Shown here piece after piece: positions 1 through 33,741 of a DNA stretch of 33,741 bases (positions are counted from its first letter, which is position 1; each line of letters opens with the position of its first letter). The DNA is from Burkholderiales bacterium (GTDB lineage: Bacteria > Pseudomonadota > Gammaproteobacteria > Burkholderiales > SG8-41): contig SYEN01000459.1 of assembly GCA_005800795.1 (NCBI GenBank), positions 1-33,741 of the forward strand, read 5' to 3'. A program made the position numbers and the translations under genes. The notes beneath the pieces are model-generated. The model saw only the letters and a list, made by a program, of their open reading frames with translations, made no database searches and was not told where the DNA came from.

Positions 1-1
1 C

Positions 2-967
2 ATCGGTACGCGCTGTGGCGGCAGTCCGCAACAGCTGCCCGCTGTTGCCATGCCCGATTTGTCGATGGAAAACCTGCGCCGGCTGCTGTTGCCCGCGATG
101 ACCCTCGCGCTGCTCGGCGCACTGGAATCACTCTTGTGCGCCGTTGTTGCGGATCACACGAGTCATGACCGGCACGACCCCAATCAGGAGTTGATGGGTC
201 AGGGCATCGCCAACATGGCCGTTCCGTTTTTTGGCGGATTCGCCGCCACCGGCACCATCGCCCGCACCTCCGCCAACATCAGAAATGGCGCGAGAACGCC
301 GGTGTCGGGTCTGGTGCACGCGTTGACATTGTTGCTGATCGTGCTGGCAGCGGCGCCACTGGCCGTGCACGTTCCACTGGCGGTGCTGGCCGCCATACTC
401 GTGGGCGTGGCGATTCGCATGGGGGAGTGGCACGCGTTTACCACGCTACGCTCGCATACAACGCCGCGCAATCTGATCATGCTCACCACGTTCGTGCTCA
501 CTGTGGTGCTGGATATCACCACGGCGGTTCAGGTCGGCGTGCTGTGCACCATGATCATGCTGATCCGGCGCATGATGGAAGTCACCTCGATCTATGACGA
601 AAGCGCAGCGTCAACCCACGCTTCTGGCCAGTCGCCCAGTCCCTCACCCGCAGTCCGCGTGCTGCACGTAACGGGCATTTTGTTTTTTGGCACGGCGGAC
701 AAGCTCGACGCGATTGAACTGAGCCCGCAATCGCGCGTGCTGGTGTTGAACCTCACGCGCGTGGCCTATCTCGATACCACCGCGCTCAACAGCCTTGAAG
801 GTCTCGCCACGCGCATTCACCAACACGGCGGACAACTGGTGCGTGCCGCGGCACAACGCCAGCCGCTGCGGCTGATGCTGCTGTCCGGCCTCGTCGCAAC
901 GCTGGGCCGCGACAACATCAAGGCCTCGCTCGACAGCGCGCGCGAACGCGCTACCCAGCTTGCGTGA
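2..967 (+). CDS. SulP-family anion transporter, C-terminal membrane part plus STAS domain (5' end outside window)
   Basis: The frame is open from base 2, with no stop before the listed ATG at 50. Hydrophobic TM stretches (GIANMAVPFFGGFAATG, LLLIVLAAAPLAV) are followed by a STAS-like tail (VLHVTGILFFGTADKL, LNLTRVAYLDTTALNSLEGL). Stop at 965-967. Confidence 0.85.
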   Translation: MGTRCGGSPQQLPAVAMPDLSMENLRRLLLPAMTLALLGALESLLCAVVADHTSHDRHDPNQELMGQGIANMAVPFFGGFAATGTIARTSANIRNGARTPVSGLVHALTLLLIVLAAAPLAVHVPLAVLAAILVGVAIRMGEWHAFTTLRSHTTPRNLIMLTTFVLTVVLDITTAVQVGVLCTMIMLIRRMMEVTSIYDESAASTHASGQSPSPSPAVRVLHVTGILFFGTADKLDAIELSPQSRVLVLNLTRVAYLDTTALNSLEGLATRIHQHGGQLVRAAAQRQPLRLMLLSGLVATLGRDNIKASLDSARERATQLA

Positions 968-1016
968 CGCTGAACCGATTCACCACGAATAGGTGTGACG
1001 CGTTACGAGATTTTTC

Positions 1017-1045
1017 GTATCTTATTGATTTATTTGATTATTTTA
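1017..1045 (+). repeat. AT-rich boundary motif, weak copy (g)
   Basis: GTATCTTATTGATTTATTTGATTATTTTA matches about 19/29 of the consensus GTAAGTATTTGTTTTAATTGAATTATTTT. It lies in the convergent gap and overlaps the last codons (LKNKIIK) of the amidohydrolase. Confidence 0.35.
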
Positions 1046-2379
1046 TTTTTCAACACCGCACGATCAATTTCCACACCCTTGATAAACGTGCGCGCGATGC
1101 GCCGTGTGTTGCGGATGTCGTCCAGCGGATTGGCATCCAGCACCAAAAAATCCGCGCGTTTGCCCGGCGCTAGTGTGCCGGTGTCGGGCAGTTGCAGATA
1201 TTCCGCGCCACGGCTGGTGGCGGCGACGATCACTTCCATGGTGGTCATACCGGCCGAGTGCATCAACTCCAGTTCACGCTGTTCGGCGTAACCAAACAAA
1301 TGATCGGGCAGGCCGGTGTCGGCGCCGAGGATGACGCGCGCGCCGGCATCTTTCAGCCTTGCGGTGTTGCGATGCACGTTTCGGTAAATACCGCGCACGC
1401 GCTCAACAATAGCCGGATCGCGCGGCGCCCACAGCCCCTTCATGCGCTCGATCACCTCGGGGGACGCGGTGTCCTTCAACAGCCCGGCGAGGTACGGTTC
1501 TTCAAACCACGGTGGCGTACTGGTGTGCGTGTTGCGTTCGCCGCCGCCCATGTTGGGCATCACGAACAGACGGTTGCGAATCACCGATACCAGCAGCGAT
1601 TCGTCCATCACGGCGTCGCGCACCAGGTGCGCGAAGCTGTCCACCTTGGCGGCGGCAAGGCCCACCGCGTCGCGGTGATAAAACACGTGCGCACTGACGC
1701 GCAGATTGTGTTTCTTCGCTTCATCCACTGCGGCAGCGTATAACTCTGGTGACAGACTCGGTGCGCGGCCGCCGCGATCGTCGACCCAGATCTTGATAGC
1801 GTTGACCTTGCGCGCGGCCTGCTCACGCACGGCCTGACGGATTTGCTCCTCGGTGGTGACTTCGTACGCAATGCCTTTGTAGGCCATCGCGCCGGGGCCG
1901 GCATTGGGCGCGCCGATGCCACGTCCCGCCACCAGCAGCAACGCCCCACCGAGCTTGCCGGCGATCTGCTCGTCGCGCATTTGTATCGCCAGATCGCCAC
2001 GCTCAATGCCCTGCGACATCACCACGCCCACGCCGTAATAGAGCGCCAGGTTCAGATCGTTGAGAATGACTTCGCGGGTATAGTTCCCGGCACCATAAGT
2101 CAGTCCCTTCTGAAATCCCGGGTGCACGTGCGTGCTGATGAGCGTGGGCATCACGGTTTTGCCGGACAGATCGACACGTACCATACCCTCAGATGCTACA
2201 AACTCGCCGCGTTTGCCGACCCGCGTTATCAAGCCGCCCTCGACCACAAACACCGCCGATTCGATGGCCGGGCTGCCGTCGCCGGGAATCAATCGCGCAC
2301 CCTCGTAAAATTGCGCACCTGCCGTGGCGCACCACGCCAGCACACTGGCCACAACGCACCGCAATGCAGACCGGATCAT
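1030..2379 (-). CDS. Secreted metal-dependent amidohydrolase family protein
   Basis: HxH metal motif (LISTHVHPGF) and overall amidohydrolase-like sequence. I trimmed the start from 2550 to the ATG at 2379, which is preceded by GGAGGGG and opens a signal peptide (MIRSALRCVVASVLAWCATAGA). This also removes the overlap with the divergent DUF1330 gene. Confidence 0.8.
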   Translation of the reverse strand: MIRSALRCVVASVLAWCATAGAQFYEGARLIPGDGSPAIESAVFVVEGGLITRVGKRGEFVASEGMVRVDLSGKTVMPTLISTHVHPGFQKGLTYGAGNYTREVILNDLNLALYYGVGVVMSQGIERGDLAIQMRDEQIAGKLGGALLLVAGRGIGAPNAGPGAMAYKGIAYEVTTEEQIRQAVREQAARKVNAIKIWVDDRGGRAPSLSPELYAAAVDEAKKHNLRVSAHVFYHRDAVGLAAAKVDSFAHLVRDAVMDESLLVSVIRNRLFVMPNMGGGERNTHTSTPPWFEEPYLAGLLKDTASPEVIERMKGLWAPRDPAIVERVRGIYRNVHRNTARLKDAGARVILGADTGLPDHLFGYAEQRELELMHSAGMTTMEVIVAATSRGAEYLQLPDTGTLAPGKRADFLVLDANPLDDIRNTRRIARTFIKGVEIDRAVLKNKIIK

Positions 2380-2542
2380 GGAACCCCTCCTTGCCGAAAG
2401 GCACTCAGTATAAGCGCGAGCCATGGTGAACAAGGCGAACCACGCGACCAACGCGAATAGCGGTAAACTTGTCCGGCGCAGTTTTCTGATCCACACCCCG
2501 TCTTGTACAAACCCAACCCGTTCAACTTCTCCGGAGACTTTC

Positions 2543-2839
2543 ATGGCCAATGCGTACTGGATTGCCTTTTATAAATCCATCAAGAATCCCGATCAACTGG
2601 CTGCGTATGCCAAGCTCGCGCCCGCCGCGATTCAAGCCCACGGCGGCAAATTTCTCGTGCGTGGTACGCCCTCCAAAACCTACGAACTGGGGTTGAATCA
2701 ACGCGTGGTGGTGATCGAATTCCCCAGTGTCGAAAAAGCCATTGCAGCCCATGACAGTGAAGGCTATCAGGCTGCACTCAAGGTGTTGGGCAATGGCGTC
2801 GAGCGCGATATGCGCATTGTTGAAGGGTATACACCATGA
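2543..2839 (+). CDS. DUF1330 domain protein
   Basis: MANAYWIAFYKSIKNPDQLAAYAKLAPAAIQAHGGKFLVRG...VVVIEFPSVEKAIAAHDSEGYQAA matches the DUF1330 pattern from memory. The ATG at 2543 has a GGAGA 6 nt upstream. The listed 2423 start adds a non-homologous extension. Confidence 0.8.
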   Translation: MANAYWIAFYKSIKNPDQLAAYAKLAPAAIQAHGGKFLVRGTPSKTYELGLNQRVVVIEFPSVEKAIAAHDSEGYQAALKVLGNGVERDMRIVEGYTP

Positions 2840-3576
2840 GCTCGCCTTCCGCTGCTGTGCTCGCCCAACTCGCGCCCACTGGCAAGCTGCGCGCGGGCAT
2901 CAACTTTCAAAATCCGCTGCTCACCAGGCTTGGCCCCAATGGCGAACAAAGCGGTGTCGCTGTGGATCTGGTACACGAACTTGCGCGCCGCATGGGCGTG
3001 CCCATCGAAGTCATTGTGTATCTCTCAGCCGGTGAATTGGCCGAATCGGTCGCCAGCGGCAAATGGGATGTATCGGTGCTGGCCGTTGAAGCGGAACGCG
3101 CGAAAGACATTGCCTTCGCCGGCCCCACCACGGAAATTGTGGCCACCTATCTGGTGCCGCCCGGATCGAAGCTGCAAAAAATCGAGGATGTGGACAGCCC
3201 CGGCGTGCGCATCGCGCTGGGTGCGAAGAGCGGCTACGATCTTTATCTCGCGCGCACGTTGAAGCACGCACAGCGTGTGCCGGTCGCCGGTTCCGGGCCT
3301 GCCTTCACACAGTTTGTCGCTGACAAGCTGGAAGCCTACGCCGGTCTCAAAACGGAAATGGCAAAGTTCGCCACGCAAATGCCGGGCTGCCGCATCCTCG
3401 ATGGACGTTTCATGACAGTGTGCCACACGGCGGGTGTGCCGCGTGGACGCGGCCCTGAGGGCGAAGCGTATCTCACCGCCTTCGTCGAAGCGGTCAAGGC
3501 CGAAGGCTTGGTGGCCAAGTGGATAGACAAGAGCGGTGTTGATGGCCTATCGGCCGCGCCGCTGACCCATGCGTAA
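2836..3576 (+). CDS. Family-3 solute-binding-domain protein (SBP_bac_3-like), no obvious signal peptide
   Basis: The start overlaps the DUF1330 stop (ATGA). The fold pattern is polar-amino-acid-binding-protein-like (KLRAGINFQNPLL, GVAVDLVHELARRMGVP, WDVSVLAVEAERAKDIAF). The N-terminus MSSPSAAVLAQLAPTGK lacks a hydrophobic leader. Confidence 0.65.
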   Translation: MSSPSAAVLAQLAPTGKLRAGINFQNPLLTRLGPNGEQSGVAVDLVHELARRMGVPIEVIVYLSAGELAESVASGKWDVSVLAVEAERAKDIAFAGPTTEIVATYLVPPGSKLQKIEDVDSPGVRIALGAKSGYDLYLARTLKHAQRVPVAGSGPAFTQFVADKLEAYAGLKTEMAKFATQMPGCRILDGRFMTVCHTAGVPRGRGPEGEAYLTAFVEAVKAEGLVAKWIDKSGVDGLSAAPLTHA

Positions 3577-3613
3577 CTCGCGCAGGACGCATCGCGCCTT
3601 CCGTCGACTTATC

Positions 3614-3642
3614 ATAAATATTTGTTTTAATTGATTTTTTTA
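3614..3642 (+). repeat. AT-rich boundary motif, strong copy (a)
   Basis: ATAAATATTTGTTTTAATTGATTTTTTTA matches 24/29 of the consensus. It sits immediately upstream of the lactonase start. Confidence 0.6.
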
Positions 3643-3653
3643 AGAGGCAGGCC

Positions 3654-4838
3654 ATGAGTGGAAAAACCGTGCTCTACCAAAGCGTCGGCGCCGAACTGAC
3701 GCACTTTGATGTCGATGTGGAAGCCGCCACACTGACACGGCGCGGTTCCGTTACGTTACCGTCGAACGTGCAATACGCGTGGCCCGTCACCGCCGCCGGC
3801 GGGCGTAAATTTCTGACGGTGACCACCAGCGACGCCGCATCGGGCAACACGCCCGTGCCCGGCGTCATGCACCGGCTTTGCTCGGTGAGCATCACGGCAG
3901 ACGGCACGCCGGCCTTGCACGGCTATCCGCAACCGCTACCCTCTCGCCCGATTCATCATTGCGTGGATCGTGCAGGTGCGTACGCGCTGTGCGCCTTCAA
4001 CAATCCCAGCCACGTCACGGTGAACCGCATCAACAGCGACGGCAGCATCGGCCCGCGCGTGGCTCAGCCCGCGAATGTCGATGTCGGCATTTACGCGCAT
4101 CAGGTCGTCACCACGCCGTCGAACCGGCTGGTGGTGTTCCCGGCGCGCGGCAACGACGCACGCGCGGGCAAACCGGAAGACCCCGGCGCGATCAAGGTGT
4201 TTCACTTCAACAACGGCCAGCTTACCCAATCGCAATCTATCGATGCCGTGGGCAAGGGCGGCATGGATTACCGCCCGCGCCACGTCGATTTTCATCCGAC
4301 GCAGCCATGGATGTACGCGAACATCGAAAGCCAGAACGAGATGCACATGCACCGCATCAACGGCGACGAAATCGCCGCCGTGCCGGAGTTCGTCAAGACC
4401 ACGCTGGCCGCGCCGCGCGACCCGAAAATGCATCAAACCACCAGCGCAATCCACGGGCACCCGAACGGCCGCTTTGTCTACACCGCCAACCGCGCCGACG
4501 GCAAAGTGGAATTCAAGGGTAAACAAGTCTTCGCGGGCGGCGAAAACAGCATCGCCGTATTCGCCATCGACCCAAAAACCGGCGAACCCACCCGCATCCA
4601 GAGCGTCGACCCGCAAACCCACCACGTGCGCACCTTCGGCATCGACCCCAGCGGCCGGTTACTAGTTTGCGCCAGCATCCGCGACATGTGGGTTAAAGAC
4701 GGTAACGATGTGCGCCTGGCGCCTGCTGCGTTAAGTGTGTTCCGTATTGGGGATGACGGGAAACTGACTTTTGTGCGGAAGTACGACGTGGAGTTGAATG
4801 GGAAGTTGCAGTGGTGGGCGGGGATGGTGGGGCTGTAG
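3654..4838 (+). CDS. 7-bladed beta-propeller lactonase family protein (Pgl/PF10282-like)
   Basis: Family-typical segments: HGHPNGRFVYTANRADG, VFAIDPKTGEPTRIQSV, VRTFGIDPSGRLLVCASI. An AAGAGG lies upstream of the ATG. Confidence 0.7.
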   Translation: MSGKTVLYQSVGAELTHFDVDVEAATLTRRGSVTLPSNVQYAWPVTAAGGRKFLTVTTSDAASGNTPVPGVMHRLCSVSITADGTPALHGYPQPLPSRPIHHCVDRAGAYALCAFNNPSHVTVNRINSDGSIGPRVAQPANVDVGIYAHQVVTTPSNRLVVFPARGNDARAGKPEDPGAIKVFHFNNGQLTQSQSIDAVGKGGMDYRPRHVDFHPTQPWMYANIESQNEMHMHRINGDEIAAVPEFVKTTLAAPRDPKMHQTTSAIHGHPNGRFVYTANRADGKVEFKGKQVFAGGENSIAVFAIDPKTGEPTRIQSVDPQTHHVRTFGIDPSGRLLVCASIRDMWVKDGNDVRLAPAALSVFRIGDDGKLTFVRKYDVELNGKLQWWAGMVGL

Positions 4839-4906
4839 GCAAACTTAACAGATAGCCCGATGCCGCACGTGTACGCGCGGGACGGGGACTACACCTCCCA
4901 CGCAAT

Positions 4907-5880
4907 CTACTCAAGCCTGATGTTGGCCACCTTGACGATTTTCGCGTACTTTGCGGTCTCCGCACGAATGAAAGCACTAAACTCCGACGGCTCATTGCCG
5001 ACTGGTTCAGCCCCGATATTCGCGATTCTTTCCTTCACGTCGTTTAGCCGCAAGAGCTTGATCGTCTCGTTGTGCAGCCTTGCGATGGCGTCTTTATTGA
5101 CAGCCGAGGGCGCCACCAGACCCCACCACGTGTTCACTTCGACGCCGGGCACGCCGCCTTCCTTGACAGTGGGTACATCAGGCAACAACGGAGAACGCTG
5201 GGCAGCAGTAATGGCAATGGCGCGCAGCTTGCCTTGCCGTACCTGATTGATCACCGGCGGAACCGAGTCGAAGTTCATGTCGACGTGCCCCGCAATCAAA
5301 TCGATGAGCGCCTGGCCGCTCCCTTTGTACGGCACATGCAGCATGTCAACGCCCGACTGCAATTTGAAGAGTTCGGCAGCGAGGTGCTGAATGCTGCCCG
5401 CGCCCGAGGAGGCGTAGCGCATCTGACCGGGCCGCGCTTTCGCCAGCGCGACCAGATCCTTGACGCTTTTCACCGGCAGCGAGGGGTGCACCACCAATAG
5501 GTTGGGGCCGGTTGCCACCAGCGAGATGGTCGCAAAATCCCGCTGCGGATCATAGGGAAGTTTGGGCACCAACGAAGGCAGCACCGAGACCGCCGCAATA
5601 TGCGCCATCATGATGGTGTAGCCATCCGGCGCCGCTTTTGCGAGTTGTTCGGCGGCGAGTTGGCCTGCCGCGCCGCCACGGTTATCGATCAGCACCTGTT
5701 GGCCTAAAGTGTTTCCGACAGTTTTTGGCCGACGATACGACCGATGATATCGGTGCCGCCGCCGGGCGCGAACCCCACGAGCATACGTATACTCTTGGCC
5801 GGGTAGTCCTGAGCGAACGCTGTCCCGGAGAGCGTCAACACGAGTGCTATTGCTGCCGCTTTGGTCAGGTCAAATTTCAT
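4907..5880 (-). pseudogene. Bug/TctC-family periplasmic binding protein gene disrupted by a 2-nt insertion
   Basis: ATG at 5880 (AAGGAA SD) encodes MKFDLTKAAAIALVLTLSGTAFAQDYPAKSIRMLVGFAPGGGTDIIGRIVGQKLSETL, then TAG at 5704-5706. The rest of the protein (GQQVLIDNRGGAAG... to stop at 4907) continues in another frame. Deleting the TA at 5705-5706 restores ...SETLGQQVLIDNRGG. Confidence 0.75.
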
Positions 5881-5939
5881 GGGGTTCCTTATGTTGATTG
5901 TTTCGTCGGCCCGTTTGCGGCAAAAACCACCGCCGGCAG

Positions 5940-6836
5940 CTACGCCGGCACCGCGACCCCCGCCTGCTCGCAGGTATTCGCCACATCGCCCACGGTCGCA
6001 CGGCGCATGTCGCGCACAAAGCGCATGTCATCGAAATCGGTGCCGCGATGCAGGGTACAGCGGTTGTCCCACATCACCAGATCGTTGACGCGCCAGCGGT
6101 GGGTATGGACAAACTGGCGTTGCGTGACGTGCGCGAGCAAATGCTGGAACAGCGCTTCGGCTTCCGCAGCCTCCATGCCTTTGATCGCACCGATATGCGA
6201 AGCAATATAGAGCGATTTGCGGCCGCTTTCGGGAATGGTGCGCACCAGTAATTGCGGCACCGGCGGCAGGCGTTGGGCTTCGCTTTCCTCAAACGTGGCA
6301 AACCCGGTTCGCTTGCGTGAATACTCGATGGCGTGCATGGCGATCAGGCCGTCAAGCTTTTGCTTCATGCCGGGCGGCAGGGCGTCGTAGGCCGCACGCT
6401 GATCGGCGAATTCGGTGTGGCCGCCGATGGGCACCACCTTCGTCGAATACAGCAGCGAACACACCCCCGGTTTGTATTTGAACGAGCTGTCGGTATGCCA
6501 CAGCTTGTTGCCTTCCTTGTAAAGCCGCTGGCGGCTGGCCTTGTCCCAGATTTTGCCTTCGCGGTTGAGATTCGAGATGTCGGCAAACGCATGCCCCAAC
6601 CGTGGATCGGTGTTCTCGGCGGCGAGCACGCGATCCATTTCGATGGGCCCGAACTGCTGCGCGAAATCCACGTGATTTTGCGGCGAGAGTTTTTGTTCTG
6701 GAAACACCAGCACGCCGTATTTCCAGAACACCTGTTTGATCGCGCTCATGTCCTCGGCAGATACCGGTTTGGACAGATCAACGTCGTAAATTTCAGCGAC
6801 GAAGTTGGGCGTGAGGGCATTGACGGTCAGGGTCAT
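5940..6836 (-). CDS. TfdA/TauD-family Fe(II)/2-oxoglutarate dioxygenase
   Basis: HxD iron motif (LWHTDSSFKYKP), distal His/Arg region (WDNRCTLHRGTDF...RRATV), and N-terminal pattern resembling TfdA. Confidence 0.85.
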   Translation of the reverse strand: MTLTVNALTPNFVAEIYDVDLSKPVSAEDMSAIKQVFWKYGVLVFPEQKLSPQNHVDFAQQFGPIEMDRVLAAENTDPRLGHAFADISNLNREGKIWDKASRQRLYKEGNKLWHTDSSFKYKPGVCSLLYSTKVVPIGGHTEFADQRAAYDALPPGMKQKLDGLIAMHAIEYSRKRTGFATFEESEAQRLPPVPQLLVRTIPESGRKSLYIASHIGAIKGMEAAEAEALFQHLLAHVTQRQFVHTHRWRVNDLVMWDNRCTLHRGTDFDDMRFVRDMRRATVGDVANTCEQAGVAVPA

Positions 6837-6911
6837 GATGAAATGTCCTTACGCAACACAGTGCGGCGGGTTGCGGCCAATTCCCGCGGTTTGCACCACG
6901 CCGATTAGTTT

Positions 6912-6940
6912 ATAACTATTTGATTTTTAAACAATATTTA
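6912..6940 (+). repeat. AT-rich boundary motif, subfamily II copy (f)
   Basis: ATAACTATTTGATTTTTAAACAATATTTA is close to copy (l). The reverse strand contains AATCAA-ATAG-TTA, matching the IHF core WATCAANNNNTTR. Confidence 0.45.
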
Positions 6941-6980
6941 ATAGGCGCACACGGCCCACGACCGCGTGCGTTGGCTTCAA

Positions 6981-8009
6981 CTAAGCCGCCGCGCGCTCAC
7001 GCTGCCCGGCCTTGTTCAGACGCGCGGCAATCATCGCGCTGGCATTGCCGTGCAGGATGGCCTGGCGCTTGTCGGCGCCGATATCGGCTTCCTTCAACGC
7101 GTTGGCGGTCCATTCGCAGCCGAATTCGCTGCCGTCCGTGCCGCACACGATACGCTCGGCGCCATACAGCCGCACAGCCGCTTCGATGGAACGCGGGCCG
7201 AACGAGTTGCAGTCGACGAACACCTTTGAGCGTTTGAAGCGCGACGAGGGCAATTCCTCCTTCGGTGTATCGAGCAGGCAGCGGTGATCCATGCGCTCGA
7301 TTTCATACGGAATATTGCCGCCAAGGTTGTGCACCAGCAGCGTGGCATCGGGATACGGTGCGAGGAAATCGGTGAGGCACAGTGTCACCATCACCGACGA
7401 CAGGCTTGCCTGCATGTCGAGCGTGCCATTGCGGCGGCGCGCATTGTCGGTGTCGCCGCCGATTTTGGGAAACGCATCGCCGGGGCGCGGGCCATGATGC
7501 ACGAACAGAATCGCCTTGCGGTTGTTCGCCACTTCCAGCAGCGGCTTCGCGTCTTCGGCATGTTTGTGCGTGAGAAACAGATTGCCCGGAATCTGCGTGC
7601 CGACCACGCCCGGCAGCGACATCGCTCGCTCCAGTTCGGCGGCAGCAGCCGACATGTCGGCGAGCGGCAGCGCGGCAAACGCGGCGAAGCGCCCGGGATA
7701 CTTCTGCGTAATCTCCGACAGTGCGTTGTTGACCATTTTGCACAGCGGCAGCGATACCTCCAGCGGCTGCGATTCGATCCAGCAGAAGCCCCCAATCAGC
7801 GAAAGCGCGCTGGTGGTAACCCCCTGCCGATCCATGCGTGCCAGGTGGAATTCCACGTCGTCGAACGCTTTCGCCAACGGCTCGTCACCGTTACGCGTTC
7901 TCAATACTTCAACACCGGCGTCGTTGCGCACGATGCGGGGTTCACGCGTGCGGGCGCGCAGAGCGTCGATCAGTTCAGCGGGTCTCCAGTGGGCGTGCAT
8001 GTCGATCAT
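6981..8009 (-). CDS. Amidohydrolase_2 (ACMSD-like) family protein
   Basis: MIDMHAHW metal motif at the N-terminus. The ATG at 8009 has an AAGGAG 7 nt upstream. The listed start at 8024 is a TTG inside that SD region. Confidence 0.8.
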   Translation of the reverse strand: MIDMHAHWRPAELIDALRARTREPRIVRNDAGVEVLRTRNGDEPLAKAFDDVEFHLARMDRQGVTTSALSLIGGFCWIESQPLEVSLPLCKMVNNALSEITQKYPGRFAAFAALPLADMSAAAAELERAMSLPGVVGTQIPGNLFLTHKHAEDAKPLLEVANNRKAILFVHHGPRPGDAFPKIGGDTDNARRRNGTLDMQASLSSVMVTLCLTDFLAPYPDATLLVHNLGGNIPYEIERMDHRCLLDTPKEELPSSRFKRSKVFVDCNSFGPRSIEAAVRLYGAERIVCGTDGSEFGCEWTANALKEADIGADKRQAILHGNASAMIAARLNKAGQRERAAA

Positions 8010-8065
8010 GACGGTCTCCTTCAAAGGGTCGGCAAAGGGGGTTACGGGGCGGTAGTGTGATTCAA

Positions 8066-8986
8066 TCAGGCGGCGTGTGGTTGCGGCAGGTTGGCAAAAA
8101 AACTGTCCTGCGCCGCACCTGCCACGGTGGTGCGATGCATCTTGCGGCGGTACTGGGTCTTGTCAAAGGTGGTGGCACGGTGCAACACGCTGCGGTTGTC
8201 CCAGATCACCAGATCGTGCAGCCGCCACGGGTGGCTGTAGACAAAACGTGGCTGCGTACAAAATTCGGTGATCTCGGCGATCAGCGTGCGTGCTGCCTCG
8301 TGCGGCATTCCGTTAATGGCCTGCGCGTGCGCACCGGCGTAAAAATTCCTGCGGCCATTGACCGGGTTGATGCGAATCAGCGGGTGCGTCACGGTGAGGC
8401 GTTTTTTCTGTTCTTCGTTGTAGGCGGGATCGTCCTCGTCCTCGGGCTTGGCCACACGATGCACCGCGATCAAGTCTTCCAGCGCCGGCTTGCGCGCATC
8501 GGGGAACGCCGCATACGCCGCGCGGCCGCTGGCGAAATCGGTATTGCCGCCCACCGGCGGCACGATGCGCCCCGACAGCATGGAACACAACGCCGCGACT
8601 GGCTTGAATGAACTGTCCGTGTGCCAATGCTCGTTGCGCAAGCGGTGCTGCATGCCCGGGTCATCCAGCGGCAGCAGGTTGCCCTGCCCATCCAGATTGG
8701 TCATGACAGCAATGTGGCCCGGCTTGAAGTTGTTGGCCGGGTGAGCCTCCATGGTTTCGAGCGGGCCGAAGTTGCGGCTGAAGGCAATCTGCGTGTCGTC
8801 CTCAAAATTTTGGTCGCGCACCACCAGCACTTCGTATTGATTGAAGGCCTCCCAGATCGCGCGGAAATCCGCACGCGTTACGGGCACGGTGAGATCGACG
8901 CCGGTGACTTCGGCCACGAATAGCGGATGCAGCGGCTTAATGGTGATACCGGTGGCAGCAGATTGGGGATTGAGTACAGCGGACAT
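8066..8986 (-). CDS. TfdA/TauD-family Fe(II)/2-oxoglutarate dioxygenase
   Basis: HWHTDSSFKPV (HxD), WDNRSVLHRATTF...HRTTV, and a TfdA-like N-terminus (PLHPLFVAEVTGVDL). Confidence 0.85.
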   Translation of the reverse strand: MSAVLNPQSAATGITIKPLHPLFVAEVTGVDLTVPVTRADFRAIWEAFNQYEVLVVRDQNFEDDTQIAFSRNFGPLETMEAHPANNFKPGHIAVMTNLDGQGNLLPLDDPGMQHRLRNEHWHTDSSFKPVAALCSMLSGRIVPPVGGNTDFASGRAAYAAFPDARKPALEDLIAVHRVAKPEDEDDPAYNEEQKKRLTVTHPLIRINPVNGRRNFYAGAHAQAINGMPHEAARTLIAEITEFCTQPRFVYSHPWRLHDLVIWDNRSVLHRATTFDKTQYRRKMHRTTVAGAAQDSFFANLPQPHAA

Positions 8987-9251
8987 GGGCGGCTCCGTAA
9001 CGGCGGGACTGCGTGGGAGAGGCGGAAAGCTGGACTAGCCTAATCCTTGCGCCAGCGCTGCGTCAACCCGGCTGGGTTAAGGCCGCCGCATGATGGAAGT
9101 TGTGGCGCAAAATTCCATTCGTTTGCACCCGATAAAAGGCGCCTATCTATGAAAATGCTCGACATGCCGGAACGCGCAGCGCCACAATCATAATCCACTC
9201 GAAGCAAGGTTCGTCGCGCCATCCGGTGCGCAAGCGCCGGACAATCAATCA

Positions 9252-9280
9252 AAAAATATTCAATTAAATCAAATACTTAC
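9252..9280 (-). repeat. AT-rich boundary motif, strong copy (d)
   Basis: The reverse strand reads GTAAGTATTTGATTTAATTGAATATTTTT, 26/29 to consensus. The plus strand contains AATCAA-ATAC-TTA, a perfect IHF core. It lies just upstream of the MBL gene. Confidence 0.6.
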
Positions 9281-9289
9281 AGGATTCTC

Positions 9290-10153
9290 ATGAAACCCCT
9301 CAAAGTCGGAAATGTCAGCATCTCCAGCATCATCGAACGTGAAGGCCCGTGGCGCACACCGGCCACAATGTTCCCCACCGCCACGCCGGACAAGCTCATC
9401 GAAACCATGGCACGCGTGCCCGATTTCGCCTACGACCGCAAGCAGGATTTGCTGTGCATCACATACCAGACGTTTGTGATTCGCACGCCGCGATGCACCG
9501 CGCTGATTGACACCTGCGTGGGCGAGCATCAGCGGCGTCCGCCGCAATTGCTGTTCAGCAAACAACCGTGGCTCGACGGCTTCGCGGCGCACGGCCTGAA
9601 ATTCGAGGACATCGATTACGTCTTCTGCACGCACCTGCACGTGGATCACGTCGGCTGGAATACGCGCCTGCGTGACGGGCGTCTGGTGCCGACCTTCCCC
9701 AATGCAAAATATGTTTTCAGCCGCCGCGAGTACGAACACTGGAAACAGGCCACCGAGCCCGGATTCGCGGCGGTACACGAAGACTGCGTGGAACCCATCG
9801 TCAACGCGGGCCAGGCCTTGCTGGTGGATGACGCGTTCGTGCTGTCTGATGAATTGTCACTGGTGCCGACACCCGGCCACTCGCCGGGCCACGTGTGCGT
9901 GGATTTGAAATCCGGCGGCGAACGCGCGCTCTTCACCGGCGACATGATGCACCATTGCGCGCAGGTGTTGCAGCCCGACTGGAGTTCGTGTTTCTGCTAT
10001 GACATCAAGGCATCAGCGGCCACGCGCTGGAAGTTTTTCCGCGAGCATGTGAGTACGGACACGCTGGTGATTCCGACGCATTTTCCGGGAACGACCGCCG
10101 GGCGTATTGCACCGGCGGGAGATGCGTTTGAGTTTAAATTCTTGGCGGCTTGA
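9290..10153 (+). CDS. MBL-fold metallo-hydrolase
   Basis: HxHxDH motif (CTHLHVDHVGW) with downstream His/Asp ligands (TPGHSPGH, FTGDMMHH). AGGA lies upstream of the ATG. Confidence 0.85.
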   Translation: MKPLKVGNVSISSIIEREGPWRTPATMFPTATPDKLIETMARVPDFAYDRKQDLLCITYQTFVIRTPRCTALIDTCVGEHQRRPPQLLFSKQPWLDGFAAHGLKFEDIDYVFCTHLHVDHVGWNTRLRDGRLVPTFPNAKYVFSRREYEHWKQATEPGFAAVHEDCVEPIVNAGQALLVDDAFVLSDELSLVPTPGHSPGHVCVDLKSGGERALFTGDMMHHCAQVLQPDWSSCFCYDIKASAATRWKFFREHVSTDTLVIPTHFPGTTAGRIAPAGDAFEFKFLAA

Positions 10154-10205
10154 TCGATTGTGCGGCGCCCCTCATTCCAATCCCCCTTGGGGCCACGCAC
10201 CGTTG

Positions 10206-10946
10206 TTACGGCGTGTGCTTCGCCAAAAACGCGCTGATCGCCACTTTGGCCGACACCAGCGGCTGGCCGGATTTCCATTCCTTGATCAGTCCCTCGTTCC
10301 TTGGCAGCAGCCGCGCGATTTCTTCCGATATCGGGTACGGATGCGCCTCGTCGTTGCCGGCGAGCGTCAGGCACGGCGTCTGGCAGCTGGCAACAAATGC
10401 ACGGTCGGCGCTGTAAACAAAGCCTGCACCATACAGGTTTTGATACACCGTATCGAGTAGCGTTTCGTTGATCTCAGGATGTTGGCCGCTGTCCGCGAGG
10501 CCCTTGGCCCAGGTGTTGAAGCGTTCGGCGCGTCCCGGCTTTAGCGGCCCGACGCGGCCTATGGCCTGCGCTATGACCGCACTGGCGATGCGATGCGGAT
10601 GGTTCTTCAACAGACTGAAAATGAACGAGCCGCCGATGCATTGCCCATACAGATGGCAACGCTTGATGCGCAGATGATCAAGCACGGCGACATGATCATC
10701 GGCGTACGACGGCCAACCGTATTGAGCCGTCAACGGCGCGTGCGATTGCCCGCCGGCGTTGCGCTGATCCATCACAATCACACGGTAATGCTTCGACCAT
10801 TCGGTCATCGGGTTGACCGGCGCCATCGGCTTGCGCCACACGTCGATGGTCGACAACACGCCTGCCGGTGCGAAGGTGAGTATCGGAAACCCCGTGCCGT
10901 ACTCTTCGTAATAAATCGTTGCACCTTGGTGCTGGATGGTTGGCAT
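10206..10946 (-). CDS. Alpha/beta-hydrolase-fold protein with Cys at the nucleophile-elbow position
   Basis: The overall alpha/beta-hydrolase pattern is present, but the elbow reads HLYGQCIGGS (G-x-C-x-G) instead of G-x-S-x-G. GGAGGG lies upstream of the ATG. Confidence 0.7.
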   Translation of the reverse strand: MPTIQHQGATIYYEEYGTGFPILTFAPAGVLSTIDVWRKPMAPVNPMTEWSKHYRVIVMDQRNAGGQSHAPLTAQYGWPSYADDHVAVLDHLRIKRCHLYGQCIGGSFIFSLLKNHPHRIASAVIAQAIGRVGPLKPGRAERFNTWAKGLADSGQHPEINETLLDTVYQNLYGAGFVYSADRAFVASCQTPCLTLAGNDEAHPYPISEEIARLLPRNEGLIKEWKSGQPLVSAKVAISAFLAKHTP

Positions 10947-10977
10947 GCTGCCCTCCTTTCAATGGATAACGTTGATA

Positions 10978-11280
10978 TCAGGCGTCGGTAGCCGCGTCCG
11001 GATTCCACTGCCCCTTGCGCATGCGTGTGATGGTGATGCTGGCGAACACGTTTTTTTGTGTGAATGGATCGCCGTCGGAAAACGCTTTGGCTTCGGCGCG
11101 GCTGTTGACGTTCAACACGAAGTGGCTGCCGATGGCGGTTTTGCCGTCGTCGGATTGCGTGGCACCCGCGAGCACCAGAATTTTTTTCTGGCTACCCAGA
11201 TAATCGCGATGCGGTTGCAGCACCGATTCGCGTATCGCGGCCGTGTTGGGGTTATCGATGCAAGTGACGATCCACAGCAT
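10978..11280 (-). CDS. YciI-family protein
   Basis: MLWIVTCIDNPNTAAIRESVLQPHRDYL...GDPFTQKNVFASITI fits the YciI-like pattern. The ATG at 11280 has an AAGGAG upstream. The listed 11382 start adds 34 non-homologous residues. Confidence 0.7.
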   Translation of the reverse strand: MLWIVTCIDNPNTAAIRESVLQPHRDYLGSQKKILVLAGATQSDDGKTAIGSHFVLNVNSRAEAKAFSDGDPFTQKNVFASITITRMRKGQWNPDAATDA

Positions 11281-11452
11281 GGTGAAACTCCTTGAGAATA
11301 TTGATTGACAGGTTGATGGATAAAACGCACGCCGCGTAACACGCTGCACGGGTAGCGTGGATGATAGTGGAATCCGCCGCACGCATGCCCAGCGCCAGTC
11401 ACATGCGCAATAATGCGCGCTGCACGAGCCAATCCCGTCCCTCAGACCACCA

Positions 11453-11481
11453 ATAAAAATGCAAATAAAACAAATTCTTAC
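11453..11481 (-). repeat. AT-rich boundary motif, strong copy (j), overlapping the start of a Bug gene
   Basis: The reverse strand reads GTAAGAATTTGTTTTATTTGCATTTTTAT, 24/29 to consensus. On the plus strand it supplies the ATG and the first codons (MQIKQILT) of the Bug protein. Confidence 0.55.
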
Positions 11482-12421
11482 AATTTCACTACTCTTTCAA
11501 GTAATGGCAAGTACCCACGCCGCCGATTACCCCACACGCCCGATTCGCCTGATCGTCGCGCAAACCGCCGGTGGCAATTCCGACATGGTGGCACGCGCCT
11601 ACGGCCAGCGGCTGGGTGAAAAACTCGGCCAGCAAATTGTGGTGGATAATCGCGGCGGCGGCTCCGGCATCATCGCCACCGAAATCGTCGTGAACGCACA
11701 GCCCAATGGTTATACGCTGCTGCTCTCCCCCACCGCGCACGCCATCAACCCCAGCCTGATCGCCAAGCTGCCGTACGACACGCAGCGCGACGTGAAAGCG
11801 ATTTCGCTGCTTGGCATCGGTTACAACATTCTGGTGGTCACGCAAAACCACGCAGCGCGCACCGTGCGCGATCTCATCAACAGCGCCAAGGCCCGGCCCG
11901 GCAAGGTCACTTATGCGTCGTCGGGAACGGCGGGTGCCTCGCATCTCACCGGCGAACTGTTTCGCGTGATGGCGGGCATCGACATCCTGCACGTGGCCTA
12001 CAAAGGTGCTCCCGCGTCGCTCACCGCGCTGGTCAGCGGCGAAATCGATTTCAGCTTCAGCAGCATGTCGAGCACGCTGCCGCTGGTGCGCGGCGGGCGG
12101 CTTCGCGCGCTGGGCGTATCGTCGCCCGAACGCTGGCCGTCGTTGCCAGAAATTCCCACCGTGTCCGAAGCCAGTGTTCCGGGTTATGAAAGCTCAAGCT
12201 GGCAGGGGCTCTTCGGCCCGGCCAAGTTACCGGTGAATCTGGTAACACGGCTGCACCGCGAACTCGCCGACATCGCCAAGACCGCAGACATGCAAAAGCG
12301 CCTATCCAACGAAGGTCTGCTGCCACAAGGCACTACACCGCAGGAATTTGAAAAATTCATCGCGGTGGAGATCGCCAAGTGGGCGAAGGTGGTCAAGGCG
12401 GCGGGGATTACGGCGCGGTGA
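11459..12421 (+). CDS. Bug/TctC-family periplasmic binding protein
   Basis: Signal peptide, then the family hallmark DYPTRPIRLIVAQTAGGNSDMVAR...VVVDNRGGGSG, and the C-terminal PQEFEKFIAVEIAKWAKVVKAAGI. Confidence 0.9.
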   Translation: MQIKQILTISLLFQVMASTHAADYPTRPIRLIVAQTAGGNSDMVARAYGQRLGEKLGQQIVVDNRGGGSGIIATEIVVNAQPNGYTLLLSPTAHAINPSLIAKLPYDTQRDVKAISLLGIGYNILVVTQNHAARTVRDLINSAKARPGKVTYASSGTAGASHLTGELFRVMAGIDILHVAYKGAPASLTALVSGEIDFSFSSMSSTLPLVRGGRLRALGVSSPERWPSLPEIPTVSEASVPGYESSSWQGLFGPAKLPVNLVTRLHRELADIAKTADMQKRLSNEGLLPQGTTPQEFEKFIAVEIAKWAKVVKAAGITAR

Positions 12422-12481
12422 GGGGAATACGTGAGGCGAATACAAAGCTGGGGCAAGGATAGCAACGGGTGCATTCCTACT

Positions 12482-12575
12482 CCCGTCATTCTGGCGAAGG
12501 CCAGAATCCAGTACGTAACCCCAATCCGAAGGATCAAGATTCAACCTGGATTCTGGCCTTCGCCAGAATGACGGG
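12482..12575. repeat. REP/BIME-like pair: perfect 30-bp inverted repeat with 34-bp spacer
   Basis: CCCGTCATTCTGGCGAAGGCCAGAATCCAG (12482-12511) is the exact reverse complement of 12546-12575. Each arm is itself a hairpin (ATTCTGGC-GAAG-GCCAGAAT). It lies just after the Bug gene stop and yields the ILAFARMTG-type spurious ORFs typical of REP elements. Confidence 0.75.
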
Positions 12576-12645
12576 TTGGGTTGGGAAGCCATTCGCTACG
12601 GGGCTTCGCGCTACTTTCGCGACTGCCTTTGCGGCTTGGCGGCAG

Positions 12646-12689
12646 CAACGGCCACAAACACAAACGCCCCGTGAACCATCCACGGGGCG
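12646..12689 (-). terminator. Candidate intrinsic terminator (minus strand)
   Basis: A 9-bp GC stem, CGCCCCGTG (12665-12673) with CACGGGGCG (12681-12689), and a 7-nt loop. On the minus strand it is followed by TTTGTGTTTGTGG. It sits about 240 nt downstream of the VIT gene stop. Confidence 0.4.
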
Positions 12690-12931
12690 CTGCTTGAATC
12701 TACCGATCTACTACCAAGACACGCTCGCCTGCTATCCGGCGTAATGTCCTCTTGTGCGGGTTGATCCGCAGTATACGGCCACGCAGTTTGAGTCCAGTGC
12801 ATCATCCAGCAGGGTCGTGCCTATTCGGTCGTTCACGGGATCACCTCCTTTCAAAGTTGCGGGACTTCAGTGTACCAGCAGTTCGCCCGTGATGGAAAGT
12901 TGTTTGTGCGCACCCTGCCCTCGGCTGCAGC

Positions 12932-15900
12932 TTACCGATGCTCTTCCGCGACACCGGGGATGTCCAGTTCGCCGATGAAGCGTGATTCGCCCGCGCGCGT
13001 TAGACGCACGCTGTAGAGCTTCTCCTGCTGTTGCGGCGTGCCGAATGCCGTCTGCACACGCACCAGCACGGTGGGATCTATCGGCTGCGCCACTTGCTGG
13101 CGATGCCCGGAATGCCGCGCCTCGAAACGATACTTGCCGGGCTTGGCGTTTTTCAGCGCGTATTCCTCCGGGCCGTAGCCGCCGGTGTAGTTCATCGACA
13201 ACTGGCCGCCCTGATACGATGGGAAGCCATATCGCTGCAAGCGCTCGTTGGGGTCGGTCATCACCAGATCAATATTGGTGTTATCGGCATCCCACGTCAG
13301 CACCACGCGCACATCCAGCGGCAGATGGCGCCGCAGCCGCGCGTCGATGCGGGCTGTTTCGAGTGTCTTGCCGGAGGCCGTAGCGGTCGCGATGACCGCG
13401 TTCATGTCCACTGCCGCGATCACGCCAATGTCGGGAAAGCGCGCATCCCAGCGGCGTTCGGCGACGTGATACAGCAAATCCACCGCGCGTTGATGCTCGC
13501 CGCGCTCGGCCCGCGCCAGCGCCAGATCGCGGTGCGACTGTGGCTCCTCGGGTGCGAGATCGCGCACACGTTCAAGCAGCGGTATCGCCAGATCATTGCG
13601 CCCGGCCAGTTGCAAACGCATGGCATGCTGGCGCAGGTTGTGGCGATTCTCCAGATCCATTTCCGCCAAATTCGACAGCACGCGCAGCGCAAGTTCAGTC
13701 TGTCCGGCGCGCAGCAGCAGTTCGGCCACGTCGGCGAAGTAGCGCGCGTCGTGCGAATAGCCGGGGCGCTCGTCGAGATAAATACGATACAGATCACCGG
13801 GCGCGGCTTCGCGCAGACGTTGTGCTGCAGCGGAATCGCTGCGCCAGACTTCTCGCTTGACTGTATTGCCGGCGAGGGTCACGCCCGGCAACGGCAACAA
13901 CTCTCGTTGCGCAGACTGAACCGGCGCCGCTGCTTCGTCAGCCCGGCGTTGTAGCGGCATGGGTTTGGTAGCCGGCTTGGCCGGGGGCGCCACGGCCATT
14001 TTCGCCGGTGGCGACGCCGCCGGCCGGGGCACCGGCCCCTGCTGCGCGCTGCCGAGGCGCGTGCGGGTTTCTGTCTGATCCGAATCCATGCCGCGTATGC
14101 CAATCGTCGCAGTCTCTGCCTGCAAATGGGGCCGCCCACGCTCCACCACCGGCGCGGGTATGCGCCCCTTGGGAAATTCGCGTTCCCACCAAATGATGCG
14201 TTGCTGATAACGCGCCGCGACCTGATTCAAATGCGCCTGATTATCGGCCTCGCGGCGCGCGACGCCGCTGGCCACCAGGCGCTCGTATTCTTCGCGCAGT
14301 TCCGGAGGTGGCACAATTTCGAAGCGCGCGTAATCCGCTACGATTTCCAGCACGATGAGCGAAGTCTCGCGCGTTACCAGGCCGAACTGTGTGCCCAGGC
14401 GGCGTATCTCGCCGCGATTCAAGGCGTATTCGCCTTCCAGCGCGTTGATCTGCATGCGCGCCCACGCCGGGGCGGCCTGCGCCGCCGGATAACGGCCGGC
14501 CTGCACCGGCACGGTAAAAACCTGTTGCCGTGCGCCGGAACCACCCGGACCACGAAGGCGCAGCGTCACGGTACCCGCATCACGCGTAAGCAGGCCCGTC
14601 ACCACCGTGCCGCCCGCGCGCAACTCGCCCAGCGTGCGCGTGACGCCCGTGCCATCCAGCGCGGCAATCTGCCATGCCGCGCCGGTGAGCTTGCGCACTG
14701 CCGCATCGGCGGACTCCGCCAGCAGATCAATCGCCTGCCCGCCGCTCGCACGCGCCAGCCGTGCCAGCGCCGCGAGATCGGCTTGCGCCGACGACGACAC
14801 GGCAAACACGGGAGCCGCACCGGGCTTGATCGTGCCGGCCCCGTAGTTTGAAAGCCCGTCGCTGAAGAGCAACACTTCACCCGCGGCGTCGTTGAAATTC
14901 ACCGCGCCGAGGTTGGTCGCGCCATCGTAGACCGTGCGTTCGAGTGTTTCGCGCAAGGCCTGCCAGTCGCCGCCGCTGACGTTGAAAAGCTGTGGCGCTT
15001 CAACCTGATCGCGCACGCGGACCAGCTGCACACGCGTGTCACGTACCTGCTGAAAATACGCCTGCAGCAACGCCAGCTCGCGGGCATAATCGCGCGCCGC
15101 ACCCGAGGCGGAACTGTCCCAGACCAGCGTCACGTCGCGTGCGATAGGGCGCAGTCCGGCGGGCTGGGTAAGGGGAATCTCCGCGCGAAAATAGGTTTGC
15201 CCGTCGAGCGTTTGCGTATACGCAATCAGTTGCCGCGCCGCCGGTATCGCCACTTCCAGCATGCCCTTGCCGATAAAGTTACGGCGGGTGAATTGGGCTT
15301 CGTGAATGTCAGCGTGACGCGTGAACGGCAAGCCCGCTTGCGGTCCCTGCGCGACAGGCAGGCCGCTGGCACCGCTCACCATCATCCTGAACTCAAACGA
15401 CTGCACCGCATCGGGGTATTCCAGCGGCAACCGGTAGTGGACGCGGCCATTCTGATACGCCAGCGTTTCGACGTAGCGTATAGTCACTCGCCGTTCGTTC
15501 CTCGGGAATATTGGGTAAACACGCAGTTTGTAGTTGTTGCCCTGCGTCACCTGCAGCAGTCCGGGATCAACCTGACGGCGGGTGATTTCCTCGAATACGG
15601 CTTGCGCGCGCGCCTTTTCCACCGGCACTGCGTCTCGCATGACCCCGTTGATATCAAGTGCGAAGCCCGTGACCTCCTGCCCTTCCATCAGCGGAAACTG
15701 CAATTCACCTTCAAGCTGGCGGTTGTTGGGATTGAAAAACACCATTTCGACGCGCGTTTCGGCCAGCGCGCCGGCAATCGACGTGGTGATTTTGACTTCG
15801 CGCATCTGGATCGGCAGGGAAGCCGCCGGCGCGACCATGATCGGCCGGCGCATAGGTGAAAGCGCGCTGGCGGGCATAGCCGCCAAACCCGCGAGCACGG

Positions 15901-16000
15901 CCAGACCAAGCCACAAGGTGATAACGCGTCGCGGCAGCACAGCAACACCTTGAAGTAGCGCAGAATGATTCATGAGAAACGCTCTGTGAGTTGAACCCAT
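12932..16000 (-). CDS. Large secreted VIT - vWA(MIDAS) - Pro/Ala linker - TPR-like - DUF2135 protein
   Basis: Signal-like N-terminus (VITLWLGLAVLAGLAAMPASA). VIT-like block (IAGALAETRVEMVFFNPNNRQLEGELQFPLMEGQEVTGFALDING...NYKLRVYPIFPRNERRVTIRY). MIDAS DxSxS (LVWDSSASG) with DGATNLG and FSDGLSN. Proline-rich linker. Helical repeat region. C-terminal YfaP/DUF2135-like block (VVLTWDADNTNIDLVMTDPNE...GGYGPEEYALKNAKPGKYRF). GAGGA lies 9 nt before the ATG at 16000; an alternative ATG is at 15973. Confidence 0.8.
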   Translation of the reverse strand: MGSTHRAFLMNHSALLQGVAVLPRRVITLWLGLAVLAGLAAMPASALSPMRRPIMVAPAASLPIQMREVKITTSIAGALAETRVEMVFFNPNNRQLEGELQFPLMEGQEVTGFALDINGVMRDAVPVEKARAQAVFEEITRRQVDPGLLQVTQGNNYKLRVYPIFPRNERRVTIRYVETLAYQNGRVHYRLPLEYPDAVQSFEFRMMVSGASGLPVAQGPQAGLPFTRHADIHEAQFTRRNFIGKGMLEVAIPAARQLIAYTQTLDGQTYFRAEIPLTQPAGLRPIARDVTLVWDSSASGAARDYARELALLQAYFQQVRDTRVQLVRVRDQVEAPQLFNVSGGDWQALRETLERTVYDGATNLGAVNFNDAAGEVLLFSDGLSNYGAGTIKPGAAPVFAVSSSAQADLAALARLARASGGQAIDLLAESADAAVRKLTGAAWQIAALDGTGVTRTLGELRAGGTVVTGLLTRDAGTVTLRLRGPGGSGARQQVFTVPVQAGRYPAAQAAPAWARMQINALEGEYALNRGEIRRLGTQFGLVTRETSLIVLEIVADYARFEIVPPPELREEYERLVASGVARREADNQAHLNQVAARYQQRIIWWEREFPKGRIPAPVVERGRPHLQAETATIGIRGMDSDQTETRTRLGSAQQGPVPRPAASPPAKMAVAPPAKPATKPMPLQRRADEAAAPVQSAQRELLPLPGVTLAGNTVKREVWRSDSAAAQRLREAAPGDLYRIYLDERPGYSHDARYFADVAELLLRAGQTELALRVLSNLAEMDLENRHNLRQHAMRLQLAGRNDLAIPLLERVRDLAPEEPQSHRDLALARAERGEHQRAVDLLYHVAERRWDARFPDIGVIAAVDMNAVIATATASGKTLETARIDARLRRHLPLDVRVVLTWDADNTNIDLVMTDPNERLQRYGFPSYQGGQLSMNYTGGYGPEEYALKNAKPGKYRFEARHSGHRQQVAQPIDPTVLVRVQTAFGTPQQQEKLYSVRLTRAGESRFIGELDIPGVAEEHR

Positions 16001-16057
16001 ATAAACGCGTCCTCATTAAGAGTGGGGTTAACGAGGCGAAAAGTTTCTGCGAGGATA

Positions 16058-16086
16058 AATTTTATTCAATTAATACAATAGGTTAT
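16058..16086 (-). repeat. AT-rich boundary motif copy (e)
   Basis: The reverse strand reads ATAACCTATTGTATTAATTGAATAAAATT, 20/29 to consensus with the core TATTGTATTAATTGAAT. It lies upstream of the VIT gene, in the same orientation as that gene. Confidence 0.5.
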
Positions 16087-16286
16087 GAAACCTCACGCGT
16101 GCCTATACGATTCGACTGGATGTCCCGTAGCGGGTTCCCGCTGCGGTTTGGAGCCCCCACACGGCCGCCCGGCGAAGCGCAAGCACTTCGTTGACAGCGC
16201 AGCGGAATAACGCTATTCAGGCGCTTGAAGAAACTCGTGTTCACCCTTGTCGATCCCGCCCCGGGACTTATTCCAGGAAACCTTCC

Positions 16287-17150
16287 ATGCCCACCACTTA
16301 CAACCCCGCTGCCCAGTTCGAGATCAAAGTCTGGGACGTTGAATTCCGCAAGACCGCCTCGCGCCAGTTGATGGCGCGCATTTATCAACCCCAGGGCGAC
16401 GGGCCGTTCCCGGTGCTGCTCGATCTGCACGGCGGCGCCTGGAACAACAAGGATCGTCACGCCAATGCGCCGATGGACGACGCCATCGCCAAAAGCGGCG
16501 TGCTGGTGGTGGCCATCGACATGTCGCAGGCGCCGGAAGCGCCGTATCCCGCGTGCGTGCAGGAGGCGAGCTACGGCATCCGCTGGTTGAAATCCAAAGC
16601 GATTGAATGGAACGGTGACTCGTCCACGCTGGGCGTGCTGGGCAGTTCCAGCGGCGGCCACGTGGCGCAGTTGCTGGGCATGCGGCCCAACGATGGGCGC
16701 TACAACGTGCACGCGGTGCCGGGCGCGCCGGGCATTAACTCGCGCGCGGCGTATATCGCGACGCGCTCGCCGATCAGCGATCCGTTCGCCCGCTTCAAGC
16801 AGGCTGAGAAAATGAAGCGCGATCACATGATCAAAAACAGCACCACGTTTTTCAACCCGTGGGAATCGATCCACGAAGCCAATCCTCAAGAAATGCTGGA
16901 GCGCGGCGAGAAAGTCGAACTGCCGCCGATGCTCGTCATGCAGGGCGGGCTGGACGACAACGTGATTCCCGTCATTCAGGAAAAATTCTCTGCCGCGTAT
17001 CGCAAGGCGGGCGGCCACTGCCAGTACGAGTTGTATGAAGGCTGCTCGCACGAATGGGTAGCCGAACCGTGCGAGGCCACCACCCGCGCGCAAAACATGG
17101 TGAAGGGCTTTATCGCTGAGCAATTGGCGGCGGGGCGCAAAGCGGTATAA
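16287..17150 (+). CDS. Alpha/beta hydrolase, esterase/lipase (HGG-motif, Abhydrolase_3-like)
   Basis: Oxyanion motif LDLHGGAW and nucleophile elbow GSSSGGH. The ATG at 16287 has an AGGAAA upstream. The listed 16191 start adds a non-homologous extension. Confidence 0.8.
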   Translation: MPTTYNPAAQFEIKVWDVEFRKTASRQLMARIYQPQGDGPFPVLLDLHGGAWNNKDRHANAPMDDAIAKSGVLVVAIDMSQAPEAPYPACVQEASYGIRWLKSKAIEWNGDSSTLGVLGSSSGGHVAQLLGMRPNDGRYNVHAVPGAPGINSRAAYIATRSPISDPFARFKQAEKMKRDHMIKNSTTFFNPWESIHEANPQEMLERGEKVELPPMLVMQGGLDDNVIPVIQEKFSAAYRKAGGHCQYELYEGCSHEWVAEPCEATTRAQNMVKGFIAEQLAAGRKAV

Positions 17151-17153
17151 TAT

Positions 17154-17185
17154 ATAAGTAATCGATTTACAACATATTTTTATTG
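17154..17185 (+). repeat. AT-rich island, weakest motif copy (h)
   Basis: ATAAGTAATCGATTTACAACATATTTTTATTG shares only the ends of the consensus. It lies between the esterase stop and yaeQ. Confidence 0.25.
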
Positions 17186-17261
17186 TTTTTGTCACAGCAA
17201 GTTGGCGGTGCGCTTAGCATGGCAAGCAACGCCCGCCGGTGGCCCTGAGCGTCGTTGACCC

Positions 17262-17789
17262 ATGGCTCTCAAAGCGACCATTTTCAAGGCATCCGTGCAG
17301 GTCAGCGACATGGATCGCAACTATTACGCCACGCATGTGCTGACGCTGGCACGGCATCCGTCCGAAACCGACGAACGCATGATGGCGCGGCTGCTCGCGT
17401 TCGCGCTGCACGCGGATGAAAGGCTGGAATTCGGCAAGGGTGTGAGTGACGAAGACGAACCCGCGTTGTGGTTGCGGGATTTGACCGGCGCGATTCAGTT
17501 GTGGATTGAAGTCGGCCAGCCCGATGAAAAGCGGCTGCGCAAGGCCTGCGGGCGGGCGGCGCAGGTCGTGGTCTACAGCTACGGTGGTCCCGCCGCTGAA
17601 AAATGGCGCGCAGAGATCGCCGCCACTGCCGCGCGCACGCGCAACCTCAGCATCCGCACCATTCCGCGCGATGCCAGCCAGGCGATGGCGAAACTCGCGC
17701 AGCGCGGCATGGATCTAAGCTACACCGTGCAGGAGGGTCAGGTGTGGGTCAGCGCCGGGCAGGACACCGTGCAGGTGGCGGTGGGATAG
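17262..17789 (+). CDS. yaeQ: YaeQ family protein
   Basis: MALKATIFKASVQVSDMDRNYYATHVLTLARHPSETDERMMARLLAFALHADERLEF is almost colinear with E. coli YaeQ as I remember it. Confidence 0.9.
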   Translation: MALKATIFKASVQVSDMDRNYYATHVLTLARHPSETDERMMARLLAFALHADERLEFGKGVSDEDEPALWLRDLTGAIQLWIEVGQPDEKRLRKACGRAAQVVVYSYGGPAAEKWRAEIAATAARTRNLSIRTIPRDASQAMAKLAQRGMDLSYTVQEGQVWVSAGQDTVQVAVG

Positions 17790-17816
17790 TTTCAAGAGAG
17801 TCCAGACATCACAATC

Positions 17817-18107
17817 ATGGAACTTGCCGGACTGATTCTGCTCTTATTGCTGGGCTTGCTGTGGTACGACAGCCTCAATGCGCGCGAAATCGCGGTGCGC
17901 GCTGCGCGGGAGGCGTGCGCATCGGAAGACCTGTTGTTTCTCGACGACACCGTCGGCATCCGCAGCCTGAAGCTCGCGCGCAACGCCGACGGCCATGTGC
18001 AGTTGCAGCGAGCGTATGATTTTGAATTCAGCGATACCGGCAACAATCGCTTGCAGGGCAGCGTGGTGTTGTTGGGAAAACACGTGGCGTTGCTCAATAT
18101 CGGTTAG
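17817..18107 (+). CDS. Small membrane-anchored protein, DUF3301-like
   Basis: N-terminal TM helix (LAGLILLLLLGLLWY), then REIAVRAAREACASEDLLFLDDTV...RAYDFEFSDTGNNRLQG, which fits my memory of DUF3301. Confidence 0.6.
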   Translation: MELAGLILLLLLGLLWYDSLNAREIAVRAAREACASEDLLFLDDTVGIRSLKLARNADGHVQLQRAYDFEFSDTGNNRLQGSVVLLGKHVALLNIG

Positions 18108-18151
18108 GCCGCGCACCCATGCCGCGTGGCCACCGCGCACCGGGAATTGAT

Positions 18152-18180
18152 GTAAACTATTGTTTTAATTGAATTATTTT
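18152..18180 (+). repeat. AT-rich boundary motif, strong copy (b)
   Basis: GTAAACTATTGTTTTAATTGAATTATTTT matches 25/29 of the consensus. It contains the palindrome TAATT-G-AATTA. It lies upstream of the proline-rich protein gene. Confidence 0.6.
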
Positions 18181-18210
18181 TATGGCCAGCGACCGGCATT
18201 TGAGCACGGC

Positions 18211-19053
18211 ATGAGCGCCACCTTCGATGATTACCGTCCGCGTCACGACGGTGTCACCATACCCACCATCGCGCTCTGGCTGGTGGCATCGCTGGTGCTA
18301 CACGTCGCACTGCTGCTGTGGGCGCCGCCGCTGACCAAGCCCAACACCGATGAACCGGTGCCGCCGCGGCTCACGGCCTATTTGCAATCCGCGCCGCAGC
18401 CGCCGGAGCCCGTGCTACCGGCGCCACGGGTGCTGCCGCCTCCACCACCGCGTGCCGCCCCGGCAGCGCCACCGCCGCCTACGAAATCTCCGGCCGCACC
18501 AGTGGTCGCACTGACAAAGCCCCAGCCTGTTCCGCCTGCGTTCACCACGCCCGCAACAGCGGACCCCGCAACAATACCGCCCCCCGAGGCCGATTTCGCC
18601 GCCCTTATCGCAGCACGCCAGCGCGCGCGCGGCGAAGATGTACCACGTGCCGACACAGAATCAGCCAACCGAGTCGCGATGACCCAGGCGACAGCAAAAT
18701 CGCCGCCAACCATCACCTTCGGCGAGCGCCCGCCCACGCCCAGTGGCGGCCTGTTTCAAATACGCCGCCGCGGTTACGACTACGCCGAATTCATGTTTTT
18801 CGGCTGGAATCAGAATTTCGGCCGTGTGGTGCCGCAGTTGATCGAGGTGCGCAAGGAAGGCAATAGCGATATCGACATCGCCGTCATCCGCAAAATTATC
18901 GCTCTCATCCGCGACCACGAGCGCGGTGACTTCCAGTGGTATTCGCAGCGCGTGGGTAAGAACCTCACGCTATCGGCGCGCGCGCGCGACAACGCCGGGC
19001 TGGAGGATTTTATGTTGCAGGAGTTCTACGAAGACTTGCACCGCTACCGGTAA
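18211..19053 (+). CDS. Hypothetical membrane-anchored protein with proline-rich linker
   Basis: One TM helix (IALWLVASLVLHVALLLWA), a long P/A-rich spacer (PPPPPRAAPAAPPPPTKSPAAP), and a globular C-terminus without recognisable TonB-C motifs. I prefer the ATG at 18211 over the listed TTG at 18169, which lies inside the AT-rich motif. Confidence 0.6.
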   Translation: MSATFDDYRPRHDGVTIPTIALWLVASLVLHVALLLWAPPLTKPNTDEPVPPRLTAYLQSAPQPPEPVLPAPRVLPPPPPRAAPAAPPPPTKSPAAPVVALTKPQPVPPAFTTPATADPATIPPPEADFAALIAARQRARGEDVPRADTESANRVAMTQATAKSPPTITFGERPPTPSGGLFQIRRRGYDYAEFMFFGWNQNFGRVVPQLIEVRKEGNSDIDIAVIRKIIALIRDHERGDFQWYSQRVGKNLTLSARARDNAGLEDFMLQEFYEDLHRYR

Positions 19054-19120
19054 CATCGGGATTGCAGGCATCGCGCCCGCTGTGACACAACGATGTCATG
19101 TGGCGGCAAACCATCAGCTA

Positions 19121-19141
19121 CTGCGGGCGGGACGCCCGCAG
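19121..19141. terminator. GC-rich hairpin in convergent gap (possible bidirectional terminator)
   Basis: CTGCGGGCG-GGA-CGCCCGCAG forms a 9-bp perfect stem. There is no clear U-tract on either side. Confidence 0.3.
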
Positions 19142-19164
19142 CTCCTCAATCGTTCACGCGCCCA

Positions 19165-20826
19165 TCAATCCTTCATCAACGCAAACGTCCAAACCGACCC
19201 GCCGGTGGGGATAATCGCCCCTGCCGAACGGCTGGGATTACTGCCGCCACGCCCCGACAGCACACTGACGTACTGCTGGCCTTTGTGCGTGTAGGTGATG
19301 ACCGGCGCGTTGATGCTGGAGCCGGTTTTGAATTGCCACAACTGCTTGCCGTCGGCTTGATCCAGCGCGATTACTTCGCCGGTGAGTTTGCCGGTGAAGA
19401 GCAGGCCGCCGTCGGTGCCCAGCGTGCCCGCCGATACGGCAAAGTCACGCAGCGGAATCTTCCACGCGGTTTTGCCGGTGAGCGGATTCATCGCCACGTG
19501 GTAGCCGGTAATTTCAGGAATCTTGGAGCTGGATTCGACGCCGATGTAGCTTGCGCCGACCACCAGCTTCACGTCGACGAATTTCATCACGCGGAAAATT
19601 TCCCACGAATTCAAATACAGCATGCCGGTGCGCGGGTTGTACGCCGACAGTGAGGCGTTGGTGCCCAGCCGCGGATTGATGGCGATGGTTTCGCCTTTCA
19701 CCGCTTTATCGTAGAGATCGGTCAGCACCGGCCGGCCGGTTTTCAGATCAATGTATTTGGCCCAGTTCTGGTCGGTGTACGCGTGCGCGGCGATCGGCTT
19801 GCCGTTGGTGCGGTCGAGCACATATACGAAACCATTCTTGTTGACGTTGATCAGCACCTTGCGCGGCTTGCCGTCGATCTGAATGTCGGCGACGATGTTC
19901 TCCGCCGTGGCGTCGTAGTCGTAGCTGTCGTTCGGCATGAATTGGTAGTACCACACCATCTCGCCGGTCTTGGGTTTGATCGCGATCACACTGGCGGCAA
20001 ACAGGCTGTCCATGCCTTCGCGGTATTTCGGGTTGTACGGTTCGGCGTTGCCGGTGCCGACAAACACCAGATCCAGTTCCGGATCGTAGGTCACCGGCTG
20101 CCACGTCGCCGCGCCGCCGTACTTCCACGCATCAGGCTGCGTGGCGTTCGGCCACGTTTCCGAGCCCGGCTCGCCGGGCGCGGGCACCGTCCAGCGCCGC
20201 CACAGTTGCTTGCCGGTGTCCGGATCGTAGCCGTCGATGAAGCCGCGCGCGGTACGGTCACCGCCCGCCATGCCGGAAATCAGCACGCCATTGGCGATCA
20301 TCGGCTGCACGATGCCGCCATAGCTTTCTTTCCATTCGCCGAATTTGGTTTTCCACAACTCCTTGCCGGTTTTCATGTCGAGCGCCTGCACATGCCCGTC
20401 GATGTTTTGCCGGAAGAGCTTGCCGTTGTAGATAGTCGCGTGGCCGCGCAGATACGCGCCGCCGGTGGTTACGCGCAACGCAGCGCGGTCGTACGTCACA
20501 GGCGTGCGCCAGATCTGGCGACCGGTGGCAATGTCGATGGCGAAGGTCCAGTTGCCGTTCACGACGTACATCACGCCGTTGTAGACGGTGGGTTGCGCCA
20601 GCTCACCCATGTCGTTGGCGAGACTGAAACTCCACACCGGCACCAGCCGCTTGACGTTGGATTTGTTGATCTGATTCAACGGGCTCCAACTGCGCGCGTG
20701 ATACCCCATGCCGTGCGTCAACACGTTATCGGTGTTCTTGCCGTCGTTCTGCAGCTCGTCCGTGGTCTGCGAAAAACTTGAATTGAAACAAATACTTAAC
20801 AATGCGCCTGCCAGTAGCTTTTTCAT
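19165..20826 (-). CDS. Divergent PQQ-dependent dehydrogenase (methanol/ethanol-family fold), paralogue A
   Basis: Full-length similarity to 8-bladed quinoprotein dehydrogenases (NVLTHGMGY..SPLNQINKSNVKRLVPVW, IDGYDPDTGKQLWR, YDPELDLVFVGTGNAEPYNPKYR, DSYDYDA, LDRTNGKPI, ITYTHKGQQYVSV). The ATG at 20826 has AAGGGAGA upstream and opens a signal peptide (MKKLLAGALLSICFNSSFS). Confidence 0.85.
   Translation of the reverse strand: MKKLLAGALLSICFNSSFSQTTDELQNDGKNTDNVLTHGMGYHARSWSPLNQINKSNVKRLVPVWSFSLANDMGELAQPTVYNGVMYVVNGNWTFAIDIATGRQIWRTPVTYDRAALRVTTGGAYLRGHATIYNGKLFRQNIDGHVQALDMKTGKELWKTKFGEWKESYGGIVQPMIANGVLISGMAGGDRTARGFIDGYDPDTGKQLWRRWTVPAPGEPGSETWPNATQPDAWKYGGAATWQPVTYDPELDLVFVGTGNAEPYNPKYREGMDSLFAASVIAIKPKTGEMVWYYQFMPNDSYDYDATAENIVADIQIDGKPRKVLINVNKNGFVYVLDRTNGKPIAAHAYTDQNWAKYIDLKTGRPVLTDLYDKAVKGETIAINPRLGTNASLSAYNPRTGMLYLNSWEIFRVMKFVDVKLVVGASYIGVESSSKIPEITGYHVAMNPLTGKTAWKIPLRDFAVSAGTLGTDGGLLFTGKLTGEVIALDQADGKQLWQFKTGSSINAPVITYTHKGQQYVSVLSGRGGSNPSRSAGAIIPTGGSVWTFALMKD
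20771..20799 (-). repeat. AT-rich boundary motif copy (k) embedded in the signal-peptide codons of PQQ paralogue A
   Basis: The reverse strand reads TTAAGTATTTGTTTCAATTCAAGTTTTTC, 23/29 to consensus. It encodes LSICFNSSFS. Confidence 0.5.
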
Positions 20827-20860
20827 TGGTGATCTCCCTTGATGCATCGAATGATGCAAG

Positions 20861-20899
20861 ACACAAAATGATCCCCTCGCCCCGTTTAAGGGGAGAGGG
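20861..20899 (-). terminator. Candidate intrinsic terminator/attenuator between the cytochrome c gene and PQQ paralogue A
   Basis: A 10-bp stem with one mismatch, CCCTCGCCCC (20874-20883) with GGGGAGAGGG (20890-20899), and loop GTTTAA. On the minus strand it is followed by GATCATTTTGTG. Confidence 0.4.
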
Positions 20900-20911
20900 C
20901 GTATTGCACTA

Positions 20912-21217
20912 CTACTTTTCCCCCTGCGAAAAATAAGCCCACAGCGCTTCGATCTGATCCGGCTTTAACACATCGCCCCACGGCGGCATGTTGCCGCGGC
21001 CATTGGCCACCGACTGAATAAACCGCCGGTGATCGTCCTTGGGTATGGTGGCCAGATCGACCGCCCACTCCGGATTTTTCATGTGATTGCCATGGCAGGT
21101 GGCGCAGTGCAGGGCGTAAATTTCACTGCCGGCTTTGATCTGTGCCGGGGTCACGGCCGTTTGCGCCCAGGCTGTTGCACCCCATAACGCCAATCCAAAT
21201 ATTGCCGTTCGCTTCAT
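20912..21217 (-). CDS. Small periplasmic class I c-type cytochrome
   Basis: Signal peptide (MKRTAIFGLALWGATAWA), heme motif CATCH, and a distal Met region (GRGNMPPWG). The start lies 4 nt after the stop of PQQ paralogue B. Confidence 0.85.
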   Translation of the reverse strand: MKRTAIFGLALWGATAWAQTAVTPAQIKAGSEIYALHCATCHGNHMKNPEWAVDLATIPKDDHRRFIQSVANGRGNMPPWGDVLKPDQIEALWAYFSQGEK

Positions 21218-21221
21218 CCGC

Positions 21222-22895
21222 TTACTCCGGCATCAGGGCAAAGGTCATGACCGAGCCGCCGGCCGGCACGGCATTGGCGGTGTAGCGCGCGGAGGAGATG
21301 CCGCCGCGGCCCACCTGCACCGACACATACTGCACGCCCTTGTGCGTGTAGGTGATGGGCGGCGCATTGACGCTCGAAGCGGTTTTGAACGACCACAGTT
21401 GTTTGCCGCTGTCGATATCCAGCGCGATCATTTCACCCGTCAGCTTGCCGGTGAACAACAGCCCGCCGCCAGTGGCGAGCATGCCGGCGGAACTCGGCAT
21501 ATCCCACAGCGGCGTCTCCCAAACCACTTTACCGGTTAGCGGCTCGATGGCGCGATGATGACCGACCGGTTCGCCCTTGGGATTCAGGCCTGTGGATTCG
21601 ATGCCGGTGGTGTTGCCGCCCAAAATGTGCTTGACCTCAACATACTTCATCACCCGCGCGAAGTTCCAGGTGTTGGCGTAAACCAGATTGGTGCGCGGAT
21701 TGAAAGCAATCAGCGTGGCGTTGGTACCGCGCGACGGCCACACATCAACCGTTTCACCTTTCAATGCGCGGTCAAGCAAGTCGGTATAGACCGGGCGACC
21801 GGTCTTCATATCAATGTGCGACGCCCAGTTCACACGCACATAGGGATTGGCCGCAATCAGCTGGCCGTTGGTGCGATCGAGCACATAGAGAAAGCCGCCC
21901 TTGTGCGCGTTAATCAATACCTTGCGCATTTTGCCCTCGACGCGCAAATCGGTAATCATCCATTCCGCATTGGCATCGAAGTCATACGGATCATTGGGCG
22001 TGGTCTGGTAGTACCACACCACTTCGCCCGTCTTCGGCCGCAGCGCCAGCACACAGGTGGTGCACAGGCTGTCCATGCCGTCGCGATACTTCGGGTTATA
22101 GGGCTGCGCGTTGCCGGTGCCGATGTAGACCAGATCAAGCTCCGGGTCGTACGATGCCGCCTGCCATGTCGCGCCGCCGCCGTATTTCCAGGCATCGGGC
22201 CAGGTTTTGTGCGGCCAGGTCTCGGAACCTTTTTCGCCGGGCGCGGGAATCGTCCAGGTTCGCCACAGGCGCTTGCCGGTATTCGGGTCGTAACCATCGA
22301 CAAACCCGCGCGTGGTGCTGTCGCCGCCGCTCATGCCGGACACCAGCACGCCATTGAACACCGCCGGCGCCACTGTGCCGCGACAACCCTCCACGAACGT
22401 TTCGCAGAATTTGGTGCGCCAGATTTCCTTGCCGGTTTTCATGTCGAGCGCGACCACATGCGCATCGAGCGTCTGGCGGAACAGCTTGCCTTCGTAAATC
22501 GTTGCAGCACCGCGCATGATGGCACCGGTGGACGCCACCCGCAGCGCCCCACGATCGTAGTTCACCGGCGTACGCCACAGTTGTTTGCCAGTGGCGACAT
22601 CAATGGCGAAGGTCCATTCGGCATTCACCACATACATCACACCGTCGTATACCGTCGGCTGCGCCAGTTCACCGTTGTTGTTGGCCGTGCTGAAATGCCA
22701 CACCGGCACCAACCGCTTGACGTTCGACTTGTTGATTTGCCGCAGCGGGCTCCAAGCCTTCAAGTCGTAGCCCATGCCGAAGTTCAGCACGTTGTCGGTG
22801 TTTTTCTGATTGCGGATATCGTCCAGCGTTTGCGCCTGGACCAGCGCACTGCAGGCCAACACGACAGCGCATACCAAGTATTTGATTTTAAACAT
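21222..22895 (-). CDS. Divergent PQQ-dependent dehydrogenase, paralogue B
   Basis: Colinear with A and C (NVLNFGMGY, VDGYDPNTGKRLWR, DPYDFDA, ITYTHKGVQYVSV). Signal peptide MFKIKYLVCAVVLACSALVQA. It carries extra Cys pairs (CETFVEGC, CTTC) that A and C lack. Confidence 0.85.
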   Translation of the reverse strand: MFKIKYLVCAVVLACSALVQAQTLDDIRNQKNTDNVLNFGMGYDLKAWSPLRQINKSNVKRLVPVWHFSTANNNGELAQPTVYDGVMYVVNAEWTFAIDVATGKQLWRTPVNYDRGALRVASTGAIMRGAATIYEGKLFRQTLDAHVVALDMKTGKEIWRTKFCETFVEGCRGTVAPAVFNGVLVSGMSGGDSTTRGFVDGYDPNTGKRLWRTWTIPAPGEKGSETWPHKTWPDAWKYGGGATWQAASYDPELDLVYIGTGNAQPYNPKYRDGMDSLCTTCVLALRPKTGEVVWYYQTTPNDPYDFDANAEWMITDLRVEGKMRKVLINAHKGGFLYVLDRTNGQLIAANPYVRVNWASHIDMKTGRPVYTDLLDRALKGETVDVWPSRGTNATLIAFNPRTNLVYANTWNFARVMKYVEVKHILGGNTTGIESTGLNPKGEPVGHHRAIEPLTGKVVWETPLWDMPSSAGMLATGGGLLFTGKLTGEMIALDIDSGKQLWSFKTASSVNAPPITYTHKGVQYVSVQVGRGGISSARYTANAVPAGGSVMTFALMPE

Positions 22896-22902
22896 TATTT
22901 TA
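22874..22902 (+). repeat. AT-rich boundary motif, subfamily II copy (l), spanning the PQQ-C stop and PQQ-B start
   Basis: CCAAGTATTTGATTTTAAACATTATTTTA is very similar to copy (f). The reverse strand has AATCAA-ATAC-TTG, an IHF core. It contains both the ATG of paralogue B and the TAA of paralogue C. Confidence 0.45.
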
Positions 22903-24570
22903 TTCTGGCATCAAAGCAAAAGTCCACACCGATCCACCTGTCGGCACCACCGCGCCCGCAGAACGATTGGGGTTGCTGCCGCCACGCCCCGACAGCACGG
23001 TGACGTATTGAACGCCCTTGTGGGTATAGGTAATCGGTGGCGCGTTAACGCTGGAACCGGTCTTGAATTGCCACAGCTGCTTGCCGGTATCCTGATCCAG
23101 CGCCACCACTTCGCCGGTAAGCCTGCCGGTGAACAACAGGCCGCTGTCGGTGGCCAGCGTGCCCGCGGAAATGCCATAGTCGTAAATCGGATTCTTCCAT
23201 GCCACCTTGCCCGTCACCGGGTTGATCGCAATCGAATACGCCAGCGGCTCGCCCTTGGGCGGATTCTTGAAACTGGTTTGAATGCCGGTGTAGCCGGCGC
23301 CGATCACCAGTTTCACATCCACGAATTTCATCACCCGTATCGCTTCCCAGGAATTGAGGAACATCAATCCGGTTTTCGGGTTGTAGGCAGACAGGGTGGC
23401 GTTGGTGGCGCGGGCTGGATTCATCTCGACCGTTTCGCCATTGATCGCGCGCTCCAGCAAATCGGTCAATACCGGTCGCCCGGTCTTCAGATCGATCTCC
23501 TTCGCCCAGTTCTGGTTGGTAAATGGCCGCGCCGAGATCAACTGGCCGTTGGTACGGTCCAGCACATACAAGAAGCCATTCTTGTTGGCGTTGAACAAGA
23601 CCTTGCGTGGCTTGCCGTCAATGCGCACGTCGGCGAGGATGCTTTCCTGGCTGCCGTCAAAATCGAAGCTGTCGTTCGGCACATACTGGTAGTGCCACAC
23701 CAGCTCGCCGGTTTTCGGGCGGATCGCCAGTTGCGTCGCGGCGAAAAGGCTGTCCATGCCCATGCGGTACTTCGGGTTATAGGGCTGCGCATTGCCGGTG
23801 CCGACATAATACAAATCGAGTTCCGGGTCGTACGAACCTGCTTGCCAGGTCGCGCCGCCGCCATATTTCCATGCGTCAGGCATCTCCTTGTTGGGCCAAG
23901 TCTCTGAACCTTTCTCGCCCGGCGCAGGTATCGTCCAGGTGCGCCACAGACGCTTGCCGGTATCCGGGTCGTAGCCTTCGACAAAACCGCGCGCGGTGCG
24001 GTCGCCGCCAGCCATGTGATTGATCAGCACGCCGTTGACAATCATCGGCTGGATCACGCCGATGTAACTTTCTTTCCACTCGCCAAATTTTTCCTTCCAC
24101 ACCTCTTTGCCGGTCTTCATATCGAGAGCAACCACGTGCCCGTCGATGTTTTGCCGGAACAGCTTGCCGTTGTAGATAGCCGCCGCACCGCGCAAAAACG
24201 CGCCCGCGCTGCCGATGCGCAGCGCGCCACGGTCATAATTGGCGGGCGTACGCCAGATTTGCCGGCCGGTGGCCACATCGATGGCGAACGTCCAGTTGCC
24301 GTTCACCACGTACATCACGCCGTTGTAGACCGTGGGTTGCGACAGCTCGCCCATGTCGTTGGCGGTGCTGAAGTTCCATATCGGCACCAGCCGCCTCACG
24401 TTCGACTTGGTGATTTGCTTCAACGGGCTGAACATCTTCAGGTCATAGCCCGCGCCCAGATGCAGCACGTTTTCCAGATTTTGTGACGGGTTGAGTAACT
24501 CTTCGCTGGTTTGCGCGGCCGCAAGTCCACATGCCGCACAGAGCAACCCTGCCATGGCGTAGCGTTTCAT
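22900..24570 (-). CDS. Divergent PQQ-dependent dehydrogenase, paralogue C
   Basis: Colinear with A (NVLHLGAGY, VEGYDPDTGKRLWR, DSFDFDG, ITYTHKGVQYVTV). Signal peptide MKRYAMAGLLCAACGLAAA. GGGAGGA lies upstream of the ATG. Confidence 0.85.
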   Translation of the reverse strand: MKRYAMAGLLCAACGLAAAQTSEELLNPSQNLENVLHLGAGYDLKMFSPLKQITKSNVRRLVPIWNFSTANDMGELSQPTVYNGVMYVVNGNWTFAIDVATGRQIWRTPANYDRGALRIGSAGAFLRGAAAIYNGKLFRQNIDGHVVALDMKTGKEVWKEKFGEWKESYIGVIQPMIVNGVLINHMAGGDRTARGFVEGYDPDTGKRLWRTWTIPAPGEKGSETWPNKEMPDAWKYGGGATWQAGSYDPELDLYYVGTGNAQPYNPKYRMGMDSLFAATQLAIRPKTGELVWHYQYVPNDSFDFDGSQESILADVRIDGKPRKVLFNANKNGFLYVLDRTNGQLISARPFTNQNWAKEIDLKTGRPVLTDLLERAINGETVEMNPARATNATLSAYNPKTGLMFLNSWEAIRVMKFVDVKLVIGAGYTGIQTSFKNPPKGEPLAYSIAINPVTGKVAWKNPIYDYGISAGTLATDSGLLFTGRLTGEVVALDQDTGKQLWQFKTGSSVNAPPITYTHKGVQYVTVLSGRGGSNPNRSAGAVVPTGGSVWTFALMPE

Positions 24571-24626
24571 AAGTCCTCCCTTGACGTTTGACGCAGGCGA
24601 ACTTTATACCGTGAAGCCCCGCGCCG

Positions 24627-25571
24627 CTACTGCACCGGACTAATATTCGCGTCCTTCATCAACTTCGTCCACTTGGCGGTCTCGGCTTGCAGCCGGGCAA
24701 CGAACTCGGCTGGGGTGCTTGGCGCAGGCTCTACACCCAGCGGCAGCATGCGCTCTTGCATATCAGCGCTCATCACGGCCTTGGTGGCCGTGGCATTGAC
24801 CTTGGCAATGATGTGTTTGGGTGTGCCCAGTGGCGCAAGCAAGCCGTGCCAACCCAGCACCTCAAAGCCCGCCAGCGTCTCCGCAATCGGTGGCGCATCG
24901 GGCGCCAGACGCGTGCGCTGCAAGGTGGCCACGCCCAGCGTGCGCACGCGGCCGGCTTTCACATACGTCGGCAACGACGGCAGCGGCTGGCACGACAGCT
25001 GCACCTGCCCACCGGCCAGATCCACCAGCGAAGGCGTGCCGCCCTTGTAAGCCACGTGCAACATGCTGATACCCGCAAGCCGCTGAAACAACTCCGTACA
25101 CATATGCGAAGTAGAACCCTGACCATTCGACGCAAACAACAACTTACCCGGCCGCGCCTTGGCGTAAGCGATGAACTCCGCCAACGTATTCGCCGGCACG
25201 CTGCTGTTGATGGCGATGGCAAACGCCGTGTTCGACAACATACCGATAGGTGCGTAATCCTTCACCATCCAGTTACGCTGAAACATCATTGAACCGAGCA
25301 TTTGCGTTGACGTCGCAAACCACAAGGTGTAACCATCCGGCGCGGCTTTGGCGACCAGATCGCCGCTGATCATGCCCGTGGCGCCCGGCCGCGGATCCAC
25401 CACCACCTGCTGGCCCCAGGCTTCGGTGAGCTTGGCCGCGAGATGACGCGCGATGACTTCGGGGCCGGAGCCAGGCGTGGCGGCGGTGATCAGGCGGATG
25501 GGTTTGGTGGGGTAGGCACGAGCGTCCTGGGCAAGCGTTGCCATCAGGCAGATAACGAATGCACAGGCCAT
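24627..25571 (-). CDS. Bug/TctC-family periplasmic binding protein
   Basis: AYPTKPIRLITAATPGSGPEVIAR...VVVDPRPGATG hallmark and C-terminal PAEFVARLQAETAKWTKLMKDANI. I chose the start at the ATG 21 codons inside the listed ORF (MACAFVICLMATLAQDARA signal peptide). The longer GTG start would overlap the toxin remnant. Confidence 0.8.
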   Translation of the reverse strand: MACAFVICLMATLAQDARAYPTKPIRLITAATPGSGPEVIARHLAAKLTEAWGQQVVVDPRPGATGMISGDLVAKAAPDGYTLWFATSTQMLGSMMFQRNWMVKDYAPIGMLSNTAFAIAINSSVPANTLAEFIAYAKARPGKLLFASNGQGSTSHMCTELFQRLAGISMLHVAYKGGTPSLVDLAGGQVQLSCQPLPSLPTYVKAGRVRTLGVATLQRTRLAPDAPPIAETLAGFEVLGWHGLLAPLGTPKHIIAKVNATATKAVMSADMQERMLPLGVEPAPSTPAEFVARLQAETAKWTKLMKDANISPVQ

Positions 25572-25626
25572 CGCCGTAGTCCGCGAGTTTACGCAAACGA
25601 TTTTGTTCACGCGTACCGTCAGGCCG

Positions 25627-25743
25627 TTATACACGGCTCTGCCAAATCAGCGGCGCACGGCTTGAATGCAAACAGGCAATAACATACACCGCGTCGATGA
25701 TGTCCAACCGCGCCGCCGGCACGAAAACGACTGCCCGGATCAA
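25627..25743 (-). pseudogene. Vestigial RelE/ParE-like toxin (38 codons, internally deleted)
   Basis: TTG start overlapping the upstream stop (TTGA). The peptide LIRAVVFVPAARLDIIDAVYVIACLHSSRAPLIWQSRV joins a typical toxin N-terminus (vvF.p.A..dl.ea) directly to the typical C-terminus (vlAv.H..R.P..W). About 55 central residues are missing. Confidence 0.45.
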
Positions 25744-25856
25744 GGTACCCGTGCGGCAAGTTCCGCATCGCCCAAGCTATCCCATATGTCCCCAATGAGC
25801 GCGAGGCGTTCTGGCGGACACAGTTTCGCGATTTCGTCTTGGGTCAGGGCAGGCAT
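25740..25856 (-). pseudogene. Truncated addiction-module antitoxin fragment (Unstab_antitox / TIGR02574-like, 38 codons)
   Basis: MPALTQDEIAKLCPPERLALIGDIWDSLGDAELAARVP contains the family core ERL.LI..(I/L)WDSL, but it ends where full-length members continue for about 35 more residues. There is no SD. Confidence 0.45.
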
Positions 25857-25981
25857 GGAGGCAGATTACCGTATACCGCGCTATTTGTTAAGCCACTCGC
25901 GCGTGCTTGCGTCCCGATCACGTCGCGGCGCAAAGCTTGCGATGCGATATCCGAGCCACACACTCAAGAACCCTGATTTGA

Positions 25982-26319
25982 CGCCCCAAGCTACACAGCA
26001 TCGCATGGTTCGCCACAACCGCGCCGGGCATGTCGGTGCTGAAAACACATGCCAATAGCGGGCGGCTGCGTGCGCTGGCGATGTCCAGCGCCAAACGTTT
26101 GGCAATCACGCCGGATATTCCCACCCTTGCCGAGGCCAGCCTCAAGGATTATCAAAGCAAATCGTGGAACGCACTGGCGGCACCGCGCCAGACGCCGGAG
26201 GCCATCGTGCTGCGCCTGAATCGCGCGATGAGCGCGCTGTTGAGCTCGCGCGCTACGCGCGCGAGGAAATCGTGCGTTTTCAGCCGTTGGTGCAAAGCAT
26301 CGGCTTGAAGCCGGAATAG
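25982..26319 (+). pseudogene. 3' fragment of a Bug/TctC gene, with internal deletion and frameshift
   Basis: After an in-frame TGA at 25979-25981 the frame reads ...IAWFATTAPGMSVLKTHANSGRLRALAMSSAKRLAITPDIPTLAEASLKDYQSKSWNALAAPRQTPEAIVLRLNRAM. This aligns to roughly the last third of the intact Bug gene at 11459. The normal C-terminus (ELARYAREEIVRFQPLVQSIGLKPE, stop 26317-26319) is in another frame, and about 25 residues between the two parts are missing. No N-terminal two-thirds is present. Confidence 0.75.
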
Positions 26320-26425
26320 GCGCAAATCCGGGCGCCACACGGGTGACAAGCCTGCACCGTGGGCGTAGCATGATGTTTTTGCCGCAGCCGGTGTCTTGAT
26401 ACTTCGCCATCAGGAGATTCGCATC

Positions 26426-27322
26426 ATGCCCATGCAGATACGCCCACTGGGGCCGTTCATCGGCGCCGAGGTTGATGGCATCGACTTGCGCGAGCCGTTG
26501 ACGCCCGCGCAGGCCGAGGCCATTCATCACGGCATGGATCGTTACGCGGTGCTGGTGTTTCGTGGCCAGCCGCTGACCAACGATCAGCACATGGCCTTCA
26601 CGCTGGCGCTGGGGCCGCTTGAAACCACACAAAAAAATGTCATGCGCAGCGCCAGCGGCGAATTCCGCATCCCCGATTCTTTCAACGACGTTTCCAACCT
26701 CGACCGCAACAACCAGCCTTACGCGCCCGGCGACCGCAAGCGCCTGTTCGCCATCGGCAACCGCCTGTGGCATTCCGATTCGTCGTTCAAGGTGGTGCCA
26801 GCAAAATATTCGCTGCTGCGCGCAGTGCGCATTCCGTCGGCAGGCGGCAACACTGAGTTCGCCCACATGGGCGCCGCCTACGAGGCGCTTGACGGGGACA
26901 CCAGGGACCTGATCGAGCCGTTGATCTGCGAACACTCGCAACTCTTTTCGCGCGACGTCATCGGCTTTCGTGAATTCTCGCCGGAGGAACGTGAGCGCTT
27001 CAAGCCGGTGCGTCAGCGGCTAGTGCGCACACTGCCGCGCACGGGGCGAAAATCAATTTATCTCTCGTCGCACGCCGGCACGATCATGGGTTGGCAGTTA
27101 CCCGAAGCACGGTTGTTGCTGCACGATTTGACCGAGCACGCCACACAGCGCGAGTTCGTCTATTCGCACCGCTGGCAGGTGAACGATCTGGTAATGTGGG
27201 ACAACCGCCAGACCATGCATCGCGGGCGGCCTTTCCCGCCTGAAGAACCGCGCGACGTCCGTCGCACCACCATCAAAGGGCACGCGCCGACGGTGGAACA
27301 GCAGGAAGCGGTTGCGGCATAA
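26426..27322 (+). CDS. TfdA/TauD-family Fe(II)/2-oxoglutarate dioxygenase (tandem copy 1)
   Basis: LWHSDSSFK (HxD), WDNRQTMHRGRPF, RRTTI. The ATG at 26426 has an AGGAGA upstream. The listed start at 26396 is upstream of the SD. Confidence 0.85.
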   Translation: MPMQIRPLGPFIGAEVDGIDLREPLTPAQAEAIHHGMDRYAVLVFRGQPLTNDQHMAFTLALGPLETTQKNVMRSASGEFRIPDSFNDVSNLDRNNQPYAPGDRKRLFAIGNRLWHSDSSFKVVPAKYSLLRAVRIPSAGGNTEFAHMGAAYEALDGDTRDLIEPLICEHSQLFSRDVIGFREFSPEERERFKPVRQRLVRTLPRTGRKSIYLSSHAGTIMGWQLPEARLLLHDLTEHATQREFVYSHRWQVNDLVMWDNRQTMHRGRPFPPEEPRDVRRTTIKGHAPTVEQQEAVAA

Positions 27323-27351
27323 TCTTTGTTGATCGATACAGGAGACACGTC

Positions 27352-28251
27352 ATGACCCTGCAAATACGCCCGTTGGGGCCGTTCATCGGCGCCAAGGTTG
27401 ACGGCATTGATCTGCGTGAGCCGCTGACGCCCGCACAGGCTGAGGCCATCCACGATGGCATGGATCGCCACGCAGTACTGGTGTTTCACGATCAGCCCGT
27501 CACCAACGAGCAGCATCTGGCGTTTACACAGGCGCTGGGGCCGCTGGAAAACACCGCGAAAAACACCCTGCGTGCGGCGGAGGATTTCCGGCTGCCGCCG
27601 ATGTTTGCCGATGTATCGAATCTCGACGGCAACAACCAGCCGTTCGGACGCGATGACCGCAAGCGCCTCTTTGCCATCGGCAACCGGCTGTGGCATTCCG
27701 ATTCGTCGTTCAAGGCCATCCCCGCAAAATATTCGCTGCTGCGGGCGGTGCGCGTGCCCTCAAAAGGCGGCAACACCGAGTTTGCGCACATGGGCGCGGC
27801 TTACGAGGCGCTCGACAACGACACCAGGGCCTTGATTGAACCGTTGATTTGCGAACACTCACAGATGTTTTCGCGCGATCTCATTGGCTTTCGTGAGTTT
27901 TCAGCCGAGGAGCGCGAGCGCTTCAAGCCGGTGCGCCAGCGGCTGGTGCGCACGCTGGCGCGCACCGGGCGCAAATCACTGTATCTGTCCTCGCACGCCG
28001 GCACCATTCTCGGCTGGCAATTGCCGGAAGCGCGGCTGCTGCTGCGCGATTTGGCCGAGCATGCCACGCAGCGCGAGTTTGTGTATTCGCACAAGTGGCG
28101 CGTCAATGATCTGGTGATGTGGGACAACCGACAGGCCATGCATCGCGGTCGGCCGTTCCCGGTTGAGGAAGCGCGTGACGTGCGCCGCACGACCATTTCT
28201 GGTGACGTGCCTACCGTGGCGCAGGCCGAAGAAGAAGCCGCCGCCGCGTGA
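27352..28251 (+). CDS. TfdA/TauD-family Fe(II)/2-oxoglutarate dioxygenase (tandem copy 2)
   Basis: Colinear with copy 1 over its whole length. AGGAGA SD and the same HxD / H / R motifs. Confidence 0.9.
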   Translation: MTLQIRPLGPFIGAKVDGIDLREPLTPAQAEAIHDGMDRHAVLVFHDQPVTNEQHLAFTQALGPLENTAKNTLRAAEDFRLPPMFADVSNLDGNNQPFGRDDRKRLFAIGNRLWHSDSSFKAIPAKYSLLRAVRVPSKGGNTEFAHMGAAYEALDNDTRALIEPLICEHSQMFSRDLIGFREFSAEERERFKPVRQRLVRTLARTGRKSLYLSSHAGTILGWQLPEARLLLRDLAEHATQREFVYSHKWRVNDLVMWDNRQAMHRGRPFPVEEARDVRRTTISGDVPTVAQAEEEAAAA

Positions 28252-28268
28252 ACGGGCGAGGCTATATC

Positions 28269-28297
28269 GTAACTATTTTATTTTATTCAAGAATTTT
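28269..28297 (+). repeat. AT-rich boundary motif-like island (i)
   Basis: GTAACTATTTTATTTTATTCAAGAATTTT matches 23/29 of the consensus. Most of it encodes the native C-terminus (KKFLNKIK), which is homologous to RRFLDKIR of the neighbouring paralogue, so the assignment is uncertain. Confidence 0.3.
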
Positions 28298-29175
28298 TTA
28301 GCCACTTCGACAAACCCCGGCGGGTTGTCGAGCGTGACGTGGTGATCGCAGCCAGCCACTTCCATCACGTCTATCTGCGGCGCCAGCGCTTTCACCTGCG
28401 CGATGATTTCCGGCGTTACGCGATTGCTGCGGTCACCCCGCATCAGCAACGCGGGAATCTTGATGCGCTCCCAGCACGGAATCAGATTGCGTCCGATGCG
28501 CAGCGCGTAAACATTGCGGTCCGCCTTGTTGCGCCAGCGCCCGTCCTCGAACTGCCGTCCCGCGTGCAATGCCAGATGGCGCACCACCTCGGGTGTGGCG
28601 CTGCTGCCCGCCGGACGAATCTTGAATCGCTCAACAAATTCGTTCTGATCGGCATAGCTGTTGCCTTCGCGCGCACCCACCGCGTTCATGGTGGCGATGC
28701 GATCCGGCGACATGTTCAGCGATGAGTCGATCATGATGAACGCCCTGGCGCGGCCCGGGTAAGTCGACGCATACACCGTCGACACCAGCCCGCCCATCGA
28801 GTGCCCAACGAGAATGAAATCGCGCAGATCAAGTTTTTCGGTCAGCGCGTGAATGTCGGCGGCGTAGTCATCATAGGTGTAGTGCTGCAAGGCGGAACGG
28901 TCCCAATCGCTGTCGCCGTGACCGCGCAGATCCAGCGCCAGCACGTGATATTCATCGGTAAGGCCATTCGCCACAAAATCATACCAGTGCGCGTTCGCCG
29001 CGCTACCGTGGATGCACAGCAGGGGCGTTTTACCCGCGGTGCCGTAGTCCTGCACGTGCAGTTTCAGGCCGCTGACTTCGACGGTACGGTCGGTATAGGG
29101 CGCGGGTTTCATCGGTGTGGTGGTATTCAATTCGGTAGACATCGTGACTAAGCGGGGCTGTGGCCAAAGAGGCAT
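28273..29175 (-). CDS. Alpha/beta hydrolase (tandem paralogue 2)
   Basis: LLCIHGSAANAHWYDF and the GHSMGG elbow. The ATG at 29175 overlaps the upstream stop (TGATG). The alternative ATG at 29142 gives an N-terminus colinear with the paralogue. Confidence 0.8.
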   Translation of the reverse strand: MPLWPQPRLVTMSTELNTTTPMKPAPYTDRTVEVSGLKLHVQDYGTAGKTPLLCIHGSAANAHWYDFVANGLTDEYHVLALDLRGHGDSDWDRSALQHYTYDDYAADIHALTEKLDLRDFILVGHSMGGLVSTVYASTYPGRARAFIMIDSSLNMSPDRIATMNAVGAREGNSYADQNEFVERFKIRPAGSSATPEVVRHLALHAGRQFEDGRWRNKADRNVYALRIGRNLIPCWERIKIPALLMRGDRSNRVTPEIIAQVKALAPQIDVMEVAGCDHHVTLDNPPGFVEVAKKFLNKIK

Positions 29176-30032
29176 CAGCGGATTTTATCCAAAAACCTTC
29201 TCGCCACCACGATAAAACCCGCCGGATTATCCAGCGTGATGTGATGATCGCAATTCGGCACCTCGTCGACTTCCACCTGCGGCGCGCGCGATTTCACGTC
29301 TGCGACGGTGACCGGATCGATACGCTGGCTGCGTTCACCCTTCATCAGCAGCACCGGAATCCTGATTTTGTTCCACAACGGAAAACTGTCCACCATTTCG
29401 CGATTGTTGTAGACCTTGCGATCCACCTTGTGCCGCCAGCGGCCATCGTCGAACTGGCGGCTGCTGCCTTTTGCGATATGGCGATGAATCTCTGCTGCTG
29501 CGGTGCTGCCGCCAGGGTGCACCTTGTAAGCGGCGATGAATTCTTCCTGCGTGGCGTAGTGGCGGCCTTCGCGATTGCTGATCGCGTTGAAGCCGGCGAT
29601 ACGCTCGGGCGTAAACTTGATGGTGGTATCCACCAACATGAATGCCTTCACACGGCCCGGATACGTGGCGCAGTAAATGCTGCCGATCATGCCACCCATC
29701 GAGTGGCCGATCAGCACAAAATCACGCAAATCAAGTTGCTCGGCCAGCACCTTCACATCGGCGGCGTGCTGGTGGTAGCCGTAGGTCGGCGTGGGTGACG
29801 GATCCCACTGGCTGTCGCCGTGACCCCGCAAATCGACTGCGCGCAAGTGGTAATCGGTGGTAAAACCGTGCGCGACAAAATCATACCAATGCGCATTGGC
29901 TGCGCCGCCGTGCAGGCACAATAGTTCGGGCTTGCCGGGGGTGCCGTAATCCTGCACCCGCAGTTTGAGGCCGTTGACCTCGATATAGCTCTCCGCATAA
30001 GGCGCGGGCCGTGCCATAGCTGTTGCAGACAT
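29175..30032 (-). CDS. Alpha/beta hydrolase (tandem paralogue 1)
   Basis: LLCLHGGAANAHWYDF and the GHSMGG elbow. Colinear with the downstream paralogue. Confidence 0.85.
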   Translation of the reverse strand: MSATAMARPAPYAESYIEVNGLKLRVQDYGTPGKPELLCLHGGAANAHWYDFVAHGFTTDYHLRAVDLRGHGDSQWDPSPTPTYGYHQHAADVKVLAEQLDLRDFVLIGHSMGGMIGSIYCATYPGRVKAFMLVDTTIKFTPERIAGFNAISNREGRHYATQEEFIAAYKVHPGGSTAAAEIHRHIAKGSSRQFDDGRWRHKVDRKVYNNREMVDSFPLWNKIRIPVLLMKGERSQRIDPVTVADVKSRAPQVEVDEVPNCDHHITLDNPAGFIVVARRFLDKIR

Positions 30033-30063
30033 CTTTCGTGCCTATTCCCGTTCGCGCCTATGC

Positions 30064-31182
30064 CTAATATTCCCTGAACATCCGCCGAATTTCACCCAGA
30101 TCACGGGTCTTGGTCAATGCCAACATCAGCATAATGCGCGCCTTCTGTGGATTGAGATTGTCGCCGGGCACCATGCCTTCGTCGTCGTATTCCTTGCGCG
30201 CAATCACGCGGCCATTGCCGGTGCGATTGGAACGCACGATCACGGGCCGCGTGTCGATCGGCCCCAGCGTCTTCACCGCCGCACGCTCCGCATTGGACAG
30301 TCCGCCCGCGCCAGTGCCCGCAAACACCATGCCGGCCGCGTTCGCGCCCGCCGCCTTTAGTGCATCCACGCCGGGCTCGGCGTAAGCGTAGAGAATTTCC
30401 ACTTTGGGTAACGCGCTGAGTTTACTCACGTCGAACTCTGACTTCGCGGTATGGCGCCGGGTCGACGTACGATAGTAAACGACCTCGTCCGGATCAACAT
30501 AGCCGAGAAACCCCAGTTCGCCGGAGCGAAAAGCCTCGACGCGATAGGTGTTCGACTTGGTCACATCGCGCGCGCCGTTGATTTCATCGTTCATCACCAC
30601 CAGCGCGCCCTTGCCGCGCGACACCGGCGCGCCCGCCACGCGTATCGCATTGAGCAGATTAAGCGGCCCGTCGGCACTGATCGCGGTGGCCGGGCGTTGC
30701 GAACCGACCAGCACCACCGGCTTGTCGTGCTTGACGGTGAGATGCAGAAAATACGCGGTCTCCTCCAATGTGTTGGTACCGTGTGTCACCACCACGCCGG
30801 CCACCGCCGGCTCTTCGCTGAAAATCGCGTTAATGCGCGCGGCAAGCTTCAGCCACACCGCCGTGTTCATGTTGGTGCTGCCGATGTTGATGATTTGCTC
30901 GACGCGCACCTGGGCGTACTGCTTGATTTCCGGCACGGCTTCAACCAGTTCCGAACCGAGACTCGAGCCCGCCTTGTACTCGGACAGGCTGGTGGTCGAA
31001 CCGCCACGCCCGGCTATCGTGCCGCCGGTGGACAGCACCACCACCAGCGGAAGCGCAGATGCACCCGCCGCGCCTGACGGCCCTTGCGCGACAGCCGTCA
31101 CCGGCACCACCGCCAGCGCAACAGCGAACCACAGCCCTGCGCGGAAACCGCCCGCACGGCACCAACGCCTATCAGAAAACAT
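30064..31182 (-). CDS. ansB: Periplasmic type II L-asparaginase / glutaminase-asparaginase
   Basis: Signal peptide, TGGTIAG with the nucleophilic Thr, the flexible-loop Tyr (SEYKAG), VLVGSQRPATAISADGPLNLLNA, and DVTKSNT. The second signature reads THGTNTLEETAYFL, with Asn where HGTDT is canonical. Confidence 0.85.
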   Translation of the reverse strand: MFSDRRWCRAGGFRAGLWFAVALAVVPVTAVAQGPSGAAGASALPLVVVLSTGGTIAGRGGSTTSLSEYKAGSSLGSELVEAVPEIKQYAQVRVEQIINIGSTNMNTAVWLKLAARINAIFSEEPAVAGVVVTHGTNTLEETAYFLHLTVKHDKPVVLVGSQRPATAISADGPLNLLNAIRVAGAPVSRGKGALVVMNDEINGARDVTKSNTYRVEAFRSGELGFLGYVDPDEVVYYRTSTRRHTAKSEFDVSKLSALPKVEILYAYAEPGVDALKAAGANAAGMVFAGTGAGGLSNAERAAVKTLGPIDTRPVIVRSNRTGNGRVIARKEYDDEGMVPGDNLNPQKARIMLMLALTKTRDLGEIRRMFREY

Positions 31183-31196
31183 AATAGTGACCTCAT

Positions 31197-31225
31197 GTAA
31201 GTATATGTTTTAATTGATTTATTTA
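31197..31225 (+). repeat. AT-rich boundary motif, strong copy (c)
   Basis: GTAAGTATATGTTTTAATTGATTTATTTA matches 26/29 of the consensus. It lies 15 nt upstream of the asparaginase start, in the opposite orientation to that gene. Confidence 0.6.
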
Positions 31226-31321
31226 TGATCGTTAGTCAGCAAAGCACAGTACGCTTGGCAGGTTGCTGCCAGGCTGTGCCGGAGCCCACGGTTGTTCGAC
31301 ACTCATAGTGGTTATCCTGGG

Positions 31322-32335
31322 TTAATCGATGCGCGTGTTGGTGGTTTTCACGAGCTTGGCCCAACGCGCGATTTCGCTCTTCATGTAGGCGCCCAGTTCT
31401 TCCGGCGACGTGCCGATGGGTTCAAACGCTTCCGTCATCAGGCGCTGGCGCAAATCGTTGTACTTCAAGGCCGCGAGAAACTCCCGATTTAACCGCGCGA
31501 TGATTTCCGGGGGCGCGCCCGCCGGCGCCAGCACGCCATACCACACCGCCGAGTCGTAACCCGGAATACTTTCCGCGATGGCAGGCAAATCGGGCAGCGC
31601 CGCCGAGCGTTTGGTCGTGGTGACACCCAGCGCACGCAAGCGCCCCACGCGAATAAAACTGTTGCTGCTGGTGTACGTGAGATAACTCAGTTGCAACTGC
31701 CCCGCCACCAGATCGACCATCGCCGGACCGCCGCCCTTGTACGGCACATGCACCATTTTCACATTCGCCAGCGAATTCAACATGGCGCCCGCCAGATGCG
31801 CACCGCTGCCGTTGCCGCCGGAGCCAAAGCGCAAGTCATCGGGCTTGGCCCGCGCCAGCGCCACCAGTTCCTTGACTGACTTCACCGGCAGCGCGGGATG
31901 CACCGTCAACACATAAGGCGCAATACCCAACAGCGAAACCGGCGTGTAGTCGCGCACCGGATCATACGGCAGCTTGGGATACAAACTCGGATTCACCGCC
32001 AGCTGTGCGGTAATCGCGAACACCAGCGTGTAACCATCCGCCGGCGACTTGGCGACATGTTCCATGCCGATATTGCCGCCCGCCCCGCCGCGATTTTCCA
32101 CCACCATTTGCTGGCCCAGGTTGGCGCTGATCAACTGCGCCAGCGGCCGTGCAATGATATCGGTGCCCCCGCCGGGTGGATAAGGCAGCACGAGGCGGAC
32201 GGGTTTGACGGGGTAGCCCTGTCCCGCGCCTGTCGAAGGGGTTTGTGCGTGCAGCGGCGGCGCAACGAAAAACCATGCCGCAAGCGGCATTGCCCCCATC
32301 GTAGCCGTTGTAGCAGCTCGAACCAAAGACCCCAT
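31322..32335 (-). CDS. Bug/TctC-family periplasmic binding protein
   Basis: GYPVKPVRLVLPYPPGGGTDIIARP...MVVENRGGAGG hallmark and C-terminal PEELGAYMKSEIARWAKLVKTTN. I trimmed the start to the ATG at 32335 (MGSLVRAATTATMGAMPLAAWFFVAPPLHA). The ATG at 32299 is also possible. The listed 32602 start would overlap the divergent gene. Confidence 0.8.
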   Translation of the reverse strand: MGSLVRAATTATMGAMPLAAWFFVAPPLHAQTPSTGAGQGYPVKPVRLVLPYPPGGGTDIIARPLAQLISANLGQQMVVENRGGAGGNIGMEHVAKSPADGYTLVFAITAQLAVNPSLYPKLPYDPVRDYTPVSLLGIAPYVLTVHPALPVKSVKELVALARAKPDDLRFGSGGNGSGAHLAGAMLNSLANVKMVHVPYKGGGPAMVDLVAGQLQLSYLTYTSSNSFIRVGRLRALGVTTTKRSAALPDLPAIAESIPGYDSAVWYGVLAPAGAPPEIIARLNREFLAALKYNDLRQRLMTEAFEPIGTSPEELGAYMKSEIARWAKLVKTTNTRID

Positions 32336-32525
32336 CACAGACTGTTCCCGCGCGAAGAATGAGTGCGGATTTTGTGGCAAGGGCTGCTTTATGTCCATCC
32401 CGCGCGCCTGCAAAGTCACGGCGCCGCAGCGCAGTCCACAACACGGCCCGGCGAACGTAGCTGGTGCGTCATTGCCGGTCGCAGGTTTTGACGCGATACT
32501 TCTGCAAACCCGTGCCGGATTACCC

Positions 32526-33741
32526 ATGCCAACCAAAACCTCTCTATCTGCAAGCAAGGAAAAAACCGGCTTCGCTGCGTTTATCGACTTGCGCGACTCC
32601 ACCTATGTGTGGAACCTGAATGCCGACATCGCTGAAGAAATCCTGAATGATCTGAATGATGTTACCGTTACGCAAACCAAAATGTGGGACGGCAAAATTG
32701 GCAATTTCACCGGCGATGGTTTTTTGCTGTTGTTCGAGCAGGCAGAGTTTGCGATACGCGGTCTGGCGGCGGTGATCAACGCATGGGAAGAACGCCGTGA
32801 GCACTACCGCACCAAACTGCAGCGCGTCAAAGTTCCGCTGCCGGACGAACAACATTCGTTGAGCTTGCGCACAGGGGTCGCGTTTGGCAATTACCGTAGA
32901 ATTTCCAGCGGAAAACTGAAAGGCAATGTCGCCGGCGAAGCCATCAACCACGCCAGCCGTTGCGAGGGCGCCAGCAAGGCGCACTTTGAAGCCATCATTG
33001 AAAACGCGCCCGCATCGTTGAACTCACATCAACGCGTGTTTATCGCCGCCAGCGTGTACAACCTGATCAGCAAAAAGACGGACTATTGGTATTCCACGCA
33101 ACTAAAGGTTGAGCACAAAGGTTACGAACAATCCACTGGGGGCGGCCCGGTAAAGACCACGGATTTCATCTACGCGTTCTGGCCCAAGGCAGATCAGCTC
33201 CCTGGCGCAACTGCCCAAACTCCCAAGCCCACGCTGCAACGCGTCGCCGCGGCAACTGCCCAAAGTAACGCAGCCGACCGCTTGCTAGAAGCCAAAGGCA
33301 AAATTGCGGTGGGCGACGAACTGAGCGATGCGGCACAAGGCGCGCTGGGCAAAACCGCCCGCGACGTGCTAAGCCGCGCCATAGCAGCCTACCGGGCTGC
33401 ACTCAAGACCATTCACAGCGGCGATGCCCCCTCATACTATGCCAGCACACAAAACAAGCTGGGCAACGCGCTCCGTGATCAGGCCAACCTGCTGGCGGGC
33501 GAAGACCGCGCAAACCGGCTCAAGGAAGCAGTCGAGGCTTATCGCGAGGCGCTGAAGGTCGCCACGCCGGAAGCCGCGCCCGCTGACTACGCCATGACGC
33601 AGAACAATCTGGGCAACGCGCTCCAAAATCAGGCCAACCTGCTGGCGGGCAAAGACCGCGCAAATCGGCTCAACAAAGCGGTCGAAGCTTATCGCGAGGC
33701 GCTAAAGGTCACCACGCTCGAAGCCGCGCCCGCTGACTACG
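32526..33741 (+). CDS. Class III nucleotidyl cyclase-like domain fused to TPR-like repeats (3' end outside window); not in the supplied ORF track
   Basis: My own translation from the ATG at 32526 finds no stop to the window end (405 codons). It begins MPTKTSLSASKEKTGFAAFIDLRDSTYVW...IGNFTGDGFLLLF...LRTGVAFGNY...VAGEAINHASRCEG...HKGYEQ, which is the cyclase homology domain pattern F.D..G.T / GD..m..F / R.G...G / G..VN.AsR.e. It then continues into repeats such as YAMTQNNLGNALQNQANLLAGKDRANRLNKAVEAYREALKV. No plus-strand ORF is listed here, consistent with an ORF finder that requires a stop codon. Confidence 0.75.
   Translation, partial: MPTKTSLSASKEKTGFAAFIDLRDSTYVWNLNADIAEEILNDLNDVTVTQTKMWDGKIGNFTGDGFLLLFEQAEFAIRGLAAVINAWEERREHYRTKLQRVKVPLPDEQHSLSLRTGVAFGNYRRISSGKLKGNVAGEAINHASRCEGASKAHFEAIIENAPASLNSHQRVFIAASVYNLISKKTDYWYSTQLKVEHKGYEQSTGGGPVKTTDFIYAFWPKADQLPGATAQTPKPTLQRVAAATAQSNAADRLLEAKGKIAVGDELSDAAQGALGKTARDVLSRAIAAYRAALKTIHSGDAPSYYASTQNKLGNALRDQANLLAGEDRANRLKEAVEAYREALKVATPEAAPADYAMTQNNLGNALQNQANLLAGKDRANRLNKAVEAYREALKVTTLEAAPADY
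33435..33741 (+). repeat. Tandem near-identical coding repeats of 153 and 150 bp (third unit starts at the window edge)
   Basis: Unit 1 (33435-33587) and unit 2 (33588-33737) differ at only scattered positions. Both encode Y(Y)A.TQN.LGNAL..QANLLAG.DRANRL..AVEAYREALKV.T.EAAPAD. The sequence ends with the TAC that starts the next unit. Confidence 0.8.

Follow-up and report, generated by a model that had tools for sequence, protein, structure and literature searches.

The stretch of DNA analysed here (33,741 nt, hereafter the window) contains exactly 12 sharp AT-rich islands in its 33.7 kb of 60% GC sequence, every one of them at a gene boundary, and all 12 carry the same asymmetric motif of ~30 nt. 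Its best-conserved part, the core WAWCAANNNNTTA with an A-tract in front of it, is built like an IHF site. Because this AT-rich, IHF-like word recurs at gene boundaries about every 2-3 kb in this uncultured betaproteobacterium and is also found in its relatives, it probably represents a genome-wide signal, architectural or for recognition and so far undescribed, rather than a gene-specific switch. As a tentative best reading, for which the chances seem to us somewhat short of even, the copies may together be binding sites, arranged as an array, for a DNA-bending protein of the IHF type.

The AT-rich islands and their common motif

Islands were defined by a composition scan (25-nt windows, A+T ≥ 76%), and the resulting set coincided with the 12 sites that a sequence-only reading of this DNA had listed, with no others (Table 1); the coordinates and match counts of that reading (26, 26, 25, 24, 24, 23 and 20 for the strong copies, 17-22 for the weaker ones) were reproduced. 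A de novo EM search run on the islands, on both strands and with composition-matched shuffles as the control, found the motif in 12/12 islands in the same register and orientation as before, with a log-likelihood of 128.7 against 58.4 for the shuffles (sd 4.0, max 66.1). The score lies so far above the shuffles that the similarity of the copies far exceeds what AT-richness alone would give, and the claim that the islands share a motif and are not random AT thus stands. Two details had to be revised: the register of the proposed 29-nt motif was right but the element is ~30 nt long, with a WAAAWW block added, and the copies set apart as a second subfamily belong, according to the EM search, to the same motif and not to a separate family.

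The element reads WAAAWW-ATTSAWTWAAAW-CAA-N4-TTA-YR or, on the strands of Table 1, WAAAWW ATTSAWT WAAAW-CAA-NNNN-TTA-YR, and its A+T content is 80-90%. The WAAAWW block, which in the orientation of the earlier consensus is an extra block at the 3' end, is located 15-18 nt upstream of C13. It is conserved, with A at 34-35 of 36 sites, even though it lay outside the scoring matrix and site selection. The top-conserved columns are A9-A11, C13, A14, A15, T20, T21 and A22, that is, WAWCAA-N4-TTA; the longest invariant run is at most 3 nt, the information being spread across 30 positions. Two variants, CAA-ATAG-TTA and CAA-TAGT-TTA, have the inner TAG moved by one base while CAA and TTA stay fixed, implying that the frame counts and the spacer does not.

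When hairpins were sought in ten copies and their flanks, folding was no better than in shuffles (z-scores -0.54 to +1.66); Rfam covariance models gave 0 matches at the gathering threshold on both strands, and a tRNA and tmRNA search of the window found none. Since the copies occur in either orientation, have no RNA structure and match no Rfam model, the element belongs to the DNA and not the RNA level. An intrinsic terminator, which would show a GC-rich hairpin and then a U-tract, was rejected, as there is no hairpin in or beside the copies and copies are also found in divergent gaps.

Table 1. The 12 copies of the element in the window.
Copy	Strand	Location	Score	Core	Further features
1016..1045	-	SulP (+) / amidohydrolase (-) convergent gap	19.7	CAATAAGATA, one mismatch vs CAANNNNTTA	encodes final codons and stop of the amidohydrolase (LKNKIIK*; ORF end 1030)
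3613..3642	-	gap from SBP_bac_3 stop (3576) to lactonase ATG (3654)	20.9	AAACAAATATTTA	lactonase ATG 11 nt from edge of copy
6911..6940	-	gap from Amidohydro_2 stop (6981) to TauD start (6836)	11.0	AATCAAATAGTTA, strict IHF core	
9252..9281	+	TauD (-, start 8986) / metallo-beta-lactamase (+, ATG 9290) divergent gap	25.8	AATCAAATACTTA, strict IHF core	best copy
11453..11482	+	YCII/TctC divergent gap (genes on Pfam basis)	21.8		includes TctC start codon (11459); encodes signal-peptide MQIKQILT
16058..16087	+	VIT-domain gene (-, start 15973) / esterase (+, start 16287) divergent gap	19.0		
17153..17182	-	directly after esterase stop (17150), 80 nt before YaeQ ATG (17262)	15.1		weak copy
18151..18180	-	gap from DUF3301 stop (18107) to ATG (18211) of TonB-like membrane protein	20.1		
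20771..20800	+	within signal-peptide codons of PQQ dehydrogenase (gene -, ATG 20826)	20.1		encodes LSICFNSSFS
22873..22902	-	across stop (22900-22902) of one PQQ dehydrogenase and start of the next	15.1	AATCAAATACTTG	encodes first 7 codons of the next PQQ dehydrogenase, MFKIKYL (ATG 22895)
28268..28297	-	TauD (+, stop 28251) / alpha/beta hydrolase (-) convergent gap	19.9		encodes hydrolase C-terminus KKFLNKIK* including stop codon
31196..31225	-	gap from TctC stop (31322) to asparaginase ATG (31182)	22.4		

Placement and spacing

No copy in the window lies in a gene body (0/12), 2/12 are in convergent gaps, and 10/12 adjoin or overlap a gene start. Gaps with a copy are ~45-80 nt longer than gaps without one. 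With an AT-only 21-mer pattern, 56/80 metagenome matches were in contigs of at least 55% GC, compared with 7/80 in a viral control collection. The 64 metagenome contexts that were classified comprised co-directional gaps (17 sense and 24 antisense), convergent gaps (12) and divergent gaps (11), so that the earlier claim of both orientations and varied gene contexts holds in the window and in the metagenome alike; copies in gene bodies numbered at most 3/83 (at most about 4%). The neighbours of these copies were 105 proteins of 150 Pfam families, housekeeping in character and including LptE, ThiC, IspH, FolD, MTHFR and a tRNA synthetase; the signal is genome-wide and is not a regulon.

The crowding at gene starts is what would be expected if the element were an expression module, namely a promoter, an UP element or an AU-rich translation-initiation region where GC-rich DNA would melt, or ribosomes load, more readily. 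In many metagenome copies, indeed, only 0-15 nt separate the end from a start codon, whichever the orientation and sometimes without room for a Shine-Dalgarno sequence, one strand of the motif resembles the UP-element consensus AAAWWTWTTTTNNNAAA, and the copy before the TonB-like gene has the look of a conserved cis-regulatory element whose distance to the ATG varies. Nevertheless, we regard this explanation, of which the promoter or UP-like module of the sequence-only reading is one form, as very improbable. Convergent gaps hold 2/12 of the window copies and 12/64 of the metagenome copies, copy-to-stop distances are as tight as copy-to-start distances, the sense and antisense numbers are about equal (17 vs 24), and copies are found at coding ends or only 0-10 nt from starts. 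No properly spaced -35/-10 pair exists in or beside the copies, where a sigma-70 promoter or UP element would show hexamers with 16-18 bp between them, always at the same position and upstream of genes only; a promoter scan gave 5 sites against 6.7 expected, one alone adjoining an island, and a search for sigma-54 motifs found none. In addition, no island is present in two of the window's divergent promoter gaps, at 2380-2550 and 25572-26395, and an expression module predicts no specific conserved bases such as C13.

Copies in this genome are fairly evenly spaced. The coefficient of variation (CV) of spacing in the window is 0.46 (P=0.026 vs boundary sampling), and at 23 multi-copy loci the mean spacing CV is 0.28 vs 0.46 by chance, a value reached in 0/5000 simulations. 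This even spacing, together with lineage-wide occurrence, the conservation of copies at orthologous sites and their coding for protein termini, goes beyond what the sequence-only reading had described.

Conservation and turnover in relatives

At copy 18151..18180, 8 genomes share AAAACAATAGTTTACA without change and a ninth has a recognisable version of it, while the flanking sequence and the spacing to the ATG differ between genomes; the copy supplies the sole invariant intergenic columns over the 9 genomes, start-codon columns aside. Copy 20771..20800 is maintained in a signal-peptide coding region by means of rare AT-rich codons; to judge from the sequences compared, both copies are under selection. 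The latter copy is found too in L006 and L012, and in its place L007-L011 have an equal-length GC-rich stretch, LLSACCGFSGAQT, which differs from it by substitutions only, with no indel. Orthologous copies of 22873..22902 are present in L006 and L010, and that of 16058..16087, weaker, in L006. Copy 17153..17182 is present in L005, L006 and L010 and absent in L012, whose esterase/YaeQ gap is 44 nt shorter, which fits an indel. The YCII/TctC gap has an AT island in all relatives; its motif has decayed in L008 and L009 but is still intact in L007, L010 and L012, and the KKFLNKIK*-type tail encoded by the motif is shared with two L010 paralogues. In the sister clade (L008, L009 and L011) there are only decayed remnants apart from one conserved copy. 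Copies thus persist at orthologous positions over genomes with 73-91% YaeQ identity, and the relatives show lineage "dialects" of the motif. The motif was absent from Noviherbaspirillum, Massilia and Rhodanobacter at equal GC content, and from these sequences it appears to be restricted to one uncultured Burkholderiales-like lineage.

A selfish mobile element of miniature size, inserting at gene boundaries as a very short analogue of MITEs or REPs, would account for the sharp edges of the copies, for the longer copy-bearing gaps and the shorter L012 gap, for the neighbouring ORFs that in the metagenome often stop at the first TAA of the element, and for the weak TATAA...TTATA symmetry at the ends of some copies. 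We give this origin little credence. There is no hairpin and no real terminal inverted repeat, no terminal repeats or target duplications were found in 36 + 83 aligned copies, and the joint signature of a MITE (terminal inverted repeats, target-site duplication and insertion polymorphism) was not found; we know of no MITE as short as 30 nt. The PQQ signal-peptide copy has the same length as its GC-rich orthologues, copies stay at orthologous positions, and random insertion would not give even spacing. Correia elements and REP/REPIN sequences are likewise dispersed intergenic repeats able to change gene ends, and Correia elements carry an IHF site, but Correia elements are 100-150 bp long, end in inverted repeats and have a duplicated TA, and REP/REPIN sequences are GC-rich imperfect palindromes with a stable hairpin, whereas the present element shows none of these features, does not fold and is AT-rich. 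Of the earlier suggestion of a REP- or Correia-type repeat, "dispersed intergenic repeat" is therefore a fair description and the mobile part is not supported, given the lack of palindrome, terminal inverted repeats and duplication and the copy that differs by substitutions only.

The same turnover by substitution can be considered from the viewpoint of DNA uptake sequences, which competent cells take up preferentially and which accumulate by mutation and biased uptake and recombination (molecular drive), as the USS in Pasteurellaceae and the DUS in Neisseriaceae have done. The extended Haemophilus USS is, like the motif, ~30 nt long with AT tracts. The element resembles them in being a high-copy short word whose composition contrasts with the genome, over-represented in both orientations (12 copies / 33.7 kb; USS and DUS densities are likewise around one per 1-3 kb) and without preference for a gap type, and in its lineage dialects and its decay in one sister clade; its even spacing was also counted in favour of this reading. 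Point substitutions with no indel account for the difference between at least one copy and its orthologues, and uptake sequences are thought to arise via point substitution (PMC1939737); copies also lie in weakly constrained coding positions, at signal peptides and termini, as described for uptake sequences (PMC2817400). We nevertheless consider such an origin improbable. Known uptake sequences have an invariant 9-12-nt core and are inside ORFs in 35-65% of cases (PMC2817400), whereas the present element is degenerate with no invariant short core, AT-rich in a GC-rich genome and nearly excluded from gene bodies. Real uptake sequences are, moreover, not especially evenly spaced (PMC1939737), and uptake would leave unexplained both the match to the IHF core and the one copy that is perfectly conserved in a clade where the others decayed.

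Candidate readers of the element

The strict IHF core WATCARNNNNTTR, which the sequence-only reading had reported in three islands, is indeed present in 3/12 window islands (shuffle mean 0.2) and in 6/29 islands of close relatives. A relaxed core, WAWCARNNNNTTR, occurs in 7/12 window islands (shuffle mean 0.2, max 2) and 19/29 islands of close relatives (shuffle mean 0.5), and in just 7/113 islands of other GC-rich proteobacteria (0.95 Mb). Among the roles proposed earlier, an IHF-like site appears to be the best reading, with the core columns enriched ~30-fold vs shuffled islands. The features of an IHF site are found in the 13-bp core, where conservation peaks at C13, A14, T20 and T21, in the A/T tract 5' of it, in the ~30-nt length of the island cores and in the absence of dyad symmetry or palindrome. 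IHF contacts ~30-35 bp and bends DNA sharply. WAWCAA-N4-TTA agrees with WATCARnnnnTTR and matches the in vivo E. coli IHF logos WAWCAACnnnTT and WWTCARSnnnTTA (PMC8407004).

The closest single site is of the lambda attP H' type, which is also ~30 bp, asymmetric and AT-rich, with a fixed CAA-N4-TTR frame and an A-tract 5'; AWCAAWTASTTAYR agrees at 12/14 positions with ATCAATTTGTTGCA, which forms the right half of H'. The motif differs from IHF sites in having A as often as T at the third core position, where E. coli IHF prefers T, in its A-tract ~2 bp farther from the core, in the additional ATTSAWT and YR, and in forming a dense, evenly spaced, lineage-specific array for which binding is predicted. 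As a dispersed, intergenic, high-copy repeat whose recognisable function is an IHF-type site, it resembles RIP/RIB (BIME-1) of E. coli; in RIP, however, GC-rich REP palindromes flank the IHF site, mainly at 3' ends of transcription units and in ~100 copies per genome, whereas the present element has no palindromes, occupies any gap type as well as coding ends, and is far more numerous by projection. To our knowledge, IHF sites that stand alone and are evenly spaced have no precedent.

All proteobacteria have IHF, yet the array is confined to one lineage and has decayed in a sister clade, a restriction that IHF alone does not explain. The extra information in the motif (ATTSAWT, YR and a non-random N4, WTAS) exceeds that of typical nucleoid-protein sites, which counts against IHF. 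The motif was compared with a large number of known AT-rich consensus sequences, so that a partial match to one of them by chance is not very unlikely. A different lineage-specific DNA-binding protein may read the sites, the likeness to the IHF core being partial or coincidental; an HU/IHF paralogue, an H-NS-like silencer-nucleation protein and a condensin or partition loader can be considered. The confinement of the motif to one lineage at equal GC content, its decay in the sister clade, its conserved positions beyond the IHF consensus and its even spacing would all suit such a protein, and we hold this possibility unlikely but worth serious attention. It names no specific protein, and the CAA-N4-TTA frame with its A-tract is exactly the layout of IHF, preserved even by the variants with the one-base shift.

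Returning to the IHF reading, the copies would be a ~30-bp asymmetric, double-stranded signal read by a sequence-specific DNA-bending nucleoid protein, and from the full IHF site layout, with the A-tract ~1.5 helical turns upstream of the core, we infer that the likeliest reader is IHF itself (the IhfA/IhfB heterodimer). In a GC-rich and tightly packed genome, copies would be placed wherever 30 AT-rich bp are tolerated, in gaps of any type and in terminal codons, and single copies may have been co-opted locally, one as the conserved element ahead of the TonB-like gene, others to supply stop codons, start codons or the lysine-rich N-region in signal peptides. Taken as a whole, the array would then bend the chromosome strongly, or punctuate it topologically, at intervals.

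An asymmetric AT-rich word in GC-rich DNA

When we scanned the stretch in 25-nt windows of at least 76% A+T, exactly 12 AT islands were found, each 36–63 nt long with sharp edges. They are the same 12 sites that the sequence-only reading had assigned to a 29-nt consensus, and its coordinates and match counts were all reproduced. De novo expectation-maximisation on both strands recovered the same register and orientation, with a log-likelihood of 128.7 for the islands against 58.4 ± 4.0 for shuffled islands. The copies that had been set apart as a second subfamily align in the same register as the rest and do not form a separate group. With the sites of relatives added, the element is about 30 nt long, W A A A W W A T T S A W T W A A A W C A A W T A S T T A Y R, and its 5' WAAAWW block carries A in 34–35 of 36 sites, though it lay outside the scoring matrix. 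Because scoring against an AT-rich background over GC-rich DNA gave meaningless positive scores for GC-rich words, at least 70% A+T was demanded of every site counted later.

The best-kept columns (A9–A11, C13, A14, A15, T20, T21 and A22) give WAWCAA-N4-TTA, with an A-tract 15–18 nt upstream. The accepted IHF consensus is WATCARnnnnTTR, and E. coli in vivo logos such as WAWCAACnnnTT and WWTCARSnnnTTA are most constant at C-A and T-T (PMC8407004); the core with its upstream A-tract has the layout of an IHF site. Relative to shuffled islands the core is about 30-fold enriched; relative to the AT islands of other GC-rich proteobacteria, the enrichment is about ten-fold. Between the variants CAA-ATAG-TTA and CAA-TAGT-TTA the inner TAG has moved by one base while CAA and TTA have not, as a frame-reading protein would predict. 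Our first-ranked reading, held tentatively, is an array of putative IHF-type bending-protein sites: an IHF-type protein would bind copies every 2–3 kb, bend the DNA and punctuate the chromosome, and individual copies would be recruited to local roles. Which protein reads the sites, and what it does to chromosome architecture, are both inferred. Points that weigh against this reading include the information that the motif holds beyond the IHF consensus and the many consensus sequences with which it was compared.

Among those compared by eye, FNR/CRP, ARG box, Fur box, OmpR/PhoB direct repeats, Fis, PsrA-type AAAC-N4-GTTT, BirA, dif and Tus-Ter did not suit the whole family. A few copies match the FNR/CRP word (TTGA-N6-TCAA) at 9 of 10 positions, with C as often as G at position 4, and the AAAC-N4-GTTT dyad is confined to the one-base-shift variant. 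Literature searches with motif words returned chance primer matches only, and topic searches found no description of the element.

Placement and spacing at gene boundaries

The window (58–64% GC) carries about 30 tightly packed genes, which encode periplasmic binding proteins and enzymes of catabolism and are rich in paralogues. They include five TctC/Bug receptors, five TauD dioxygenases, three tandem PQQ dehydrogenases plus a cytochrome c, three alpha/beta hydrolases, amidohydrolases, an asparaginase, YaeQ and DUF3301, and none of them is a transcription regulator. Two copies lie in convergent gaps, three in divergent gaps and seven between or within co-directional genes, and five enter coding sequence.

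Copies of the element that enter coding sequence in the window
Copy	Position in gene	Encoded residues
1016-1045	C-terminal tail including stop codon	LKNKIIK*
11453-11482	contains TctC start codon	MQIKQILT
20771-20800	within signal peptide	LSICFNSSFS
22873-22902	covers stop of one PQQ dehydrogenase and first seven codons of the next	MFKIKYL
28268-28297	C-terminal tail including stop codon	KKFLNKIK*

Of the 64 metagenome copies with two called neighbours, 41 are co-directional with them (17 sense, 24 antisense), 12 lie in convergent gaps and 11 in divergent ones; by our own estimate, placement that ignored gap type would produce roughly these proportions. The element frequently fills the entire gap: incoming reading frames take as their stop either the TAA in the 5' block or the one complementary to TTA, and start codons lie 0–15 nt off either edge, while at most 3 of 83 metagenome copies sit within gene bodies. 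In several metagenome contigs (L087, L103, L104, L118, L138 and L155) the copy supplies a start codon and a lysine/asparagine-rich signal-peptide N-region (MNKNKYL..., MQLKQIFT..., MKNTRSV...), just as happens at the TctC and PQQ genes of the window.

The TauD, TctC and PQQ genes had suggested a regulon of a transcription factor for sulphur or carbon starvation, which was rejected because the copies in metagenome contigs lie beside housekeeping genes. There, 105 neighbouring proteins belong to 150 Pfam families, many of which are housekeeping (LptE, ThiC, IspH, FolD, MTHFR, dihydroorotate dehydrogenase and a tRNA synthetase), and the sole frequent family is TctC (16 of 105). An expression module would suit some copies and not the whole family, and we consider it very improbable. 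Sigma-54 promoters were rejected, with 19 loose matches near copies against 25.5 expected, and sigma-70 geometry is neither enriched nor consistently positioned; the single strong sigma-70-like match by an island (17124-17151) overlaps the esterase stop codon. A terminator was rejected since the copies lack a hairpin and also occur in divergent gaps. Structured RNA or a hairpin repeat was likewise set aside, as ten copies folded together with their flanks gave z-scores of −0.54 to +1.66, no better than shuffled sequence; Rfam gave no match, and no tRNA or tmRNA was found. The divergent gap 25572-26395 (820 nt, gene-poor) holds only a 92-aa TctC fragment (26030-26308, profile positions 165–231) and no AT island, showing that divergent promoter regions here do not require the motif.

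Copies are spaced more evenly than expected by chance. The coefficient of variation (CV) of the window intervals is 0.46; the P value is 0.026 when gene boundaries are chosen at random and 0.007 when placement is uniform. For the 23 GC-rich loci that have at least three copies each the mean CV is 0.28, against 0.46 under the boundary null and 0.57 under the uniform null, and none of 5000 simulations reached the observed value; runs of consecutive intervals include 2212, 2320 and 2150 nt, and 2842 and 2846 nt.

Conservation, turnover and distribution

The copy at 18151-18180, in the gap between DUF3301 and a TonB-like gene, is at the same position in nine genomes, with AAAACAATAGTTTACA identical in eight of the nine. 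Apart from the start-codon region it forms the only invariant columns of the intergenic alignment. How far it lies from the ATG differs by about 30 nt among genomes. The product of the downstream gene (18211-19053) is TonB-like and gave no Pfam or NCBIfam match; it consists of a membrane anchor at the N-terminus, a long proline-rich linker and a C-terminal domain of about 100 aa. Membrane-anchored and proline-rich as it is, this product was rejected as a motif-binding protein.

Other copies are found in some relatives and missing in others. The signal-peptide copy is shared by the window, the related locus L006 and the more distant L012, and in loci L007–L011 a GC-rich sequence of equal length replaces it (LLSICFNSSFSQT versus LLSACCGFSGAQT). 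The alignment covers 39 bases, of which about half differ, and has no indel, so substitution accounts for the gain or loss of this motif; in the genomes that have it, it is kept in spite of codon preference. Indels may also occur in turnover, as the esterase/YaeQ gap of L012 has no copy and is 44 nt shorter. In the sister clade of L008, L009 and L011 the copy before the TonB-like gene is retained, and the other orthologous boundaries have only degenerate AT remnants. At L006 (3300-4040) and L010 (9230-9990) an additional gene of about 700 nt lies between esterase and YaeQ, directly downstream of a motif copy; the window and L005 are without it. In the window itself, the TctC gene at 4907-5907 (−) has an apparent frameshift near 5700, leaving the signal peptide and first ~60 residues (MKFDLTKAAAIALVLTLSGTAFAQ...) out of frame with the 262-aa body, either a pseudogene or an assembly error.

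The element works in either orientation, is neutral to gap type, is evenly spaced and is under selection within coding sequence, all of which indicates that it is read as double-stranded DNA. A DNA uptake sequence, which we think improbable, would share many features with it: a high-copy word whose composition contrasts with the genome, present in both orientations, arising by point substitution, tolerated in weakly constrained codons, and showing dialects and decay. However, known uptake sequences have invariant cores and lie 35–65% inside ORFs (PMC2817400), and in one analysis they were not especially evenly spaced (PMC1939737). A miniature mobile element, which is very unlikely in our judgement, fits some copies and not the family as a whole.

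Contigs of uncultured-bacterium assemblies (e.g. GCA_005797925.1) are 99% identical to the window; among species representatives the closest genomes are MAGs labelled Betaproteobacteria or Burkholderiales bacterium, and by YaeQ the closest cultured genus is Noviherbaspirillum (67% identity). Across 80 YaeQ-anchored genomic loci, the motif was found in the closest relatives (L005–L007, L010, L012 and L056) and a few other Burkholderiales MAGs, and was not found in Noviherbaspirillum, Massilia or Rhodanobacter loci of similar GC. AT islands in the lineage are three times as dense, at 0.36–0.38 per kb, as in other GC-rich proteobacteria, at 0.12 per kb. When metagenome contigs were scanned with the AT-only pattern WTSAATWAAAWCAAATASTTA, 56 of the 80 loci among the matches listed were at least 55% GC (median 59%), whereas viral contigs matched mostly in AT-rich DNA (median 41% GC; 7 of 80 loci at least 55%); the AT-only word is thus a real feature of GC-rich cellular genomes. 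Beyond the pattern positions, the metagenome copies have the same consensus in their flanks.

Some occurrences have features of their own. Metagenome contig L102 has copies at 905, 8677 and 14608 whose GC-rich flanks are alike for about 40 nt to either side, placing the motif within a larger repeated unit at 6–8 kb spacing. The GC-rich viral contigs L230 (2884, 2947) and L275 (2, 65) carry paired same-strand copies 63 nt apart, which recall the paired IHF sites of phage attachment or regulatory regions. A plasmid BLAST with the consensus gave mostly chance matches in AT-rich taxa. One good copy, ACTCAATCAAATCAAATACTTATC, scored 19 and lies at 20005-20028, in a gap free of annotation, on plasmid pPNAP03 (L289) of Polaromonas naphthalenivorans CJ2, a cultured member of the Comamonadaceae; the 40 kb of defence-system DNA around it holds no array. 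Many metagenome contigs (e.g. L088, L097, L101, L114, L149 and L152) end within about 100 nt of a copy, suggesting that AT islands interrupt assembly, either by a fall in coverage or by the collapse of repeats.

Such a distribution weakens the IHF reading: IHF is universal, but the array belongs to a single lineage and in one sister clade has fallen into decay. Another lineage-specific DNA-binding protein would account for both the restricted distribution and the extra conserved positions; we regard it as unlikely, if less so than uptake.

Likeness to known systems and meaning

E. coli RIP and Neisseria Correia elements, dispersed repeats bearing IHF sites, are closest in kind and uptake sequences closest in behaviour, but the defining features of both differ from those found here. 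It is distinctly improbable that a third family of uptake sequences has evolved independently here, with the motif as a self-DNA mark for natural transformation in an uncultured Burkholderiales lineage. It would then be the first AT-rich family and the first outside Pasteurellaceae and Neisseriaceae, in an abundant lineage of soil and freshwater, and IHF-like bendability would aid passage of DNA through the uptake pore. Should another protein or the uptake machinery be the reader, comparing motif-dense with motif-poor sister genomes would be a direct route to finding it.

The element is also a compact signature for assigning contigs to the lineage. It affects gene calling in MAGs of the lineage because it creates or extends ORF ends, and the apparent breaking of metagenome assemblies at the element is a further practical consequence. 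If the copies are IHF-type sites, they would form a regular array of strong bends at gene boundaries every 2–3 kb, an organisation undescribed in any model bacterium, under constraint strong enough to remodel signal peptides and protein C-termini, and the punctuation of a chromosome by a nucleoid protein would become directly testable.

Follow-up and report, generated by a model that had tools for sequence, protein, structure and literature searches.

To our knowledge, PQQ enzymes are the only lanthanide-dependent enzymes, and the lanthanide PQQ enzymes that we know to have been characterised are of the XoxF and ExaF/PedH type only. A vicinal Cys-Cys disulfide normally caps (stacks on) PQQ, and this disulfide has long been considered necessary for electron transfer to cytochrome c. 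The classical equatorial contacts to PQQ, as given for MxaF in the MDH structure papers, are E55, R109, T159, S174, R331, N394 and W476. PedH/ExaF (type 2b; 6ZCV, 6ZCW) is a soluble eight-bladed propeller of ~550-600 aa without a fused haem domain. Enzymes of the ADH IIB type (type II quinohemoprotein; 1KV9, also 1YIQ and 1KB0) have a fused haem domain, a Ca-type D-F-T motif, Cys-Cys and Glu. XoxF and MxaF belong to operons (xoxFGJ, mxaFJGI) that combine a dehydrogenase with a cytochrome and a periplasmic binding protein. The soluble eight-bladed enzymes 4CVB (Pseudogluconobacter saccharoketogenes) and 7WMD (the DON-oxidising DepA) have no disulfide (..NSLGAAKR..), and their Ca ligands are unlike those of the methanol/ethanol type. 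In their 2015 paper on 4CVB, Rozeboom et al. reportedly proposed that PQQ hands its electrons directly to a cytochrome c associated with the enzyme.

Here we describe a locus at positions 19165-25571 of a stretch of DNA from a Burkholderiales bacterium (GCA_005800795.1, contig SYEN01000459.1, positions 1-33,741; the whole stretch is called the window below). Judging from its encoded proteins, the locus is probably a periplasmic oxidation module in which three PQQ/lanthanide dehydrogenases feed a dedicated cytochrome c. Five genes had been placed on the minus strand in the preliminary description, and the ORF listing bore out their coordinates (Table 1). Coordinates and sequence likewise gave the 4-nt gaps reported between PQQ-C and PQQ-B and between PQQ-B and the cytochrome c gene. 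The hairpin described ahead of PQQ-A is present, with arms CCCUCUCCCC and GGGGCGAGGG, as is the separate Shine-Dalgarno sequence of that gene, AAGGGAGA, 6 nt ahead of the ATG at 20826. The 89-nt spacer between the cytochrome c gene and PQQ-A was predicted to fold at -31.2 kcal/mol (z = -2.84), and a weak U-tract, AUCAUUUUGUGU, follows the hairpin, which was not detected in a scan for consensus terminators. This element may be a partial terminator or may stabilise mRNA. The gene order Bug-PQQ-PQQ-cyt-PQQ was also found in the closest MAGs.

Table 1. Features of the locus, in the order of the genes on the minus strand.
Feature	Position	Strand	Basis
Bug/TctC periplasmic solute-binding protein	24627..25571	-	PF03401; ORF listing
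PQQ-C, 556-aa Cys-less PQQ-dehydrogenase paralogue	22900..24570	-	PF01011, TIGR03075
PQQ-B, 557-aa paralogue without vicinal Cys-Cys	21222..22895	-	PF01011, TIGR03075
Small class I cytochrome c, 101 aa	20912..21217	-	PF13442; CATCH + NMPPW
GC-rich hairpin in the spacer between the cytochrome c gene and PQQ-A	20874..20899	-	Sequence reading and fold
Shine-Dalgarno sequence of PQQ-A	20833..20840	-	Sequence reading
PQQ-A, 553-aa Cys-less PQQ-dehydrogenase paralogue	19165..20826	-	PF01011, TIGR03075

The three PQQ proteins are 64-71% identical in pairwise comparisons and match PF01011 with E values of 5.6e-66 (PQQ-A), 8.6e-66 (PQQ-B) and 2.1e-61 (PQQ-C). HMM searches and alignments, together with AF2 and Foldseek for PQQ-B, upheld the earlier reading that all three are colinear with eight-bladed quinoproteins of the methanol/ethanol type. 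The model of PQQ-B (pLDDT 80, pTM 0.85) had 1flg, 7o6z and 6zcv as its top structural matches (TM 0.83-0.86), and by sequence the best match of PQQ-B in the PDB was 1kv9 (E 2.4e-95). In the HMM run that had been suggested as a check, TIGR03075 scores were 482.7, 499.0 and 486.5 bits for PQQ-A, PQQ-B and PQQ-C, respectively, against a cutoff of 480.05. Note that this margin is narrow, at just 3-19 bits. The proteins stop at the end of the propeller and carry no fused C-terminal cytochrome c domain. By sequence reading, they and the cytochrome c all have N-termini that resemble signal peptides. The orthologue of PQQ-A at a related locus (L001) is 93% identical, with a dN/dS of 0.077, and the corresponding values are 0.084 for PQQ-B, 0.097 for the cytochrome c and 0.075 for the Bug protein (versus L001). 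Purifying selection thus acts on all four genes, at dN/dS values of 0.075-0.097.

Four departures from canonical quinoproteins had been proposed from by-eye alignment, beginning with the absence of the vicinal Cys-Cys. This was borne out: opposite the CC of 1kv9, 1flg, 6zcv and 7o6z, the window proteins have TG, ST and SA. Small residues (Gly, Ser, Thr, Ala) thus occupy the place of the PQQ-capping disulfide in the aligned sequences. Mature PQQ-A and PQQ-C contain no Cys at all. The vicinal pair is missing from all 180 distinct sequences of the clade to which the three proteins belong, and the former CC positions vary freely. PQQ-B has four clade-specific Cys (C164, C171, C278 and C281), which are kept in 28 of 30 orthologues. 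It is conceivable, though unlikely, that in such B-type paralogues the newly acquired, conserved CxxC and the second Cys pair, beside the Thr that contacts PQQ, have assumed a structural or redox function. The solved, active PQQ-ADHs 4CVB and 7WMD likewise have no Cys-Cys at the aligned position, and both this loss and the replacement of Glu by Asp (below) recur in many other uncharacterised clades; for these reasons the novelty is less than was implied at first.

The second departure also stood. An Asp lies four residues before RG, in the same register as the Glu metal ligand of the references, and Asp is absent from this site in the four solved enzymes aligned (1kv9, 1flg, 6zcv and 7o6z). 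Across the 180 clade sequences the site (ExaA E179) is Asp in 139 and Glu in 41, a split that fits the expectation for a carboxylate ligand; with Asp the carboxylate is kept on a shorter side chain. The third departure, loss of the Asn ligand at GGGTNW, was an error of register. This Asn (ExaA N266, MxaF N261) belongs to the motif G-x-G-N-P-x-P-W and sits, invariant, in GTGNA(E/Q)PYN of the window proteins. The "remodelled metal sphere" of the preliminary description therefore holds for the change of Glu to Asp and for nothing else, since the sphere differs at one position only.

The fourth departure, D-(Y/F)-D, was confirmed: DYD, DFD and DFD align with DFD of PedH and DYD of XoxF, and D-x-D is carried by all members of the clade and of its sister clades. 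This motif is used as a lanthanide marker in recent surveys, and its extra Asp coincides with lanthanide binding in every structurally tested case cited (PMC11996626). Alternatively, these could be active PQQ dehydrogenases that run on Ca2+ or accept various metals, with D-x-D passed down from lanthanide-type ancestors and the shorter Asp re-tuning the site for another ion. The altered first coordination sphere would suit such enzymes, metal cofactors are heterogeneous inside PQQ-ADH families (PMC11996626), and Pfam scans of the main ORFs found no lanthanide-uptake genes within the window. We nevertheless judge Ca2+ or mixed metal use unlikely, given that the extra Asp is invariant (180/180), that it tracks lanthanide binding in the structures just cited, and that the subclade in which Glu is retained has the same D-x-D.

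The remainder of the pocket combines strict conservation with replacement. R111, W248, N266, D316, D318, K344 and N413 (ExaA numbering) are 100% invariant in the 180 sequences. Of these, W248 is the stacking Trp, N266 and D316 are metal-ligand positions and D318 is the extra Asp of lanthanide type. The key-residue signature reads L, TG, R, I, A, D, W, N, D, D, K, N, A, S in PQQ-A and L, SA, R, V, A, D, W, N, D, D, K, N, A, S in PQQ-C. Contacts on the pyrrole side of PQQ are altered, namely Glu61 to Leu (Leu or His in the clade), Trp414 to Ala and Trp489 to Ser. In terms of the seven classical equatorial contacts, Glu to Leu and Trp to Ser are found in all three proteins; Thr155 and Ser176 are replaced in PQQ-A and PQQ-C and kept only in PQQ-B. 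The stacking Trp, Arg and Asn are kept in all three, as is a Lys that replaces Arg as in ADH IIB. As read from the alignment, the changes at the Cys-Cys, the Glu ligand and the pyrrole side would be expected to make the pocket more open or give it another shape, and to affect the metal geometry. One possibility, a remote one, is that the rebuilt pocket (Glu to Leu/His, Trp to Ser, Trp to Ala) holds a modified cofactor and not PQQ itself.

With the Cys-Cys cap, Glu61, Trp414 and Trp489 gone, and Thr155 and Ser176 gone as well from PQQ-A and PQQ-C, the propellers could also be "empty" or differently loaded, without PQQ, and have a binding, scaffold or non-redox role, as has been proposed for the "empty quinoprotein" families of acidobacteria. 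TIGR04528 as a secondary match (354-384 bits) points the same way, as does the absence of pqq genes from the window, which was corroborated by scanning the main ORFs against Pfam and by a search for a PqqA motif. However, these scores are far under the TIGR04528 cutoff of 650, and membership of acido-empty-quinoprotein group A was rejected. Nor do the catalytic Asp, the metal ligands (the Asp/Glu site excepted) or the stacking Trp, Arg, Lys and Asn vary, a constancy difficult to account for if there were no PQQ-metal site. Next to the PQQ gene a dedicated cytochrome c is retained, and dN/dS is ~0.08. We therefore regard propellers devoid of PQQ as very improbable.

The proteins had been suggested to form an uncharacterised quinoprotein clade. 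In a neighbour-joining tree whose references were four solved structures only, the clade lies apart from 7o6z (XoxF), the XoxF5-like proteins of the loci and 6zcv (PedH), and not inside XoxF1-5 or type 2b; PQQ-C clusters with the A-like paralogues. References for the Keltjens PQQ-ADH types, e.g. type 5 (Methylibium WP_011829190) and type 7 (Paraburkholderia EDT10345), are given in Table S3 of PMC8561711. The best PDB match of the window proteins is 1kv9, at 323 bits, compared with at least 880 bits for matches within the clade. The clade, a coherent one, nests among D-x-D clades that bear Cys-Cys, and no solved enzyme falls within it (at most 323 bits). Its members are betaproteobacterial and widespread, being abundant in freshwater and soil MAGs and present also in cultured Polynucleobacter species, so the clade could be experimentally accessible. 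One subclade retains Glu together with D-x-D. A nesting within characterised enzymes was sought and not found, and the clade has no known characterised or solved member. The alignment likewise yielded neither a canonical Cys-Cys nor a canonical Glu in the window proteins, whose core residues for PQQ and metal are in place and do not vary. As the findings that would speak against it were thus not obtained in full, the suggestion survives.

Three sister clades share D-x-D. The first (TCC..E..K.AS; betaproteobacterial MAGs) has Cys-Cys and Glu and shares the K-A-S pocket, the second (L--..E..K.AS; Acidobacteriota and others) shares that pocket and keeps Glu with CC deleted, and the third (QCC..E..R.WW; Bradyrhizobium and others) keeps both Cys-Cys and Glu. 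Among the sister clades, TIGR03075 scores climb from ~500 to ~600 bits towards canonical forms. Sister-clade scores for TIGR04528 are 386-424 bits.

Comparison with the described systems gave only partial likeness. With PedH/ExaF the window proteins share length and the lack of a fused haem domain, D-F/Y-D with its extra Asp, the Asn and catalytic Asp ligands, the stacking Trp and Arg111 (Foldseek TM 0.83-0.85). Where PedH has Cys-Cys, Glu, Arg344, Trp414 and Trp489, however, they have small residues, Asp, Lys, Ala and Ser, identity is ~33-36% (280-289 bits), and the tree branches are separate. ADH IIB provides the top PDB sequence match and has Lys at the Arg331/344 position, but its haem domain is fused whereas the window has a separate cytochrome gene. 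The fold, the catalytic Asp and, for XoxF, D-Y-D are common to XoxF/MxaF, from which the locus differs in having no small subunit in the window, no Cys-Cys and Asp for Glu; its proteins also fall outside the XoxF clades. Identity to 4CVB and 7WMD is ~27% (166-174 bits).

The small cytochrome c has one CATCH haem motif and an NMPPW Met ligand (PF13442, E 1.5e-15). Its PDB matches include CcoP (4e-9), c6 and, weakly, 1yiq (1.9e-6) and 1kv9 (3.8e-5), two quinohemoprotein ADHs that it matches in their C-terminal haem domains. Two named identities were rejected. As an ~80-residue class I cytochrome, it scored 20 bits against TIGR03872 for cytochrome cL (MxaG/XoxG; cutoff 147.8) and 26 bits against TIGR04494 for PedF (cutoff 122). 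A homologous small cytochrome c adjoins the PQQ gene at 36 of 43 Cys-less loci, as it does in the sister clades except the acidobacterial one (5/6 and 16/17 loci in those with Cys-Cys). From this sequence context, the co-encoded cytochrome c is predicted to be the electron acceptor of the dehydrogenases.

The Bug protein matches PF03401 over residues 40-309 of 314 (194 bits). Its start is uncertain, being either ATG 25571 or GTG 25634, and the signal peptide looks more typical with the latter. At L001, L002, L004, L010 and L014 a Bug orthologue (487-608 bits) immediately precedes the PQQ genes, a linkage confined to the closest relatives. Such conservation of position, the same strand, a 56-nt gap upstream of PQQ-C and purifying selection would all be expected if the protein were an MxaJ/XoxJ-like accessory for dehydrogenase maturation or activity, and neither a transport receptor nor an unrelated neighbour. 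Nonetheless, its fold family (PF03401, TctC) is not that of MxaJ, no NCBIfam model, and hence no MxaJ model, matched at E <= 0.01, and the linkage is missing from most of the 43 loci. Five Bug genes occur in the 33.7 kb of the window; since these genes are so dense in such genomes, adjacency alone means little and is likely to be chance. We give little credence to an accessory role. The upstream Bug protein may instead bind a carboxylate, be it product or substrate, so that it can be taken up, although the link is weak. Of the proposed analogy to xoxFGJ/mxaFJG, the idea of an operon holds, but the likeness is loose, the cytochrome not being cL and the binding protein being TctC/Bug and not MxaJ.

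For the favoured oxidation module we infer that the cofactor is bound, that a lanthanide is used, which path the electrons take and what part Bug plays. The propeller axis would hold PQQ together with a trivalent lanthanide. Asp316 would act as base in the oxidation of the substrate, which could be an alcohol, an aldehyde or a sugar-like compound. Electrons would then leave reduced PQQ singly and pass straight to the co-encoded cytochrome c, which would hand them on to a terminal oxidase. Substrate range probably differs between the three paralogues.

What is new here, as read from the alignments, is a clade that unites the lanthanide-type Asp, loss of Cys-Cys and Asp in place of the Glu ligand. 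That it constitutes a distinct mechanistic class of lanthanide quinoprotein, with the disulfide dispensable, the pocket rebuilt and metal selectivity re-tuned by the change of Glu to Asp (which may favour, e.g., particular lanthanide radii), seems to us decidedly unlikely. Practical stakes are modest until substrate and metal are shown. The natural D/E polymorphism and the sister clades that bear Cys-Cys are ready-made comparison sets. The clade bears on how a first-sphere change of Glu to Asp affects the choice of metal, and on what purpose the vicinal disulfide serves if it can be lost where the enzyme has a cytochrome c partner of its own.

All five ORFs of the minus-strand operon lie where the preliminary description had placed them (see table), and the 4-nt gaps between PQQ-C and PQQ-B and between PQQ-B and the cytochrome gene agree with coordinates and sequence. 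The hairpin it had noted ahead of PQQ-A is GC-rich and lies in an 89-nt spacer between the cytochrome gene and PQQ-A with a fold energy of −31.2 kcal/mol (z = −2.8); the Shine-Dalgarno sequence proposed for PQQ-A, AAGGGAGA, was likewise read 6 nt 5′ of its ATG. The Bug frame has an alternative start at GTG 25634, from which its signal peptide would be more typical, and periplasmic-type N-termini are present on the dehydrogenases and the cytochrome. Consensus scans for promoters and terminators performed no better than background.

Features of the operon and of the remaining window, with the basis for each assignment
Feature	Position	Strand	Basis
Bug gene, full-length	4907-5695
TauD/TfdA-family dioxygenase	5940-6836
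TauD/TfdA-family dioxygenase	8066-8986
Bug gene, full-length	11459-12421
1022-aa protein (unrelated to the operon finding)	12932-16000	-	N-terminal VIT domain, TPR, weak DUF2135 match
YaeQ	17262-17789
DUF3301	17817-18107
Pro/Ala-rich protein, 294 aa, N-terminal hydrophobic segment	18169-19053	+	no Pfam match at E ≤ 0.1
PQQ-A	19165-20826	-	ORF; PF01011 + TIGR03075
GC-rich hairpin between cytochrome gene and PQQ-A	20874-20899	-	read from sequence
Cytochrome c, 101 aa, CxxCH	20912-21217	-	ORF; PF13442 match
PQQ-B	21222-22895	-	ORF; PF01011 + TIGR03075
PQQ-C	22900-24570	-	ORF; PF01011 + TIGR03075
Bug (operon), full-length	24627-25571	-	ORF; PF03401 TctC/Bug match
TauD/TfdA-family dioxygenase	26396-27322
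TauD/TfdA-family dioxygenase	27352-28251
Bug gene, full-length	31322-32602

PQQ-A, PQQ-B and PQQ-C, which are 64–71% identical to one another, match PF01011 with E values of about 1e-61 to 1e-66. In agreement with their earlier assignment, all three pass NCBIfam model TIGR03075 (PQQ dehydrogenase, methanol/ethanol family), narrowly, with 482.7, 499.0 and 486.5 bits, respectively, against a cutoff of 480.05 bits. The AF2 model of PQQ-B (pLDDT 80, pTM 0.85) has the fold of the family, superimposing on 1flg, 7o6z and 6zcv with TM scores of 0.83–0.86.

Departures from the canonical active site were checked by HMMER alignments to solved structures and by aligning 109 members of the family in MAFFT together with ExaA (1flg), ADH IIB (1kv9), PedH (6zcv) and a XoxF (7o6z); residue numbers are those of ExaA. 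The reported absence of a vicinal Cys-Cys holds: where each of the four references carries the pair, the window proteins have TG, ST and SA; the mature PQQ-A and PQQ-C contain no cysteine at all. The reading of the Glu ligand as Asp also stands, with the Asp four residues ahead of RG in the register of reference Glu179, and the D-(Y/F)-D motif, with its extra Asp, aligns with D-F-D of PedH and D-Y-D of XoxF. The Asn ligand, which had been described as lost, is in fact kept: the aligned segment in the window proteins is GTGNA(E/Q)PYN, opposite Asn266 within GAGNPGPW of ExaA, and the residue examined earlier, in GGGTNW, is not conserved even in canonical enzymes. The MxaF equivalent of Asn266 is Asn261 in GSGNPAPW.

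Additional changes are Glu61 to Leu, Trp414 to Ala and Trp489 to Ser, together with Arg344 to Lys, as in ADH IIB. Glu61 and Trp489 correspond to Glu55 and Trp476 of MxaF, which in the MDH structures touch PQQ on its pyrrole and C2-carboxylate side. Only PQQ-A and PQQ-C carry Ile or Val for Thr155 and Ala for Ser176; PQQ-B keeps its Thr and Ser PQQ contacts. The small side chains that replace the disulfide cap and two Trp should open the pocket, and substrate range probably differs among the three paralogues. Orthologues of PQQ-B have gained four conserved Cys (C164, C171, C278 and C281), found in PQQ-B and in 28 of 30 LST-type orthologues and absent from other paralogues. The first pair lies just ahead of the PQQ-contact Thr and the second forms a CxxC (DSLCTTC) at a site that reads Y/F-x-x-S elsewhere in the family; these pairs may be new disulfides.

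In a neighbor-joining tree, the window proteins fall into a nested series that begins with QCC..E..R.WW forms (signatures denote residues at key active-site positions) from Bradyrhizobium and other Alphaproteobacteria. It continues through a TCC..E..K.AS clade, in which Cys-Cys and Glu are retained, and a Cys-Cys-deleted clade of Acidobacteriota and others, to the mostly Asp-bearing Cys-less clade that holds the window proteins. D-x-D occurs in every member, and TIGR03075 scores drop along the series, starting near 600 bits and reaching about 485. ExaA, PedH, ADH IIB and XoxF, the four solved references, all lie outside it. Membership of the “acido-empty quinoprotein” family (TIGR04528) was considered for the clade and for its acidobacterial sister and rejected because all scores are far under the cutoff, which no member of the series reaches. 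The Cys-Cys-deleted sister clade (loci L047-L054 and L078 of the genome scan; Acidobacteriota, Gemmatimonadota and others) has kept Glu and D-x-D. A homologue of the small cytochrome c adjoins the PQQ gene in only 1 of its 9 loci, so this clade may use another electron acceptor.

A search of 5.8 billion proteins returned 6577 matches, the best 120 of which are at least 68% identical; among these 120, names where given are generic only, and organisms where stated are uncultured Burkholderiales or Betaproteobacteria MAGs. The genome scan yielded 78 loci, the closest (89% identity) in betaproteobacterial MAGs from freshwater and soil; among cultured bacteria, Polynucleobacter kasalickyi and P. 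rarus are carriers (64–65% identity). Several lake MAG contigs with these genes (L007, L010, L055 and L056) are titled “MAG: Bordetella parapertussis”, by the look of it a wrong taxonomic label on uncultured freshwater Burkholderiales.

Seven residues are 100% invariant across 180 distinct Cys-less sequences: Arg111, Trp248, Asn266, Asp316, Asp318, Lys344 and Asn413. At the Glu site, 139 of the sequences carry Asp and 41 carry Glu, and Gly, Ser, Thr and Ala interchange freely at both former Cys positions. Values of dN/dS relative to the orthologues at L001, a related locus, indicate purifying selection (PQQ-A, 0.077; PQQ-B, 0.084; cytochrome, 0.097; Bug, 0.075). By these sequence comparisons, the four genes are functional and the active site is under constraint. 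Loss of PQQ binding, which is argued against both by the invariance of the whole metal and PQQ core and by the linkage to a cytochrome gene, is improbable. The window enzymes would instead bind PQQ and a lanthanide, Asp316 serving as the base in oxidation of an alcohol, aldehyde or sugar; use of Ca2+ or of mixed metals in place of a lanthanide is unlikely. Electrons would pass directly to the adjacent cytochrome c.

This cytochrome is a conserved partner: of 43 Cys-less loci, 36 have a homologue of it adjoining a PQQ gene, and the same adjacency is seen in 5 of 6 TCC-K.AS and 16 of 17 QCC-R.WW loci. It is a class I c whose best PDB match is CcoP; next come the haem domains of two quinohemoprotein ADHs, 1yiq and 1kv9, and c6. 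The analogy to xoxFGJ is loose: the cytochrome scores 20 bits with TIGR03872 (cytochrome cL) against a cutoff of 147.8 and was rejected as a xoxG equivalent, as was Bug, a PF03401 TctC/Bug protein, as that of xoxJ. The arrangement looks more like a split quinohemoprotein than like xoxFG.

The order Bug-PQQ-PQQ-cyt-PQQ is common to the closest MAGs, and it is in the closest loci alone (L001, L002, L004, L010 and L014) that an orthologous Bug (487–608 bits) lies immediately upstream. Because Bug genes are very dense in the window (four full-length and one fragment), the functional link is weak. The fragment, a short ORF at 25982-26305 (+) between the operon and TauD genes, resembles the C-terminal part of Bug/TctC (34 bits to the operon Bug) and is probably a gene remnant. 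PQQ-C is not orthologous to the first operon gene of the closest loci (L001, L002, L005, L006 and L008), which is an HGG-type paralogue. It clusters with A-like paralogues (71–74% identity to PQQ-A orthologues); therefore, the first slot was replaced or re-duplicated in the window lineage.

No conserved neighbor in the 43 loci points to a substrate, to a source of PQQ or to uptake of lanthanides; only Bug genes and plain synteny (YaeQ, DUF3301, the Pro-rich protein and an alpha/beta hydrolase) recur. The 294-aa protein is kept downstream of the operon, with DUF3301 and YaeQ, in 11 related loci. As noted previously, the window contains no pqq genes: neither Pfam scans nor a search for the PqqA motif turned any up; lanthanide-uptake genes are also absent from it. 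The window is unusually rich in TauD/TfdA dioxygenases (four, two in tandem) and Bug/TctC proteins, and its remaining genes include those for an asparaginase, amidohydrolases, an MBL-fold protein, alpha/beta hydrolases and a lactonase-type propeller. The stretch resembles a catabolic neighborhood for organic substrates.

The suggestion of an uncharacterised quinoprotein clade is borne out as placed against the four solved references: the best solved relative, 1kv9, scores 323 bits and clade members at least 880 bits, and NCBIfam holds no clade-specific model. For a published name or type, the literature gave only the Keltjens type list, in which Methylibium represents type 5 and Paraburkholderia type 7 (PMC8561711), and general statements. 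Neither Cys-Cys loss nor Glu to Asp is unique to the clade. At the aligned site, 4CVB and 7WMD, two PQQ-ADHs that are solved and active, read NSLGAAKR and likewise lack Cys-Cys. A search of 50%-identity representatives returned none close to the clade (the best 48% identical); of the 100 full-length ones nearest PQQ-B, Cys-Cys is missing from 40, the Glu site is Asp in 32, and both changes occur together with D-x-D in 14; thus both changes recur outside the clade. A 2024 review, which notes quinoproteins with DYD but no Cys-Cys in marine heterotrophic Thaumarchaeota, says that their function “remains completely unknown” (PMC11845868, PMC7300363). Some soil MAG loci (L025, 7932-15136; L030, 7228-12668; L034, 1-5616) hold arrays in which three or four PQQ genes occur together, a Cys-Cys-bearing QCC..E..R.WQ paralogue alongside Cys-less paralogues of both Glu and Asp type, each array followed by one cytochrome c. 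These arrays are natural sets for side-by-side comparison.
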